Part shown: one piece after another, positions 1 through 64,000 of the stretch
How the letters are laid out: every line of letters starts with the position of its first letter
Position numbering within the stretch: the first letter of the stretch is position 1
NCBI GenBank assembly: GCA_965262915.1
Contig: OZ253564.1
Location: 1,888,001-1,952,000, forward strand
Direction of reading: 5' to 3'
Source: Candidatus Spongiisociaceae bacterium
GTDB taxonomy: Bacteria; Actinomycetota; Acidimicrobiia; Spongiisociales; Spongiisociaceae
DNA: 64,000 nucleotides
Translations under genes and position numbers: made by a program
The notes under the pieces: generated by a model
What the model saw: the letters and a program-made list of their open reading frames with translations, nothing else
What the model was told of the DNA's origin: nothing
Database searches by the model: none

Positions 1-920
1 TGGGAGATGCGGTCCAGAACCACCGCCACGATGAACAGCGCCAGCCCGGCAGAGGTCGACAGTGGGGTGTCGATGTTCAGAACCGCCCTGTACACCAAGA
101 GGCCCAGTCCGCTGGCCCCCATGATGGCGGCGATACCGATCATCGAAATCGCCAGGAGCAGGGTCTGGTTGAGGCCGGTCATGATGGCGGGACGGGCCAG
201 CGGTATCTGGACGTCGATGAGCACCCGCAGTTCCGACGCTCCGTAGGCGCGGCTGGCCTCCACCACGTCGGCGGGCACTTGGCGAACTCCGAGGTTGGTG
301 AGGCGGATCAGGGGCGGAATAGCGAACACCATCGTCACCATCGTGGCCGGCTCCGGACCGAGACCGAAGAAGAAGATGAAGGGGATGATGTAGACGTAGG
401 CATGGACCACCTGCATGGCGTCGAGGACCGGGCGTACCACCTTCCAGACCCCATCGATACGGCCAGATAGTACGCCTAGGGGAATCCCGACGATGGCGCA
501 GATCACCACCGCTACCACGATCAGTCCGATCGTCGTAACGGTCTCCTCCCAGAACTCGTTGCCCAGCAGCCCGCATACCGCTAGCAGCAGGGCCAGAGCT
601 ATTCCCACCTTCAGGTTGCGGGTGATCATCCCGACCACTAACACCCCTCCGCATACCAAGACCCAGGACATGTCGGTGATCTCCCACCACGGGTGGTATT
701 CGGGTCCGTTGACGAAGTTCCGGAACAGGAACGAGAACGGCCACTCGATGATGTCGAGGAGGGTCCCCAAGTTGGCGACGCTCCACGACACCATCTCGTC
801 CATCCAGGATCCGAACGGTATCTCCCACGCGTCGAGAATGGCGTTGTCCCAGAAAGGGACGCTCTCCTCGGTGTCGGGGCCCTGGACGAGGATGGTGGCG
901 ATGTGTGTGAGCAATGTCAT
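1..920 (-). CDS. proW: Glycine betaine/proline ABC transporter permease (ProW/OpuAB), runs off left edge
   Basis: ATG at 920 overlaps the TGA of the upstream ATPase (ATGA). Minus frame reads [16 protein letters not shown]...[64 protein letters not shown]...[36 protein letters not shown] (EAA-like motif). Confidence 0.9.
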
Positions 921-1602
921 AGATAGGTTTCCCGTTCGAAGCCGTCGATCGGTTGCTCCACCCGTCCCATCTCCTCGATGATGTGGCGCGGATCCAGGTT
1001 GCCCACCAGCCTGCCGTCCTCGTCCATCAGCAGGATGTCGGGATCGGAAGCCAGCGCTCGGGCGAGGCCGACCCGCTGCTGGCGGCCGCCGGATAGCTCG
1101 CGCGGGAGATTGCCGGCGTACGGTTCGAGACCCGCCAACGACAGGGCTTCATCGCGGCTTCGTCCCGCTCTGATTTGTCGACACCCCCGACGTTGAGCCC
1201 GTGGCCGACGTTGTCGATCATGTTCCGATGCGGGAACAAGGCGAAATGCTGGAACACCATCCCGATCTTCTGGCGGCTGGAAGCCTGGAGTCGGGCCCGT
1301 CGAGTGCTTGGACAGCGATACCGTCCACCCACACCTGGCCGGCTGTGGCCTCAAAGAGCTTGTTGACCGTGCGCAGAGCCGTGGACCTACCCGATCCGGA
1401 AAGGCCGATGAGCACGAAGATCTCGCCTGTCGAGGCCGAGAAGCTGACATCCATGATGCCGATGACATGGCCGCAATGTCCCAGCACCTCATCTTTGCTC
1501 ACCCCGGCCCGAGCGAGATCGAAGGCCCGGCCGTGCGGTTGGGGACCAAAGATTCCTATAGACGCTCTGCAAGCGTATCAGCGCGCTGTCGGCCTCCACC
1601 AC
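917..1602 (-). pseudogene. proV: Glycine betaine ABC transporter ATPase (ProV/OpuAA) pseudogene
   Basis: GGAGGAG RBS then GTG at 1602. Motifs are spread over several frames: GLSGSGRS (Walker A K>R), [34 protein letters not shown] joined directly to the CBS tail DGRLVG. At least 3 frameshifts plus a large internal deletion. Confidence 0.9.
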
Positions 1603-1716
1603 GGCGCTCCTCCCCGACTGGTCTCCGGCGCCCTGGCGTGAGACTCTGCGGACTGCCAGGCGCCTCAGTTTGACCTTAGTGGAGGGCTAGTCGCTTCGCC
1701 TTCCGAATCGGGATAT

Positions 1717-1751
1717 GTTTCACGATACGGTACTGTTCCGCATCGTAGCAC
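1717..1751. promoter_or_regulatory. Tandem 17-bp imperfect palindromic operator (GTTTCACGATACGGTAC-T-GTTCCGCATCGTAGCAC) in the proV/fhs divergon
   Basis: Same motif and spacing at 22133-22167 and 21960-21994. Confidence 0.7.
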
Positions 1752-1805
1752 GCGACGGATTAGCATGGCATCCGCATCAGCACCGACATCTCTCGCGGAG
1801 ACTCC

Positions 1806-3575
1806 ATGAGCGCCGGCAAAAGCTTCCCCTCCGATCTCGAGATCGCCCAAGCCGCCACACCGAGACCCATAGCCGAGATCGCCGAATCGATCGGTATCCG
1901 TCCCGGCGAGTTGATCCCCTACGGTTCCACCAAGGCCAAGGTCCACCTGGACATCCTCAAGCGGATCGGAAGCAACCCGACCGGCAGGTACGTGGACGTG
2001 ACCGCGGTCACGCCGACCCCGCTGGGCGAGGGGAAGACGACCACCACCATCGGTCTGGTGCAGGGTTTGGGGGCTCTGGGCAAGAAGGCCATTGCCACCA
2101 TCCGCCAACCGTCGATGGGTCCCACCTTCGGGATCAAGGGCGGTGCGGCCGGTGGTGGTCACAGCCAGGTCATACCAATGGACGAGTTCAACCTGCACCT
2201 CACGGGCGACATACATGCCATCAGCGTGGCGCACAACCTGGTGGCCGCCGCCATCGACGCCCGCTGGTACCACGAGCGGAGGCTGAGCGATTCCCAACTC
2301 GAGGCTCTCGGCATAGAGCGCCTGGACATCGATGTGTTCCAGACGCGCTGGCGGCGGGTGGTGGATGTCAATGATCGGGCGTTGCGCAATGTAGTGGTCG
2401 GTCTCGGAGGACGGATAGACGGCCGGCCTAGAGAGACGGGCTATGACATCACGGTCGCCTCGGAACTGATGGCGATCCTGGCTCTTGCCGACGGTAACGA
2501 CTATGCCTCGGCGCTACGCAACCTCCGGAACCGTTGCGCCCGCGTCGTCATTGGCAATGACAAGGGCGGCCGGCCGATCACTCTGGAGGACTTGGGGGTG
2601 GCGGGTGCGGTGACGGTGCTCATGCGCGACACCCTCCACCCGACCCTGATGCAGACGCTGGAGGGCCAGGCCGCCTTCGTCCACGCCGGGCCGTTTGCCA
2701 ACATCGCCCACGGGAACTCCTCGATCCTGGCCGATCGAGTAGCTCTTCAACTGGGCGACTACGTGATCACGGAATCCGGGTTCGGGTCCGACATGGGCAT
2801 GGAGAAGTTCATCGACATCAAGTGCCGGGTCTCCGGGTTGGTCCCCGATGCCGTGGTTCTCGTGGCGACGGTGAGGGCTCTCAAGACGCACGGAGGCGGT
2901 CCCAAAGTAGTGGCCGGGCGAGCGCTCGATGAGGCCTACACCAACGAGAACCTCCCGCTGCTGCAGGCCGGGTTGACCAACCTTGTTGCTCACATCGAGG
3001 GAGCTCGCCGATTCGGGTTGCGAGTGGTGGTGGCGGTGAACTCGTTTCCCACCGACACCCGGAACGAGATTGATACCGTGAAGCGGGCGGCTCTCGAGGC
3101 CGGGGCGCTTGCGGCGGTGACCGCCTCGCACTGGGCCGACGGGGGGAGTGGGGCTACGGACCTGGCCCGGGCTGTGATCGATGCCTGCGAGGAACCCAAC
3201 GACTTCCGGTTCCTCTATCCGCTGGAACACTCCATCAAACAGAAGATCGAGACCGTCGCCACCGATGTGTACGGCGCCGCCGGAGTGGAGTACTCGCCGC
3301 GGGCGGAGCGGGACATCTCCGGGTTCGAGAAGGACGGATTCGGTTACCTCCCCATATGCATGGCCAAGACACCCCTGTCGATTTCCCACGATCCGAAGCT
3401 GAAAGGGCGCCCCAGCGGGTACCGGCTGCCGGTCCGCGAGGTGAGAGCATCCGTAGGGGCAGGGTTCCTGATTCCGATCTTGGGGGCGATCAGCACCATG
3501 CCCGGCCTTGGCACCAAGCCGGCCTTCATGAACGTCGACATCGACGAGGACGGCAAGATCGTTGGGCTCTTCTGA
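1806..3575 (+). CDS. fhs: Formate--tetrahydrofolate ligase
   Basis: TPTPLGEGKTTT, GIKGGAAGGG, VHAGPFANIAHG, CMAKTPLS motifs; 589 aa. Confidence 0.97.
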   Translation: MSAGKSFPSDLEIAQAATPRPIAEIAESIGIRPGELIPYGSTKAKVHLDILKRIGSNPTGRYVDVTAVTPTPLGEGKTTTTIGLVQGLGALGKKAIATIRQPSMGPTFGIKGGAAGGGHSQVIPMDEFNLHLTGDIHAISVAHNLVAAAIDARWYHERRLSDSQLEALGIERLDIDVFQTRWRRVVDVNDRALRNVVVGLGGRIDGRPRETGYDITVASELMAILALADGNDYASALRNLRNRCARVVIGNDKGGRPITLEDLGVAGAVTVLMRDTLHPTLMQTLEGQAAFVHAGPFANIAHGNSSILADRVALQLGDYVITESGFGSDMGMEKFIDIKCRVSGLVPDAVVLVATVRALKTHGGGPKVVAGRALDEAYTNENLPLLQAGLTNLVAHIEGARRFGLRVVVAVNSFPTDTRNEIDTVKRAALEAGALAAVTASHWADGGSGATDLARAVIDACEEPNDFRFLYPLEHSIKQKIETVATDVYGAAGVEYSPRAERDISGFEKDGFGYLPICMAKTPLSISHDPKLKGRPSGYRLPVREVRASVGAGFLIPILGAISTMPGLGTKPAFMNVDIDEDGKIVGLF

Positions 3576-4146
3576 CTCGGTCCGCGAGCATGCGCACGAG
3601 CGGATCGCTCTCATCCGGTACCTAGTGGTCTGCCTGCAAGATGATTCGGCGCGCCCTGCTTGCCATCGACGCCCCTCGCCGCGTTCCGCCTCCTCGACGT
3701 ACCGCTGCGGGTACGCCTTCGTCGGCGGGCCTCGCGAGGAACGCCGCTGCCGGCGCATGCCGCACCACCATCTCACAGACAGACCACTGGTCGACTGTCT
3801 CGACCTCGATCGGTCTGCGCAGTTCTGGGGTCCGCTCCTCGGCTTGCAGCCCGGGCGTCGGCTCGACAACTACCTGTTCATGGGTTCCGCCCTCCCCGGA
3901 TGCGATCTGGTTCTCCAACTCGTGGACCGGGTCACGACCGACAAAAGTCCCATCCATTTCGATATCGAAGGGCCGAATACGGAGGACTTCGAGAAGATCG
4001 TGGCCCGCGCGGAGCAACTCGGTGGCACAATCTTGGAGACAGTCGAGGAGGCCGAGTACACGTTGACGGTCATGACCGATCCTGACGGTAACGAGTTCTG
4101 TGTGAACCGGGTGCCATCAGGAGTGCCCGGCGGTAGCGACTCGTAG
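3562..4146 (+). CDS. VOC/glyoxalase family protein carrying an in-frame 55-codon MITE insertion (start uncertain)
   Basis: VDCLDLDRSAQFW...KSPIHFDI...AEQLGG...VMTDPDGNEFC; the N-terminal strand IRYL is separated from VDC by the repeat at 3622-3790. Confidence 0.8.
   Translation: MGSSDSVREHAHERIALIRYLVVCLQDDSARPACHRRPSPRSASSTYRCGYAFVGGPREERRCRRMPHHHLTDRPLVDCLDLDRSAQFWGPLLGLQPGRRLDNYLFMGSALPGCDLVLQLVDRVTTDKSPIHFDIEGPNTEDFEKIVARAEQLGGTILETVEEAEYTLTVMTDPDGNEFCVNRVPSGVPGGSDS
3622..3790. mobile_element. MITE family A (165 bp + 4-bp target; TIR TGGTCTGYCTG...CAGACAGACCA)
   Basis: Flanked by CTAG/CTGG; near-identical copy at 40959-41127 and diverged inverted copy at 46406-46574. Confidence 0.85.
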
Positions 4147-4195
4147 CCGGCGGAGCACAACGCCCGTCGGGAGCGAAGGAAAAGGAGGTGTTCGA

Positions 4196-6079
4196 ATGCC
4201 GAAGGCGAAGCTTCCGCGTCTTACCACCCCGTATGTCAGGCGCGGCGGTGAGTTGGCGCCGACCACGTGGGATGAGGCGCTTACCGTCGCCGCGGCCGGG
4301 CTTGCGGCTCACAGCGGCCGTTCGTACGGGATGTTCTCGTGTTCCAAGGCCACCAACGAGATGAACTTCCTGGCCCAGAAGTTCTCCCGGATCGTCTTGG
4401 GGTCCAACAACATCGACTCGTGCAACCGCACCTGACACGCTCCCTCCGTCGCCGGTCTGGCGGCAGTTCTGGGACTGGGAGGCGGGACCTCATCCTACGA
4501 GGAGATCGAGACCACCGATGTGATCCTCCTGTGGGGTTCCAACGCGCGCGAGGCGCACCCGATCTTCTTCCACCACCTCATGAAGGGTGTGCGTAACGGC
4601 GCCACCATGTACGCGGTGGATCCGCGGCGGACCACCTCGGCTATGTGGGCAGATGTCTGGTTGGGGATCGACGTGGGTTCCGATATCGCTCTTGCCAACG
4701 CGGTGGGGCGCGAGATCATCGCGTCCGGCCTACACAACCAGGCGTTCATCGACCACGCCACCTACGGGTTCGAGGCTTATGCCGAAGCCGTCGAGCCCTG
4801 GACTCCGGAGCGGGGTTCCGAAGTGACGGGCCTTCCGGCCGGGGTGATCCGCCGGATGGCCCACGACTATGCAACGGCGGAGCAGGCGCAGATCTGCTGG
4901 ACGTTGGGCATCACCGAGCACCACAACGCCACCGACAACGTACTGGCCCTCATCAACCTGGCCCTGCTCACCGGTCATGTCGGTCGGTACGGCTCCGGTT
5001 TGGTGCCCATCAGAGGCCAGAACAACGTGCAGGGCGGCGGCGACATGGGTGCGCTGCCCGACAAGCTGCCCGGCTTCCAGGATGTCGAGGACCCGGTGGC
5101 CAGAGGCAAGTTCGAGGCGCTGTGGGGTCGATCCGTTCCCGACCGGGCCGGGAAGCACATTTCCTTGATGCTCGAGGCCATGGAGCACAAGGAGATCACC
5201 GCCCTGTACGTGATCGGCGAGAACCCCGCACAGTCCGAGGCCCGTTCGGACCATGTACGGGAGATCCTGTCGGGGCTCGAATTCATGCTGGTGCAGGACA
5301 TGTTCATGACCCGGACCGCCCAGCTGGCCGATGTCGTACTTCCCGCGGCGGCGGGATGGGCGGAAACGGAGGGCACCGTGACGTCCTCCGAGAGGCGGGT
5401 ACAGCGGGTCCGGAGGGCCCTCGATCCCCCCGGGGACGCCAAGGACGACCTCGAGATCATCTCCGCGCTCGCCGACCGGATGGGCAAAGGCTGGGGGTAC
5501 CCCACTGGCGAGGAGGTGTGGGACGAACTGAGAAGTCTGTCGCCGCTGCACGGGGGCATGTCGTACCGGCGGCTCGAAGAGTCAGGTGGTCTCCAATGGC
5601 CCTGCCCCGACGAAGACCATCCGGGCACGCTGTTCCTCCACGGTGGGCTCTGGGAGGATCCCATGCCCCGGGATCCGGTCCCGTTCATGCCCACTCCGTG
5701 GGCGCCCCCGGTGGACGAGCTGACCGAGGAGTTTCCCATCCGTCTCACCACGGGACGTCGCCTCGACTCCTACAACACCGGAGTCCAATCAGGCGGATAC
5801 GGCTCACCCCTGCGGGTCGCCGCGGCCATCGAGATGGCGCCGGAGGACGGCGCGGCGCTTGCTCTGTCGGAGGGCGAGATGGTCAGCGTTACCTCGAGGC
5901 GGGGAACCCTCGAAGTTCCGGTGTTCTTCCATCGGTCTCTCCGTCCCGGACTGGCCTTCATGGCGGTCCACAATCCCGACGAGGCAGATGTGAACCTGCT
6001 CACCGTGGATGTGTGGGATCCGAAGTCGGGTACCGCGGAGTTCAAAGCCACCGCGGTCCGTGTAGAACCCGTTGCCTAG
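4196..6079 (+). CDS. fdhF: Selenocysteine-containing Mo/W-bisPGD formate dehydrogenase catalytic subunit (UGA 4433-4435 = Sec), ~627 aa
   Basis: ORFs 4196-4435 and 4520-6079 are in the same frame. IDSCNRT-U-HAPSVAGL matches the FdhF active site; RGQNNVQGGGDMG; strong RBS AAGGAGGTG. Confidence 0.93.
4436..4466 (+). promoter_or_regulatory. Bacterial SECIS element
   Basis: Hairpin GUCGCC-GGUCU-GGCGGC starting 12 nt after the in-frame UGA, with a GU-containing loop like the E. coli fdhF SECIS. Confidence 0.75.
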
Positions 6080-6181
6080 GAGGGTGGTGTGAAACCCCTT
6101 CACGGCCCGTCGACCGATGACATAATGCCTGTTCAGAGGAAGACGGGCCGTTGCTCCCACCGTTTTAGACCACCTTCCTAG
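6076..6181. mobile_element. MITE family B (~102 bp; TIR GAGGGTGGT...ACCACCTTC) with CTAG duplication at the fdhF stop codon
   Basis: CTAG at both ends; homologous copies at 17331-17437, 32545-32762 and 11893-11963. Confidence 0.88.
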
Positions 6182-6205
6182 GAGGATCCCATCGACCTGC
6201 GTCTC

Positions 6206-7987
6206 ATGTCCGCAGTACCGACTCCTGTTGAGAGGGAGGCGGTCGATGACTTGCTCGGAGCGCCCCGCTCGTCCTGGGAAGGTGGCACGCTGCAGTCCCA
6301 CGACCTCCGCGTCGCGTTCGGAGGTTACCGCCGGTCGCTCGAGAACCGTCACATGCTGCTGCCGACCCTTCACGCCGTACAGGATCGGATCGGGTGGATA
6401 AGCAAAGGAGCTCTCAACTACATATGTGAGCGGTTGGCGGTGCCACCGGCCGAGGCCTACGGGGTGGCCGGTTTCTACGCGTTGCTGGCCTTGGAGGAGC
6501 GTCCCTCTCGGGTTGCCCATGTCTGCGACGACGTGGCCTGTGGTGCAGTCGGTGGTAACGACATCCTCGCCGACCTGGAAGGTCGACCGGATATCCATCC
6601 GAGCCCGTGCCTCGGCCAATGCGACCGGGGTCCGGCCGTTTTCCTGCAGCGGGCCGGCGACGAGGATGCCATCCTGGTGGGAGCAACGTCCCAGCGGGTG
6701 TTGGCCGCCCTGGAGGGCGACGCGTTGCCGCTTCCTACGGTGACAGTCCCGCAACGGGGGGACCCGTCACTGAAGCTGCTCCGGCGGATCGGTGTGGTCG
6801 ATCCGACCTCGTTGGACGGCTACCGGGCCTCCGGTGGCTACGAAGCGCTCCTGCGAGTTCTCGAGATGGGCCCCGGGCAGGTGATCGCCGAGATAAAGGC
6901 TGCCAACCTGCGGGGACGGGGTGGAGCCGCCTTTCCGATGGGTATCAAGTGGGATGCCGTTGCCCGCTCCGCGGAGACGCCCAGCTACGTGATCTGCAAC
7001 GCCGACGAGTCCGAGCCGGGCACCTTCAAGGACCGGGTCCTTATGGAGGGCGACCCCTTTGCCCTGGTCGAATCGATGACCATTGCCGGGTTGACCGTCG
7101 GTGCCGAACTCGGCTACCTCTATATCCGGGCCGAGTACCCCGTGGCGCAGGCCCGCATGTGCCAAGCCATCGCTTCGGCGCGCGGCGCCGGCCTGTTGGG
7201 GGAGGACGTTTCGGGTTCCGGCCGATCGTTCGACATCGAGGTCCGGCGAGGGGGTGGCGCATATATCTGCGGTGAGGAGACCGCCCTGATGAACTCGATC
7301 GAAGGCAAGCGGGGAGAGCCCCGCAACAAGCCGCCGTTCCCCACCCAGGTGGGCCTGTTCGGACGCCCCACGGTCATCAACAACGTGGAGACGCTGGTCA
7401 ACGTGCTCGACATAGTTCTCGAAGGGGGGGCGGCCTACGCCGAGATCGGAACCGGGGAGTCGACCGGGCCGAAGCTCTTCTGCCTGGCCGGCGCGGTTGG
7501 CAGCCCGGGGGTGTACGAGGTTGAGTTCGGACAGACGCTGGGCTCGCTCATCGAGCTGGCCGGCGGGATCACGGGGACGGGCCACCTGGGTGCGGTGATG
7601 CTGGGCGGAGCGGCTGGAGTCTTTGTCGGAGCGCAACACCTGGACATGCCGCTGACCTTCGAGCATGCGCGGGCCCGCAACGCCACCCTCGGGTCCGGGG
7701 TGGTCCTGGTATTCGACGACGACACCGACTTCCGTGCCATATCCCGCCGGATCGCCCGGTTCTTCCGGGACGAGTCGTGCGGCCAATGCGTACCGTGCCG
7801 GGTCGGCACCGTCCGCCAGGAGGAGTTGCTGGCCCGCCACCTGGCGGGCGGGCCTTTCGAGGAGCAGCTCTTCGACGATCTGGCCCGCGTCATGATGGAC
7901 GCGTCGATCTGCGGGCTGGGACACACCGCCTCGACTGCCATCCGGTCGGCTGTCGATCTGGGCCTTCTGGGGGATTCCGGTGGCTGA
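6206..7987 (+). CDS. Fused NuoE-NuoF-like (FdsG/FdsB) diaphorase subunit of NAD-linked formate dehydrogenase
   Basis: N-term VCDDVAC/CLGQC (2Fe-2S); LRGRGGAAFP, CNADESEPGTFKDR, GAYICGEETAL, ESCGQCVPCRVG, SICGLG. Confidence 0.92.
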   Translation: MSAVPTPVEREAVDDLLGAPRSSWEGGTLQSHDLRVAFGGYRRSLENRHMLLPTLHAVQDRIGWISKGALNYICERLAVPPAEAYGVAGFYALLALEERPSRVAHVCDDVACGAVGGNDILADLEGRPDIHPSPCLGQCDRGPAVFLQRAGDEDAILVGATSQRVLAALEGDALPLPTVTVPQRGDPSLKLLRRIGVVDPTSLDGYRASGGYEALLRVLEMGPGQVIAEIKAANLRGRGGAAFPMGIKWDAVARSAETPSYVICNADESEPGTFKDRVLMEGDPFALVESMTIAGLTVGAELGYLYIRAEYPVAQARMCQAIASARGAGLLGEDVSGSGRSFDIEVRRGGGAYICGEETALMNSIEGKRGEPRNKPPFPTQVGLFGRPTVINNVETLVNVLDIVLEGGAAYAEIGTGESTGPKLFCLAGAVGSPGVYEVEFGQTLGSLIELAGGITGTGHLGAVMLGGAAGVFVGAQHLDMPLTFEHARARNATLGSGVVLVFDDDTDFRAISRRIARFFRDESCGQCVPCRVGTVRQEELLARHLAGGPFEEQLFDDLARVMMDASICGLGHTASTAIRSAVDLGLLGDSGG

Positions 7988-8963
7988 AGTCACGCTGACC
8001 ATCGACGGGTCGCAGGTCTCGGTGAGGTCCGGGTCCACCATCCTCGACGCCTGCCGGGCTACGGACAACGACCAGCCCACCCTGTGCTACCTCGACAACC
8101 TCACGCCGGTCAACGTGTGCCGGGTGTGCGTGGTCGAGGTGAAGGGGAGCCGCATCCTGGTGCCGTCCTGCAGCAGGACCGCCGAGCAGGGAATGGTCGT
8201 GTCCACCGACACCGAACGGGTGCGACACTCCCGAAAGATGGTCTACGAGTTTCTCGCCTCGTCGGTAGACCTCGGTCTGGTGGACGAGCAGACCGCCCGC
8301 TGGATGAAGGACTATGGATGCGATCCTGATCGCTACGGTCGTCCGGCCGGGCCGGTCGACGACCGGGACGAGCGGGTGGCCGGCCATCATCACGTGGGCG
8401 ACGGGGCCGAGGCAGAGACGGTTCACCAGCCGGTCAAGGTGGACAACGAACTGTACGTGCGCGACTACTCCCGCTGCATCCTCTGTTACAAGTGCGTGGA
8501 GGCGTGCGGGGAGGACGCCCAGAACACCTTCGCCATCGCCGTGGCAGGCCGCGGGTTCGACGCCCGGATCTCCACCGAGTTCGACACGGGACTGACCGAG
8601 GGGGCCTGCGTCTTCTGCGGCAACTGCATTGGCGTGTGTCCAACGGGCGCCCTCATGTTCCGCAGCGAGTACGAACTCAGGTCAGCGGGTCTGTGGCAGC
8701 AGGATCGCCAGAGTGTCACCCGGACCATATGCTCCTATTGCGGGGTCGGTTGCAACCTCGAGCTGCATGTCCAGGACAACAGGATCGTGAAGGTCACCTC
8801 ACCGATCGACCACTCGGTCACCTCTGGCCATCTATGCATCAAAGGCCGCTTCGGATACGAATATGTCCAGGAACTGGGCGACCTCGGCGTCACACCAATC
8901 GATGAGGTTCTGAGACGGGCGCGCGTGCCCGACGCGGGAAGCGGGGTCCGTGACGACCTATAG
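7980..8963 (+). CDS. NuoG/FdsA N-terminal-like Fe-S subunit (2Fe-2S, 2x4Fe-4S, C-terminal Molybdop_Fe4S4 domain)
   Basis: CRVCVVE..SC, CILCYKCVEAC, CVFCGNCIGVCP, TICSYCGVGC...LCIKGRFG. Confidence 0.92.
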   Translation: MAEVTLTIDGSQVSVRSGSTILDACRATDNDQPTLCYLDNLTPVNVCRVCVVEVKGSRILVPSCSRTAEQGMVVSTDTERVRHSRKMVYEFLASSVDLGLVDEQTARWMKDYGCDPDRYGRPAGPVDDRDERVAGHHHVGDGAEAETVHQPVKVDNELYVRDYSRCILCYKCVEACGEDAQNTFAIAVAGRGFDARISTEFDTGLTEGACVFCGNCIGVCPTGALMFRSEYELRSAGLWQQDRQSVTRTICSYCGVGCNLELHVQDNRIVKVTSPIDHSVTSGHLCIKGRFGYEYVQELGDLGVTPIDEVLRRARVPDAGSGVRDDL

Positions 8964-9026
8964 GGTCCGTTCGCCGGGCGCACACGGACCTGATGACCCC
9001 GTCAGCCGTCGCCCGGTTGCCGGCAT

Positions 9027-10304
9027 ATGGGCCGGGACGGTCCTGAAACGACTTCTTTGACGGCCCGCGCGCCGCGTTCGAGTCCTGGTTCAGGGGACGA
9101 ACGGCTCACCGGTTCGGCCACCGCGGCGGCCTTGTTCGGTGTGGTTATCGTGGTGACCCACGGGTTCGGGAACAGCCTCGTACCGGCTCTCCTGCCGCGT
9201 ATCGCAGAGTCTTTTGACGCGGGATACGGCGTTCTCGGTCTGGCCGTGGCCGCCGGGCTGATCGCCTACGGCGTGGGAGCAGCCCTTGGGATAAGAATCG
9301 TCGACCGTGTCCCGCCGAGGGCCTTGCTGGTTACCTGCCTCGCGGTTTGCGGCGCCGGCCTCCTGGCCGTATCCGGGGCAGGTTCGCCAGGAGTACTGGC
9401 CTTGTGTGTAGTCGTTATCGGCTTGGCATCACCGATCAGTTGGTCGGTGACGGTCTACTTCGTCGGTCGGGTGGTCGGCTCCGCCGCCCACGGCCGCGTC
9501 TTGGCCGTCGCCGCGGCCGGAGCCGGTGTGGGCAACGGAATAAACGGCGTTTTCGTACAGATGTTGACAGCGCGCGGGCAGTGGAGGTGGGCCTTCGTCA
9601 TCGCCGGAGGTCTGGCCGCAGCCATGGTGGTCGTAACCTTGCTGGTGCTTCGCCGTCCGATCGAGCCGCCGGCCCGGGCGGCTGGGACCGGTCGAGAGGG
9701 GGAAGCCTGGCGGCGAATCTGGTCGGAGCCGGCCGGGCGGCTCGTGATCCTGATGAGCATGGTGGCGGGTATCGGAACCTTCACGTTCTCCGCCTACCTC
9801 TCGGAAGTGGCGCTGGATGAAATGCTGGTGAGCCCGCTGGCGGCCGCAACCCCGTGGTGGTTGGCCTCGGCGGTAGGGATTGCGGTTGCCCTGCCGATAG
9901 GCTTGATAAGCGACCGCGGGTCCCCCGTCGGGGTTATGGCGATAACTGCTCTCACCTACGGGGCCTCCCTGACGATACTGGTGTTCACCTGGTCGTACCC
10001 GGCTCTCTTGATGGCCACCTTCGGGTTCGCGGTTTTCAGCTACCCGATCTGGGGGCTGTTCGGGCTGGTCGCTCACCGGAGCTTCCCACCCGAACTGGCG
10101 GTTCGAGCCGTGTCGGGCGGGTTGGCTGTAGCAGCATGCTCGGCCATGGCGGGGGTAACCGCGGCCGGTTGGTGGATAGACAGGACCGGAAGCTTACGAG
10201 GTCCGGCAATCGTGCTTGCCTTGATGATTACCGTGGTTGGGGTCCGGCTCCTTTGCCTCCACCGGGCTGCGTCGCCGAGGATCGGACACTTGTGGAAGAC
10301 GTAA
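9027..10304 (+). CDS. MFS transporter
   Basis: ~12 hydrophobic segments; motif-A-like GIRIVDRVPPR and GLISDRGSP. Confidence 0.8.
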   Translation: MGRDGPETTSLTARAPRSSPGSGDERLTGSATAAALFGVVIVVTHGFGNSLVPALLPRIAESFDAGYGVLGLAVAAGLIAYGVGAALGIRIVDRVPPRALLVTCLAVCGAGLLAVSGAGSPGVLALCVVVIGLASPISWSVTVYFVGRVVGSAAHGRVLAVAAAGAGVGNGINGVFVQMLTARGQWRWAFVIAGGLAAAMVVVTLLVLRRPIEPPARAAGTGREGEAWRRIWSEPAGRLVILMSMVAGIGTFTFSAYLSEVALDEMLVSPLAAATPWWLASAVGIAVALPIGLISDRGSPVGVMAITALTYGASLTILVFTWSYPALLMATFGFAVFSYPIWGLFGLVAHRSFPPELAVRAVSGGLAVAACSAMAGVTAAGWWIDRTGSLRGPAIVLALMITVVGVRLLCLHRAASPRIGHLWKT

Positions 10305-10490
10305 CCGTCTGGGACGTCGGTGGCCGGCGCCAGGTTCAGATCGAGGACCCCGATTTTCTCGCACTTCCCGAGTACCTGTGTGCGCGCGATGTATCCCGTG
10401 TCAGGGTGGGCCAGTTGCGTTACACCTTCATTTGCAATCCCCGAGGCGGGATTCTGAACGATCCCGTGCTGCTGCGGGTGGGCCGAGGGA
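10286..10490 (+). pseudogene. Internal fragment of a GcvT/DmdA-like aminomethyltransferase
   Basis: LVEDVTVWDVGGRRQVQIEDPD...RDVSRVRVGQLRYTFICNPRGGILNDPVLLR; no start and no C-terminus. Confidence 0.7.
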
Positions 10491-10506
10491 TGCCCGTGGG
10501 GATCCC

Positions 10507-11631
10507 TCATTGCTGCTGTCCCCCCTCTTCGGGGTGGCTGCCGGACCGGATGTCGATCACGATGGCGCCCACATGACCCTTGCGCAGGAAGGTTTCCTGG
10601 GCCGAGCGGAGTTGCGCCAGAGGGTAGGAGGTCGCTACCAAAGGCCGGATCTCGCCGTTTTCTATGTAGCGGACCAGGTTGGCGAACACGCCGGGAGGCA
10701 CCACCGTGCAGCCGTGCATGGTGATGTCCCGTAAGTAGAGGGTGCGCAGGTCGAGCCGCACCATCGGCCCGCCGATGGCCCCTGCCACGGTGTACCGCCC
10801 ACCCCGGCGGATGGTGTCGAACAACGCGGGGAACTGCGGGCCTCCCACCACATCGGCCAGCACGTCCACACCGCCGGTCCGCTCGAGGATCTCGCTCGCC
10901 AGCGAGGACGAATTCCTGTCCAGCACGTGGTCTGCTCCGGTCAGCTTCCTCAAGAGCGACGCCTTGGACTTCGAGGAGATGGCAACAGTGGTGGCCCCCC
11001 GCCGGCGCGCCAGCTGGATCAGGGCGTTCCCCACCCCGCCCGAGGCCCCGGTGACCACCACCATATGTCCTTCCTTCACGCCCGCTCGTTCCAGCATGTG
11101 TTCGGCGGTCGAGTATGAACAGGGGAACCCGGCCAGTTCCATATCGGTCAAGCCGCTCCGAATCGGGTGGGCGTTTCCGGCCGGAACGGTCACGTACTCG
11201 GCATAGCCTCCGTCGCGTTCCGAACCGAGATACCCTGCTTTAGCCAGGTCGCCCTGCGGATCCCGCAACCACGCGTCGATCAGAACCCGCTCACCGACCC
11301 GATCCCCGTCCACCGAGGAACCCACCTCCACGATCCGCCCCACCGGATCGGCGCCCTGGATGAGCGGAAAGGTCAAGCCCCCGGTCCACGACCCGTCCGC
11401 GTCGGTCGTGGTCGTTTCCTCTCCGGTGGCCGTGCTCACCGACCTCGAGTACCAGCCGGTCCTGGTGTTGATATCCGTGTTGTTCATGCCACACGCGCCG
11501 ACCTCCACCAGTACCTCGTCCCGATCAGGGATCGGAACCGGCGCGTCGGTCACGTACTCCAGTCGGTCCAGCCCTCCATGACCTCTCAGCACGACAGCTC
11601 TCATGCCGTCCAGACGCTTACGGGAAGTCAT
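10507..11631 (-). CDS. MDR/zinc-binding alcohol dehydrogenase family oxidoreductase
   Basis: MRAVVLRGHGG, GMNNTDINTRTGWY, PLIQGADPVG, TGASGGVG. Confidence 0.9.
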   Translation of the reverse strand: MTSRKRLDGMRAVVLRGHGGLDRLEYVTDAPVPIPDRDEVLVEVGACGMNNTDINTRTGWYSRSVSTATGEETTTTDADGSWTGGLTFPLIQGADPVGRIVEVGSSVDGDRVGERVLIDAWLRDPQGDLAKAGYLGSERDGGYAEYVTVPAGNAHPIRSGLTDMELAGFPCSYSTAEHMLERAGVKEGHMVVVTGASGGVGNALIQLARRRGATTVAISSKSKASLLRKLTGADHVLDRNSSSLASEILERTGGVDVLADVVGGPQFPALFDTIRRGGRYTVAGAIGGPMVRLDLRTLYLRDITMHGCTVVPPGVFANLVRYIENGEIRPLVATSYPLAQLRSAQETFLRKGHVGAIVIDIRSGSHPEEGGQQQ

Positions 11632-11634
11632 AGG

Positions 11635-11895
11635 TCACCACGTGAATCCGGCTTGGGTTGCCGTCCGGGTTCCGCTCTCGTCGAGTTCTCGGAAGGCGCG
11701 GTCCACCGCCCGGGCGGTGGTTTCGAAGTGGTCGTCGCCATGGGCGAGGCTGACGAAGCGCCCGAGCCCCGGTATCACGTTGATCCCGTTCCGGAGCAGC
11801 GCCCTGTCGAGTCCACGGTTTACAGCCTGATCGGAGGCCCGCAGGTTCCGCATAGCGCTCCGGAGGCCTCCCAACATGGAGGACCTGCCACAGGC
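11635..11895 (-). pseudogene. C-terminal remnant of a class III (GSA-aminomutase-like) aminotransferase
   Basis: LWQVLHVGRPPERYA/LRASDQ...ALLRNGINVIPGLGRFVSLAHGDDHFETT; frameshifted and truncated at a MITE. Confidence 0.65.
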
Positions 11896-11963
11896 CGATG
11901 ACATAGTGCCTGCTCACAGGAAGACGGGCCGTTGCTCTCCACCGTTTCACAGTACCCTTCTGA
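11893..11963. mobile_element. Partial MITE family B
   Basis: GCCGATGACATAGTGCCTGCTCACAGGAAGACGGGCCGTTGCTCTCCACCGTTT matches 6113-6166. Confidence 0.75.
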
Positions 11964-12160
11964 GGGGGCGCGGAGACATGGATGTCCGGCCACCGGCGGG
12001 AACCCCATCATTCGCCAGCCTCTCATTCACAAACTCCGTACGCTTGAACAAGTCAGCGTGAACCGACGCCACACCCGAACTTACGACTACCCCCAACCTG
12101 CAACTACACGGCTGTAACCAGGCCATACGCCGAACCATCCCCGCGAAAAACACCCGCCAC

Positions 12161-13428
12161 CTAGCCGCTGTCGACGGCGCTGCCCGACGGAGCCTCCGTC
12201 GGGGCCGGGGGTTCGGTCGTTGTCGGGGTTTCGGTGGTTGTCGAGGTGGTGGATGTCTGCGGGGGAGGCGGTTGGTGCCGCGCGCAGTTCCCGGAGATGA
12301 TGTCGACGATCCGATCGAATCGCCCGCCCTCGGGAACCGGTACCGGTGCGCCGTCATCGTTGAGCAGATGCGGATGGAACGCCCATCCAACGATCCGGTC
12401 GGCATCGAAGTCGATCTGCAACACTCCGGTTTCTCCCGTGATTCCCCATCTCGGATGCCAGACGAAGTTGCCGAGCGAGTAGGCGACCAGCCTGCCGTCG
12501 GCGAACTCGACCGGCTGCAACACGTGCGGATGGTGACCGATGACCGCATCGGCGCCGGCGTCCAGCAGCTCTCGGGCGAACGACCGCTGCGCGGCGCTGG
12601 GGCAGGTGCTGCGCTCGATGCCCCAGTGGACCAGCGCGATCACCACGTCGGCCGCCCAGGCGGCGTCCTCGATGCTCTCGACAACTCGAGACGGCGGGCG
12701 GGCCGACGCGATACCCGGCGAGTCGGGACCCGCGGGGAAACTCCAGGGGACGATCATGGACACGCCGACGAAAGGACGCTCGTGGCCCCTTCGACGTCGA
12801 GAACCCGGTAGCGGTAGGCCTCGACATCGGTTGACCCCGCGCCGAGCGCCGCCACCCCGGCCGCCTCCAACAACTCGACGGTGTCCACCAGAGCGGTGGA
12901 GCCATAGTCCTTGGCGTGATTGTTCGCCAAGGATGCGACATCGACCCCGGCAGCCGCAATCCGCCGGGCCGCTGACGGCGGAGCTCGAAAGACGTATGTC
13001 TTGTCAGCCGGTACACCACGATCGCTGATCACCATCTCGGAGTTCACGACGGCGATATCAGCCGACGCCAGAGGCGGTTCGATGAACTCGAACGGGTCGA
13101 CGCCTCGGGGCTCGGTACGATCCATCAGCACATCGCCACCCGCGAGCAGCGTCCATTCCCTGGAGGGTTCGGGAGGCGGAACGGTGGTTGCGGTCACCGC
13201 CGAGGAAGGCGGGGGCGGTGAGGCCGTACTCGCGTTCTCCTCCGGGGAAGGGTCGGGGAGTGGAACCGTGGTTGTGGTCATCTCCGAGGAGGGCGGGGCG
13301 GTGGGAGAGGGGCCGGTATCCACCGGGCTCGGGCCGCCGGCCGTACACCCGCCGGCTAGTAGCGCCACGGCCAGCAGTGCAAGAGACAGGCGGACCGATG
13401 CTCGCGTCGAGTGTCCGGCCGCCTTCAT
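12161..13428 (-). pseudogene. CapA (PGA_cap metallophosphoesterase-like) lipoprotein, frameshifted near 12780
   Basis: Lipobox LLAGGC, P/T linker, AGGDVL, SLANNHAKDYG in one frame; VHWG, GHHPH, YSLGNF in another. Confidence 0.85.
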
Positions 13429-13685
13429 GGGAGAATCGTATCCGGCCTTCGCCCTCGCCCGGTCACAACCGAGGATATGGACCGGGTCTCGCGATGGGTT
13501 GGAGGTTCCCCTGGTGGATCCCGGACGTGGCCGACCGGACCGCAGGGCAAACAACCACATTCCGGACCCCGATGGGGTGGAAGAGAACCCGCGACCGGGG
13601 ACGGCGGAGAACCCATCCGTCTCACGATATCCCTGGCAGTGACCCTCCCTCGGGTGTCCAGCGACCGGAATGTGACCATCCGGTT

Positions 13686-13744
13686 GTGCCACGTCAGCGG
13701 ACGACGGGCCAACCAATTGACCCGCTCTTTGAGCACCCTCTCGG
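13686..13744. mobile_element. Partial MITE family D
   Basis: TGCCACGTCAGCGGACGACGGGCCAACCA...GAGCACCCTC matches 46621-46677 and the reverse complement of the 50429 copy. Confidence 0.65.
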
Positions 13745-13804
13745 GTTGATCCGTTGCCTGACTTCCCGTGTGGGACGCGCCGGTGTGGTTGAGGCCGGAA
13801 CGCC

Positions 13805-15291
13805 TCACGGTGGCCGTTGGCAACTGTCGTCGAGGAAAGCACCGGTCTGGTTGGTGGTGCGCCTGAGAGCCTGTGTGACAGCCTCGCGTACCTGGGCGAT
13901 CGGTGCGTCGCCGGGCTGGAATTCGGGGGGGATGAAGTTGACTGTGACGATTCTCGATGTATCGAGCATGTCTGCCAGGTCGACAAGTTCGTCGAGACGG
14001 TCACGCGGGATGTCGGTGTTGATGTGATCGGTGATGATGTCGGCCAGCGCCACATAGTTGCGAACCATTCGTATGGACGGAACCTGGTCGATGAGCGCTT
14101 CGATGACGCATCGTTGGCGGGTCATGCGGTGCCAGTCCGTACTCTTGGTTCGGGAACGCACGTATCCGAGCGCCGCCAAGCCGTCGAAGTGGTGGTCACC
14201 CGGTTCCACGACGATGTCGATGTGCGGGCCATCGGGCACGATGGGCTTGATCCGGTCGTTGATCGACTCGGTAACGTGCACGTCGATGCCGCCGGACAGG
14301 TCGATGACCTCGACGAAGCCCACCATGCCGATGAGCACGTAGTACTGGATGTCGAGGCCGGTCAGTTGGGCGAGTGCCGATTTGATGGTATGGCCGGCCG
14401 TGTCCTCGACGTTCGGGAAGGCCTCGGGGAACCTCAGCCCCAGGCCGTAGATCTCGTTGGCGATGCCCGGATACCCGTCGGGCCATTGCTCGGCTGCGGG
14501 GGTCCCTTCGGGGAAGGTGACGTGATGCCAGTTGCGGGGTACGTTGAACGCCGCCGCGTCGCCGGTGGCCATATCGATCGAGAGCACGATGATCGTGTCG
14601 GTTCTCACACCGTGGCGGTCGAACCCGGTGTCGCTGCCGAGTAGGGCGATGGTGAGGCGATCGGCCCCGTCCCAGGTCGGAGGTGGTGCTGTCGTGACGG
14701 AAGCGGTGGCGGAGGAGTTGTGGTCGGGGGAGCCGCGACCGGGGCAGCCACGGTCGTCTGCGCAGGAGCGGTCTAGGTCGTCGGCGCCGCCGTGGTGGGA
14801 ACCGGCGTCCCGGTGGCGGTTCGGGTTCCGGTGGCGTCGAAGACCGTGGTCAGCATCTCGAGCTGGGTCATGGCGTATCCGACGACCAGAACGTGGGGCG
14901 CGGCGATGATCACGGCCAGGGAGGCGAGCGTGATCACGGAGAGGAATCGGTGGGTCACGCAAGGGCACTGCGGTGGGGCGCGGCGAGCCGCGGTCCTGTA
15001 CGCGTCGACCGCGATTCCGATACGAAGAGCCAGGACGCAGACGGTCCCGGCGATGACGATCCAGAGCCACGACGGGGTCACGCTCCAGGCCAGCAGCGTG
15101 GCCGGACGGCGCGTGGCGACATAGATCACGCCGGCGGCAGCCGCCCCGAGGGTTCCGAATGTCAGGACTGCGGCGCGGCCGTTGCGGTGTCCGAAGTGCC
15201 CCAAGCCCGGCCACGCCGCGGAGAGAGCCACCGCGGCCAACGGCTCGGGACCGCGCCGTGTGGACTCCCCCAATACCTGATCCACAGCCAC
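13805..15291 (-). pseudogene. LytR-CpsA-Psr (LCP) family protein, frameshifted in the P/T linker near 14775
   Basis: N-terminal TMs (WPGLGH) in 14773-15291; LLGSD...RTDTII...VPRN...YVRSR..DWHRMTRQRCVI in the 13805 frame. Confidence 0.85.
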
Positions 15292-15527
15292 CTCTCGGTC
15301 TGGGAGTAGTCCATCCTTCGTGGACGATGTATGCCAGGATGCGCCGAGGGTAGTTGGCGCCGGGCTGAAGCCCGGGCCTTCCCTCTCACCAGGGATGCCG
15401 ACCGAGGCTATTGTCTGGAACTCGGTCCCCTGGAGGGACCGGTCGGGAGAACGTGTTCCGGTTGCGGGGACCGTTCATCCGGGTCGGCTCATAGGTTCTC
15501 ACCCGGGGAGACAGAACTTGCTACGGT

Positions 15528-15645
15528 CCAGGAGGGTGCTCGAACAACCCGTGCAAAGAGGTTCGCTCGCTAGCCCACAACCCTCAGACCAGGTGGTTTG
15601 CCACCGGCCAACCCCGCAAAGGTCCGTTCTTGAGCACCCTCCCGG
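15528..15645. mobile_element. MITE family C (~114 bp; TIR GAGGGTGCT...AGCACCCTC)
   Basis: CCAG/CCGG flanks; inverted homolog at 32556-32671. Confidence 0.8.
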
Positions 15646-15852
15646 GACACGATACGGATGATCAGGGCTTCCCCGAGCGCAGGCAGCCGCCCTCCTGCAC
15701 CGCAGCCGGCGCCCCGTTCCCGCACCGGACACATAACGACCCGCCGTCCACCCGTCCTGACCGGAGTTGCCCCCCTGCGATCCCCGAGAACGGGTGGCGG
15801 GCCCCGCTACCCGGTCGGGATAGGGGGGGGCTGGCGGCGGCAGGGCGAACCG

Positions 15853-17388
15853 TCACGACCGGCGGCTGTCGGCAGGCCCGTCGAGCAGGTGGAAGAGCCA
15901 CTCGGCCGCGCCGGTCGCCGGTCCGGGAATGGCCCGTGTCCTGGTTCCCAGCGCGGCCAGCGCTCGGGCGGTTTCGGCCGCCGAGGCCGCCAGCGCGGCC
16001 CGGTTGCGCTCACCTCCGGGTTTGAGAGCGTTCACGATCTCGAAGGTGACCACATTCACCCTGGTCGGGGTGTGCTCGATCGAGGTCAACGACCATCGGC
16101 CGGTGGACGGGTTCCGGGTGACGGTGAACTGCAGGATCACCCCGTCCTGGGTTCCCGGCTTGCCATCCTCCCATCGCGGGGACTGGTTGGAGAGGAAGTT
16201 ACCCAGCCCGTAGACGAGGTACTCGTCCCCGATCCGATCCACGGGCTGCACCACATGGGCGTGATGGCCGATGATGAGATCGATATCGGGGGAGGACAGG
16301 AGGCGCGGTCCCAGGTCGGCCTGGTACCGGTCGGGCGCACGGCTGTACTCCGTTCCCCAATGCAGGGAAAGGATGATGAAGTCGGCGCCCGCGGCCCTCG
16401 CCCGACCGGCTTCCTCCAGGATGGCTTGCTCGTCGACGATGTTGACCATGTGGGCCTCCTCGGCGCGTAGCTCACCGATGTTGAGCCCGTAGGTGTAGGA
16501 GAGGTGAGCCACCGTCGCGCCTTTCACCTCTACCAAGTTGAGCCTCTCCTGCTCGTCGGGGGTGCGGGCCATCCCCGTGTGAGCCACGCCGGCGCGATCG
16601 AGCGCCTCGATCGTGCCGATCACCCCTCTCAGGCCGGTGTCGGCCGAGTGGTTGGAGGCCAGCGAGCAAGTGTCGTACCCGGCGTGGGCGATGGCATCGG
16701 CCAGCTGGTTGGGCACGTTGAACCGCGGATAGGAGGAGATCCGCTCGTTGTCGGGGGACATCGGCGTCTCCAGATGGCACACAGCCAGATCGGCCGCCCG
16801 CAGGATCTCCCTCACCTGGGAGAACATCGGTGTGAAGTCCCAGCCGTCGGCGGTGCGGGCCGTGCGGGCCACCGCCTTGTGGATGATCAGGTCACCGGTC
16901 GCGGCGATGGTGATCGAGCGGGATCGTCGGACGACCGTTGCCGTGGGCGCCGTCGACGTGGTGGCGGTCATCGCCGGGGCGGAGGTGGTGGAGGGCGCCG
17001 GGTGGGTGTCCGCCGGCAGAGAGGATGCCGCCCGTGCGCTCGAGGTGGGCGCGGTCGGATCGGGAACGGGCGCCGTGGTGGTCGTGGCAGAGGACGGTGT
17101 CCCGGCGGTCGGCTCGGGCGCGGTCGGGTCGGGAACGGGCGCCGTGGTGGTCGTGACCGGCGCCGTAGGGGGTCCGGCCGCCGTATCGACCGCCGGCATG
17201 GTCGGGTCGGGCGCAGGACCGGTACGGAATCCCGCCGCGATCTCCGCGGGGTCGGCCTCGCCGGTATGACCTGAACCCGCCAGCAACCATACGACCGGCG
17301 CGGCCACTGCGAGCAATCCGACAAGGACACCCAGGAGGGTGGTCCAAGACGGTGGAGGGCGACGGCCCGTCTTCCTCTGAACAGGCAT
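15853..17388 (-). CDS. CapA family protein with TM anchor and P/T-rich linker (start codon lies inside a MITE)
   Basis: AATGDLIIH, CHLETP, SLASNHSAD, LHWGTEY, GHHAH, YGLGNF. Confidence 0.88.
   Translation of the reverse strand: MPVQRKTGRRPPPSWTTLLGVLVGLLAVAAPVVWLLAGSGHTGEADPAEIAAGFRTGPAPDPTMPAVDTAAGPPTAPVTTTTAPVPDPTAPEPTAGTPSSATTTTAPVPDPTAPTSSARAASSLPADTHPAPSTTSAPAMTATTSTAPTATVVRRSRSITIAATGDLIIHKAVARTARTADGWDFTPMFSQVREILRAADLAVCHLETPMSPDNERISSYPRFNVPNQLADAIAHAGYDTCSLASNHSADTGLRGVIGTIEALDRAGVAHTGMARTPDEQERLNLVEVKGATVAHLSYTYGLNIGELRAEEAHMVNIVDEQAILEEAGRARAAGADFIILSLHWGTEYSRAPDRYQADLGPRLLSSPDIDLIIGHHAHVVQPVDRIGDEYLVYGLGNFLSNQSPRWEDGKPGTQDGVILQFTVTRNPSTGRWSLTSIEHTPTRVNVVTFEIVNALKPGGERNRAALAASAAETARALAALGTRTRAIPGPATGAAEWLFHLLDGPADSRRS
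17047..17155. repeat. Direct repeat, 2 x 40 bp (period 69), encoding TTTTAPVPDPTAP
   Basis: 17047-17086 and 17116-17155 are nearly identical. Confidence 0.85.
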
Positions 17389-17437
17389 TATGTCATCGGC
17401 CGACGGGCCGTGAAGGGGTTTTGCACCGCCCTCCCAG
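17331..17437. mobile_element. MITE family B (103 bp, CCAG duplication) inserted in the 5' end of capA
   Basis: Reverse complement of the 6076-6181 element. Confidence 0.88.
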
Positions 17438-17645
17438 GATCGTGGTCGACCGGATGCCCGTACCCTCCCGCACCCTCAAGCGGCCCCCAACCCCATGCTC
17501 GGCAGTCCCGGACTGCCTGCGGTCTTGAGATCACGATCGACGGGACAGGACATCGTGTCGGTTCCGTTTGCGGGTCACGGAATGATACGCCTGCCATACC
17601 CATCCCAGCGGGAACCCGTCCCGGAGACGCATCGGGAGGGTCGCG

Positions 17646-18641
17646 TCAGGTTTGCTCCCGGGCGAGGCCGCGGCGGCGGACGATCTCGGCGGAGATGGCG
17701 GGCACCACTTCGTGGAGGTCGGCGATCACGGCCCAGTCGGCCTTGGTGACCATCGGGGCGTCCCGGTCGGTGTTGATGGCCAGGACGTTCTTGGCGTTCA
17801 TCATCCCGACCCAGTGTTGGATGGCGCCCGAGATACCGCAGGCTATATAGAGGTCAGGCGCCACGACGGTGCCGGTCTGGCCCACCTGGAACTTGTGGTT
17901 CTTCCATCCGTTGTTGGTCACCACCCTCGAGCAGCCCACCGCGCCTCCCAGCAGGTCGGCCAGTTCTTCGATGATGGAGAAGCCCTCGACGTTTCCTACG
18001 CCCCGCCCGCCGCTCACCACCACCGGGGCGGTGGCCAGGGTGATGCCCTCCGAGATCGTCACCCGGTCCTGCACCATGGTGACGGAGGCTGACTCGTCGA
18101 GGAGGGGCGTGAACACCGACACGCGACCCGCGCCCGGTACGCGGGCATGGGCGGCCTCCGTGCTGTGCGGGGCGAGCGTGACCAGCTTGGTGGGCGCGGA
18201 GAGCCTGGCCCGCTCGTGGAGGCTCCCGCCCCAGCGGACCCGGGTCATGAGCCAGTCCTCGCCGTCGGGTTCTATCTCCAGGCAGTTGGCAACCATCGCG
18301 AGGTCCAGGCGGGCCCCGGCGTGGGCCATGACCTCGTTACCACGGTCGGTTCCGGTTGCCATCACCGCGGCCGCACCCACGGAACGAGCCACCTGCACGA
18401 GGCTGTCGGCCCATGCGTCGGGCCCGTAGTCCCTGAGCAGTTCGTGCCGGACCACATGGACTTCCTCGGCGCCGAAGACGTCCATTCCGGCGGCCGGCCC
18501 GTCCGCGCCCTCGCCGATCACCGCCGTATGTAGAGAGGCGCCCATCGCCGCCGCCAGCCGCCTGGCCCCGGTGAGCCCTCCCAGGGTGGTCTCATCGATC
18601 CGGCCTCGATCATGCTCGACGAGGTACAGGAACACGCTCAT
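17646..18641 (-). CDS. etfA: Electron transfer flavoprotein alpha subunit
   Basis: VVSGGRG, QVGQTG, YIACGISGAIQH, AINTD; ATG 18641 overlaps the etfB stop. Confidence 0.95.
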   Translation of the reverse strand: MSVFLYLVEHDRGRIDETTLGGLTGARRLAAAMGASLHTAVIGEGADGPAAGMDVFGAEEVHVVRHELLRDYGPDAWADSLVQVARSVGAAAVMATGTDRGNEVMAHAGARLDLAMVANCLEIEPDGEDWLMTRVRWGGSLHERARLSAPTKLVTLAPHSTEAAHARVPGAGRVSVFTPLLDESASVTMVQDRVTISEGITLATAPVVVSGGRGVGNVEGFSIIEELADLLGGAVGCSRVVTNNGWKNHKFQVGQTGTVVAPDLYIACGISGAIQHWVGMMNAKNVLAINTDRDAPMVTKADWAVIADLHEVVPAISAEIVRRRGLAREQT

Positions 18642-19405
18642 ATCAGGCCCAGACCTTCCAGGATGTCGACGATGGCGGGTGCGGCCTCCGCTCCCTCCCC
18701 GAGAACGTCGACCCTGGTTCCGGCGGCCGGGGGTGTGACCAGGATCACCTTGGACTGCCCGCTCGATCCCGGTACGGGCTCGATGCGCGATATCGGGGCC
18801 CGCCGGGCGGCCATCCTCCCTCGCAGGGTCGGGTAGCGGGGCAGGTTGATGCCCTCCTTCACCGCCACCACCGCCGGGAGAGGCAGCCGGTAGACCTCCG
18901 AACCGGAAGGTGTCTCGCGCCGGGCGGTGATCCCTCCCTCCTCGGTGTCTATACCCTTGATCCCACTCACGATGGGCCGTCCCAGGGTCCGGGCCACCCG
19001 GATGCCCACCTGGTAGCCGCACGAGTCGGCTGATTCGCTACCGAACAGGATCAGGTCGAACGGATCCTCCTGGCCGGTCTCCATCTCGCCTATGGCGGCG
19101 GTGAGTGCCTTGGCGGTGGATACCGGATCCCAGTCGGGGATGTCGGTGGGCAGCAGCACCGCCGACGTCGCACCGACCGCCACGGCCGACCGAAGCTGTT
19201 CCTCGGCTTCCGGGGGACCCAGCGTCATCACGGTCACGGAGCCGCCCTCCCGTTCGACGATCCGGACCGCCTCCTCCACGGCGCACTCCTCGTGGGGGCT
19301 CACGGTGAACCCCAGCAGGGACGAGTCGATGTCCTGGCCGTCCGGGGTCAGGACGATCTTCGCTCCCGGCGCCGGGACCCGCTTGACGCACACCAGGATC
19401 CGCAC
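18638..19405 (-). CDS. etfB: Electron transfer flavoprotein beta subunit
   Basis: MRILVCVKRVP, EECAVEEA, NLPRYPTLRG. Confidence 0.95.
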   Translation of the reverse strand: MRILVCVKRVPAPGAKIVLTPDGQDIDSSLLGFTVSPHEECAVEEAVRIVEREGGSVTVMTLGPPEAEEQLRSAVAVGATSAVLLPTDIPDWDPVSTAKALTAAIGEMETGQEDPFDLILFGSESADSCGYQVGIRVARTLGRPIVSGIKGIDTEEGGITARRETPSGSEVYRLPLPAVVAVKEGINLPRYPTLRGRMAARRAPISRIEPVPGSSGQSKVILVTPPAAGTRVDVLGEGAEAAPAIVDILEGLGLI

Positions 19406-19425
19406 GACCTACCTCCGGACCGCCA

Positions 19426-21936
19426 TCAGCGCTTCATCCGGCTGTCGTCCGGATCGAACAGCGGTCGGGACCCGACCCGCGCCACCTTGACCGGGAACAA
19501 CTCGTTCTGGTACATGATCCGGAGTTCCTTCCCCTCCTCCGCCATGTCCGTGGGCAGGTACCCGATCAGTATGTAAGTGTACAGGGACGGTGCGGCGCCG
19601 GCCGAGGTGACCCGCGAAACGCGGCCCTTGGAGTCCACGATCCGCTCGCCGTCCGGAGTGAGGATCGGCTCGTTGCCACCCATCGGGAAGCGGGGGATAC
19701 CCGAGTCGGATACGTGGCTCTCCATCGTCAGGGTGCAACACACCGCCGCGGGGCCCGCGGCCCGGGCAGCGAGATAGGCTTCCTTGCCGATGAAGTCGGC
19801 GCTCTTGACCCTGGGGCGGGCCAGACCGGCCTCGACCGGGTTGTACTCCGATTCCAGTTCGGCCCCCATGAGACGGTAACCCTTCTCAAGGCGGGCCGTG
19901 GTTCCGTAGACGCCGGCGCCGACCGGTACCACCCCGAACTCCTGGCCGGCCTCCCACAGGGCCTGCCACAGCATGGGGGCGTGTTCCATGTTCGTGTACA
20001 CCTCCCATCCGAGGTCGCCCACATAGGAGATGCGGAACATGGTGACCGGAATCGAATCGATCGTGGCGTGTTTGAAGGTGCCGTAACGGAACCCCTCGTG
20101 GGAGATGTCGTCGGACGTGAGCTTCTGAACCAGGCTGCGGGCCTGAGGTCCCCACACTCCGATGGTGGACAGGGACGAGGTGATATCGGTGAAGGTGACG
20201 GATCCGTCCTCGGGGAGCCATTTGCGGAACCAGTAGGAGTCGCGCCCGCCGTCGAAGCCTCCGGTCACCACCCTGAAATGGTCTTCTCCCATCCGCAGCA
20301 CGGTCAGGTCGGATCGGAAGCCGCCTCTCTCGGTGAGGAGTGGCGTGTATATCCCTCTTCCCGGCGCATAGTTCACCTGGTTGACCGTCATGTGCTGCAT
20401 GTAGTCGAGCGCGCCCGGTCCCTTGATGTCGAAGATGGCGAACGCGGTCAGGTCGACCATCCCCACCCTGTCCCGCAGCGCCAGGTGCTCGGCGTTCTGG
20501 ATGGGTGACCACCAGCGGGAGTCCCACTCGTGGGGGCGTTGGGGGATCCGGTCGGCGTACTCCTCCAGCAGGGGGGTGTTGGACTCATACCAGTGGGGCC
20601 GTTCCCATCCTCCGGCCTCGAAATAGACGGCCCCGAGCGCCGACGTGGTGGTGTGGAGGGTACTGACCCGGCTGTTGCGTCGACTGTCCCACTGCTCCCG
20701 TGGGTGGACGATCCCGTAGGTCTTGTTGAAGTGCTCCGCGCACCGGGAGAGGATGTGCTGCTCGGACTTCATGTAGGGATAGAAGCGGGCGATGTCCGAG
20801 GCGTGGGGATCGATCTCGGGGTAGCCCTGGGTCATCCACTCGGCCAGCGCCCGCCCCGTGCCGGGGCCTTCCTTGATCCAGATCGCCGCGCAGGACCACA
20901 GGTTCTTCACCTCCGGGGTCTCTCCGACCAGGGGCATCGCGTCCGGCGTCAGCGAGAGCAGTCCGTTGATGCCGTACTTGATCTCGGCATCACCCAGCAA
21001 CGGCATCAGCTCCATGGCCTGCTCGAGTTGGGGATCGAAGTCGTCCATGGTCAGCGGCAACTCCGTGGGCGACAGGCGGGCTTCCTCGATCGAGGGGATG
21101 GTGTCGGGGTGGTGGAAGATCGGCCGGTGGGCATAGGACCCTACCTCCATGGAGCCGCCCGTCTGGCGCTCGTAGCAGAAGGTGTCCGCGTCGCGGACGA
21201 TCGGATAGCCGATCTCGCTGTTGGTGGCCGCCAGCACTTCGAGCGGACCCACGTCGATCATCTGGTGTACGGCCGGCGTGAGAGGGATCGAGGCACCGGC
21301 CATCGTGGCCAGGCGAGGTGACCAGACCCCACAGGCGATGACCACGTAGTCGCAGGTGATCCTCCCTTTGTTGGTGACCACCGCCCGGATCCGTGACCGC
21401 TTCGTCTCGATGTCCAGTACCTCCGTTACCGGGTGGACCGACAGGGCGCCCTTGCCCTGCGCGTACTCGCGCATCAGGGTCCCGGCGCGCAGGGAGTCGA
21501 CCACCGACACGCCGGGCGTATACCATCCACCCAGGATCACCGACTCGTCCAGGAAGGGCACCAACTCCTTCGCCTCGGCCGGGCTTACCAGCCAGCTCTC
21601 GATGCCCCAGCACCTGGCCGAGGTCATGCGTCGGTTGAGTTCGTGCAACCGTTCCTCGGTGCGGGCCAACTCCAGGCCTCCCGAGGTGACGCTGACTTCC
21701 ATCTCCTCGTACTGATGCTGGCTGTCGAGGGTGAGGTGGGTCATCTCCTTGTTGTGGTCCACCGGATAGATGAAGTTGGAGGCGTGCCCGGTGGAGCCGC
21801 CGGGGTTGGGCAGGGGGCCTTTGTCGAGCTGGACGATGTCTCGCCAGCCGAGCGCGGCGAGGTGTTTGACCACCGAGTTACCGACGATTCCGGCGCCGAT
21901 GACTACCACCTGGGCGCTGGTTGGGAGATCGCTCAT
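19426..21936 (-). CDS. FAD-dependent GcvT-family dimethylglycine/sarcosine dehydrogenase-like enzyme
   Basis: VIGAGIVG, GSTGHAS (covalent-FAD His), DAO domain + GcvT folate-binding domain (ARLEKGY); 836 aa; followed by ETF genes. Confidence 0.9.
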   Translation of the reverse strand: MSDLPTSAQVVVIGAGIVGNSVVKHLAALGWRDIVQLDKGPLPNPGGSTGHASNFIYPVDHNKEMTHLTLDSQHQYEEMEVSVTSGGLELARTEERLHELNRRMTSARCWGIESWLVSPAEAKELVPFLDESVILGGWYTPGVSVVDSLRAGTLMREYAQGKGALSVHPVTEVLDIETKRSRIRAVVTNKGRITCDYVVIACGVWSPRLATMAGASIPLTPAVHQMIDVGPLEVLAATNSEIGYPIVRDADTFCYERQTGGSMEVGSYAHRPIFHHPDTIPSIEEARLSPTELPLTMDDFDPQLEQAMELMPLLGDAEIKYGINGLLSLTPDAMPLVGETPEVKNLWSCAAIWIKEGPGTGRALAEWMTQGYPEIDPHASDIARFYPYMKSEQHILSRCAEHFNKTYGIVHPREQWDSRRNSRVSTLHTTTSALGAVYFEAGGWERPHWYESNTPLLEEYADRIPQRPHEWDSRWWSPIQNAEHLALRDRVGMVDLTAFAIFDIKGPGALDYMQHMTVNQVNYAPGRGIYTPLLTERGGFRSDLTVLRMGEDHFRVVTGGFDGGRDSYWFRKWLPEDGSVTFTDITSSLSTIGVWGPQARSLVQKLTSDDISHEGFRYGTFKHATIDSIPVTMFRISYVGDLGWEVYTNMEHAPMLWQALWEAGQEFGVVPVGAGVYGTTARLEKGYRLMGAELESEYNPVEAGLARPRVKSADFIGKEAYLAARAAGPAAVCCTLTMESHVSDSGIPRFPMGGNEPILTPDGERIVDSKGRVSRVTSAGAAPSLYTYILIGYLPTDMAEEGKELRIMYQNELFPVKVARVGSRPLFDPDDSRMKR

Positions 21937-21959
21937 CCCTGGCTCCTGTTCCTACCCCT

Positions 21960-21994
21960 GTTCCATATCGTGGAACCCTCTTACGATACGGAAC
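21960..21994. promoter_or_regulatory. Tandem 17-bp operator (GTTCCATATCGTGGAAC-C-CTCTTACGATACGGAAC) upstream of the dehydrogenase
   Basis: Near-perfect palindrome GTTCCA-N5-TGGAAC; same family as 1717-1751. Confidence 0.72.
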
Positions 21995-22132
21995 AGCTTA
22001 ACCGTCGTTCGGGTAGGATGTCACCGCCAGACAGGGCGGGACAGCCCCCTGAACGGCTCATCGGCCACCGGTTGGCGGGTAATCCGACCGGGCGGAGATC
22101 CGCTGGCCGGAGAGCGCCGGTTGGGGTATGCT

Positions 22133-22167
22133 GTTCCACGATGTAGAACTGTTCCGCATCCTGAGAC
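22133..22167. promoter_or_regulatory. Tandem 17-bp operator (GTTCCACGATGTAGAAC-T-GTTCCGCATCCTGAGAC) upstream of the corrinoid operon
   Basis: Aligns position-for-position with 1717-1751. Confidence 0.72.
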
Positions 22168-22212
22168 CATGATGCGGCTCCGTTCCCGGGTGAAGGGTTC
22201 CCATCCGCTCCC

Positions 22213-22920
22213 ATGGAAATGTTTGACGAAGAACTCGACCTCCGAACGCTCCCCGACGACGAACTCGTCGAGCAGATGCACGACGATCTCTACGACGGCC
22301 TCGCCGAGGAGATCCACGAGGGAACCTGCATCTTGCTGGAGCGAGGATGGAGTGCTTCCGAGGTGCTCAACGACGCCCTAGTGGCGGGCATGAGGATCGT
22401 CGGGATCGACTTCCGGGACGGGATTCTCTTCGTTCCCGAAGTCCTGCTGGCGGCCAACGCGATGAAAGCAGGTATGGCGATACTGCGTCCCCTCCTGGCG
22501 GAGACCGGCGCAGAGACCGTCGGCAAGGTAGTGATCGGGACCGTCAAGGGGGATATCCACGACATCGGCAAGAACCTGGTGGGAATGATGATGGAGGGGG
22601 CCGGGTTCGAGGTGATCGACCTTGGAATCAACACCGATGTCGAGGAGTTTCTGGAAGCACTCGACCTTCACCAACCCAACATTCTCGGGATGTCGGCCCT
22701 GCTGACGACCACCATGCCCTACATGAAGGTGGTTGTCGACACCCTCATCGCCAGGGGACTGAGGGACCGCTACATCGTCATGGTGGGCGGCGCGCCGCTC
22801 AACGAGGAATTCGGCCGGGCGGTCGGCGCCGATGCCTACTGCCGGGACGCCGCGGTAGCGGCCGAGACCGCCAAGGATCTGGTCGCAAGGCAGCGTATCC
22901 TCATGAGCGAGCATGTCTGA
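22213..22920 (+). CDS. Corrinoid (B12-binding) methyl-carrier protein, MtbC/MttC-like
   Basis: Cap domain FVPEVLLAA; GTVKGDIHDIGKN (DxHxxG), SALLTTT, GGAP. Confidence 0.95.
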   Translation: MEMFDEELDLRTLPDDELVEQMHDDLYDGLAEEIHEGTCILLERGWSASEVLNDALVAGMRIVGIDFRDGILFVPEVLLAANAMKAGMAILRPLLAETGAETVGKVVIGTVKGDIHDIGKNLVGMMMEGAGFEVIDLGINTDVEEFLEALDLHQPNILGMSALLTTTMPYMKVVVDTLIARGLRDRYIVMVGGAPLNEEFGRAVGADAYCRDAAVAAETAKDLVARQRILMSEHV

Positions 22921-23593
22921 GGAGATCACTCCCGGGACGGCTTTCTCGGGAGTAACCCCGCTCGGGACCGGTACCGTCGGGGCGAGCACCGCGCCGCGCC
23001 TTCTGGTACTGGCTTGCGGGGCGCTCGCCTCGGAGATCCTCTACTTCACCAGGATCAACGGTTGGGATCATGTTACCCTCGCCTGCCTCCCCGCCCGGCT
23101 GCACAACACGCCGGACCGGATCGTCCCGGAGTTGGAAGCGCGGCTGCAGGCGGTGGCCGGCCGGTACGACAAGGTGCTGATCGGCTACGCCGACTGCGGG
23201 ACCGGAGGCCATCTCGATTCCCTCCTCGAGCGGTGGGAGAACGTCGAGCGGTTGCCCGGCGCCCACTGCTACGAGTTCTTCGCCACTTCGCCCGTGTTCA
23301 TGGAACTGCACGAGGCGGAACTCGGGACGTTCTACCTCACCGACTTCCTCGCTCGTCACTTCGACCGCCTGGTATGGCAGTTCCTGGGGCTCGACCGCTA
23401 TCCGCAGTTGCGGGACATGTACTTCGGGAACTACCGGAAGCTCGCCTACCTGTCCCAGTTCGATGATCCGTCGCTGGAGGAACGGGCCCGAGAGGCCGCT
23501 GCCCGCCTGGGCCTTGAGTTCCAGCACCATCGGGTCGGGCTCGGAGAGTTGGGCGCGAGCCTGGAGCGCTTCGCCGCTGCGGCGACGGGTTGA
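22913..23593 (+). CDS. DUF1638 family protein
   Basis: LACGALASE, LPARLHNTP, YADCGTGG, PGAHCY, FYLTDFLARHF. Confidence 0.85.
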   Translation: MSEEITPGTAFSGVTPLGTGTVGASTAPRLLVLACGALASEILYFTRINGWDHVTLACLPARLHNTPDRIVPELEARLQAVAGRYDKVLIGYADCGTGGHLDSLLERWENVERLPGAHCYEFFATSPVFMELHEAELGTFYLTDFLARHFDRLVWQFLGLDRYPQLRDMYFGNYRKLAYLSQFDDPSLEERAREAAARLGLEFQHHRVGLGELGASLERFAAAATG

Positions 23594-23638
23594 TCCGACC
23601 ATGTACGGCGACCAGGCACCGAGAGCGGCTCGCAGGCC

Positions 23639-24025
23639 ATGACCGGGCGGCGTACCACGGCGCGTAACCAGAGGGCCAGGTCCGAGTTGATCACAATCCT
23701 GTGGCGTGACATACCGGCTCAGGTCACCGCCCGCTCGGGGAGGAACAAGATGGCGATCGAGCTTCCCGGACCCTTCCAGACAGCCATCGACCGCGCTGCG
23801 ATGGTGGCGGGCAAGCAGAGATACGACGAATACATAGAAGAGTGGCGCCGGACCGCCACCCCATGCGGGGAGGATGTCGAGGCCGAGGCGGCATCCGCGG
23901 CCGCTCGCATCGAGAGCGAGTACCCCAACTCGAGGCTCTTCAGGCTGGCGGCCAACGGGGGCTACGAGAATCCCCCCGGAGCTCCGAGGATGGCAGAAGA
24001 CGGGCAAGGGGAGGGTGGCCGGTGA
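23639..24025 (+). CDS. 'Virulence factor' domain protein typical of corrinoid clusters
   Basis: LWRDIPAQV...FQTAIDRAAM...YIEEWRR. Confidence 0.75.
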   Translation: MTGRRTTARNQRARSELITILWRDIPAQVTARSGRNKMAIELPGPFQTAIDRAAMVAGKQRYDEYIEEWRRTATPCGEDVEAEAASAAARIESEYPNSRLFRLAANGGYENPPGAPRMAEDGQGEGGR

Positions 24026-24933
24026 CCTACACGGTGGTGAGTTCGGCGACCCGTGAGGTCGCGATCGGGCCGGACCGTCCTTTCGTGGTGATCGGGGAGC
24101 GGATCAACCCGACCGGACGCCGGCTGCTGGCAGCCGAGATGCGGGAAGGCGACTATCACCGGGTCGAGGCCGACGCCCTGGCCCAGGTGGCGGCCGGCGC
24201 CCACATGCTGGACATCAATGCCGGCATCCCCCTGGCGGACGAGCCGGCCATCCTGGCCGAGGTCGTAAAGCTGGTCCAGTCCCTGGTGGACGTACCCCTG
24301 GCCATTGACTCGTCGATCGTCGAAGCCTTGGAGGCCGGCTTGGCGGTGTACCAGGGTAAGGCTCTAGTCAACTCGGTGACCGGCGAGGAGGACCGCCTCG
24401 AACGGGTCCTGCCGCTGGTAGCGAAGCACGGGGCGGCTGTGGTGGCCATCTCCAACGACGAGTCCGGCATCTCGGAGGACCCGGATGTGCGGTTCGCGGT
24501 GGCCGCCAAGATCGTGAGGCGGGCTGCCGATCACGGGATCCCGGCCGCGGACGTAGTAGTCGACCCGCTGGTCATGCCGGTGGGCGCCTTGCGCTACGCC
24601 GGAGTCCAGGTATTCGATATCCTGCGCCGGCTGCGGGACGAACTGGGCGTCAACTCCATGTGCGGCGCTTCCAATATCAGTTTCGGTCTGCCCAACCGGG
24701 CCGGGATCAACAGCGCGTTTCTCGCCATGGCCATCTCCAACGGCCTCACGTCGGCCATCACCAATCCTCTCGAGAAGGAGATCCTCGCATCGATCAAGGC
24801 CGCCGACGTGCTCACGGGAAACGACCGCGACTGCGTCAGCTGGATCCGGTCCTTCCGTGACCCTGCCGCGGCAGGCGGGCACAGGTCTCGCCGCCGTGGC
24901 GGTAGGCGCCGGCAGGCGGGGCGCGGTAGGTAG
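24022..24933 (+). CDS. Methyltetrahydrofolate:corrinoid methyltransferase (pterin-binding, MetH/AcsE-like)
   Basis: IGERINPTG, LDINAG, IDSS, VNSVTGE, GASNISFGLPNR; GTG 24022. Confidence 0.92.
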   Translation: MTYTVVSSATREVAIGPDRPFVVIGERINPTGRRLLAAEMREGDYHRVEADALAQVAAGAHMLDINAGIPLADEPAILAEVVKLVQSLVDVPLAIDSSIVEALEAGLAVYQGKALVNSVTGEEDRLERVLPLVAKHGAAVVAISNDESGISEDPDVRFAVAAKIVRRAADHGIPAADVVVDPLVMPVGALRYAGVQVFDILRRLRDELGVNSMCGASNISFGLPNRAGINSAFLAMAISNGLTSAITNPLEKEILASIKAADVLTGNDRDCVSWIRSFRDPAAAGGHRSRRRGGRRRQAGRGR

Positions 24934-24939
24934 CGCACC

Positions 24940-26970
24940 ATGGCCGGCTCGCCCGTGAAAGTCGTGTTCACTCCCTCGGGGAGGAGAGGCAACGTGGAAG
25001 CGGGTACCACGGTGCTCGAAGCTGCCCGCCATCTGGGAGTCGACATCGACTCGGTGTGCGGCGGTCGGGGCCTGTGCGGTCGCTGCCAGGTGACGCTGGG
25101 CGCCGCTGTCGGCATTCCCGCCACGGAAGGCCGTCTCTCGTCCCCCGAGGCCATGGAATTGGGCTACCGGGGGCGCCGCCGCCCTCTGCGGGACGGTCAC
25201 CGGCTCTCGTGCGCCGCCCGCCTGCAGGACGACGCAGTGATCGATGTTCCCCCTTACAGCCAGGTCCGCCGCCAAGTCGTTCGTAAGCGAGCCGAAGTGG
25301 TGGACATACCGGTCGATCCGGTGGTGCGGCTGCACTATCTGGAGGTGCAACCCCCCGATTTGGCTAGCCAGTCCTCCGACCTGGCCCGCACATTGCGGGC
25401 GCTGGAGGAGCAGTGGGGGATCACGGGGTCGTCGGTCGACCATCACGTGCTGGTCGATTTGCAGGACGCCCTGCGAGCCGGTGACTGGACCGTGACCCTG
25501 GCGGTCCACGACGGCGACACGGTCACCGGTGTGTGGCCCGGTTTCCACGACGGCCCGGTCGGGGTGGCGATCGACGTCGGATCGACCACCGTGGCAGGCC
25601 ACCTGTGCGATCTGTCCACGGGCTCGGTCCTCGCTTCGGTGGGGATGATGAACCCGCAGATCCGCTTCGGTGAGGATCTCATGAGCCGCGTCTCCTACGT
25701 GATGATGAACGAGGGGGGCGAAGCGGAACTGACGTCCGCCATCCGTGACGCCCTGGATCACCTGGTGGGCGAGCTGGTGGTGGAGGCCGGGCTGGAGAGG
25801 AGCGCGGTTCTCGAAGTGGCGCTGGTTGGTAATCCGATCATGCACCACCTCGTGCTCGGAATCGACCCACGGCGGCTCGGGGTGGCGCCTTTCGCGCTGG
25901 CCACCGACGGGCCTGTCCGAATCCCGTTATCCATTGTCGGGATCGAGGCCCACCCGGGTGCCCGACTCTATGTGCTGCCGTGCGTAGCGGGGCACGTGGG
26001 CGCCGACGCGGCCGGCGCGATTCTGTCGGAAGGCCCGCACCGCGGCCACGACATCCAACTGGTGGTCGACGTCGGCACCAACGCAGAGATCATGCTGGGG
26101 AACTCGGGGCGGCTGCTGGCCGCGTCGAGCCCGACCGGCCCCGCCTTCGAAGGTGCCGAGATAAGTTCCGGGCAGCGGGCCACCCCGGGAGCGATCGAGC
26201 GGGTGCGCATCGATCGTGAAACCCTCGAGCCGCGGTTCAAGGTGATCGGGGTCGATCTCTGGTCGGATGACGAGGGCTTCGAGGAAGCGGTTGCGGGGAC
26301 CGGGGTGATCGGTATCTGCGGCTCGGGCATCATCGAGGCTGTCGCCTGCCTCGCCCTGGCCGGGATCGTGTCGGCCGACGGTCTCATCCTGGAATCCACA
26401 CGTTCGGATCGGATCATCTCGGACGGTAGGTCTGCTACCTACCTGCTGCATGAAGGGTCGTCCGGGGGGGTGACCCGCATCGAGATCACCCAGACCGACG
26501 TGCGCGCCATCCAGCTGGCCAAGGCGGCGCTCTACGCCGGGATCAGGTTGCTCATGGACCACTTGGGCGTGGACCGGGTGGACGAGATCCGGCTGGCGGG
26601 CGCATTCGGCAGCCATATCGATCCGATCTATGCAATGGTGCTGGGCATGATCCCCGACTGCGATCCCGATCGCGTCTCGGCCGCAGGCAACGCGGCCGGA
26701 ACCGGGGCGATGATGGCGTTGCTCAGCGGCGCCGCCCGGGACGAGGTCGAGGATCTGGTGCGCAAGGTTGACAAGATCGAGACGGCGGTGGCACCGAGAT
26801 TCCAGAGCCATTTCGTGGAGGCGATGGCCATCCCCCACGCCACCGCTTCCGTCGAGCGACTGGCCCGGCGGATCGATCTGTCGGGGATCGTCACCGGCCC
26901 ACCCCCCACCGACCGACGAAGCCGCCGGCGGACGAGACGCCGCCGCCGCCGCTTGAAAGAGAGGCCATGA
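24940..26970 (+). CDS. ASKHA-type reductive activator of corrinoid proteins (RACo/RamA-like)
   Basis: N-term 2Fe-2S CGGRGLCGRC, DVGSTT, DVGTNAE, GPAFEG, GICGSG, LAGAFG. Confidence 0.92.
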   Translation: MAGSPVKVVFTPSGRRGNVEAGTTVLEAARHLGVDIDSVCGGRGLCGRCQVTLGAAVGIPATEGRLSSPEAMELGYRGRRRPLRDGHRLSCAARLQDDAVIDVPPYSQVRRQVVRKRAEVVDIPVDPVVRLHYLEVQPPDLASQSSDLARTLRALEEQWGITGSSVDHHVLVDLQDALRAGDWTVTLAVHDGDTVTGVWPGFHDGPVGVAIDVGSTTVAGHLCDLSTGSVLASVGMMNPQIRFGEDLMSRVSYVMMNEGGEAELTSAIRDALDHLVGELVVEAGLERSAVLEVALVGNPIMHHLVLGIDPRRLGVAPFALATDGPVRIPLSIVGIEAHPGARLYVLPCVAGHVGADAAGAILSEGPHRGHDIQLVVDVGTNAEIMLGNSGRLLAASSPTGPAFEGAEISSGQRATPGAIERVRIDRETLEPRFKVIGVDLWSDDEGFEEAVAGTGVIGICGSGIIEAVACLALAGIVSADGLILESTRSDRIISDGRSATYLLHEGSSGGVTRIEITQTDVRAIQLAKAALYAGIRLLMDHLGVDRVDEIRLAGAFGSHIDPIYAMVLGMIPDCDPDRVSAAGNAAGTGAMMALLSGAARDEVEDLVRKVDKIETAVAPRFQSHFVEAMAIPHATASVERLARRIDLSGIVTGPPPTDRRSRRRTRRRRRRLKERP

Positions 26971-26971
26971 A

Positions 26972-28510
26972 ATGGGAGCCCGGAGGAGACGCAGATCCGG
27001 AGGTCGGGCGGCGCGCCAGGCGCTGCGGACCGCCCGGGTGATAGAGCAGCAGCCCTTCCTCACCCGCAACCTGGGGCCCACCCAAGTCCTCTCGGAGGAG
27101 GGTCTGGAACTCATCGAGCACAACGCCGATACCTTGCTCGAGGAGGTGGGTATCGAGTTGATGGACTTTCCGGAGGCCCTGTCCATCTATGCCGGCGCGG
27201 GTGCCGAGATCGACGGTACCCGGGCCCGGTTCCCCAGGGGAATGTGCCGGGAGATCATCACCCGTTCCGCGCCGGGTTCGTTCATCCAGCACGCCCGCAA
27301 TCCGGCTCGTTCGGTCACCATCGGTGATCCGTACACGGTGTTCGCTCCCGCGTACGGCTCCCCGTTCGTGCGCGACGCCGACGCCGGTCGTCGCTATGCC
27401 ACCATCGAGGACTTCCGGAACTTCGCCAAGCTGACCTACATGAGTCCTGCTCTGCACCACGGGGGAGGAACCCTGTGCGAGCCTGTCGACCTACCGGTCA
27501 ACAAACGGCATCTCGACATGATCTACGCCCATGTGGTGTGCCATGACAAGCCGTTCATGTCCTCGGTGACCCGACCCGAGAGAGCTCAGGACTCGGTCGA
27601 CATGGCCAAGATCGTCTTCGGGGAGGACTTCGTCCGCGACAACACCGTGCTGATGGGGCTCTGCAACGCCAACTCCCCCCTGACGTGGGACTACGCCATG
27701 CTCGGGTCCGCCAAGGTGCTTGCCGAGAACAACCAGTGCGCCCTCATCACGCCGTTCATCATCGCCGGCGCCATGTCGCCGGTGACGGTTGCGGCGGCCG
27801 TCACCCAGACCCTGGCCGAGGCGCTGGCGGGCATCGCGTTCACCCAACTGGTCCGGCCCGGAGCTCCCGTCATATTCGGCTCGTTCGCCGCGTCGATGTC
27901 GATGCAGAGCGGCGCCCCCACGTTCGGAACCCCGGAACCGGCACTGGTGCTCTACGCGGTCGGCCAGCTCGCATCCCGCCTCGGGGTGCCTTTCCGGTCG
28001 GGCGGCAACCTGACAGCCTCGAAGACTCCCGACGCCCAGGCTGCCTACGAGAGCGTCATCACTTTCCTTCCCGCCCTCGCGGCAGGCGTCAACTTCGTTC
28101 TCCATACCGCCGGTTGGCTCGAGGGGGGCCTGACGATGGGATACGAGAAGTTCGTCCTCGATGCCGACCAGGCCTCGATGATGGCGCGGTTGGTGGGTGG
28201 CGTGGACTTGAGCGAGAACGGCCAGGCGATGGAGGCGCTCCTGACCAACGGGCCCGGTCAGCATCATCTGGGTACCGCGCACACCATGGCGAATTTCGAA
28301 AGTGCGTTCTGGGTGTCGAGCCAAGCCGATGTGGACAGCTTCGAGCAGTGGGAACTGAACGGGTCGCTGGACTCGGTGAGCAGGGCAAACGGCGAGTGGA
28401 AGCGTCTGCTGGCGGAGTACGAGGCCCCTGCCCTCGACGAGGCCGTCCACGAGGAGTTGACCGAGTGGATCGCGGCCCGCAAGGCGTCTTTCCCTGACTC
28501 GGACATTTGA
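26972..28510 (+). CDS. Non-pyrrolysine MttB-family methyltransferase (glycine betaine:corrinoid, MtgB-like)
   Basis: PAYGSPFV, CEPVD, NANSPL, AGAMSP, FRSGGNLTASKTPDAQA, GWLEGGL; no in-frame TAG. Confidence 0.9.
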   Translation: MGARRRRRSGGRAARQALRTARVIEQQPFLTRNLGPTQVLSEEGLELIEHNADTLLEEVGIELMDFPEALSIYAGAGAEIDGTRARFPRGMCREIITRSAPGSFIQHARNPARSVTIGDPYTVFAPAYGSPFVRDADAGRRYATIEDFRNFAKLTYMSPALHHGGGTLCEPVDLPVNKRHLDMIYAHVVCHDKPFMSSVTRPERAQDSVDMAKIVFGEDFVRDNTVLMGLCNANSPLTWDYAMLGSAKVLAENNQCALITPFIIAGAMSPVTVAAAVTQTLAEALAGIAFTQLVRPGAPVIFGSFAASMSMQSGAPTFGTPEPALVLYAVGQLASRLGVPFRSGGNLTASKTPDAQAAYESVITFLPALAAGVNFVLHTAGWLEGGLTMGYEKFVLDADQASMMARLVGGVDLSENGQAMEALLTNGPGQHHLGTAHTMANFESAFWVSSQADVDSFEQWELNGSLDSVSRANGEWKRLLAEYEAPALDEAVHEELTEWIAARKASFPDSDI

Positions 28511-28511
28511 G

Positions 28512-29375
28512 ATGACGGTCCCCTCGAACACCGGCCCAGGCCTCCAACGAGCTGAGAGGGCGGCGGTTAGGCGGATCCTCGAACATCCCAAGTTCGAGGT
28601 CCTTCCCCTCAAGAACGTGCTCGACCAGGTGGGGTGGTTGCCGGCCGGGGCGATCGTCTCGATAACGGCCTCTCCCACCAAGACGCTCGAGGACACGATG
28701 AACCTGGCTGCCGAACTGTGCCAACGCGGTTTCGATGTGATCCCTCATCTGTCGGCTCGCATGACCCACGACAAGACCCATCTCGCCTCTCTGCTCGGGC
28801 GGATGGAGGATCTGGAGATCTCCAAGGCCTTCCTGGTCGGCGGGGACGCACCGCAGCGGGGCATATTTCCCGACGCCTACTCCCTACTGCTGGCCATGGA
28901 CGACCTGGGCCATCATCTGTCCGAGATCGGAGTGACCTCATATCCCGAAGGACATGCCGTGATCCCGGACGGGAAGCTCCGCCAGGCTCTTGCCGACAAG
29001 CAGCCGTACGCCTCGTACATGACCACCCAGATGTGTTTCGACGCCCGGGCCATCGGCGACTTCGTGTCCGGTTGCCGGGCCGATGGCATCACCCTCCCCG
29101 TCCGGATCGGGATCCCCGGGGTGGCCGACCGGCTGAAGCTGATGCAGATCTCGGCCCGGATAGGTGTGGGACAGTCCGTGCGGTTCCTCTCCAAGCACCG
29201 GGGGTTGGTGAGCCGGTTCATCAAGCCCGGGGGATACGCGCCCGAGGACCTGCTCGAGGATCTCGCTCCCGTCGTGTGTGACGCCGAGGCCACCATCGTC
29301 GGCGTTCACATCTACACCTTCAACCAGTGCGAGACCACCGAACGCTGGCGGCAGGAATACCTGGCGACCCTGTAG
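28512..29375 (+). CDS. metF: Methylenetetrahydrofolate reductase
   Basis: FEVLP, PHLSAR, YPEGH, TTQMCFD, HIYTFN. Confidence 0.85.
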   Translation: MTVPSNTGPGLQRAERAAVRRILEHPKFEVLPLKNVLDQVGWLPAGAIVSITASPTKTLEDTMNLAAELCQRGFDVIPHLSARMTHDKTHLASLLGRMEDLEISKAFLVGGDAPQRGIFPDAYSLLLAMDDLGHHLSEIGVTSYPEGHAVIPDGKLRQALADKQPYASYMTTQMCFDARAIGDFVSGCRADGITLPVRIGIPGVADRLKLMQISARIGVGQSVRFLSKHRGLVSRFIKPGGYAPEDLLEDLAPVVCDAEATIVGVHIYTFNQCETTERWRQEYLATL

Positions 29376-31150
29376 ACGGGTGGCCGGCGAGCGGTGGCCG
29401 ATGGCAGGACTCGGTCGCCGCCCGGTTCGACGATCTGCGCGGCGAGCCCGTCCCGCTCGAACTCCGCCATCCGTACCGGGTGCTGGCGGCTAGTCGAACC
29501 GAGGAGGTCCGGCGGGTGGTGGAGGAGGCGGAAGCCGAGTCGCGGTCCGGCGCCTGGGTGGCGGGGTTCGTGGCCTACGAGGCTGCACCGGCCTTCGACG
29601 ACGCGCTGGTGGTCCGGATGCCGAAGGCGGATCTTCCCCTGGCCTGGTTCGCCGCCTTCCGCTCCGCGGCTTCCGAGACGGCCGGGCGGGGAGGCGCCTA
29701 CCGGATGGCGCCATGGCGTCCGGAGATCTCGGAGGAGGAGTACGAGGCGGACGTAACAGCCATACAGGAGCTGATCACCGCAGGCGATACCTATCAGGCC
29801 AACTACACCTTGCGACTCCGGGGGCGGGTGGAGGGCGATCTGGCAGCCGTCTACGCCGATCTACTCGAAGCGCAAAGGGGGGGATACCACGCCTTCCTCA
29901 AGACCGGGGATCACACGGTGGTGTCGGCCTCGCCGGAGTTGTTCTTCCGCTGGGACGGGCGGAGGATCGAGAACCGGCCCATGAAGGGGACCATGCCGAG
30001 GGGCCGGTGGGAGCAGGAGGACCGCCGTCACCGGGAGCGGTTGCTGGCGTCGGGGAAGGACCGGGCCGAGAACGTGATGATCGTCGATCTGTTGCGCAAC
30101 GACTTGGGCAGGGTGGCCCGGTTCGGGACCGTGCAGGTCGAGCGCCTGTTCGAGATCGAGCACTTCGAGACGGTGTGGCAGATGACCTCGACTGTCGCCG
30201 CCGAGACCCGACCGGCCGTCTCCCTCTTCGACATACTCGCGGCCATGTTCCCGTGCGGGTCCGTGACCGGGGCGCCCAAGGCGCGCACCATGGAGATAAT
30301 CCGATCGCTGGAGACCTCTCCCAGGGGGGTCTATTGCGGAGCGATCGGGCTCCTCGCGCCGCCTGGCTCGGGACGGCCCAGGGCCGAGTTCTCGGTGGCT
30401 ATCAGGACCCTCGTGGTGGACGAACGGGACCGCTCGGCCGAGTACGGGGTGGGCGGGGGAGTGGTGCACGAGTCGACCCCGACCGATGAGTACCGGGAGG
30501 CGATGGTCAAGGCGAGGATCCTGCGGCGCCGGAGGGCTCCGGTGACCCTGCTGGAAACGATGCGCTGGGATCCGGGGAAGGGAATATGGTTGCTCGACCG
30601 CCACTTGAACCGCCTTCGGTCCTCGGCCCGGTACCTGGGAATGACCCTTCCCGAAGCCGAGATCGGTCGCCTGCTGGAAGGGGTCGTCGGTGAGCACCCT
30701 CTCCGGGTACGCCTGGTGGTCCCGGAGGGCGGCGAGCCCTCGATCGAGATGGCGCGCTTCGTGGCGCGGGCGCGTGTTGTAGGTCTGGCCATCGACACCA
30801 GGCCGATCGACCGGTCCGATGTTCTCCGCTATCACAAGACAACCCGGCGAGAACCCTACGACGAAGCGGTGGCCCGACACCCGGCCGCCGACGACGTGGT
30901 GCTGGTCAACGAACGGGGCGAGGCGGTGGAGACGACGATCGCCAACCTCGCGGTGCGGATCGGGAACGAATGGCTGACTCCGCCCCTCGATGCCGGATGC
31001 CTTCCGGGGACCTACCGGGAGGAACTCATAGACAGGGACGTCATCCGTGAACGCTCCCTGCCGGTTACGGATCTGGTGGCGGCGGACGAGGTGGCCGTGA
31101 TCAACTCGGTCCAGGGTTGGCGACCCGGAAAGCTGCTCGAAGGGGTGTGA
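29327..31150 (+). CDS. pabB: Fused aminodeoxychorismate synthase I / ADC lyase (PabB-PabC); start uncertain
   Basis: YQANYT, SASPELF, PMKGT, KDRAENVMIVDLLRND, FPCGSVTGAPK; C-terminal class IV domain HKTT, ETTIAN, GCLPGT. Confidence 0.9.
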   Translation: MRDHRTLAAGIPGDPVDGWPASGGRWQDSVAARFDDLRGEPVPLELRHPYRVLAASRTEEVRRVVEEAEAESRSGAWVAGFVAYEAAPAFDDALVVRMPKADLPLAWFAAFRSAASETAGRGGAYRMAPWRPEISEEEYEADVTAIQELITAGDTYQANYTLRLRGRVEGDLAAVYADLLEAQRGGYHAFLKTGDHTVVSASPELFFRWDGRRIENRPMKGTMPRGRWEQEDRRHRERLLASGKDRAENVMIVDLLRNDLGRVARFGTVQVERLFEIEHFETVWQMTSTVAAETRPAVSLFDILAAMFPCGSVTGAPKARTMEIIRSLETSPRGVYCGAIGLLAPPGSGRPRAEFSVAIRTLVVDERDRSAEYGVGGGVVHESTPTDEYREAMVKARILRRRRAPVTLLETMRWDPGKGIWLLDRHLNRLRSSARYLGMTLPEAEIGRLLEGVVGEHPLRVRLVVPEGGEPSIEMARFVARARVVGLAIDTRPIDRSDVLRYHKTTRREPYDEAVARHPAADDVVLVNERGEAVETTIANLAVRIGNEWLTPPLDAGCLPGTYREELIDRDVIRERSLPVTDLVAADEVAVINSVQGWRPGKLLEGV

Positions 31151-31214
31151 CGGGTCGCCGCACGGAACTCCGGCCCCAGGCCGAGTGGTGCGAACGGGAA
31201 GCCCGTCAAGCGGG

Positions 31215-31907
31215 CTATCCGCGCAACCTCCGGCCTAATAGGGCGACTATGGCCGATACCAGGATCGCCGACGCGGCGAGTATGGAACCCAGACACCCGC
31301 TCCGCCTGATCCGCGATGTCCGGGAGGTGCGAGGCGCCGGCTCCGGTTGAGCATCGGAGGAGTGATCGCGCAGGACGGCGGCGGTCCGGTTCTCGAGCTC
31401 GAGGCGTTCCTCAACCGCATGGTCGGTCTGCATCCGGAGCTTCGACAGTTGTTCGCGCTGCTCCTCGGTGAGCCACCGCGCCTCTACCTTGTTCAGCTCA
31501 CCGGCGGCCCTGGCGGTGTCGAAAAGGACCAAAGCCTCGGCCGCGGCCTTCATGTGCCGTTGGGCGGCCGCCCGGAACCGACGCTGCCGCCGTATTGCGC
31601 CGTCGAGGTGCAGCACGGCACCCCGGCGCAACTCCTTCGACACCAGGGCCAGCAGCGGCTCGGTGGAGGGGTCGGCGGCCAGGGCGAGGAGACCTTCGTA
31701 ATGGTCGGCGCGGGCGAGGAACTGGATACGGGCCGCCAGTTTCTCGGCCCGGTCCGTAGCCTCGGCGTGGCCGGCTCGTACGCGTTCGACGAGTTCCTTC
31801 TTCCGCTCGCTGTCCGCCTGGTCGGCAAGCCTCCGGGCACGGTTGAAATCGAGATCGTCGAGGGCTTCCTCGAATCCCTCGACCGGATTCATGTCCCCTG
31901 GTGACAT
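31215..31907 (-). CDS. Hypothetical helical protein with C-terminal TM anchor
   Basis: Long high-GC3 ORF ending RRSGCLGSILAASAILVSAIVALLG. Confidence 0.65.
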   Translation of the reverse strand: MSPGDMNPVEGFEEALDDLDFNRARRLADQADSERKKELVERVRAGHAEATDRAEKLAARIQFLARADHYEGLLALAADPSTEPLLALVSKELRRGAVLHLDGAIRRQRRFRAAAQRHMKAAAEALVLFDTARAAGELNKVEARWLTEEQREQLSKLRMQTDHAVEERLELENRTAAVLRDHSSDAQPEPAPRTSRTSRIRRSGCLGSILAASAILVSAIVALLGRRLRG

Positions 31908-31976
31908 GGACGGGAGGGTACTTTGGTCGGCGGGCTGTCGTGTAGTCTCGACGCTAGGTACTACCAAGGAGAGATC

Positions 31977-32474
31977 ATGGCGCTGACCCTCACCTCCGCA
32001 GACTTCAACGACGGTGATTACCTGGGTGCCGACCACATCCTCGCCGAGGAATACGGATTCGGTTGCGCGGGCGGCAACCGGTCACCCCATCTTTCGTGGT
32101 CGGGTGCCCCGGAGGGCACCGGCAGCTTCGCGGTTAGCTGCTACGACCCGGACGCTCCGACCGGGTCGGGCTTCTGGCACTGGGTGGTGGTGAACATACC
32201 CGCCGACGTGACCGCACTAGCCACGGGCGCCGGGGACGGGTCCGGCATCCCCGCCGGCGCCCTACAGACCCGTACGGACTTCGGCCAACCCGGGTACGGA
32301 GGACCCTGCCCGCCCGCGGGGGACCATCCCCATCGTTACCTGTTCACGGTTCATGCGGTGGGCGTCGACGCACTACCGGTGGACGCCGACACCATGCCCG
32401 CGGTGGTCGGTTTCATGCTCCACTTCAACACGCTCGAGAAGGCGGCACTGATGGGGCTGTACAAGCGCGGGTAG
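31977..32474 (+). CDS. YbhB/YbcL (PEBP/Raf kinase inhibitor-like) protein
   Basis: GGNRSPHLSW, YDPDAPTGSGFWHW, YGGPCPP..HRY; RBS AAGGAG. Confidence 0.93.
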   Translation: MALTLTSADFNDGDYLGADHILAEEYGFGCAGGNRSPHLSWSGAPEGTGSFAVSCYDPDAPTGSGFWHWVVVNIPADVTALATGAGDGSGIPAGALQTRTDFGQPGYGGPCPPAGDHPHRYLFTVHAVGVDALPVDADTMPAVVGFMLHFNTLEKAALMGLYKRG

Positions 32475-32544
32475 CGGATACACATCCCGTAGCGGTTCCT
32501 CCCGGTGTCTGATGGCCGCGCATCGGGGTAGCCTGCTGTGTGCT

Positions 32545-32762
32545 CCAGGAGTGGTCCAGGATGGTGCTGAAAATCGAATCCTGCGGGGTTCGCAGGTCGA
32601 CAAACTACCTGGTCTGAGAGTTGTGGGCTAGCGTGCGAACCCGTTTGTACGGGCTTTTCAGCACCATCCTGAAACGGTGGAGAGCAACGGCCCTTCTTCC
32701 TCTGAACAGGCATTGTGTCATCGGTCGAGGGGCCGTGAAGGCGTTTCACACCACCCTCCCGG
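32545..32762. mobile_element. MITE family B interrupted by nested MITE family C (32556-32671)
   Basis: B end CCAGGAGTGGT at 32545-32555, then a C element with TIR GATGGTGCTGAAAA/TTTTCAGCACCATC, then the rest of B to 32762. Confidence 0.8.
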
Positions 32763-32787
32763 TGTCCGCCGCCCGGGTCACCAGGCC

Positions 32788-34116
32788 ATGATCCGGGCGG
32801 CGCTCTGGCTCTTTTCGGAGCTACTGGTGTTGTTCCTCGGGGTGTCCTTCGGGCTCACGCTGCTGAGGCGCCGTCTCGGTGACGAACGTCTGCGGTCGCT
32901 GATGGGCGCCTCTCCGCTCGGGGCTGCCCTGCGCGGGATCGCGATCGGGTTCGTCACTCCCTTCTGCACCTACTCCGCCATACCGGTGCTGGTATCACTC
33001 CGCCAGGCCGGTGTGTCCGCGGCCGGTTACGTGGCTTTCATCGTGGCCGCCCCGGTGCTCGATCCGGTGCTGTTCGGAGCTCTGGCCATCATCGTGGGGT
33101 TTCCCGCGCGATGATCTACCTGGTAGTGGCCTTTGCGGCGGCGCTGATGCTGGCCTTGTTGGCCGAAAGGGTGGATCTGGACCGGTTCATGAAGCCGCTC
33201 CGAGCAGGCGTCAACGGGCTCGGCCACAACCCGGGAACCGATGGCACACCTTGGCGGGGACTGCGCCGCGAATGGCGGCCCGCGATGCAGTCCTCCGGGG
33301 TCTTGCTCCGTACGATGCTCCCCCTGCTCGTCGTGGGTATCGGCATCGGAATGGCCATCACCGCTTTCCTTCCGGCGGAAGCCGTGGCCCGCGTCCCGAG
33401 TCTGTCGGGCGGGCAGGCGATACCGGCGGCCGCCGCGGTCGGAACGTTCTTCTACATCAATACCGAGTTGTTCGTTCCCATCGCCGACGCCCTGAGATCC
33501 GCCGGGATCGGGATTGGCGCCATAGTCGCCCTGACCATCGCCGGAGCAGGCGCCAACGTCCCTGAGTTCGTGATCCTGGCGCGCCTCACCACCCGGAGGG
33601 TCCTGGCGGTATTCGGTGGTTATGTCTTCACGGTCGCGATGGCCGGCTGGGTGACCCTGGGCAATGGCGATGTGCGCGAGCTGGCCAACCTCGGTAGCCG
33701 GTTGGGGGCGAGGATCCTCGACTGGATCCTCGTCGGGGTGGTTGTCGCGGTCCTAGCGGTGATCGGCATAGTCGACGCTATCGCATCCGGGGATGGGGCA
33801 ACCTTCATCGGGGTCGTGTTCGGGCTTGCGCTCACGGTCCTCGTGATAACCCTCCTCTACGAGATGACGATGATCGCTCTCCGGGGCCAGACCCGTCGGC
33901 AAGATGATGGTCGGGATCAAAGTGGTACGGGCCGACGACGGTGGTATACGCGGTTGGGGAAAGTCGATCGGCCGCTGGATGGTTCTGGTGCTACCCAGTC
34001 TGATTCCTATCGGGGGCTTCCTGCTGGTCCTTCTCGTGTACCTGTCACCGACCTTCGACGATCGTCGCCAGGGCTGGCACGACAAGGCAGCAGCCACGGT
34101 CGTCGTCAGGTCGTAG
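32788..34116 (+). pseudogene. Frameshifted DUF318/ArsP-type permease fused by deletion to a frameshifted RDD-family gene
   Basis: TPFCTYSAIP, APVLDP, GAGANVPE (permease; frameshift ~33105), then LANLGSRLGARILD...GQT/GKMMVGIKVV...RQGWHDKAAAT (RDD; frameshift ~33893). Confidence 0.75.
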
Positions 34117-34173
34117 GACACGACCGCTCTTTCTGGACGGAAGGTTTGCACCGGCTGACAGGCGTCAACTCAT

Positions 34174-35682
34174 TCACGGCCCGTTGCTCGGGTGGAAGTA
34201 ACGACTATTCGCCTCGACGCCACAGATCGAGTGCTTGGAGCAGGTACTTGTCGAGCCAGGGATCGAACCGCGCCTGTACTGCTTCCAAGGATTCCAGGTA
34301 GTTGATCTGGAAGACCCCAAAGGAAAGAGTTCCTTGCTGACAGTGTGGAGGTCTTCGATCGTCGAGTGACCTTCGTCGGCCTCGGGTTTTCGATAGAAGC
34401 AAAGCGAAACGCCGACAATACCCCGGTACTCGCGCCCGATCCCGTGGAACGATAGAACGATTTCGGAACGTCCGGTCTCTGTCTCCAGCACGATACGCCG
34501 CCAACCGCTGAACTCGCCGATGTTCGCGTGGTATCCGAGATCTTTGGCTGCTTTGATGATCTGGGCGCGGTGCCAACGTCGTCGGTATTTCGTTTCGCTC
34601 GGCGCACTGTAATCATCGAATACGTTGCGCTCGGAGGGGCCGCGGATCGCTTCGCCGAGTTGTCCGGATGCTTTGGCGAACGTAATTCCTGCCTGGCTCC
34701 ATAGGGCGTCCGCATGATCCTTCGCTTGGTCCATATTCCTGGCCAACGCCTCGTCCCGCTTACGAAAGTGGTCACCGATAGCAGCCACCATCTGATCGAG
34801 GTGCTCTCCCGCTCGTAGAACCTCGCGCGCAATTCCGAGTGCATTCACGAAGGCCTTGCGTTGGGTGGCGGCGAACATCTCGATGAGCGGTAAGAGATTT
34901 CCTCGGTCGGCTACTTCGAGAGCGTCTATGTAATCGGTCCGCTGATCGCGGTGGATTATTAGAGGGAACCATCCCTGTCTCAGGAACACGAGGGAAGCTA
35001 GTGCCCGGGCAACGCGGCCGTTTCCGTCCTGGAAGGGATGGATCTGCACGAAGCGATGGTGCAGCCAGGCCGCGAACACCTCCGGCGCGACGCCCTCCTC
35101 GCTGTAACGATCATGGAACTCGACGAGACGTTCCATCTCGACCGTGACCTGTTCAGGATGACAGTAATCGTGCACAGAACCGTCCGCTCGAGTCGGATTG
35201 TTGGGCCACTTCTTGTAGGCGCCGCGCAGCAGTGGAACCTCCACTTTGCGACCAGACGCAATCCCTGTGGCAGTGTCCTGGCTGCGCGTGATCAGTGCAT
35301 GGAGTTCCTTGATGAAGGACTCGGAGAACGGGCGTTCAGATTTGACGAACTCGAAGAGCCAATCGATCGCGTCCTTCTGGTCGTGGATGTGGGCCGCCAC
35401 CTGGGCGGGCGGTCTGTCCGTGGCGTCGTGGGAGATGAGCGATTCGTCGATACCCCGTTCGATCAGCAACCTCGTTATACCGCGGTCGAGTGTGTAGAGA
35501 CCCTCGAGGATGCCGGTCTCGATCGCCCACTCGCGCGCCAACCGCTCGTTGAAATCCTTGAGACTCTCGGTCTCGAGCAGTGATTCACGCTGCTCGGACC
35601 AGACCGCTATCAGCGGTGGCAGTTCCCGACTGGCCAACTCCTCCCAGCCGTCTCCGAGTCCGGTGATCGGTTCCCATGCCAT
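34174..35682 (-). CDS. Fic family protein (C-terminal frameshift near 34320)
   Basis: HPFQDGNGRVAR Fic motif; the likely native tail QINYLES...WRRGE is in another frame ending at 34205. Confidence 0.9.
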   Translation of the reverse strand: MAWEPITGLGDGWEELASRELPPLIAVWSEQRESLLETESLKDFNERLAREWAIETGILEGLYTLDRGITRLLIERGIDESLISHDATDRPPAQVAAHIHDQKDAIDWLFEFVKSERPFSESFIKELHALITRSQDTATGIASGRKVEVPLLRGAYKKWPNNPTRADGSVHDYCHPEQVTVEMERLVEFHDRYSEEGVAPEVFAAWLHHRFVQIHPFQDGNGRVARALASLVFLRQGWFPLIIHRDQRTDYIDALEVADRGNLLPLIEMFAATQRKAFVNALGIAREVLRAGEHLDQMVAAIGDHFRKRDEALARNMDQAKDHADALWSQAGITFAKASGQLGEAIRGPSERNVFDDYSAPSETKYRRRWHRAQIIKAAKDLGYHANIGEFSGWRRIVLETETGRSEIVLSFHGIGREYRGIVGVSLCFYRKPEADEGHSTIEDLHTVSKELFPLGSSRSTTWNPWKQYRRGSIPGSTSTCSKHSICGVEANSRYFHPSNGP

Positions 35683-35735
35683 CCGGTCGTTCCTATCCGA
35701 TCGAGGCTCCGCGCAACCCCGGCGTGCTTCTCATG

Positions 35736-36281
35736 CTATTCCCCGCGGGATCGAGCTAGTGCCGGAGTCAGATATCGGTGATCTCGAGCAAATGGTCGAG
35801 GCCACCGAAGTCTCTTGCTGTTGCGTGTCGGCAGGGGTAGGTTCGCGGCGAGCGCGGTGGCGGCTATGAGGAGGTCGACCGCGCGGGTACCTCTCGCCTT
35901 CCTGTCGCTCGCGGTGACCGCAGCGGCGACGCGGCCGTAGGCACGGGCGGCGCCCATATCGAAGGGGATCGGGTGGAAGAAGGCTTCGGCTCGTTGGACG
36001 TGCTCCTGCCGCCGTGCGCCTTCGTGGGAGTCTTTGGTGGCATGGGGAGCGGCGGCTAGTTCGGCGAGGGTGATTGCGCTGATGGCCAAATCGATCGGCA
36101 ATCGGGCCGGATCTAGTCCGTACAGGTCGATCACAACGTAGGTCGGCGACGTCTCAGCGGTTTGAGTTCTCTGATTGGACCACCGTTGCGGATCGCTATG
36201 AATCTCCTGCCCCTCGTTCAACTCGCGCATGATCCTGGCGCTGTTGTTACGTAGTTCTCGTTGACTGATGTTACGCGGCAC
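35736..36281 (-). pseudogene. Degraded VapBC toxin-antitoxin: Phd/YefM antitoxin N-terminus fused to a PIN toxin
   Basis: NISQRELRNNSARIMRELNEG, then ISAITLAEL...FD..AARAY...DLLIAATALAANLPL.TRN; the PIN N-terminal D motif is lost. Confidence 0.8.
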
Positions 36282-36366
36282 GCAGTGGCCGTAGCACACC
36301 GTGCTACGGGTACATATGGCCCTTCAGCGTTCGTTGTGGTGTCGATACGCTCCAGACCCGGACCGG

Positions 36367-39774
<3,408 letters not shown>

Positions 39775-39856
39775 GTTGCCCTCCCCTACGAAGCCCCCCG
39801 TGGCCGTACTTGACGCCTTTTCTCCCGGGTCGTATCCCGAAGGAACAGGACCAAAC

Positions 39857-39885
39857 AATGTAATGACACCCTTGTAGTTTGTCAA
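39857..39885 (-). promoter_or_regulatory. Sigma-70/SigA promoter of nrdJ: TTGACA-N17-TACATT
   Basis: -35 at 39885-39880 and -10 at 39862-39857 on the minus strand. Confidence 0.75.
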
Positions 39886-40118
39886 GCCACATCCCGTCCG
39901 TCATGCTTGCCACTTGCATTTTCGATACGCCTGCGAGCCGGATGAGCCTGAAATTACCCACCCGAAGGAGCGAAGCGGTGGTCCAAGGGAAGAGGGGCGG
40001 ACCGCCCCGGGGAGTTGGGGAAGTTTACACGCCCCGCAATGGGGGGCGTCGTACTAGTGGACCCGATCCTGCCTCGTGCCTGCGATTTCTCCGGTGCCTC
40101 GCCTTCCCATCCACTCAC

Positions 40119-40898
40119 TCAATCCGATCTCGGGTACAGGGTCTCGGTGTGGCCGTCCACCGCGATGGTCTGGCCGCTGATATGCCTTGCGCACCGGGAT
40201 GCCAGGTACACGACCACGGCGGCGACCTCCTCGGGCGAGACGAAGGTACCCATCGAGGTACCGCTCGCATAGGAGGCGCGCACTTCGGATCGGGAAAGGC
40301 CCTCGGCCTCGGCATGGGCCTCGACGACACGCTCCATCCTGTCGCCGGTGATCGCCCCGGGGGCGATGGCGTTCACGCGGATGTTGTGACGACCCAGTTC
40401 CATCGCCAGGGCCTTGGTGAGCCCGATCACGCCGAACTTGGCGGCCACGTAGGGCGCCCGGTAGGGCATGCCCATGATCCCCGCGGTCGAGGCGATATTG
40501 ATGATCGCACCTGCCTTTCGGGACTTCATACCGGGGACGACCCGTCGCGCGCAGTGGAACTGGCTGTCGAGACCCACCGCCAGGCATCGGCGCCACTCCT
40601 CCGGGGTCACCTGCTCGACCGGTCCGGTGGGTCCGGCCGTCCCGGCGTTGTTCACCAGGACGTCGATGCCTCCCTCCGCGATCGGGTCCAGCCAGGCGGC
40701 CACCGCGCCGGCGTCCGATACATCGACCCAGGCGCCCTCCAGATGGCCGGGTAGCGCCTCCAGCGCCGGCCCGTCTATGTCACATACGAACACGTCGGCG
40801 CCTTCGGCGGAAAGGGCCGTCGCGATGACGAGACCGAGCCCGCCCGCTCCGGCCGTCACCACGGCGCGCTGCCCATCGAGTCGGGTGTCCATGAACAT
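40119..40898 (-). CDS. SDR family oxidoreductase
   Basis: TAGAGGLG, NNAG, YVAAK, VNAIAPG. Confidence 0.93.
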   Translation of the reverse strand: MFMDTRLDGQRAVVTAGAGGLGLVIATALSAEGADVFVCDIDGPALEALPGHLEGAWVDVSDAGAVAAWLDPIAEGGIDVLVNNAGTAGPTGPVEQVTPEEWRRCLAVGLDSQFHCARRVVPGMKSRKAGAIINIASTAGIMGMPYRAPYVAAKFGVIGLTKALAMELGRHNIRVNAIAPGAITGDRMERVVEAHAEAEGLSRSEVRASYASGTSMGTFVSPEEVAAVVVYLASRCARHISGQTIAVDGHTETLYPRSD

Positions 40899-40958
40899 GG
40901 CAGCTTATCCGGGGTTGTCCTGCTAGTGGTCTGCCACGCTGCGTCTAACAGACAGAAC

Positions 40959-41127
40959 ACAGTGGTCTGTCTGCAGAGCAACTTGGCGTGCTCTGCTTGC
41001 CATCGACGTCCCTCGCCGCGTTCCACCTCCTCGACATACCGCGGCGGGTACGCCTTCGTCGGCGGGCCTTGCGAGGAACGCCGCTGCGGGCGCATGTCAC
41101 GCCGCCACTTCACAGACAGACCACTAC
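40959..41127. mobile_element. MITE family A copy, preceded by a mini TIR-only derivative (40923-40960)
   Basis: Colinear with 3622-3790, same length. Confidence 0.85.
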
Positions 41128-41185
41128 CAGGTAGCAGACGGCGCATAATCGTTCCATCCGGTCGGACAGCCGATAGAATCTGCGG

Positions 41186-42430
41186 ATGGATCTTTATGCC
41201 CGAGTCAACATCCTCGAGGGTCGCGCGGTTCGCCTCGGTCGTGGCAGTCTCGACGATGTCATATCGCTGGACGCCGATCCCCTCAACCGGGCTAGGGGCT
41301 GGGTCGACATGGGAGTGGACTACCTGCTGGTTGTCGACCTCGACGCCGCCGCCTACCGCTCGTATCGCAATCGGCCCCTGATCGATCGGATGCTGGACTC
41401 ATTGGATGTGCCCGTCGTGGTCGCGGGCGGGATCCGGTCGGAACGCGAAGCCGCCCGGTTGATCCAGCGAGGTGCCTGGAAGGTGACCATGGGTACGGCG
41501 GCCATCGAACGCCCGACCATGGTGTGGGATCTGTGCCGAGATTACCCCGGTCGGATGATGGTCTCCCTCGATGTGCTCGAGAACGAGGAGTTGGTCACAC
41601 GTGGCTGGACTTCCGATTCGGGCCGGTTTCTCGAAGAGGTGATGCTCGAGATGGCATCGTGCGGAGCAAGTGGCTTTCTGGTCGCCGACGCCAGGCGTGA
41701 CGTGTTGAGCGAAGCACCGAATGTCGAGATCCTCCGGACGGCGCTCGAATACGTGGACGAGCCGGTCATCGCGTCCGGAGGCGTGAGGCATCTCGACGAT
41801 CTCCGGATGCTCGCTTCGATCGAAGTCGAGGGTCGCTCCCTGGCAGGCCTGGTGGTCGGTCGCGAGGTGACCGAAGGACGGTTCACCATCGGGCAGGCCA
41901 AGGCCGTGCTCAGCGGACCTGCCCGAGTGCCCTCCCAGGTGCGGCAGATGCGGGTGGTCATCCCCTGCAGCGACATCGATCAGAGCATCGAGTTCTATCA
42001 GAGAACCCTCGGCCTGCCCCGTCTGGACATGTTCGAGCGCGAGGACGTGCGAGAGATCCCGCTGCAGTGGGGGGACGGACACGGGAACGTGATGAAGGTG
42101 GGCGACGGGCGCCTGTCGCTGGAGCTGTCCAGGTACCGTCGCCTGACCGATCGGGGCGTGTTGCTCGAGGTAAGCGACGGGAGGCTGCTGGAACTGGTCT
42201 CGGACAGCGACGCCGGCGATGCGTACGCGGACGGATACAGGTGCCGGCTGGTTTTGGTGGTGGACGATGTCGGGGCGTGGCGCGATCGCATCGGACGGCT
42301 CGGTCACATACCGATGCAGTCCGCCGACGCCTCGCCCGGGTCGTTCGAGATCCGTGGTCCCGACGGTGTTGCGGTGACGATCTCCGAACCGCTTGGTTTG
42401 CGGACATCCGAAGTGGGCCGTGTCGTCTAG
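41186..42430 (+). CDS. HisA/PriA-like TIM barrel fused to a C-terminal VOC domain
   Basis: GRAVRL, VVDLDAA, AGGIRS, GTAA, TRGW, IASGGV; then VVIPCSDIDQSIEFYQRTLG...GPDGV. Confidence 0.8.
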   Translation: MDLYARVNILEGRAVRLGRGSLDDVISLDADPLNRARGWVDMGVDYLLVVDLDAAAYRSYRNRPLIDRMLDSLDVPVVVAGGIRSEREAARLIQRGAWKVTMGTAAIERPTMVWDLCRDYPGRMMVSLDVLENEELVTRGWTSDSGRFLEEVMLEMASCGASGFLVADARRDVLSEAPNVEILRTALEYVDEPVIASGGVRHLDDLRMLASIEVEGRSLAGLVVGREVTEGRFTIGQAKAVLSGPARVPSQVRQMRVVIPCSDIDQSIEFYQRTLGLPRLDMFEREDVREIPLQWGDGHGNVMKVGDGRLSLELSRYRRLTDRGVLLEVSDGRLLELVSDSDAGDAYADGYRCRLVLVVDDVGAWRDRIGRLGHIPMQSADASPGSFEIRGPDGVAVTISEPLGLRTSEVGRVV

Positions 42431-42460
42431 CGAGCGAGTTCGGTGTAGAGGAGGATTGGT

Positions 42461-43240
42461 GTGAAGATCGGTTGGAGCAGTACACCGCTGCCTGTCCTGT
42501 TGCTGGTCGCGACCCTGGTCCTGGCGGCCTGCGAATTCCGCATCCATGCAGACCTGGTGATCGAGGACGACGAGACCGGAACGCTGTCGGTCGAGTTGTC
42601 GATGGACGAGGAGCTCGCAGCGCTGGCGGGTAGTGGCTTCGGTGGTGTAGTGGCCATCGGCGAGGACATGGTTCCATCCGGCTGGGCCGCCGACTTGGTG
42701 TCAGAAGGTGGGTACGAGGGCATTCGCTCCTCGACCGGGTTCGAGTCTCTCGACGGCCTCAGAGGGCGGCTGGAGGATCTGGTCGACGAGGCCGGCACCG
42801 CCGGCACCCCGCTGCCGGCTTTCCTCTCCGACATCTCCCCCAATCGAGACGGAGATACGTTCATCTTCCGCCTGGTGATCCCTGAGGCGGTCGAGGATCT
42901 GATCGGGGCGGGGTTGGAGGAGAGCCCCATACCGGTCGACTTGGCCACGCTCGACACGGTGTTCGATATCCGACTGACCATGGTGCTTCCGGGAGAACTC
43001 GTCACGAACAACGCCGATGTGGTGACCGGAGAGACCCTCGTATGGAACGTCTCGCTGACCGACGCCGGCAGGGTTCTCGAGGCCGAGTCGGAACTGCCCG
43101 GTCCCGACCGGACCAGGTTCATCGCGTGGGCGGCCGTAGCGCTCGCGCTCGTGATCGCCGCCTATATCGTGGTCAAGTTGCGCAAGCGCCGGCGGGCGGC
43201 GGTCCGCGACCGGGCGCAAGAACCGCCCGTGAGTTCCTGA
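42461..43240 (+). CDS. LppM/DUF3153-like lipoprotein with C-terminal TM
   Basis: Lipobox LAAC, LPGELVTNNAD..LVW, TM + KRRR. Confidence 0.75.
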   Translation: MKIGWSSTPLPVLLLVATLVLAACEFRIHADLVIEDDETGTLSVELSMDEELAALAGSGFGGVVAIGEDMVPSGWAADLVSEGGYEGIRSSTGFESLDGLRGRLEDLVDEAGTAGTPLPAFLSDISPNRDGDTFIFRLVIPEAVEDLIGAGLEESPIPVDLATLDTVFDIRLTMVLPGELVTNNADVVTGETLVWNVSLTDAGRVLEAESELPGPDRTRFIAWAAVALALVIAAYIVVKLRKRRRAAVRDRAQEPPVSS

Positions 43241-43325
43241 ACCGCGATTACCCGTCCGGACCGGCGGGTATCCGCCGGCTTGTGAGATACTGGACCGGCC
43301 AAGTGCGCTCCGCGGGGGAGGCTAC

Positions 43326-44765
43326 GTGAGGTTCATCGACGATCTGGCGCCGCGCCACGAGTTGACCTACTCGGATGTGTTCCTGGCGCCTTCGTTCTCG
43401 GATGTCGGTTCCCGGATGGATGTGGACCTGACCACTCCCGACGGGATCGGTACCAACATCCCGGTAGTGGTCGCCAACATGACCGCCGTGGCGGGCCGCC
43501 GCATGGCCGAGACAGTGGCCAGACGCGGTGCGATGGCGGTATTCCCCCAAGACGTTGAGGTCGACGCCATCGCCGATATGGTTGCCTCCGTGAAGCGGGC
43601 CCATCTGGTGGTGGACACCGCCATAACGCTGCGCCCCCAAGACACCATCGTCACGGCCCGGGCGCTGATCAACAAACGATCCCACCGGGCGGTGATCGTT
43701 GTGGATGGCGGGAATCGACCCGTCGGGATCTTCACCGAGGTCGACCAGGAGGGCGCCGACCCCTTCACCCAGCTGGCGGATGTGATGTCGCAGGACCCGA
43801 TCGTCCTCTCCGTCGATCTGGGTCCGGAGGCCATGTTCAACGCCCTGAACCGGCGCCGGATCCACCTCGCGCCGGTGGTGGAGGGATCGGGCCGGTTGGT
43901 GGGCGTCATCACCGAACAGGGCGCCCTCCGGGCCACCCTGTACGAGCCGGCTGTGGACGGACGCGAAAGCTTGCTGGTGGCTGCCGCCGTCGGGATCAGC
44001 GGCAAGGCGGGAGCGAAGGCGGCCGAGCTGGTCGACGTGGGGGTGGACGTTCTGGTTGTCGATACAGCGCACGGGCACCAGGCGAGGATGCTCAAGGCGC
44101 TCAAGGAGGTCCGCTCGGCCGTCGACGGTGTTCCGATCGTGGCGGGCAACGTGGTCACGAGCCGGGGTGTGAACGACCTCGTGGATGCCGGGGCGGATAT
44201 CGTCAAGGTCGGTGTGGGGCCGGGCGCTATGTGCACCACGAGGATGATGACAGGAGTCGGCCGTCCCCAGTTCTCGGCTGTTGCCGAGTGTGCGGCGACG
44301 GCCAGGGCGCGGGGCCGGCATGTGTGGGCGGACGGGGGTCTGCGCCATCCCCGCGATGTCGCGCTGGCGCTGGCCGCCGGAGCGGCCGGTGTGATGATCG
44401 GGTCGTGGTTTGCCGGTACCTACGAGTCGGCGGCAGAGGCGGTGCCCGACCGGAGCGGGCGGATCTACAAGGAGAACTACGGGATGGCGTCACGGCGGGC
44501 GGTGAGCCGGCGCGCCCGCAACGACACGCCCTACCAGAGGGCGCTCAAGACGCTGTTCGAGGAGGGCATCTCCGAGTCGCGCATGTATGTGGATCCGGAG
44601 GCGCCCGGTGTGGAGGACCTGATCGATCGCATCACGGCCGGCGTGAGGTCTGCATTTACCTATGCCGGCGCCCGGAACATCGACGAGTTCCACGAAAGGG
44701 CGGTCATCGGCGTCCAATCGATGGCCGGATACACCGAGGGCCAACCCCTCGAAGACGGCTGGTAG
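43326..44765 (+). CDS. guaB1: GuaB1 IMPDH-family protein with CBS pair (probable GMP reductase)
   Basis: LTYSDVFL, ANMTAVAGRRMAE, DTAHGH, GVGPGAMCTTR, FEEGIS. Confidence 0.93.
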   Translation: MRFIDDLAPRHELTYSDVFLAPSFSDVGSRMDVDLTTPDGIGTNIPVVVANMTAVAGRRMAETVARRGAMAVFPQDVEVDAIADMVASVKRAHLVVDTAITLRPQDTIVTARALINKRSHRAVIVVDGGNRPVGIFTEVDQEGADPFTQLADVMSQDPIVLSVDLGPEAMFNALNRRRIHLAPVVEGSGRLVGVITEQGALRATLYEPAVDGRESLLVAAAVGISGKAGAKAAELVDVGVDVLVVDTAHGHQARMLKALKEVRSAVDGVPIVAGNVVTSRGVNDLVDAGADIVKVGVGPGAMCTTRMMTGVGRPQFSAVAECAATARARGRHVWADGGLRHPRDVALALAAGAAGVMIGSWFAGTYESAAEAVPDRSGRIYKENYGMASRRAVSRRARNDTPYQRALKTLFEEGISESRMYVDPEAPGVEDLIDRITAGVRSAFTYAGARNIDEFHERAVIGVQSMAGYTEGQPLEDGW

Positions 44766-44857
44766 AGGCATCGAGCGGCGCTCGGTAACAGGTGAGCGGC
44801 CAGGATGTCGTTCGCTACGGTTGACCGGTACCCCAAGGGCCGTCAGGGGAGTGGACG

Positions 44858-45229
44858 ATGAAACCGGTCGAGATCACGGTTACCTGCGGCAGCGCCGAAG
44901 AGGCTGGCCGGATAATGCACGCAGTGGTCGAGCAACGGCTCGCCGCCTGCGGGCAGACCTGGCCCATCCGCAGCTGCTACCGATGGCAGGGAGGGGTCGT
45001 CACCGACGAGGAGCACGTGCTCCTGATGAAGTCGGTCGACATGCATTTCGAGGCAATCTGCGAGGTGATCGCACTGCTGCACGGCTACGAGTTGCCTTCC
45101 GTGGTGATGATCCCGCTGACGGGTCACGGGCCCGGTTACCTGGACTGGCTGCTCGAGGCGACGGGTCTGAACCCTCCCTCCCCACCGGTCGGCGGGCCGG
45201 CCGACCGGCTCCCGACGCGACCCGAGTGA
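44858..45229 (+). CDS. cutA: Divalent-cation tolerance protein CutA
   Basis: RLAAC, SCYRWQG, EE..LLMK, LHGYELP, YLDWL. Confidence 0.9.
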   Translation: MKPVEITVTCGSAEEAGRIMHAVVEQRLAACGQTWPIRSCYRWQGGVVTDEEHVLLMKSVDMHFEAICEVIALLHGYELPSVVMIPLTGHGPGYLDWLLEATGLNPPSPPVGGPADRLPTRPE

Positions 45230-45350
45230 AGCGACAACTCCGTAACGAGACACCGGGAGCGGGTGTCGGGGCGCTCGGCGGGAGTCCCCGCGCCCGGCCA
45301 GGGTCGAAATGGCGCTTGCCCGAGACGAATTCCGAGTAGCCTTCGGGTGG

Positions 45351-46337
45351 ATGGCACGAGTAAGACTGTTCGCGAGCCTGCGCGAGATCGCGGGAGCCTC
45401 GCAGCTCGACGTCGAAGGCGAAACGGTCGGGGATGTGGTGGCGGCTCTGGCGGCGCGTTACGGGCAGGGGTTCACCAGACGCCTGGAGACCGCGCGGATC
45501 TGGAAGAACGGGGACGAGGCCGCGGCCGGCGATCCAGTCACCGCAACCGACGAGTTGGCTGTGATACCGCCGGTCTCGGGAGGCGCAGCGGTGGGGATCG
45601 CGGGCAGCGGTCTCGAAAGCCTCGTGCTGGTCGGTCTGGTGGCGATACTGCTGGGTGCCAACGCTCTCAGCTCGGCCGTCCTGGCTGCGACGTGGGTCGG
45701 TGTGACGGCTCTCTGGGTGATCGATCTGGCGCGTTCCGCTTCCGATGGTGACTTCAGGATCGATTACCCGCCCCTCCTCGCTGCGATCCTGGTCTCGATG
45801 TCGTCCAGCATCACCTTCGGCCCGTCCGGACTCGGTGTGGGCGTCGCGATCTCGATGGTCATGGTCATGGGGTGGGCAATCGTCCAGCCCAGGGCGCGTG
45901 ATCTGACGATCATCGTGTCTTCGGTGCTCTGCGCGCTGATCGCCTCGCTATCGGTCGGTTCGATCATGCTGGCCCGAGCGTCGGCGGAGGGTGATCGCAA
46001 GGTAGCCGGGTTGTTGATCATCGCCGTGTTGGGAGCGCTTACGGGACGGGTCGTCGAGCGAAGCCGGGCCCGGATAGCCGATCCGTACCTGACGGCCTCC
46101 ATCATCACGGTACTGGCTGCCCTGGCGGTGGCCTACCTCTCGGACTTCGAGCTTCTCGGTTGGTTCTTCATAGGGTTGGTTCTGGCGGGCGGTATGATCG
46201 CCGGCCGGGGTATCGGCTCGGCTTTCCGGACGGGGCGGATCCAGTTGGCGGTGCGCCCGGACGGATTCCTGGCGGCGCTCGATGGTCCGATGGTTGCGGT
46301 GGCTGCTTTCATGCCGGTGGTCTGGTTGATATCCTGA
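45351..46337 (+). CDS. MoaD/ThiS ubiquitin-like domain fused to a multi-TM (CdsA-like) membrane domain
   Basis: VRLFASLREIAG...DELAVIPPVSGG followed in frame by ~8-9 TMs ending RPDGFLAALDG. Confidence 0.8.
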   Translation: MARVRLFASLREIAGASQLDVEGETVGDVVAALAARYGQGFTRRLETARIWKNGDEAAAGDPVTATDELAVIPPVSGGAAVGIAGSGLESLVLVGLVAILLGANALSSAVLAATWVGVTALWVIDLARSASDGDFRIDYPPLLAAILVSMSSSITFGPSGLGVGVAISMVMVMGWAIVQPRARDLTIIVSSVLCALIASLSVGSIMLARASAEGDRKVAGLLIIAVLGALTGRVVERSRARIADPYLTASIITVLAALAVAYLSDFELLGWFFIGLVLAGGMIAGRGIGSAFRTGRIQLAVRPDGFLAALDGPMVAVAAFMPVVWLIS

Positions 46338-46405
46338 GCTTCCGGTGCCGATCGGCCCGAGGTCAGGGACAGGCATCCACCACAATCCCCACCCGGCAAC
46401 AAGCG

Positions 46406-46574
46406 CTGGTGGTCTGTCTTTGAAATGGCGGTGCGGTATGCGCCGGGAGCGGCGTTCCTCGAAAGGGCCTCCGACGGAGGTGTGCGGAGAGCGCGTGCCG
46501 GGGATGGGCGGACCGAACGAGGCTCACGGGTGGCAGGTCGGCCACGGCGAATCATCTGGCAGGCATGCAGCCGG
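46406..46574. mobile_element. Diverged MITE family A (inverted)
   Basis: CTGG-TGGTCTGTCT start, 169 bp like the other copies; shares CCGG 46571-46574 with the adjacent D element. Confidence 0.7.
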
Positions 46575-46677
46575 CAAGGTGCTGAGAACCTCTCCGTTGG
46601 CTCGACGGTCGATGACAAAATGCCACGTCAGCGGACGATTGGTCAGCCATTTTGCCCGTTCTTCAGCACCCTCCTAG
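46571..46677. mobile_element. MITE family D
   Basis: AGGTGCTGAGAA...TTCAGCACCCTC-CTAG; inverted homolog at 50429-50532. Confidence 0.8.
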
Positions 46678-46689
46678 CCTCCGAGTTCG

Positions 46690-47799
46690 ATGTTGAGGCA
46701 CTCGCGGCGTGTCCTGGTGGTGGTCGTCCTCGTCGCGTTGGCGGCGACCTCGGACCCGGTTCCCTCGGCGGCGGTCACCAAAGCGGAGGTGGACGAGGCC
46801 TGCGCGGTATACCGGGACGCCAAGCAACGACTCGATGATGCCATCGGGGAGCGGGACGAGGCGCAGGCCCAGTATGCCGAGCTCCTCTCGGAGCGGGAGG
46901 TCACCTCCGACCGGGCTGATCGGCTGCAGCGCCAGATCGCGGAGCGCGAGGACGAGGTGGAGGAGCTCCATGACCGGGTGGTCGAGTGGGCTGTCGAGTC
47001 GTACATGGCGGCCGGAACCGAGATCAGCGGAATCGTGCTCCAGACCCGGTCCCTGGAGCAACTCGTGACCGGCCAGGAGTTCCTGGCGGTGATCACCACC
47101 GACCGCGTGGCGGCCGTGGACCGCCTCAAGATCATCGTCGCCGAGACCGGGGTCATGCAGGACGAACTCGATGAGCGTACGCTTCGCCTGCTATTGATCG
47201 AAACCGAGGCTCACCGATTGGCTCAAATCCTGGCGGGAGCCACCGACGAAGCGCTGGACGTGGCCCGCGAACTGAAGGGGGACTGCCGGCGCCTGTACGA
47301 GAAACGGCAGGCCGAGCTGGCCTTGGCCCGTGCACGCGAGGCTGCCCGGCGCTCCGGGGGAGCGGGGGGAGTCTCCCCGGCCCTCACCACGGGGTTCGTG
47401 TGCCCCATGAACCGGGGAGCGGTCTCCTTCATCAACGACTGGGGTTTCCCCCGGTCGGGTGGTCGCAAGCACCGGGGAAACGACATCTTCGCACCGATGC
47501 GCCAGGCCGTGAAAGCGGTGGTGAGCGGTTCGATAAGGTTGACGGGGGGAGGTCTGGGTGGAACCGGGCTCTGGTTGTCGGCCGACAACGGGGTCGACTA
47601 CTACTACGCCCACCTGGCCGGGTACGCGTCCGGCGTGAGCAGCGGCGCGCGCGTAGCCAGAGGCCAGGTGATCGCCTACAACGGCAACAGCGGCAACGCC
47701 CGCGGGGGTGCTCCTCACCTCCATTTCCAACTGCATCCGCGCGGAAGGACCAGTGCTCCGGTGAACCCCTACCCGACCCTCGTACGGGCCTGCCGGTGA
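46690..47799 (+). CDS. M23 family peptidase with signal peptide and coiled coil
   Basis: HRGNDIF, YYYAHL, GNSGNA, PHLHF. Confidence 0.92.
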   Translation: MLRHSRRVLVVVVLVALAATSDPVPSAAVTKAEVDEACAVYRDAKQRLDDAIGERDEAQAQYAELLSEREVTSDRADRLQRQIAEREDEVEELHDRVVEWAVESYMAAGTEISGIVLQTRSLEQLVTGQEFLAVITTDRVAAVDRLKIIVAETGVMQDELDERTLRLLLIETEAHRLAQILAGATDEALDVARELKGDCRRLYEKRQAELALARAREAARRSGGAGGVSPALTTGFVCPMNRGAVSFINDWGFPRSGGRKHRGNDIFAPMRQAVKAVVSGSIRLTGGGLGGTGLWLSADNGVDYYYAHLAGYASGVSSGARVARGQVIAYNGNSGNARGGAPHLHFQLHPRGRTSAPVNPYPTLVRACR

Positions 47800-47894
47800 A
47801 ATGAGGACCGATTCGCCGCGGAGCGCGCATCGGAAGGGCCCGCCGGGCCCGCGCCGGTGGCATTGCGGACACGACGCCCGGGGCTTGCCGGTTG

Positions 47895-48791
47895 ATGTTC
47901 ACCACGATCGCTGATCGCCACTCGCCGGTCGCGCCGAGGATAGGCCCCTTCGCGGGCCGGCACTTCTTGAGCACCGTGTGGAGGCATACCGCCGAGCCTT
48001 GGCAGACACCTCGTGTGCTCGCGGACGGCAAGGGCGAGGTGGTACTGGTGGAGGACTCCGACGGGGTCGGGCTGGCAGGCCACGAGGATCTGGTCGATTA
48101 CCGGTCCCCCGTCGGGGATTCGGTGCCCTTGCTGGCCGAGTATTTCGGGAAGCTCGGTCGAGGCCACACGTTACGCTTCGACTCCCTACCGGCCACCGCG
48201 GCCGATGTGTTCACGGCGGCGCTTGACCGCGTCGGGATCCCGCACCGCACGGTTGCCCATACCGCGACCGCCGTCGTGGACCTCCCGGGTTCCTTCGATG
48301 ACTACCTGATGTCGATCGGCAAGAAGGAGAGGCACGAGACACGCCGCAAGCGGCGCCGCTTCGAGGCGGCGCTGGGAAAGCCGCGCGTGGTCACTTTCGG
48401 GGAGGCGGGTCCCGCCCTCGAGGAGTTCTTCCGCCTGCACCGGAGGGCGGAGGGGGCCAAGGGTTCGTTCATGACCGATCGGATGTCCGGTATGTTCGGA
48501 GATCTCCTGGGGGGTGAAGGCTGGCGGCTGGACGCCCTGTACGGCGATGATCCGCGACCGGCGGCGGCCGTGATCGGCTACACCGACCAGGACGGCTACT
48601 ACCTCTACAACTCTGCCTACGACCCCGATCTGCGTGGCGCGTCGCCGGGTGTGGTGCTGCTGAGCGAACTTATCCGGTCGTCCATCGAGAGAGGGCTGGA
48701 GGTGTTCGACTTCCTCAAGGGCGACGAGACCTACAAGTTCAAGATGGGTGCCCGTTCCCGCTCCCTCTTCGTCATCGAGGGCACGACATGA
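47895..48791 (+). CDS. GNAT acetyltransferase (CelD/BcsL-like)
   Basis: LPGSFDDYL, YNSAYDP..SPGVVLL, FDFLKGDETYK. Confidence 0.85.
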   Translation: MFTTIADRHSPVAPRIGPFAGRHFLSTVWRHTAEPWQTPRVLADGKGEVVLVEDSDGVGLAGHEDLVDYRSPVGDSVPLLAEYFGKLGRGHTLRFDSLPATAADVFTAALDRVGIPHRTVAHTATAVVDLPGSFDDYLMSIGKKERHETRRKRRRFEAALGKPRVVTFGEAGPALEEFFRLHRRAEGAKGSFMTDRMSGMFGDLLGGEGWRLDALYGDDPRPAAAVIGYTDQDGYYLYNSAYDPDLRGASPGVVLLSELIRSSIERGLEVFDFLKGDETYKFKMGARSRSLFVIEGTT

Positions 48792-50023
48792 TCGGGCGGG
48801 TCGCCTTCCTGTCGATGCACACCTCCCCGCTCGACCTTCCCGGGTCGGGTGACGCCGGCGGCATGAACGTCTGCATCGACGAGTTGGCCACCAGCCTGGT
48901 TCGCCGGGGTGTGGAAGTCACGGTCTTCACCAGGCGTACCGATCCGGAACAGCCCGAGTCGACGGACACGTCGGACGGGTACCGGGTGGCGCATGTGGAT
49001 GCCGGGCCACCGCGGCGGATTCCCATAGCCGGGCTGGGGGATTGGGTGGGCGAGTTCGCCGGCCACGTCATCGAGGCCATCGCCGACCATCACCGCGGGG
49101 AGATCGCAACCGATCTCGTCCATAGCCACTACTGGCTGTCTGGTTGGGCGGGTCTGATCGTCAAGCAGGCCACCGGGCTTCCGATGGCCAACTCGTTCCA
49201 TACGCTCGGCAGGGTCAAGGACGCCACCAGGCGCCCTGGGCAGCCACCGGAACCGTTGCGGCGGATCGCGGCCGAGGCTGAGGTCATCGCCCTCTCGGAC
49301 TGCGTCATCGCATCCACCGACTACGAGGCGTTCGAGCTGATCGATCACTATGGTGCCGACCCGAGCCGGGTCTGCGTCAACCCGCCCGGAATCGATCTCC
49401 GGTTGTTCCGGCCCGGTGAGTGCCAGGAGGCGCGCCACGAGATCGGAATCGACGACGCGCCTACGGTCCTGTTCGTGGGTCGTATCCAGCCGCTGAAGGG
49501 ACTCGATGTGGCCGTCGAGGCGCTCCGAACGGTTCGGGAGCGGCTTCCACAGGCCCGGCTGCTGGTGGTGGGGGGGCCGAGCGGTCCGTCGGGCGAGGCT
49601 GAATACCGCCTCGTCAGGGAGTTGGCGGATCGGCTGGGACTGCGGGAGGCCGTGACCTGGTGGGGCGTGCAACCGCGCCACCGCATCCCGCTGTTCTACC
49701 GGGCGGCCGATGTGCTGATCGTACCCTCGCGGAGCGAATCGTTCGGCTTGGTGGCCGCCGAGGCGCAGGCCACCGGATTGCCGGTGGTGGCCGCCAACGT
49801 CGGCGGCCTGCGGTACATAGTCCGCGACGGCGCCTCGGGGATCCTGGTGGATGGATGGGATCCGGCCGGCTACGGCAAGGTACTGTCTGGGATCCTCGAA
49901 TCTCCGGCCGAACGCCTCCACCTCGCGAGAGGTGCTGTGGAGGCGGGTAGCCGTTACGGCTGGGGCACGGCGACCGATCGCCTCTTGGAGCTCTACCGTG
50001 GGATAACCGATGGGACGCGCTGA
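48788..50023 (+). CDS. mshA: D-inositol-3-phosphate glycosyltransferase (mycothiol)
   Basis: HTSPL..PGSGDAGGMNV, HSHYWLSG, GRIQPLKG, SESFGLVAAEAQ; followed by ybjN. Confidence 0.88.
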   Translation: MIGRVAFLSMHTSPLDLPGSGDAGGMNVCIDELATSLVRRGVEVTVFTRRTDPEQPESTDTSDGYRVAHVDAGPPRRIPIAGLGDWVGEFAGHVIEAIADHHRGEIATDLVHSHYWLSGWAGLIVKQATGLPMANSFHTLGRVKDATRRPGQPPEPLRRIAAEAEVIALSDCVIASTDYEAFELIDHYGADPSRVCVNPPGIDLRLFRPGECQEARHEIGIDDAPTVLFVGRIQPLKGLDVAVEALRTVRERLPQARLLVVGGPSGPSGEAEYRLVRELADRLGLREAVTWWGVQPRHRIPLFYRAADVLIVPSRSESFGLVAAEAQATGLPVVAANVGGLRYIVRDGASGILVDGWDPAGYGKVLSGILESPAERLHLARGAVEAGSRYGWGTATDRLLELYRGITDGTR

Positions 50024-50432
50024 ACTCTCGGAGCGCCTCGGGACCGTATTCGGGTCATGGGTCGACGACCCGGACTCCGACGTCGTGGCCGCCGAGTTGG
50101 TCGAGGGGCGCTGGGCTGTACGCATGGCTCAGCAGACCCGCGATTTCACGACGGTGTGGGTGACACCGGGGGATCTGACCGTTGCCTTCGAGGCCTACGT
50201 GCTGCCGCCGCCGCCTCGAAGAGTTGAGGAGGTGTACCGGCATCTTCTGTTCCGCAACCACCGGGCCTGGCGCGTCCACTTCGCGATCGATCGCTACGGC
50301 GAGATATACCTATTCGGCCGGGTGGATGTCTCCCAGGCGACCGAGGACACCCTCCAGTACGTGTTCGCGGAGATATACGGGCTGGTCGATCTGTCCTTCC
50401 GGCCCCTGGTGAGGACCGGATTCGGTCGTTAG
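50010..50432 (+). CDS. YbjN domain protein
   Basis: EAYVLPPP..EEVYRHLLFRN..VHFAID..GEIYLFGR; typical position after mshA. Confidence 0.8.
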   Translation: MGRAELSERLGTVFGSWVDDPDSDVVAAELVEGRWAVRMAQQTRDFTTVWVTPGDLTVAFEAYVLPPPPRRVEEVYRHLLFRNHRAWRVHFAIDRYGEIYLFGRVDVSQATEDTLQYVFAEIYGLVDLSFRPLVRTGFGR

Positions 50433-50532
50433 GAGAATGCCGAAAAACGGGTAAATGGTTGGCCCGTCGTCGCCGACGTAGCATCTTGTCGTCGACCGTC
50501 GGGCCAACGGGGGTTTCTCAGCACTCTCCTAG
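50429..50532. mobile_element. MITE family D inserted at the ybjN TAG stop
   Basis: TTAG-GAGAATGC...GCACTCTC-CTAG. Confidence 0.8.
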
Positions 50533-50802
50533 AGGGTGAGCGGATAAGCGGAGTTCGATCGCCCGTGTAGCCGCTCCCTGTCCGGTTGCCGGCCGGCTCT
50601 CTCCTGATCGTCGCTGTCTCCTCATGAACTGTCGCAATCTGTGTGTTCCAACCTGAACTCCTATCCGCGCATCCTCTCAGGAGGCTTGGATGCCGACGAT
50701 TGCTCCGGGCCCGCCGCGCTCGGATCAGGCGTCTACGGGTGGCCGCGGGCCGCGTGCGACCAGCCCCGCGGATGCCACTCCGTCAAAAAAACCCTTGCAT
50801 TC

Positions 50803-50848
50803 TTATCTACAGACAGTGTGCACAACCCCTTGGGGATTGTGTGGATAA
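50803..50848. promoter_or_regulatory. Cluster of DnaA-box-like 9-mers
   Basis: TTATCTACA 50803, GTGTGCACA 50816, perfect TGTGGATAA 50840; AT-rich flanks. Confidence 0.5.
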
Positions 50849-51195
50849 CTGCTCTTCGGGGGCTCATAATCTGATGATGGCCCTATAAACAATTTGGTAA
50901 CAGCTGTTTACAGGAGGATTGATTCTCCGGATACGACCACGTAAGGTATTAGCACGAAGGCCCGAGGTGCTGGAGCCGAGCGAATCCGTCAGGGGAAGTG
51001 CGGTGGAATTCGGTAAAGGTTCCTCGGGCTTTCGTCGTGCGGGTCGTGTCATGTTCCGGGTCGCCCGCTACCGGGGGACAGGCACTGCAGCGGGGGAACC
51101 TGGGGTTACACCAGGATCGGTCAGTGGGGGCCGCGCTCGTGCACCCGGATGCGAGTACGGTCGCGTCCTGCCTGGTAGTCTTGCTGCCGGAAACG

Positions 51196-54100
51196 ATGAA
51201 GAAAATCATGGCTGCCAACCGGGGCGAGATCGCCATTCGAATCATGCGGGCGGCGACCGAGTTGGGCCTTCGCACCGCGACGATCTACTCCAACGAAGAC
51301 CGCCTCAGCCTGCACCGGTTCAAGGCGGACGAAGCCTACGAGATCGGTAGCGACAAGGGACCGGTGGCTGCCTACCTGGACGTGGACGGCATCATCGCTC
51401 TGGCCAGGGAACGCGGGGTAGACGCCATCCACCCCGGTTACGGATTCCTCTCGGAGAACAGCAGGTTCTCGCGGGCCTGCGCCGATGCCGGTATCACCTT
51501 CGTCGGGCCGACGCCCGAACTGCTCGAGGCGCTCGGCGACAAGACGGCGGCGCGCCGGCTGGCACGGAAGGCCGGCGTTCCGACCGTTCCCGGCACCGGC
51601 CTGGTGCCCGATGACCCGGACCGGATCCTGCAGATGGCCGAGTCGGTGGGATATCCCCTGATCGTAAAGGCGTCCTTCGGGGGCGGCGGCCGGGGTATGC
51701 GGGTCGTGAGCGGCCGTGACAAGCTCCTGGGCAGGCTGGAGGAGGCCCGGGGGGAGGCCCAGCGCACCTTCGGCGACGGATCCGTGTTCCTCGAGCGTTA
51801 CATCGCCCGGGCGCGTCACATCGAGGTTCAGATCCTGGCCGATGTGCACGGATCCGTGGTCCACCTGTGGGAGCGGGACTGCTCGGTCCAGCGGCGACAC
51901 CAGAAGGTGGTAGAGCTCGCTCCGGCGCCCAACCTCTCCGACGAACTGCGCGACGAGATCTGCGCGGCGGCGATCCGCGTCGCCCGCACGACCGGCTACG
52001 TCAACGCCGGCACCGTCGAGTTCCTGGTGGACGCGGACACCGGCGAGTGGTTCTTCATCGAGGTGAACCCGCGCATACAGGTGGAGCACACCGTCACCGA
52101 GGTGGTGACCGGCATCGACCTGGTGCGGTCCCAGTTCCTGGTGGCACAGGGTTGCCGGCTGCACAAGGCACCCCTGTCGATCCCGCAGCAGCACGAGATC
52201 CCCCGGCGAGGCACCGCCATCCAATGCCGGATCACAACCGAGGATCCCGAGAACGAGTTCTCGCCCGACTACGGCCGCCTCCAGACGTTCCGCACCGCCG
52301 GAGGGTTGGGTATCCGCCTCGACGGGACGGCCTATGCCGGCGCGGTCCTCAGCCCGTTCTACGATTCGCTCCTGGTCAAGCTCACCGCCTGGGACGCCGA
52401 CGTTTCCGGTGCCTGCACCCGGGCCGACCGCGCTCTTCAGGAGTTCCGCATCCGGGGCGTCAAGACCAACATCGGGTTCCTGCGGAACGTGGTCAACCAC
52501 GAGGACTTCCAGAACGGGGCGGTGACGACGCACTTCCTCGACGAGACGCCCGAGTTGTTCGATTTGAAGCCGGCCCGCGACCGAGCCAACCGGTTGCTCA
52601 GCTTCATCGGTGACACCATCCTCAACGGGAACCCCACCGTGGCGGGGAAGGACCATCCCAAGAAGCTCAAGCCTCCCCTGGCGGTGCCGTTCGAGCAGGG
52701 CTCGGATCCGCCACCCGGTACGCGCCAACTCCTGCTGGAGTTGGGACCCGACCGCTTCGCCCAGTGGGTGTGGGACCGCAAGTGCTTGCTGGTAACCGAC
52801 ACGACCTTCCGTGACGCGCACCAGTCCCTGCTGGCGACCCGGGTCCGTACCTACGATCTGCTGGGGACGGCCCGGGCTGTGGCGAGGCGGCTACCGAACC
52901 TGTTCAGCGTCGAGATGTGGGGAGACGCCACCTTCGACGCCGCGCTCCGCTTCCTCTACGAAGACCCGTGGGAGCGCCTGCGCCTGCTGCGCGAGGCGAT
53001 CCCGAACATCTGCTTCCAGATGCTGCTCCGAGCCTCCAACGCGGTGGGCTACACCAGCTACCCGGACAACGTCGTGCGCGATTTCACGATCGAAGCCGCC
53101 CGGCAGGGCATTGATGTGTTCCGGGTCTTCGACTCGCTCAATGACGTGAGGAACATGGAGGTGGCCATCGATACGGTACGCAGCACGCACGCTGTCTGCG
53201 AGGCCGCCATCTGTTACACCGGCGACATCCTCGATCCGAGCCGTCCCAAGTACAGCCTCGACTACTACGTGGACCTGGCCGGCCAACTCAAGGAGATGGG
53301 CACGCACATGCTCTGCATCAAGGACATGGCGGGGCTGTGCCGACCGTATGCAGCCGCCCGGTTGGTGCGGGTGCTGCGGGAGGAAGTAGGCCTGCCGATC
53401 CACTTCCACACCCACGATGCGAGCGGAGTGCAGGCGGCGACCCTGATCAAGGGCGGCGAGGCCGGGATCGATGTGATCGACGCGGCCGTGGCGGCGGTGT
53501 CGGGCTCGACCAGCCAGCCGAACCTCAACACGATCGTTGGTTCTCTCAAAGGCACGGAGCGCGACACCGGGCTCGACTCGGACGCCTTGGGCGACTGTTC
53601 GCTCTACTGGGAGACGGTCCGCACCTATTACAGGCCGTTCGACAACTCGCCCAAGTCCGGGAGCGCCCGGCTATACGACCACGAGATCCCGGGCGGCCAG
53701 TTCACCAACCTCCAGCAGCAGGCCGCGGCCCTGGGTCTCGGTCAACGCTGGCGGGAGGTCGAGGAGATGTATGCGGATGTCAACCGGATGCTGGGCGACA
53801 TCGTCAAGGTGACTCCGTCCAGCAAGGTGGTGGGCGATCTGGCCCTGTTCCTGCTTGCCAAGGGCATGACCTGCGACGAGGTACGGAGGCTACCGGCGGA
53901 GCACAATGTCGGGTTCCCCGAGTCGGTGGTCGACATGATGCGGGGGTCCCTAGGTGAGCCTCCCGGCGGGTGGCCACCGGACATCCGGGAGATCCTGCTC
54001 TGCCGCAACGAACCGATCGACGGGAGGGCGGGCGAGAGCTTGCCCGGGGCCGATATCGATGCGGCCGTAGTGGCGGCGGGAGAGTTGCTCGGGCGGGAGG

Positions 54101-54724
54101 CGGAGTGGGCGGACGGTCTCAGCTACCTGCTGTACCCGAATGAGTTCGCCCGCTTCGCCGAGACGCGCCGCCGCTACGCCGATGTCGGGGTGCTTCCCAC
54201 TCCGGTGTTCTTCTACGGGCTGGAGGAGGGCGAGGAGTGCATGTTCGACATCGAGCCCGGCAAACGCCTCATCGTCAAGTTCCATACGATCGGTGAACCT
54301 CAGCCCGACGGTACCCGCATGATCTTCTTCGATCTCAACGGGCAGCCCCGTGAGATACGGGTTCGCGACATGTCGCTCCAGGCCGACAAGCCGGCCGCTC
54401 GCAAGGCCGACGGCAGCACCCGAACCATCTCGGCGCGCCGACGCCGGGCGTGGTGACCGGCCTCTTCGTCACCGTGGGAGACGAGGTGACGGCCAATACC
54501 AAGCTGCTGACCCTCGAAGCGATGAAGATGCAGAGCACCATCTACGCGCCCGACTCGGGTCGGGTCGGGTCGAGGAGATACTGGTGGAGGCGGGGAGCCG
54601 GGTGGACGCCAAGGACCTGCTCCTCATCATAGACCAGGTGTCAGGTGTCAGGTGTCAGGTGTCAGGTGTCAGGCCACTGACCACCGACAACTGGCGGCTG
54701 ACCACCGGCTACCGGCGCCGGTAG
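51196..54724 (+). pseudogene. pyc: Pyruvate carboxylase with two frameshifts in the biotin-carrier region
   Basis: ANRGEIAIR, RDCSVQRRHQK, DTTFRDAHQSL, IKDMAG, HFHTHD, VKVTPSSKVVGD. Frameshifts at ~54417 and at the (GGGTC)3 tract ~54557; EAMKM lies in a different frame. Confidence 0.88.
54635..54724. repeat. Heptamer tandem repeat (CAGGTGT)5 plus degenerate complementary heptamers (CTGACCA-like)
   Basis: Read directly; lies between convergent genes. Confidence 0.9.
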
Positions 54725-55612
54725 CTACTCCAGTCCGAACATCACCTCTCGCAGGTTGACCGTGGTGGTGTGGAAGCTGTTCGGGTCGAGTCGGGCCGAG
54801 CCGATCCGAAGGCCCGCCATTCCCTCCGCGAAGGAGGTGGTGACCCGGAGCCCGGTGTCGTCGTGGTCCAGAACCCCGAGACCCAGGCAGCGTCCGGCCC
54901 GGTCATGGACGCCCACTATGAGGCGGTCGAGCCGGGACTGGTCGAAGCCGGCGGGAAGGCTGGGGGCGAACACCGTCGGGCGTACCCTCCAGCGTTGCAG
55001 CGACTCCTCCACGGCCAGCAGGAAGCTGGCGGCGCGCAGTTCCATCCGCTCGCCGGGGCTCATGGGTATCACGCCCCGAGGGGCCGGAACCGTCACGATT
55101 TCGGCGGACAGGAAGCGCCGCAGGAGACCTACCAGGGGTTCCATCTCGGACCCTCGCTGGAGGGCCACCACCATATCGGGGCGCGTCAACTCCACCTTGT
55201 GGTATTTGAGCGACTGGCCCGTCACCCCGGAGATCCGGCCGCAGGTGTCGATCACTATGAGGTCCGCCTCGGCCCGGGCCGAGTCCACCAGAGCGGCCAC
55301 GCCCGCTACCTGCTGGAGCCGGAACCGATCCGGCTCGATCCCTCCCACGAAACGGAGTTCGTCGGCCGCAGCCATGGTCGTCAGGTCGTCCGGTGAGCGC
55401 AGCCACTTCAAGCCGACACATGTGGGAGGCCCGACCGTGGTGCGGGCGAGGTCGCTGTCGATGTACGCCACCGTCCGCCCGAACTCGAGGGCCGATCCGA
55501 CCAGCATGCGCGAGAAGGTGGTCTTGCCGGTGTCGGGCCCGCCGATCATCATCACGACGCCGCCGCTATCGGCGAGTCGTGCGGCGAGGTCGACGTGAAC
55601 AGGATCGCCCAT
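54725..55612 (-). CDS. Clp1/Grc3-like polynucleotide 5'-kinase family P-loop protein
   Basis: IGGPDTGKTT, IDSDLARTTVGPPTCVGL, VIDTCG..SG, ERMELR, GRCLGLG. Confidence 0.8.
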   Translation of the reverse strand: MGDPVHVDLAARLADSGGVVMMIGGPDTGKTTFSRMLVGSALEFGRTVAYIDSDLARTTVGPPTCVGLKWLRSPDDLTTMAAADELRFVGGIEPDRFRLQQVAGVAALVDSARAEADLIVIDTCGRISGVTGQSLKYHKVELTRPDMVVALQRGSEMEPLVGLLRRFLSAEIVTVPAPRGVIPMSPGERMELRAASFLLAVEESLQRWRVRPTVFAPSLPAGFDQSRLDRLIVGVHDRAGRCLGLGVLDHDDTGLRVTTSFAEGMAGLRIGSARLDPNSFHTTTVNLREVMFGLE

Positions 55613-55754
55613 GGTTCAATGCTAAACGGACCGGCGTACGGCTTCGCTACCGGCCGGGAGTAGCACTCTCCTGGGAGAGTGTCAGCAACCCACCTGCGCC
55701 CCGTTGCTCAGCCGGAGAGTGGACGGTCATCCGGCGACGGTCCATCAGCAATCG

Positions 55755-56471
55755 TCATCGGTCAGCGTTGTGCTCGCGGAGGCCGCGGCGGAGAAGCGCC
55801 AGCCCTCGCAGGGTGCGGGGGACTCGGCGGAGGAGTGAGGAGCGGGCCTCTCGCAACTCCTCTACGACGACCGGGACTTCGGCTATCCGGTAACCGGCTC
55901 GCTCCGCACGCAATATCAGTTCGGTGTCGAACAGGTCGTTTGTCAACCGCACATCGGGAAGCAGTTGCTGGGCCGTCGAGGCGCGAAGCGCCTTCATGCC
56001 ATGGGTGTCGCTGAGGTTGGAGCCCACCACCGTACGCAGCAGGAAGTTGAAGACCGTGGTGGCCAGCCGGCGAATCCGGGGTCGGCGGTCCTGCGAACCG
56101 GGTGCCCGCTTGGATCCGATGACCACGTCGTTGCAGTCTGCCAACTCGGTCACCGTTCCGATGAAGGCACCCGAGTAGTAGTCGATGTCGAACACCACCA
56201 GCCAGCCCCGGGAGCCGGCGGCTTCCATCCCGGTCCGGATTGCCAGCCCGTAGTCGGCTACCGGGAGTCTGATGACATCGAGCCGGGGATCCGAGCCGGC
56301 CTCGACCACGGCTTCCGCATAGGTAGTGTCGGTGGAGCCGTTCTCGACCAGGATGATCCGGTAGTCAGCCGAGGTGGCGTCGACTTCCTGTCTCATCTTG
56401 TCGAGGGCCGGTCCCATGAATCCCGACTCGTTATGAACCGGGACGATGATGGTGAGGAATGGTTCGGTCAT
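55755..56471 (-). CDS. Glycosyltransferase family 2 (DPM/DPG synthase-like)
   Basis: IIVPVHNE, VENGSTDTT, FDID, VIGSK, SDTHGMK, FDTELI. Confidence 0.9.
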   Translation of the reverse strand: MTEPFLTIIVPVHNESGFMGPALDKMRQEVDATSADYRIILVENGSTDTTYAEAVVEAGSDPRLDVIRLPVADYGLAIRTGMEAAGSRGWLVVFDIDYYSGAFIGTVTELADCNDVVIGSKRAPGSQDRRPRIRRLATTVFNFLLRTVVGSNLSDTHGMKALRASTAQQLLPDVRLTNDLFDTELILRAERAGYRIAEVPVVVEELREARSSLLRRVPRTLRGLALLRRGLREHNADR

Positions 56472-56647
56472 AGCGTTGCGGGTTGGAGTGTAGATTCGGA
56501 GCGTTCGGTGTTTCTCCGGAATGCCCCTGCAGGTGACACCGGGTCTCGGCCTGCCGAGGATTGGTTCGGGGGCCGGCCGGTCCACCACCGGTGCCTCGAT
56601 CAGTGACAGAATGCCGCTTGACGGACCACGGGTACGGCAAGGCGGTC

Positions 56648-58012
56648 ATGGAACGGAACGACATCGATACCTTCGACACGATCTTCAAGGCTTATGACGT
56701 GCGGGGCCGCGTCGACACGGGGGAACTGGATGAGGAGGCCGCGGAGAGGATAGGCGCGGGATTCGCCCGTTACACCGGCGCGGCCGCGGTCGCCCTCGGC
56801 CGTGACTGCCGTCCTTCCTCGCCGTCGCTGGCGGCGGCGTTCGCGGCCGGGGTCACATCGCAGGAGGTGGATGTCGCGGACCTGGGCCAGGTGCCGACAG
56901 AGGTCGTCTACTTCCACTCGGGTCGGAACGAGGTCCCGGGCGCCGTGGTCACGGCCTCCCACAACCCTGCCGGTTACAACGGGTTCAAGCTGTGTCACCG
57001 GGGTGCGGCTCCGATAGGCGCCGGCACCGGGCTCGAGGAGATCAGGGAGTTCGCCCGCCGGGCGGTACCGGGTTCGCCCGCCGGGCGGAGGGGGCGGGTG
57101 GCGGCGTTCGATGCGATGCCGGGGTTTCTTGAACATCTCACCGGGATCGTCGATCCGGCCGGTATCGGGCGGTTGCGGGTTGCGGTGGACGCCGGCAACG
57201 GGATGGCGGGCCTGGTCCTCGGGGATTTGTTCGGACGCTTGGATGCCCGGATGACGGGTCTCTATCTCGAACCGGATGGTTCCTTTCCCAACCATCCCGC
57301 CGATCCCCTCGACCCGGACAACCTGGCCGACCTGGCCGAGTCGGTCCTCTCCGGAGCGGCCGACGTCGGGGTGGCGTTCGATGGTGATGCCGACAGGGCG
57401 GTATTCGTGGACGAAGCCGGAGTGCCGCTCCCGGGGAGTACCACGACCGCCATCATCTCGGGTTGGTTTCTCCGGCGTCGCCCGGGTGCCCGCATCGTCC
57501 ATAACCTGATCTGTTCCAGGAACGTGGCCGAGACCATCCGCGCCGCGGGGGGAGTGCCCGTCCGCACGAGGGTCGGCCACTCGTTCATCAAGGCGGTGAT
57601 GGCCGAGACGGGGGCGGTGTTCGGAGGGGAGCACTCGGGTCACTACTACTTCCGGGACAACTACGGCGCCGACAGCGGGATGCTGGCCATGCTGGTGCTG
57701 ATGACGGTGCTCACCGAAGCAGGCGCGCCATTGTCGGAGTTGCGTCGTAGCTACGAGCCGTACGCGATGTCGGGCGAGATCAACACCGAGGTGGCGGATC
57801 CGGGGGCCGCAATCGAAGCGGTGGCGGCTGCGTATGCGGATGTTCCCCAAGACCGGCTGGATGGCCTCACCGTCGACCTGGGGGATCGCTGGTTCAACCT
57901 GCGGCCCAGCAATACCGAGCCGCTCCTACGGCTCAACGCGGAAGCCCCGGACCGGAGGGCGGTGGCTGTGCTGGCGGCCGACGTAGGTGAGATGATCTCC
58001 CGATTCCGGTAG
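56648..58012 (+). CDS. manB: Phosphomannomutase/phosphoglucomutase
   Basis: FKAYDVRG, TASHNP, FDGDADR, GGEHSGH, RPSNTEP. Confidence 0.95.
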   Translation: MERNDIDTFDTIFKAYDVRGRVDTGELDEEAAERIGAGFARYTGAAAVALGRDCRPSSPSLAAAFAAGVTSQEVDVADLGQVPTEVVYFHSGRNEVPGAVVTASHNPAGYNGFKLCHRGAAPIGAGTGLEEIREFARRAVPGSPAGRRGRVAAFDAMPGFLEHLTGIVDPAGIGRLRVAVDAGNGMAGLVLGDLFGRLDARMTGLYLEPDGSFPNHPADPLDPDNLADLAESVLSGAADVGVAFDGDADRAVFVDEAGVPLPGSTTTAIISGWFLRRRPGARIVHNLICSRNVAETIRAAGGVPVRTRVGHSFIKAVMAETGAVFGGEHSGHYYFRDNYGADSGMLAMLVLMTVLTEAGAPLSELRRSYEPYAMSGEINTEVADPGAAIEAVAAAYADVPQDRLDGLTVDLGDRWFNLRPSNTEPLLRLNAEAPDRRAVAVLAADVGEMISRFR

Positions 58013-58132
58013 CGGGATGCCAGGTTCGTCGACATGACCTCGCGGCGCCGGCTCGGTTCGTGCGGGGCTGAACCGGTGTGACCGTCGCCCGGTGGCGTCG
58101 GGATGTCACAGCGGCTCGTTACTTTTTAGGTC

Positions 58133-58735
58133 ATGGTCTGCGTCGTGTGCGGATGGTTGAGGGGACGGGTGGTGGAGACACGCGGACTCCGGGGGAGGGC
58201 GGCGGGCGGTGCCCTATGCCTGAGTTGCACCCGGTCGCTACGTCGCGCCGAAGATGTGAGGCTCGAGTCAGGTCTCTTGGTCCGGTCGCTCTTCGTTCAC
58301 GAAGGACCCGCCCGGTCGGCCGTGCACGCTCTGAAGTATCGGGGAGCCGACCGCATCGCCGCGGTACTGGCCCCACGCCTCGCCGGTCTCCTGCCCGACG
58401 GTACGTCGGCCGTGGTTCCGGTGCCTCGCGCCCTGGTACGAAGGATCCGCTTCGGGATCGATCCCGGTCGGGTTCTCGCCCGGGAGGTGGGGCGCGTCGC
58501 CGGACTGCCCGTCGCGGATGTGCTGCGCGCTCCCGTGCACCACCGGAGCCAGCTGCAGGTACGAAGAGCCGAGGGCCTCCGGTTCCGGCCGGTCGGTCAC
58601 GCCCCCGGCCACGCGGTCCTGATCGACGATGTCCTGACCACCGGCGCCACCCTCGACGCGGCCGCCGCGGCGTGCCGAGGATCGGTCTCGAGGGCGATCA
58701 CGTTGACCCGGTCACCCGCCACCGGTGGCCGGTGA
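58133..58735 (+). CDS. comF: ComF family phosphoribosyltransferase-like protein
   Basis: N-term CVVC..CLSC, VHALKY, VVPVP, LIDDVLTTGAT. Confidence 0.85.
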   Translation: MVCVVCGWLRGRVVETRGLRGRAAGGALCLSCTRSLRRAEDVRLESGLLVRSLFVHEGPARSAVHALKYRGADRIAAVLAPRLAGLLPDGTSAVVPVPRALVRRIRFGIDPGRVLAREVGRVAGLPVADVLRAPVHHRSQLQVRRAEGLRFRPVGHAPGHAVLIDDVLTTGATLDAAAAACRGSVSRAITLTRSPATGGR

Positions 58736-58776
58736 CCGGGTTCCTGCTACCTGTCACCGGCTACTAATGTCGTGGC

Positions 58777-59337
58777 ATGGAGGTGCGGGTACACGGACGC
58801 GGGGTCCGGATCACCGAGCGAATCCGTACCTACGCGGTGGCGAAGGTGGTCCGATCAGCCAGATTCTTCAACCGGCTGGGTGATGTAGATGTGAATCTCA
58901 TCTCGGTTGACCCGCCCCAAGCGGGTAAGCGTTTCCGAGCCGAGTTGTCGACCCGCTCGGCGCGGCACAGCGTACGAGCCGCGGGTGACGGAGACACGAT
59001 GGAGCATGCTCTGGATGTTGCCGCCGACCGCTTCGGCGCCCGTCTCCGGCGCCTTGGTGAGCGGTTGACCGAGCGGCGCAGGCAACGAACTGGGAGCCCG
59101 GCGACGGACGGGACACGGGGTGGGGATCTCGGTGAAGCGTCCGCACCCGCCGACCGTATCCGCGAGATTGTGCGGGTGCGCCCCTCCGCGGACAAACCGA
59201 TGACCCCCGAAGACGCCGCCCTGGTCATGGACCAGCAAGGCCACTCGTTCCTTGTATTCACCAATGCCGAGACCGGCCGGTTCGGGGTTCTTTACCGGCG
59301 AAACGATGGCAGGCTGGGGCTGATCGAGCCGGAATGA
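58777..59337 (+). CDS. hpf: Ribosome hibernation promoting factor (long HPF)
   Basis: VHGRGVRIT, KPMTPEDA...GHSFLVF...VLYRRNDG.LGLIEP. Confidence 0.92.
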   Translation: MEVRVHGRGVRITERIRTYAVAKVVRSARFFNRLGDVDVNLISVDPPQAGKRFRAELSTRSARHSVRAAGDGDTMEHALDVAADRFGARLRRLGERLTERRRQRTGSPATDGTRGGDLGEASAPADRIREIVRVRPSADKPMTPEDAALVMDQQGHSFLVFTNAETGRFGVLYRRNDGRLGLIEPE

Positions 59338-59494
59338 GGCAATGGCGGCGGCACCGCCGGAGTGAAGGAGAATGCTCGACGATGACGATTTCCGTTGGTC
59401 TGCCGCCGGACGACCCGGTTCCCGGTTCGATAGCATGTAATCGATCCGTTCCTCCCGGCGGATCCCCCGATTGACCCCGAAAGAACGGTGAGCG

Positions 59495-62133
<2,639 letters not shown>

Positions 62134-62137
<4 letters not shown>

Positions 62138-62364
62138 CCGTCCTTCTTCTTGAAGGACTTGGCGTAGTTCTGGTGGCCCTCTTCGATTTGCGTGTATACG
62201 GCGCCAGTGGCGCTGTAACCACCTCCGGAACCAGTGCCACCCATGCCAGGACCACTTGAGTGAAGTGCGTCCTTGGCGGTCCTGGCGAGCGAATCGTCCA
62301 CGCTCGGAGCGGGAGGCTGCCAGTTCTTGTTCAGCAGCAAGCGGAAGAATCGTCTCAGGCTCAT
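62134..62364 (-). CDS. Small hypothetical protein (76 aa)
   Basis: RBS GAGGAGGGG before the ATG; MSLRRFFRLLLN...; stop overlaps the secA stop (CTAG). Confidence 0.5.
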
Positions 62365-62440
62365 CTTGCTCCCCTCCTCTTCCCCGGGCGACATGGTACT
62401 CGGGTTGCTGGTACACGGCTCCGAGAACGGGTGAACAGGA

Positions 62441-62773
62441 TCAGACGTTACCCGCCGGCCGGTTGCGGGAGTCGTGGTTCCAATCCTCGATGCAGCGCTC
62501 CACCAGTGGTACCGGATGGACCGACCTGGTGAGGTCGCCGGCGGAGACGAACACGCTGGGCGGGATCTTCGGATCGAAGGAACGCAGGTAGGCGGGGCCG
62601 TCTTCCTCGAGCCGCCTCCAGGCGGCGGACCACTGGAACCCGGTCGGGCCGATGATATGGCGAGCCGCGGTATGGATATCGCGGGGGAGTTGGCGGACGC
62701 CCGCACGGCGGGCCATCCATTCCGCGATGAACTCCTTGCAGCATCTTCGGAGTGTTGTAACTGACTGTCTCAT
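62441..62773 (-). CDS. Hypothetical protein or gene fragment
   Basis: Protein-like ORF with no recognisable motif. Confidence 0.3.
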   Translation of the reverse strand: MRQSVTTLRRCCKEFIAEWMARRAGVRQLPRDIHTAARHIIGPTGFQWSAAWRRLEEDGPAYLRSFDPKIPPSVFVSAGDLTRSVHPVPLVERCIEDWNHDSRNRPAGNV

Positions 62774-62867
62774 AGCCCCAATCTAGTGGTCGGTGGCCGG
62801 TACTCCGCACTGGTCACCGACCACCCGCTACTGATCTCCGGCCGCCGGTGCTAGCCTTCCGCCCGTT

Positions 62868-64000
62868 ATGGATCGTCCCGACCCCCGCTCGATCATCGAA
62901 GACCTCCGCGCCCGGCTGTCCGATGCCCGGAGGTTCCTTTGATGTCGACGCGAAGGTCGCCGAACTGGCGGACCTCAGGGTGGCGGTCGCTCGCCCGAAC
63001 CTGTGGGACGATCCCGGCAACGCCACCCGCCTGACCCGCCGCCTGGGTCGGATCGAGCGGTTGGTCGCCCGGGTGGAGGCTCTGTCCGGAGAGTTGGAGG
63101 ACGCCGCGATCCTGGCGGATCTCGCCGATGAGGAGGACGACGCCGCCACGTTCGCAGAGGTAAGCGACGATCTGGTGTCGACCGCCCGGCGGATCTCCGA
63201 CCTGGAGTTGGAGTCGCTCTACTTCGGCGAGTACGACGACCATCCGGCAATACTGAGCGTGCATGCCGGCGCCGGGGGGGTGGACGCCCAGGACTGGGCG
63301 GAGATGATGCTCCGGATGTACACCCGCTACGTGGGCGTTGCGGGCCTCGACCACGAGATCGACGATCTCCAGCCGGGGGAGGAGGCCGGGATCAAGTCCG
63401 CCACGTTGACGGTGGAAGGCACCCACGCCTACGCCATCCTCGAGGCCGAGCGGGGCGTGCATCGGCTGGTACGCATCTCCCCGTTCGATTCCAACTCGCG
63501 GCGCCACACGTCGTTCGCGGGCGTGGACGTGGTGCCGCTGGTCGAGGACACGCGGGTCGAGATCGACAGCGAGGATCTACGTATAGACACCTACCGGTCG
63601 CAGGGCGCCGGCGGCCAGCACGTGAACACCACCGACTCCGCGGTCCGTCTTACCCACCTTCCGAGCGGGATTGTGGTGGCCTGCCAGGCGGAGCGGTCCC
63701 AGATCCAGAACCGGGCCAGGGCCATGGCGTTGCTCAGAGCCAAGCTGGCCGAACTGGCTCGTGAGGAGCAGCGACGGGAGCTGGACCAGATCAGGGGCGA
63801 GCAGACCGAGGCGGGGTGGGGACGCCAGATCCGTTCGTACGTACTCCAACCCTACCAACAGGTCAAGGATCTGAGGACGGGTCTCGAGATAGGCAACGTG
63901 TCGGGGGTGCTGAACGGGAACCTGGGCGGATTGACTGAGTCCTACCTCCATTGGCGGCGCGCCAACCGGGAGCGTCAGGACCGAGTATCCACCCAAAGAC
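62868..64000 (+). CDS. prfB: Peptide chain release factor 2 with programmed +1 frameshift; runs off right edge
   Basis: ATG 62868; GGAGG-TTC-CTT-TGA-T at 62929-62943; the +1 frame contains GGVDAQDW, RISPFD and GAGGQ. Confidence 0.95.

Follow-up and report, generated by a model that had tools for sequence, protein, structure and literature searches.

The window, the stretch of 64,000 nucleotides analysed here, holds four separate units that, taken as a whole, are likely to be jointly able to carry the methyl groups of quaternary amines to CO2 while also having a role in methionine synthesis. Its methyltransferase operon corresponds to the MtgBCD system, the B12-dependent gene set for glycine betaine demethylation that was described in aerobic marine bacteria in 2025 (PMC12478193). 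Two points are new: the operon's ‘MetF’ resembles the flavin-free mycobacterial Mfr, as judged by sequence, and its gene adjoins that of MttB in most Acidimicrobiia genomes that carry it; and the selenocysteine formate dehydrogenase is split, with a rearranged gene order. All of the genes listed in the preliminary description of this DNA are present, as identified by Pfam profiles, where it had placed them, and the gene content fits the route it proposed: the first betaine methyl to tetrahydrofolate (THF), later methyls via flavin and ETF, and THF-linked C1 units to CO2. The description had also presented this pathway as an anaerobe/aerobe ‘hybrid’, as integrated, and as oxidising methyls rather than making methionine; the gene content is real, but the hybrid pathway had been published in 2025, and the other two qualifications are not supported by the analysis below.

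The operon (22213-31150) comprises eight genes:

22213-22920, + strand: MtgC-type corrinoid protein, B12 cap plus B12-binding domain (B12-binding 91.1 bits, B12-binding_2 60.7 bits)
22913-23593, + strand: DUF1638 protein (PF07796, 96.6 bits)
23639-24025, + strand: PF13769 small protein, Pfam name ‘Virulence_fact’ (67.1 bits)
24022-24933, + strand: MtgD-type methyl-THF:corrinoid methyltransferase, pterin-binding (Pterin_bind 97.7 bits)
24940-26970, + strand: RACo/RamA-type ATP-dependent reductive activase of the corrinoid protein (Fer2 30.4, RACo_linker 85.2, Raco_middle 158.8, RACo_C_ter 292.5 bits)
26972-28510, + strand: non-pyrrolysine MttB-family methyltransferase, likely a glycine betaine:corrinoid methyltransferase (MtgB) (PF06253, 708.5 bits)
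28512-29375, + strand: Mfr-like methylene-THF reductase homologue (Pfam MTHFR 36.3 bits)
29327-31150, + strand: PabB-PabC fusion, aminodeoxychorismate synthase component I plus class IV aminotransferase-fold lyase domain (Chorismate_bind 281.2, Aminotran_4 127.1 bits)

From MtgC through the reductase gene the packing is tight, with overlaps or gaps of at most 45 nt. The arrangement is not due to chance, for 13 of 15 Acidimicrobiia loci share the six-gene core, and the remaining two are truncated by contig ends; PabB-PabC lies immediately 3' of the reductase gene in 12 of the 15, and the PF13769 gene is kept in all 13 loci tested. The DUF1638 and PF13769 genes had been overlooked in the preliminary description. 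The PF13769 protein is 44% identical to the product of the gene at the equivalent place in the Sinorhizobium cluster, and the stop codon of its gene overlaps the MtgD start (GTGA); on the basis of this overlap and a comparison of loci, we revised the MtgD start to the GTG at 24022. On family models, MtgD scores 353.1 bits (NF005719, cut-off 259) and PabB-PabC 357.4 bits (TIGR00553, cut-off 328.4), while the MtgC-type protein scores 206.6 and 168.4 bits on the NCBIfam MtgC models, both under the model cut-offs. The alignments of MtgC and MtgD cover MetH positions 643-859 and 325-596, respectively. RNA libraries X19 and X20 of a single study, which may contain DNA and give no expression level, yielded contigs 95-100% alike to the ETF, DMGDH and operon genes.

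The system matches that described for Ruegeria, which consists of MtgB, MtgC, MtgD, RamA, DUF1638, MetF2 and MtgE (PMC12478193), and the core genes are the same in the Sinorhizobium and Paracoccus records, the former also having the PF13769 gene, with bmt 6 kb away. By analogy, MttB would methylate Co(I) of MtgC with a methyl group from a betaine (glycine betaine is the most likely one), and MtgD would hand this methyl on to THF; RamA and DUF1638, perhaps together with the PF13769 protein, would re-reduce oxidised cobalamin, and PabB-PabC would support folate supply. In published systems DUF1638 is a corrinoid-reactivation accessory factor, and its Phaeobacter mutant is a methionine auxotroph (PMC5764234).

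MttB was correctly described as a non-pyrrolysine enzyme: no stop codon interrupts its gene, and a search of the genome revealed no tRNA-Pyl. The protein scores 667 bits to 4yyc and 378 bits to the D. hafniense MtgB (2qne/9yce), and keeps all but one of the four residues with which the latter binds betaine (Y128, R342 and H378, equivalent to Y97, R312 and H348); the fourth, F356, is replaced by glycine (G386). As F356 of MtgB is needed for betaine binding, the F356L substitution raising Km several hundred-fold (PMC13080624), this replacement is one reason to suspect that the substrate of MttB is a different methylated amine, for instance proline betaine, carnitine, gamma-butyrobetaine, choline or some betaine made by the sponge. 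The same study reports that other MttB-family enzymes with R312, and often H348, use different substrates (PMC13080624), and the genome encodes two further MttB paralogues, the total of three implying several substrates. We nevertheless consider another substrate unlikely for this particular enzyme. Alone among the three paralogues it retains the Tyr together with the Arg and His, and its gene is the one that has DMGDH and ETF as neighbours, to which the dimethylglycine formed would pass. It also shares ~60% identity with the proteins of the Sinorhizobium and Paracoccus clusters, and near the Sinorhizobium one there are bmt and an ABC gene for glycine betaine. Glycine betaine is the likely substrate on these sequence grounds. 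Two ABC systems of the OpuAC type lie within 45 kb upstream, as does a gene set of the carnitine-to-betaine type.

The later methyl groups bring in two neighbouring features that are divergent from the operon:

17646-19405, - strand: ETF alpha and beta (ETF_alpha 113.9 bits, ETF 106.6 bits)
19426-21936, - strand: dimethylglycine/sarcosine dehydrogenase-family enzyme (DAO 163, FAO_M 58, GCV_T 237, GCV_T_C 31 bits)

The listed ETF alpha frame is over-extended; beta corresponds to 18638-19405. The DMGDH-type gene is found at 85% identity or above in 12 of the 15 loci, and ETF beta is kept beside it in 12 of 15. Because the genome has 17 GCV_T matches, this gene among them, we give the enzyme a family-level name and no substrate. 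Together with ETF it would take a later methyl as methylene-THF, passing the electrons to the respiratory chain; COX1 is present, and we therefore take the genome to be that of an oxygen-respiring organism. The checks proposed in the preliminary description found FolD encoded elsewhere in the genome and no ACS (CdhC) anywhere in it, while for sarcosine oxidase they gave a candidate: next to a weak GCV_T match there is a frame of SoxA size, which suggests that the enzyme may be encoded.

The gene previously called MetF is present, starting one base past the MttB stop, but it is not an ordinary MetF: it reaches just 36 bits on the Pfam MTHFR profile, and its product scores 118.9 bits to 7xg9 versus at most 29 bits to FAD-type MTHFRs. 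In the alignment to 7xg9, a Glu of the query stands opposite a Glu near the N-terminus, which we take to be the catalytic Glu of Mfr. The gene is the single PF02219 match, and hence the sole MTHFR-family gene, of a genome that has no canonical MetF. Its association with MttB is class-wide: 46 Acidimicrobiia genomes have it, directly adjoining MttB in 31 of them, and it occurs in 43 of 53 MttB-positive versus 3 of 248 MttB-negative genomes (E <=1e-50). The two alphaproteobacterial clusters that we inspected have MetF plus MetV instead. Homologues on Rhodococcus and Rhizobium plasmids adjoin GCV_T-family demethylase-type genes, and the Rhodococcus group also includes purU, pabB and a gene resembling FolD. 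These associations favour an oxidative role for the reductase. The enzyme would interconvert methyl-THF and methylene-THF, and its likeness to Mfr suggests that it is flavin-free. Should it really be flavin-free and NAD-linked as Mfr is, methyl-THF oxidation with NAD+ would be energetically uphill, judging by the redox potentials; in Sphingobium, the catabolic MTHFR that has been characterised uses FAD to the exclusion of NAD (PMC11868366). The step may thus run in either direction.

The contrast drawn in the preliminary description between oxidation and methionine synthesis is a false choice. It rested on the absence of a homocysteine methyltransferase domain, which is correct for the window, where no PF02574 match was found. 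The whole genome has one (C1:1367599), 546 kb away, in a stand-alone BHMT/MtgE-type homocysteine methyltransferase gene (NF005718, 381.8 bits, cut-off 338). No MetH-size B12 frame and no canonical MetE were found in the genome; a PF01717 search gave three weak core-MetE-like genes, one of which could be a true methionine synthase. MtgC, MtgD and this distant MtgE-type enzyme match the split methionine synthase of Phaeobacter (PMC5764234), and would probably also be the cell's B12-dependent methionine synthase. An operon serving only a split MetH, its homocysteine domain encoded elsewhere, had been named as what would overturn the oxidative reading. With the sole PF02574 gene located elsewhere, MetH lacking, the MetE-like genes weak and one MTHFR, half of that picture holds: the domain is indeed elsewhere, but the word ‘only’ does not apply.

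One could go further and see the operon as purely anabolic: it would provide a split methionine synthase that depends on B12, the factors that reactivate it, the sole MTHFR and a folate gene, and in it MttB merely gives a betaine methyl for methionine (a three-protein equivalent of BHMT) and has no energy role. The single homocysteine methyltransferase and single MTHFR in a genome with neither MetH nor canonical MetE agree with this, as do the anabolic flavour of PabB-PabC and the reductive, methionine-supplying direction of mycobacterial Mfr (PMC11094777). We nonetheless regard it as very unlikely. In 12 of 15 loci the DMGDH-type gene and ETF are divergent neighbours of the operon, adjacent genes are for betaine transport and carnitine-type catabolism, and the genome has 17 matches to the GCV_T domain. 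The Mfr-like gene tracks MttB rather than methionine synthesis, being absent from 245 of the 301 genomes of the class (E <=1e-10), and eight genomes with the gene beside or near MttB keep a canonical MetF elsewhere. Furthermore, it is reported that Ruegeria cannot grow on betaine without the same proteins, even with methionine in the medium (PMC12478193). In our reading, betaine oxidation and methionine synthesis are probably both functions of the operon.

Fhs and FDH, to which the last steps of oxidation would fall, are encoded near the start of the window, where the genes are:

3-920, - strand: permease of an OpuA-type (betaine-family) ABC transporter (BPD_transp_1 72.8 bits)
917-1577, - strand: ABC ATPase gene remnant (stop-to-stop frames)
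1806-3575, + strand: Fhs, formate--tetrahydrofolate ligase (FTHFS 822.5 bits, full length)
3562-4146, + strand: glyoxalase-like small protein (Glyoxalase_6 68.8 bits)
4196-6079, + strand: catalytic molybdopterin part of formate dehydrogenase (FDH), selenocysteine encoded by TGA 4433-4435 (translation with TGA=U)
6206-7987, + strand: NuoE-NuoF fusion, FMN/NAD(H) diaphorase subunit (Complex1_51K 156.9, 2Fe-2S_thioredx 67, NADH_4Fe-4S 67.1 bits)
7980-8963, + strand: separate Fe-S protein with the FDH alpha N-terminal domains, 2Fe-2S, two 4Fe-4S and Molybdop_Fe4S4 (Pfam)
9027-10304, + strand: MFS transporter (MFS_1 113.8 bits)
10507-17388: ADH, two PGA_cap genes and a LytR gene

The in-frame TGA lies in the motif SCNRT-U-HAPSVAGL in all six sequences, and the genome has adjacent selA and selB as well as tRNA-Sec. 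The best solved relatives of the catalytic part are HDCR FdhF (7qv7, 504 bits) and FdhH (1aa6, 465 bits); both alignments begin at about chain residue 60, the catalytic part having no N-terminal Fe4S4 domain of its own. That portion is encoded after the NuoE-NuoF gene, by the Fe-S protein, which aligns to FDH alpha residues 23-304 (9wxb_B, 6tg9_A); the best 120 proteins of similar size listed for it are all 314-392 aa. The large subunit is thus split, and the gene order is identical in five of five relatives. FDH beta subunits (6vw7_B, 6tg9_B, 7e5z_B) are among the solved relatives of the NuoE-NuoF fusion. The dehydrogenase is probably NAD-linked. Fhs is the first gene of the module and the MFS gene follows the Fe-S gene in all five relatives, while the glyoxalase-like gene, whose true start is probably further downstream, is present in two.

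The permease gene extends past the window start, and a double-OpuAC binding protein (OpuAC 207 bits) is encoded just upstream. The ATPase gene, as assembled, is shortened and broken into three reading frames, and the sequence that should join Walker B to the C-terminal end is missing; in all four relatives checked the frame is intact (413-426 aa). The broken ATPase counts against the betaine-pathway explanation.

The word ‘integrated’ overstates the link of Fhs and FDH to the operon, because the module lies ~18-23 kb from it in just two of the five relatives and 0.11-2 Mb away in the other three; in the window itself, ~7 kb of cell-envelope genes separate the Fhs/FDH unit from the ETF/DMGDH and methyltransferase operons. 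It is possible, if doubtful, that we see the lineage's general formate and C1 module (for formate detoxification, electron-donor use or assimilation via Fhs), lying near the operon incidentally. Besides the distances, its own MFS transporter in all five relatives and the reversibility of Fhs fit such a role. Against it, the module stands back to back with the betaine-family transporter in the window and, with the permease beside Fhs, in four of the five relatives, and in the proteome reported for Ruegeria betaine induces THF-linked C1 oxidation (PMC12478193). In the betaine route that we prefer, FolD, Fhs and then the NAD-linked split selenocysteine formate dehydrogenase would complete the oxidation to CO2.

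The host is an aerobic member of the Acidimicrobiia, with close relatives that bear sponge-symbiont names, in which the four transcription units together could convert quaternary-amine methyl groups to CO2.

The preliminary description had treated the first 31 kb of the window as a single integrated module for betaine-methyl oxidation. Pfam scans of the window's long frames recovered all of the genes that it named, with corrections, and yielded the following layout.

Main units of the window (coordinates, strand where assigned, content; Pfam scan of long frames)
3–920 (−): ABC permease
1806–3575: Fhs
4196–8963: formate dehydrogenase genes
10507–17388: zinc-ADH-type protein, a frame without assignment, two PGA_cap proteins and a LytR protein
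17646–21936 (−): ETF alpha, ETF beta and a DMGDH-type gene
22213–31150 (+): the operon, from MtgC to PabB-PabC

Given the gene content of 10507–17388, the 31 kb represent several units rather than one. The source genome is a single contig (5.06 Mb, 64% G+C, rated 96.4% complete). The closest loci in other genomes, with MttB proteins 82–92% identical to that of the window, carry the titles Acidimicrobiia or Candidatus Spongiisociaceae, and this family is placed in Actinomycetota, class Acidimicrobiia; the host was therefore rightly called an actinobacterium. An Rfam search of the whole window returned no match at the gathering score, and thus no cobalamin, THF, glycine or SAM riboswitch; a tRNA scan of the window found no tRNA. 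Several further features of the window are worth recording. The OpuA-type transporter ATPase gene at 917–1577 (−) lies in three frames with its middle part missing, and may be either a genuine pseudogene or an artefact of assembly; the relatives' genes are intact and encode 413–426 aa. The frame of a GCV_T fragment at 10217–10483 (+; 38 bits, profile positions 11–100) overlaps the MFS gene at the latter's 3' end, and the fragment resembles the remains of an aminomethyltransferase-type gene. Downstream of the operon lie a Fic/DOC-domain protein adjoining a PIN-domain protein (34174–36299, −), possibly toxin-antitoxin-type genes, and a further cobalamin-dependent enzyme, a class II (B12-dependent) ribonucleotide reductase with a TSCPD domain (36367–39885, −).

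The operon genes follow the order MtgC, DUF1638, PF13769, MtgD, RamA, MttB, MTHFR-like gene (hereafter the reductase) and PabB-PabC, with gaps or overlaps of at most 45 nt from MtgC through the reductase, which begins one base past the MttB stop. Two of these genes, DUF1638 (22913–23593) and PF13769 (23639–24025, +), had initially been overlooked. All 13 of the Acidimicrobiia loci tested keep the PF13769 protein (128 aa, 67 bits). Over its first 60 residues the long 'MtgD' frame is not conserved, and we therefore place the MtgD start at GTG 24022, overlapping the stop of the PF13769 gene as GTGA. The core from MtgC to the reductase is found in 13 of 15 Acidimicrobiia loci, the remaining two being truncated at contig ends. 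In 12 of the 15, PabB-PabC comes directly next (7 kb off in one, not found in one, with one contig too short), and 12 of the 15 have the divergent DMGDH and ETF beta genes. No such partners were seen within 10 kb of MttB in 65 further loci, which have mostly alphaproteobacterial titles and MttB proteins 57–65% identical to the window's. The small PF13769 'virulence factor' protein is common to actinobacterial and alphaproteobacterial mtg clusters (Sinorhizobium meliloti record L125:5108–5410, 44% identity); neither of the two key papers on these systems names it in the main text.

The MttB protein of the window (PF06253, 708.5 bits, 512 aa, no internal stop) is of the non-pyrrolysine type. When compared to solved chains, it scores 667 bits to 4yyc, 378 bits to Desulfitobacterium hafniense MtgB (2qne, 9yce) and 104 bits to the pyrrolysine MttB. 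A pyrrolysine reading was considered and ruled out: the gene has no TAG in frame, and the 51 tRNA/tmRNA genes found in the genome do not include a tRNA-Pyl. In D. hafniense MtgB, glycine betaine is bound by Y97, R312, H348 and F356 (Picking et al. 2026, PMC13080624). Counting by hand along the 2qne alignment (chain numbering is native plus 16), we found that Y128, R342 and H378 of the window protein keep the first three contacts, while F356 is replaced by G386, with W382 four residues before it; the local sequence of 4yyc at this position is the same as in the window protein. With the contact set incomplete, we do not file the window MttB as a strict MtgB orthologue. As judged by the residues kept, glycine betaine is our best guess for its substrate. 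The two systems share a TIM-barrel MttB-family enzyme with the Y97, R312 and H348 equivalents, methyl transfer to a corrinoid and then to THF, and RamA-type activation; they differ in the loss of F356, in that the window MtgC scores under both NCBIfam MtgC cut-offs, and in that the window's host is aerobic and has no Wood-Ljungdahl enzymes.

The source genome encodes two further MttB paralogues. The second (G000:C1:3818369–3819874, on the single contig of the source genome; L006:10078–11895 in the locus record) lies inside a histidine-utilisation cluster with HutH, IclR, HutU and two amidohydrolases. The Tyr is lost in it, the carboxylate-binding Arg and His are retained, and it might act on a histidine-derived betaine. 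The third (G000:C1:1868636–1870123; L007:14576–16138) lies downstream of a second DMGDH-type gene and adjoins an MFS gene and a carnitine-type catabolic cluster; all three betaine contacts are lost, and it scores 188 bits to the pyrrolysine MttB versus 167 to MtgB. Profile searches of the genome gave no B12-binding match near either paralogue, and MtgC, MtgD and RamA of the window may therefore serve all three.

The operon is a variant of a system already described in aerobic Ruegeria pomeroyi, which consists of MtgB (PF06253), MtgC, MtgD, RamA, DUF1638 and MetF2, with MetF2 being a MetF paralogue proposed to oxidise methyl-THF and with the BHMT-like module MtgE encoded apart (Mausz et al. 2025, PMC12478193). 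In that organism MtgC and MtgD are indispensable for growth on glycine betaine and for methionine synthesis alike, and approximately 70% of the marine genomes with MtgBCD lack MetH (PMC12478193). A three-gene split methionine synthase, with a RamA-like protein and DUF1638, was described earlier in Phaeobacter (Price et al. 2018, PMC5764234); aerobic Mtg systems or split methionine synthases are known from R. pomeroyi, Phaeobacter inhibens and S. meliloti (PMC12478193; PMC5764234), and Actinomycetota feature in the main text of PMC12478193 only as 5% of the ocean mtgC reads. The families and roles match: PF06253 methyltransferase, corrinoid protein with cap and B12-binding domains (PF02607 and PF02310), separate pterin-binding methyltransferase (PF00809; MtgD scores 353 bits on NF005719, cut-off 259), and the RamA-like activase with RACo domains and DUF1638 (PF07796), both inside the operon. 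Also shared are an MTHFR gene inside the cluster, a BHMT-like homocysteine module elsewhere, the absence of MetH and adjoining genes for dimethylglycine demethylation. The differences are the host (Actinomycetota, class Acidimicrobiia), the presence of every part except MtgE in one operon, and the PabB-PabC fusion appended at its end. Annotated records of S. meliloti and Paracoccus methylovorus show the same core genes around an MttB with about 60% identity to that of the window; the Sinorhizobium record has bmt 6 kb from the cluster and a PF13769-type gene. In both records the MTHFR is a MetF and MetV pair, whereas that of the window is Mfr-like. The preliminary description was right about the chemistry of the pathway and mistaken in opposing it to methionine synthesis, and the pathway that it presented as a hybrid had been published (Mausz et al. 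2025, PMC12478193). To this system the window adds a lineage-wide variant with an Mfr-like reductase, a PabB-PabC fusion and a shared PF13769 gene, besides a loose association with a split selenocysteine formate dehydrogenase.

The proposal that the genes oxidise betaine methyls 'rather than' supply methionine is a false opposition. The genome has a single PF02574 match, outside the window: a stand-alone, 369-aa gene adjoining an OpuAC-type ABC system, which passes the NCBIfam BHMT equivalog NF005718 (381.8 bits versus 338), a family reinterpreted as MtgE by Mausz et al. (PMC12478193). This MtgE-type protein is the sole homocysteine methyltransferase gene of the genome and would stand in for part of a classical MetH that is absent: when aligned to the MetH model, it covers positions 4–324, MtgD 325–596 and MtgC 643–859, and of the seven B12-binding matches in the genome none lies in a frame of MetH size (the longest is 502 aa). 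PF01717 matches only three short genes (98, 75.5 and 41+27 bits), far under every NCBIfam methionine synthase cut-off, and PF02219 matches only the reductase of the operon. Taken together, these results make it very likely that the operon is needed for methionine too. The use of one of the core-MetE-like genes as methionine synthase remains an alternative; these genes, at G000:C1:1323146, 857132 and 4310076 (locus records L098, L099 and L100), encode 357–389 aa, and one of them adjoins an N,N-dimethylformamidase-like gene.

The reductase itself sets the window apart from the published clusters. It scores 36 bits on the Pfam MTHFR profile. Among solved structures its best and sole strong relative is 7xg9, presumably the flavin-independent enzyme of Mycobacterium smegmatis (118.9 bits over residues 15–280); FAD-type MTHFRs reach at most 29 bits, and no solved MTHFR besides 7xg9 exceeds 30 bits at E ≤0.01. 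In this alignment a Glu of the query stands opposite a Glu of 7xg9 near the N-terminus, which we take to be the catalytic residue of Mfr; in sequence, the reductase is nearer Mfr than the FAD-type MTHFRs. Its identity to Mfr is about one third, estimated by eye from the alignment. To the MetF of the Sinorhizobium and Paracoccus clusters it is 23% identical over 175 residues (25 bits); that pair of clusters has a MetF at 118 and 111 bits on PF02219 and a MetV-like protein at 97 and 93 bits on PF12225. According to Gehl et al. (2024, PMC11094777), Mfr lacks flavin, uses NADH and had been studied only in Mycobacteriales. The window gene, unlike Mfr, belongs to a catabolic demethylase operon, and this suggests a physiological direction opposite to that of Mfr.

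The pairing of reductase and MttB recurs in other genomes of the class. MttB is found in 53 of the 301 sampled genomes of Acidimicrobiia and the reductase (E ≤1e-50) in 46. Comparing the coordinates of the two match tables by hand, we found the reductase gene within 130 nt of the MttB gene and on the same strand in 31 of these 46 genomes, 6–50 kb away on the same contig in eight, and on another contig in four (fragmented assemblies); three genomes lack an MttB match, and ten MttB-positive genomes lack the reductase. In the window's own order, 30 of the 31 reductase genomes have the weak PF02219 match alone, that is, no canonical MetF, whereas eight genomes of other families (G029, G056, G060, G068, G084, G112, G196 and G220 of the sample) have a canonical MetF elsewhere as well. 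This tally took in three genomes flagged as unpublished, on which no claim is based.

Mfr-like homologues also occur on 96 plasmid records. On a Rhodococcus opacus plasmid (L122) the Mfr-like gene is flanked on one side by a GCV_T-family gene and on the other by purU and a FolD-like gene; pabB lies upstream, and protocatechuate dioxygenase genes are at the same locus. On plasmids of Rhizobium leguminosarum (L121) and Haloarcula (L123) the Mfr-like gene adjoins a GCV_T-family gene. The Rhodococcus and Rhizobium homologues are nearer 7xg9 than the FAD enzymes. These neighbourhoods suggest a wider catabolic role of the Mfr-like family.

A dedicated enzyme that oxidises methyl-THF beside THF-dependent demethylases has a precedent in the FAD-containing 'type 4' MTHFR (Yu et al. 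2025, PMC11868366). This S6MTHFR, which evolved from an ordinary MetF, is coupled with LigM, DesA, CmuAB and Dmt, and the main text of the paper mentions neither Mfr nor MttB (PMC11868366). The arrangement in the window is alike in placing a demethylase that makes methyl-THF beside a dedicated oxidising MTHFR and in its tie to methionine supply; it is unlike in that S6MTHFR is of the FAD type, while 7xg9 is the sole strong solved relative of the window reductase. As judged by title or the start of the abstract, we found no paper joining Mfr-type enzymes with MttB systems. We tentatively suggest, without holding it to be the likelier outcome, that in Acidimicrobiia the methyl-THF from B12-dependent betaine demethylation may be oxidised by a flavin-free enzyme of the Mfr type that works in the reverse direction with NAD(P)+, a reaction that would run against the NAD couple.

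The fate of the one-carbon units beyond this step would involve Fhs and formate dehydrogenase. Reading TGA 4433–4435 as selenocysteine gives a 627-aa protein (4196–6079) that aligns to FdhF and FdhH from approximately chain residue 60, and thus represents the catalytic part without the Fe4S4 domain. That domain, together with a 2Fe-2S and two 4Fe-4S sites, is carried by a 327-aa protein (7980–8963), and a NuoE-NuoF fusion gene lies between the two. Instead of a single alpha polypeptide with Fe-S and molybdopterin domains, the window therefore has two genes, 7980–8963 and 4196–6079. The best 120 relatives of similar size listed for the Fe-S protein are all 314–392 aa long. Fhs, the catalytic part, NuoEF, the Fe-S part and MFS follow one another in this order in five of five relatives, and the TGA occurs in the same motif in six of six sequences. 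The decoding machinery accompanies this in-frame UGA at the active-site position: the genome has adjacent selA and selB and a tRNA-Sec, with no sel genes near the latter, selA and selB being found elsewhere. A hairpin is predicted for the SECIS region 4433–4500, with a z-score of 0.55 (139 of 200 shuffles fold as well), and no Rfam family reached the gathering score for the hairpin after the UGA; the 15 bases GTCGCCGGTCTGGCG are identical in six of six sequences. The cofactor domains are like those of FdsABG (6tg9, 6vw7, 9wxb), MeFDH1 (7e5z) and Escherichia coli FdhH (1aa6): the selenocysteine occupies the FdhH-type active-site position, and the NuoE/F-type diaphorase is fused as in the beta subunit of 7e5z. 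Unlike in the NAD-dependent formate dehydrogenases, the window's alpha is divided between two genes in swapped order, with the Fe4S4 domain and the molybdopterin domains on different proteins. In the window and in two of five relatives, approximately 18–23 kb separate the unit from the operon; in the remaining three it is 0.11, 1.1 and 2.0 Mb away. It abuts the OpuA-type permease in four of five. The association of the operon with the split formate dehydrogenase is loose.

The preliminary description had also proposed a genome search for FolD, sarcosine oxidase and ACS/CODH. FolD is present as a single copy beside purH. For sarcosine oxidase there is a 1058-aa frame of SoxA size, and the GCV_T match beside it is weak. 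GCV_T-domain matches number 17 genome-wide, this frame among them, with several in frames of 770–1060 aa, implying a large set of putative THF-dependent demethylating oxidoreductases. No PF03598 (CdhC) match, and hence no ACS/CODH, was found in this genome rated 96.4% complete; an acetogen-like anaerobic reading is rejected because COX1 is present and CdhC absent. A complete OpuA-type system lies upstream of the window, as does a cluster of genes for BKACE, 3-hydroxyacyl-CoA dehydrogenase-thioesterase, acyl-CoA dehydrogenase and enoyl-CoA hydratase; in our own assignment, this cluster resembles carnitine-to-betaine catabolism. RNA-library contigs are 95–100% alike on the ETF, DMGDH and operon genes (X19 and X20, metatranscriptome runs of one study labelled sponge metagenome; X17, a probable RNA run of another study). 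These contigs are consistent with transcription in the host, with DNA carry-over possible, and give no expression levels. There is essentially no cover on 11.2–17.2 kb or 29.9–31.2 kb, which is no sign of silence; the depths cannot rank genes.

Animal tissue and seawater are rich in glycine betaine and carnitine. To our knowledge, it was not until 2025 that an aerobic B12-dependent route for their use was recognised, and then only in Proteobacteria. Our literature search found no paper on sponge Acidimicrobiia with glycine betaine and carnitine. In the window this route is nearly complete within a single operon, in an actinobacterial lineage of sponge type, and through the cluster the symbiont's needs for B12, selenium, folate and methionine are tied to methylated amines from the host. 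The Mfr-like family, so far studied only as a biosynthetic mycobacterial enzyme, is represented here by a gene tightly paired with a demethylase that produces methyl-THF. If the oxidative role suggested for the reductase is correct, it would be a third, independent solution besides the type 4 FAD MTHFR found in lignin degraders and the MetF/MetV pair that alphaproteobacterial mtg clusters use. In genomes that have lost canonical MetF, the same enzyme and the corrinoid hub would then form the cell's sole methionine route, and one operon would cover betaine catabolism, the supply of methionine and, through PabB-PabC, that of folate. The plasmid-borne Mfr-like genes beside GCV_T-type demethylase genes would, in that case, point to a wide and so far unrecognised class of catabolic methyl-THF dehydrogenases, and the known enzymology of methyl-group oxidation in aerobes would be widened.

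Follow-up and report, generated by a model that had tools for sequence, protein, structure and literature searches.

The stretch of DNA analyzed here, 64,000 nucleotides in full (the window), holds genes predicted to act in glycine betaine uptake, betaine demethylation and folate-linked one-carbon (C1) metabolism. Those adjoining the sites of interest are the following.

3..920, minus strand: proW-like permease, glycine betaine or choline, running off the window (Pfam BPD_transp_1)
920..1686, minus strand: proV-like ABC ATPase remnant, spread across three frames in translation, with an internal deletion and ABC_tran fragments in two different frames
1806..3575, plus strand: fhs, formate--tetrahydrofolate ligase (Pfam FTHFS, E 1.8e-247; NCBIfam formate--tetrahydrofolate ligase)
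about 17646-18640, start not fixed, minus strand: etfA (Pfam ETF_alpha; synteny kept in relatives)
18638-19405, minus strand: etfB (Pfam ETF; synteny kept in relatives)
19426..21936, minus strand: dimethylglycine/sarcosine dehydrogenase-like gene, DMGDH (Pfam DAO, FAO_M and GCV_T)
22213..31150, plus strand: corrinoid operon (Pfam and NCBIfam; gene order kept in relatives)
22213-22920, plus strand: corrinoid operon, gene 1, mtgC-like corrinoid protein
22913-23593, plus strand: corrinoid operon, gene 2, DUF1638
23842-24933, plus strand: corrinoid operon, gene 3, methyl-THF:corrinoid methyltransferase, mtgD-like
24940-26970, plus strand: corrinoid operon, gene 4, RACo/RamA-type activase
26972-28510, plus strand: corrinoid operon, gene 5, MttB-family mtgB-like methyltransferase
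28512-29375, plus strand: corrinoid operon, gene 6, MetF-like
29327-31150, plus strand: corrinoid operon, gene 7, PabB fused to an aminotransferase class IV domain

This gene content agrees with a preliminary description of the same DNA, which had named proV, fhs, a dehydrogenase with etfBA, and a corrinoid operon. The proV remnant has at least three frame breaks in addition to its internal deletion, and the best NCBIfam matches of the proW-like permease, a choline ABC permease and ProW, are both under cut-off. The DMGDH-like gene has only sub-threshold NCBIfam family matches, and its substrate is therefore assigned from context. PDB relatives of the corrinoid-operon proteins are 4yyc, 2qne and 9yce, the last of which is titled 'Glycine betaine methyltransferase'. 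Next to the operon, a conserved ORF of 273 aa (31215-32036), weighed as a local regulator candidate, has no family match and carries an apparent C-terminal membrane segment.

The preliminary description had also placed tandem 17-bp boxes with a 1-nt spacer at three promoters, and all six boxes were recovered where it put them, as three tandem pairs (A, B and C).

1717-1733: box A1, GTTTCACGATACGGTAC
1735-1751: box A2, GTTCCGCATCGTAGCAC
21960-21976: box B1, GTTCCATATCGTGGAAC
21978-21994: box B2, CTCTTACGATACGGAAC
22133-22149: box C1, GTTCCACGATGTAGAAC
22151-22167: box C2, GTTCCGCATCCTGAGAC
1717..1751, plus strand: putative operator A, upstream of fhs and divergent from the proV remnant; relatives-only matrix scores of 19.2 and 18.2 bits for its boxes and 37.4 for the tandem
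21960..21994, minus strand: putative operator B, ending 23 nt before the DMGDH start codon; kept in 12/12 related loci holding the region
22133..22167, plus strand: putative operator C, ending 45 nt before the mtgC-like start codon; kept in 13/13 related loci holding the region

The spacer is 1 nt within every window pair, and the two box centers stand 18 nt apart in all three pairs and in the relatives. By the coordinates, the distance from box center to downstream start codon is 81 and 63 nt at A, 32 and 50 nt at B, and 72 and 54 nt at C. The 29 unique boxes of the relatives yield the symmetrised consensus GTTCCRC-RWY-GYGGAAC. An alignment between pairs A and C that had been pointed out earlier is borne out by identity at 26 of 35 positions, CACGAT and ACTGTTCCGCATC among them. 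The term "imperfect palindrome", which had been applied to the boxes generally, suits B1 and C1 well (each self-complementary at 12 of 17 positions) but B2 (2/17), A1 and C2 (each 6/17) poorly.

When each box was left out in turn, the resulting matrix recovered every one of them, with 3-6 of 127,968 window positions reaching the score of the held-out box; in a scan with the full matrix, it is the boxes that occupy these positions, at 24.7-28.3 bits, and the runner-up scores 12.3. Beyond the boxes the window has one further match, a weak single box within etfB at 19252, with 12.3 bits from the full matrix and 2.2 from the relatives-only matrix. This second matrix was built from 50 boxes (29 unique) and includes no window sequence, and it ranks the six boxes as the top six positions of the window. 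Scored as tandems, the three pairs reach 36.9-38.4, compared with -5.5 for the next best window position and 11.5 for the best of 200 shuffles; the relatives-only matrix finds no fourth tandem pair in the window. The element is thus present in three copies in 64 kb, every one at a promoter. Among simpler patterns, GTTCCRCRWYGYGGAAC (≤3 mismatches) has 8 matches in the window versus 2.35±1.57 expected, a number reached in 0 of 100 shuffles. The arms-only pattern GTTCCRCNNNGYGGAAC at the same threshold is not above chance in the window (20 matches versus 15.2±3.4, with 9 of 100 shuffles reaching 20), and the signal therefore resides in the box center and the tandem arrangement.

Related loci were drawn from an MttB search of genome contigs, and as none of these extends to fhs, the comparison covers pairs B and C. 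Conservation upstream of orthologs, on which the preliminary description had staked its reading, was found at both places: pair B is kept at the syntenic promoter in 12 of 12, and pair C in 13 of 13, related Acidimicrobiia loci holding those regions. At ≥17 bits, the matrix of window boxes finds 49 matches and 19 tandem pairs in the 288,667 bp of 15 Acidimicrobiia loci, and a single match with no tandem pairs in the 1,073,831 bp of the other 65 loci. The matrix-and-scan check suggested earlier, run on the window and on related loci, puts the boxes at the top of the window and, among the loci scanned, finds tandem pairs in those of Acidimicrobiia only. The exact signature GTTCC-N13-GTTCCRC was found 21 times among 13 Acidimicrobiia loci, without exception at place B or C and in the orientation of the gene downstream, and twice in the other 65 loci. 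Neighboring non-coding DNA and four-fold codon sites are near saturation in the related loci. The majority-base fraction is 0.89-0.90 within the operators versus 0.48 between them, and identity to the window is 84% in the operators versus 54% at four-fold sites in the neighboring DMGDH gene. Several of these uncultured Acidimicrobiia are named as sponge associates.

The promoter-like hexamers assigned next to the pairs in the window are these.

1714..1719, plus strand: -10-like hexamer TATGTT, sharing 3 nt with box A1 and oriented toward fhs, not proV; assigned by analogy with sites B and C
21995..22000, minus strand: -10-like hexamer TAAGCT of the DMGDH-etfBA promoter; TANNNT ends 0-1 nt before the operator in 13/13 B sites
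22019-22024, minus strand: -35-like GTGACA, with an 18-nt spacer to TAAGCT
22127..22132, plus strand: -10-like hexamer TATGCT of the corrinoid-operon promoter; TANNNT ends 0-1 nt before the operator in 14/14 C sites

Overall, the first box is separated from a preceding TANNNT hexamer by 0-1 nt at 27 of 28 sites, and at site B in four loci a -35-like hexamer, (A/G)TGACA, lies 17-18 nt upstream. A sigma-70 consensus scan returned 0 promoters in both operator regions, site A included, so that the -10 assignment derives solely from the conservation of TANNNT. With 23 nt between operator B and the start codon, transcription must begin in the operator or before it. The pairs begin right after the conserved hexamer, which points to operators that overlie the transcription start and hence to sites for a repressor.

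The regulator itself had been presumed to be encoded outside the window, and in agreement with this, no DNA-binding Pfam domain is found in the 151 window ORFs or ORF fragments. An IclR or GntR gene with an autoregulatory site, which the preliminary description proposed to look for, did not emerge: neither HTH_IclR and IclR domains nor another DNA-binding gene turned up in the 151 window ORFs or in 89 ORFs of the related loci. Nor was a regulator gene identified in the 15 related loci. Three candidates, an RpiR gene (L003), an XRE gene (L009) and an HTH_23 ORF (L010), were rejected because each occurs in a single locus. Between B and C, loci L002 and L012 have ORFs that were also dismissed as regulators, since they encode an aminotransferase and fragments of GcvT and enolase.

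The GTTCC...GGAAC style of the boxes had been likened to sites of the IclR family, and the likeness extends to the arms, the tandem spacing, the distance to the start codon and the gene content. Section 13 of PMC8222616 describes an IclR subgroup, 'GTT-11-AAC', with the motif GTTYCRYW3RYGRAAC, for which the PA4341 group (GGGTTCCACCCAGTGGAACC) and the Bpet0265 group (GTTTCGCTGTGCGGAAC) serve as examples. Section 14 of the same paper reports tandem IclR sites 18-22 nt apart in 94 orthologous groups, mainly at 19-21 nt, with site centers mostly -20 to -80 from the gene start. The present boxes share with this subgroup a 17-bp palindrome with identical arms, a tandem arrangement that is common there and expected where a tetramer binds, and the placement. 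The relatives' consensus agrees with the published arms at all 14 positions; the spacing, at 18 nt, sits at the limit of the published range, and the centers, between 32 and 81 nt ahead of the start codons, fall in the published zone or no more than 1 nt from it. The boxes are unlike the subgroup in their RWY center (GAT/ATC), which fits W3 only in the middle base. In the window, five boxes have 0, 1, 1, 2 and 2 mismatches to the published arms and B2 has more than two; B2 departs from consensus at more than 3 positions. The published consensus alone is not specific in the window, where GTTYCRYNNNRYGRAAC (≤2 mismatches) matches 12 times versus 6.4±2.4 expected and 4 of 100 shuffles reach 12.

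The gene content resembles that of ROP_14880, an IclR regulog predicted in Rhodococcus, Mycobacterium, Streptomyces, Arthrobacter, Geodermatophilus, Rubrobacter and others (Suvorova & Gelfand 2021, PMC8222616, supplementary Tables 1, 3). Among the regulogs of supplementary Table 3 it is the only one that holds Fhs, EtfA, EtfB, MetF, ProV, ProX, BetT, PabB/TrpE, FolD and PurU, and it also has DadA and GcvT. Site A lies ahead of fhs, site B ahead of DMGDH-etfBA and site C ahead of an operon whose last genes are metF-like and pabB, with proV divergent from A, and the set shared with ROP_14880 is thus Fhs, EtfAB, DadA and GcvT (two parts of the DMGDH-like protein), MetF, PabB/TrpE and ProV/ProX. 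Both systems are actinobacterial, and the ROP_14880 sites are mostly tandem palindromes 18-19 nt apart, with variants that include TGTTcCGCATTaCGgAACA and some of the form TGTTcCGCAT...CGgAACA (PMC8222616). ROP_14880 is itself a computational prediction, and the main text of the paper mentions 'betaine' and 'sarcosine' 0 times. It differs from the present case in its main motif, TGTTGCGCA-T-TGCGCAACA, which has G/C at 19-mer positions 5 and 15 where the present boxes have C/G, and in a factor gene that is usually adjacent with its own site, whereas none lies within the window or the related loci. Furthermore, genes for MttB (COG5598) and the corrinoid protein (COG5012) are in no regulog of PMC8222616 (0 occurrences). 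The degenerate ROP_14880 pattern TGTTSCRYNNNRYGSAACA (≤3 mismatches) matches 4 of the 6 boxes, the main published form differing at positions 5 and 15, and its best matches in the window are B1 (1 mismatch) and C1 (2 mismatches). It has 12 window matches versus 4.9±2.0 expected, and 1 of 100 shuffles reaches 12. Judged by the arms, the spacing, the placement and the gene content, the factor most likely belongs to the IclR family.

We propose, with a probability of roughly 0.65, that the three 35-bp elements are operators of one trans-encoded factor, likely an IclR-family repressor binding as a dimer of dimers. Each operator would consist of two 17-bp palindromes with centers 18 bp apart, starting 0-1 nt after a -10-like hexamer (with a 3-nt overlap at A), and the promoters covered would be P(fhs), P(DMGDH-etfBA) and P(mtgC...mtgB-metF-pabB). 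A bound protein would extend over roughly -6 to +29 and thereby block initiation, and a pathway metabolite, be it glycine betaine, dimethylglycine or a related compound, may release the repressor. The earlier reading that one regulator co-controls the three promoters is supported by the tandem motif they have in common and by its retention at the two promoters that can be compared (12/12 and 13/13). Betaine uptake is the weakest member of this putative regulon, given that proV is disrupted and the hexamer at site A faces fhs.

An unlikely, though reasonable, alternative is that the operators serve some non-IclR repressor (TetR, GntR, MarR or the like) and that their likeness to IclR sites is coincidental. 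The lack of an IclR gene in the window and related loci would fit such a repressor, as would the degeneracy of the IclR consensus, which alone is not above chance in the window. TetR regulators that bind as two dimers exist, and BetI serves choline and betaine genes. The IclR class is nevertheless matched in every one of the 14 arm positions, in box length (17 bp), in how the tandem is spaced and in how far it lies from the start codon, and an IclR regulog of matching gene content is already predicted in Actinobacteria. It is improbable that the boxes bind an activator or belong to a special promoter, such as one for an alternative sigma factor, with no repressor involved. IclR-family factors can activate, as PMC8222616 notes in its introduction, and the -10 assignment is non-experimental; however, the boxes follow TANNNT and reach within 23 nt of the DMGDH start, leaving no room for a promoter downstream. 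An ECF-sigma promoter (GGAAC at -35 and CGT at -10, 15-18 nt apart) was rejected, as GGAAC-N15-18-CGT is absent from all 28 sites examined.

The dyad could in principle act as RNA, through a hairpin in the 5' leader that controls stability or translation, and the 35-mer of window site B folds at -15.3 kcal/mol (z -4.16), with 0 of 200 shuffles folding equally well. This explanation is highly improbable and was rejected, because the A and C 35-mers are unexceptional (z -1.81 and -1.45) and there is no covariation, compensated pairs numbering 0/12 and 1/10, which is not above shuffles. In addition, the two B boxes share the same central orientation in most relatives, which breaks the hairpin, and Rfam has no match at the gathering score, only weak unrelated ones (E 0.19-0.99). 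Hardly credible at all is a dispersed intergenic repeat (REP/MITE-like) or a chance similarity with no regulatory role. Loose consensus patterns do occur at background frequency, but across 12-13 species the elements persist at syntenic promoters amid scrambled flanks, and the three window copies all lie at promoters, the sole extra match being the weak single box at 19252.

Single regulators that join betaine catabolic genes are familiar from BetI and GbdR, which differ from the proposed IclR-type repressor in protein family and in type of site. BetI is a member of the TetR family. GbdR of Pseudomonas aeruginosa belongs to the AraC family and is an activator that binds upstream of promoters. 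The corrinoid operon has its counterpart in MtgBCD, the cobalamin-dependent route of glycine betaine demethylation in aerobic marine bacteria such as Ruegeria pomeroyi (PMC12478193). Shared with that pathway are the MttB-family MtgB, the corrinoid MtgC, the methyl-THF methyltransferase MtgD, a RamA-type activase and DUF1638, as well as the co-location with later demethylation and C1 genes (PMC12478193). Unlike the present work, that study concerns Proteobacteria and, in its available text, describes no regulator or operator; 'operator', 'promoter' and 'repressor' occur there 0 times and 'regulator' in the reference list only. Neither the available text of PMC12478193 nor the literature searched describes a regulator of the corrinoid MtgBCD route, and a palindromic GTTCC/GGAAC repressor operator is likewise without description in the literature searched. 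Literature on BlcR provided nothing useful, and PMC11525543 deals with other organisms.

This kind of gene switch is ordinary, and it occurs here in a little-studied bacterial group; its novelty lies in the lineage, in the variant form of the motif and in the targeting of the corrinoid operon from mtgC to mtgB. At even odds, these operators would give the aerobic cobalamin-dependent MtgBCD route its first described cis-regulatory element. In that event, a diverged, trans-encoded member of the IclR 'betaine/sarcosine/C1-folate' regulon would have taken on the corrinoid operon in sponge-associated and related Acidimicrobiia, coupling it via one signal to dimethylglycine oxidation and formyl-THF recycling, and this signal may be folate or C1 status in place of the substrate. 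Such an arrangement suggests that betaine demethylation and folate-linked C1 oxidation are switched as one unit, and it would bring the corrinoid MtgBCD route into an IclR regulog that is published but has not been discussed. The 35-bp element can be used as bait, together with the motif matrix, for finding the regulator and the full regulon in uncultured Acidimicrobiia, and a repressor/operator pair responsive to betaine or dimethylglycine could become a biosensor part.

The window carries six 17-bp imperfect palindromes (boxes), arranged in three pairs with a 1-nt spacer within each pair, as the preliminary description had claimed; the likeness it drew between pairs A and C amounts to 26 identical positions of 35. 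The surrounding genes (proW/proV, fhs, DMGDH-etfBA and a corrinoid operon) are also borne out, in DNA of 66% G+C:

3-920, minus strand: proW-like permease
about 920-1686, minus strand: proV remnant, a proV-like ABC ATPase
1717-1733 and 1735-1751: boxes A1 and A2 (site A), upstream of fhs
1806-3575, plus strand: fhs
19426-21936, minus strand: dehydrogenase of the dimethylglycine/sarcosine type with DAO, FAO_M and GCV_T domains (DMGDH); etfB, then etfA, lie downstream
21960-21976 and 21978-21994: boxes B1 and B2 (site B), DMGDH-etfBA
22133-22149 and 22151-22167: boxes C1 and C2 (site C), mtgC operon
divergent from DMGDH: the mtgC operon, with mtgC-like corrinoid protein, DUF1638, methyl-THF:corrinoid methyltransferase, RACo/RamA-type activase, MttB-family methyltransferase, MetF-like protein, and PabB fused to an aminotransferase class IV domain

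The mtgC operon has the components of the MtgBCD route for betaine demethylation as outlined for Ruegeria pomeroyi (PMC12478193), and among the solved structures related to the window's MttB-family protein is a chain called glycine betaine methyltransferase. An ORF at 23594-24022 (plus strand), situated between the genes for DUF1638 and the methyl-THF methyltransferase, matches Pfam 'Virulence_fact' (PF13769, E 2.3e-18) and overlaps the methyltransferase ORF in a different frame.

When a matrix was built from five boxes and 127,968 window positions were scanned for the sixth, the held-out box was recovered in each round, its score being reached by only 3-6 of these positions. The full window-box matrix gives the six boxes 24.7-28.3 bits and the next best window position 12.3. 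A non-circular test is provided by a symmetrised matrix derived from 50 boxes (29 unique) in related genomes, made without window sequence: the window's ranks 1-6 are the six boxes. This also validates site A; the comparison with relatives' loci covers sites B and C. In tandem scoring with this matrix, the three pairs reach 36.9-38.4, against -5.5 for the next position and 11.5 for the best of 200 shuffles. As patterns, GTTCCRCNNNGYGGAAC with three mismatches (20 matches in the window, 15.2±3.4 expected) and the published IclR pattern with two mismatches (12, 6.4±2.4 expected) are unspecific; a pattern with the centre RWY added gives 8 matches against 2.35±1.57, a count that 0 of 100 shuffles reached. 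Single box-like 17-mers also occur within coding sequence: in etfB, at an identical codon position in the window (19252-19268) and in L002 (280-296), and in DUF1638 (L004 6452, L005 6443, L059 6458). They probably reflect coding constraint or chance rather than operators.

A genome scan with the MttB-family protein as query and 10-kb flanks returned 80 loci, 15 from Acidimicrobiia and 65 from Alphaproteobacteria or other Pseudomonadota. The closest relatives by MttB identity (82-92%) are metagenome-assembled Acidimicrobiia genomes, part of which bear the name Candidatus Spongiisociaceae, a family of Actinomycetota. The Acidimicrobiia keep the gene order, etfAB-DMGDH and divergent mtgC...mtgB-metF-pabB. 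Conservation upstream of orthologs, a point raised in the preliminary description, was found for pair B in 12 of the 12 loci holding the DMGDH-mtgC spacer and for pair C in 13 of the 13 holding the region upstream of mtgC; L001 and L069 stop short of both regions, and L003 has other genes instead of DMGDH. Exact GTTCC-N13-GTTCCRC occurs 21 times in 13 Acidimicrobiia loci, only at the B and C places and always on the downstream gene's strand; in the remaining 65 loci it matches twice. With the cut-off set at 17 bits or higher, the window-box matrix finds 49 matches and 19 tandem pairs over 288,667 bp of Acidimicrobiia loci versus 1 match and no pair in 1,073,831 bp of the others. In a MAFFT alignment of 11 spacers, the fraction held by the majority base is 0.89-0.90 within the operators and 0.48 between them. 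Identity to the window is 84% in the operators and 54% at four-fold degenerate positions of the neighbouring DMGDH gene. This conservation amid diverged surroundings shows that the boxes are under selection.

Two relatives carry a lone C2-like box about 110 bp from pair B (L002 3139-3155, L012 4376-4392). Inserted DNA separates this box from an entire pair C; it encodes an aminotransferase and a piece of GcvT in L002, and a piece of an enolase in L012. The lone box resembles a vestige of the former operator, stranded by the insertion. Upstream of pair C in L003 (481-5044), the place of DMGDH-etfBA is taken by a DMGDH paralogue of 28% identity, a gene for an RpiR-family regulator and one for the alpha subunit of a Rieske ring-hydroxylating oxygenase; a similar oxygenase lies beyond etfA in L004 and L005.

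Other readings of the repeats fare less well. Syntenic conservation contradicts a dispersed repeat, and the spacing required of an ECF-type promoter is absent. The dyads acting as RNA hairpins is a reading for which the 35-mer of site B, which folds well (z -4.16), would speak, but the folds of the A and C 35-mers are unexceptional against shuffles (z -1.81 and -1.45), compensated pairs across relatives (0 of 12 and 1 of 10) do not exceed shuffles, and the variable base of C1 is unmatched in C2. The hairpin is not supported, and described RNA families gave no Rfam match.

As DNA operators, the boxes share a 7-3-7 palindrome, GTTCCRC-RWY-GYGGAAC, with 18 bp from centre to centre in a pair. A TANNNT hexamer, constant only in its T, A and T, ends 0-1 nt ahead of the first box in 27 of 28 sites; at site A it reads TATGTT and shares 3 nt with the box. 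At site B, (A/G)TGACA lies 17-18 nt farther upstream in four loci, the window among them. At both promoters, the far arm of the promoter-proximal box is degenerate (AAGAA at B, TAGNAC at C). Because a consensus promoter scan found no promoter, it is from conservation that we infer the hexamer to be a putative -10 element. The DMGDH start codon lies 23 nt past the end of operator B, which places the transcription start in or before that operator; from this distance and the hexamer's position, the pairs may be read as covering about -6 to +29, a repressor position, where each would be occupied by two dimers or one tetramer.

The literature suggests the IclR family for these operators. As described by Suvorova and Gelfand (PMC8222616), the 'GTT-11-AAC' subgroup (GTTYCRYW3RYGRAAC) comprises 54 orthologous groups and 1364 sites, with its largest share in Actinobacteria; tandem IclR sites lie 18-22 nt apart in 94 groups, and centres fall mostly at -20 to -80 from the gene start. 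The box consensus given above fits the subgroup at 14 of 14 arm positions, spacing is 18 nt, and centres lie 32 to 81 nt upstream of start codons, in keeping with the IclR likeness first proposed. In supplementary Table 3 of that study, ROP_14880 is the only group whose predicted regulog combines Fhs, EtfA, EtfB, MetF, ProV, ProX, BetT, PabB/TrpE, FolD, PurU, SoxD and SoxG; DadA and GcvT are also included. For ROP_14880, supplementary Table 1 (parts 24-25) lists 19-mer sites built as TGTTGCGCA-T-TGCGCAACA, mostly in tandem 18-19 nt apart, with certain variants being TGTTcCGCATTaCGgAACA; the best window matches to a degenerate version of this motif are B1 and C1. MttB and corrinoid-protein COGs are in no regulog of PMC8222616, whose main text never mentions betaine or sarcosine, and a literature search found no experimental paper on such a betaine/sarcosine/C1 IclR regulator.

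The operators are best filed as the probable Acidimicrobiia counterpart of an IclR regulon that has been predicted computationally in Actinobacteria for betaine, sarcosine and folate-C1 genes. They differ from the ROP_14880 regulon in a variant motif, a putative trans-encoded factor and the corrinoid MtgBCD operon as a putative new target. The shared operator is real, and the co-control read from it seems sound. A search of 151 window ORFs and ORF fragments (26+22+103) turned up no DNA-binding domain, in line with the earlier proposal of a regulator encoded elsewhere. Among 81 + 8 ORFs in the relatives' flanks, with transposase- or antitoxin-like HTH ORFs set aside, an RpiR gene (L003), an XRE gene (L009) and an HTH_23 ORF (L010) were rejected as the regulator, each being present in just one locus.

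The proV remnant spans three reading frames, with three or more frame breaks, and has an internal deletion; the stretch after Walker B is missing. Since several other window genes are also broken, either decay to a pseudogene or assembly error may account for this. The gene for the formate dehydrogenase alpha subunit is in pieces that stand in permuted order (4106-6079, 6206-7987 and 7980-8963, plus strand): its molybdopterin C-terminal part (Fdh-alpha profile positions 159-672), broken near 4432-4520, precedes a NuoE/F-like gene and its Fe-S N-terminal part (positions 1-50) follows it, an arrangement suggestive of what is left of a duplicated operon. Another C1-gene remnant is the ORF at 9821-10573 (plus strand), with a GcvT folate-binding fragment, overlapping the 3' part of an MFS transporter ORF (9027-10304). 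A PGA_cap capsule-synthesis gene (12164-14055, minus strand) lies in two frames, profile positions 1-138 and 167-252 falling in separate ORFs. In the pyruvate-carboxylase-like gene (50953-54629, plus strand), the 1167-aa body ends at 54456 and the biotinyl domain (54354-54629) is in another frame, indicating a frameshift near the 3' end. An ArsP-type permease and an RDD protein are fragmentary at 32632-34301 (plus strand), whereas relatives have both of them whole, with 317 aa and 182 aa at L004 15690-17225. At 34174-36323 (minus strand), a Fic/DOC-type protein with an HPFxxGNGR motif, whose L004 and L005 orthologues match Pfam Fic, adjoins an ORF with a PIN domain, perhaps joined to an antitoxin-like N-terminus.
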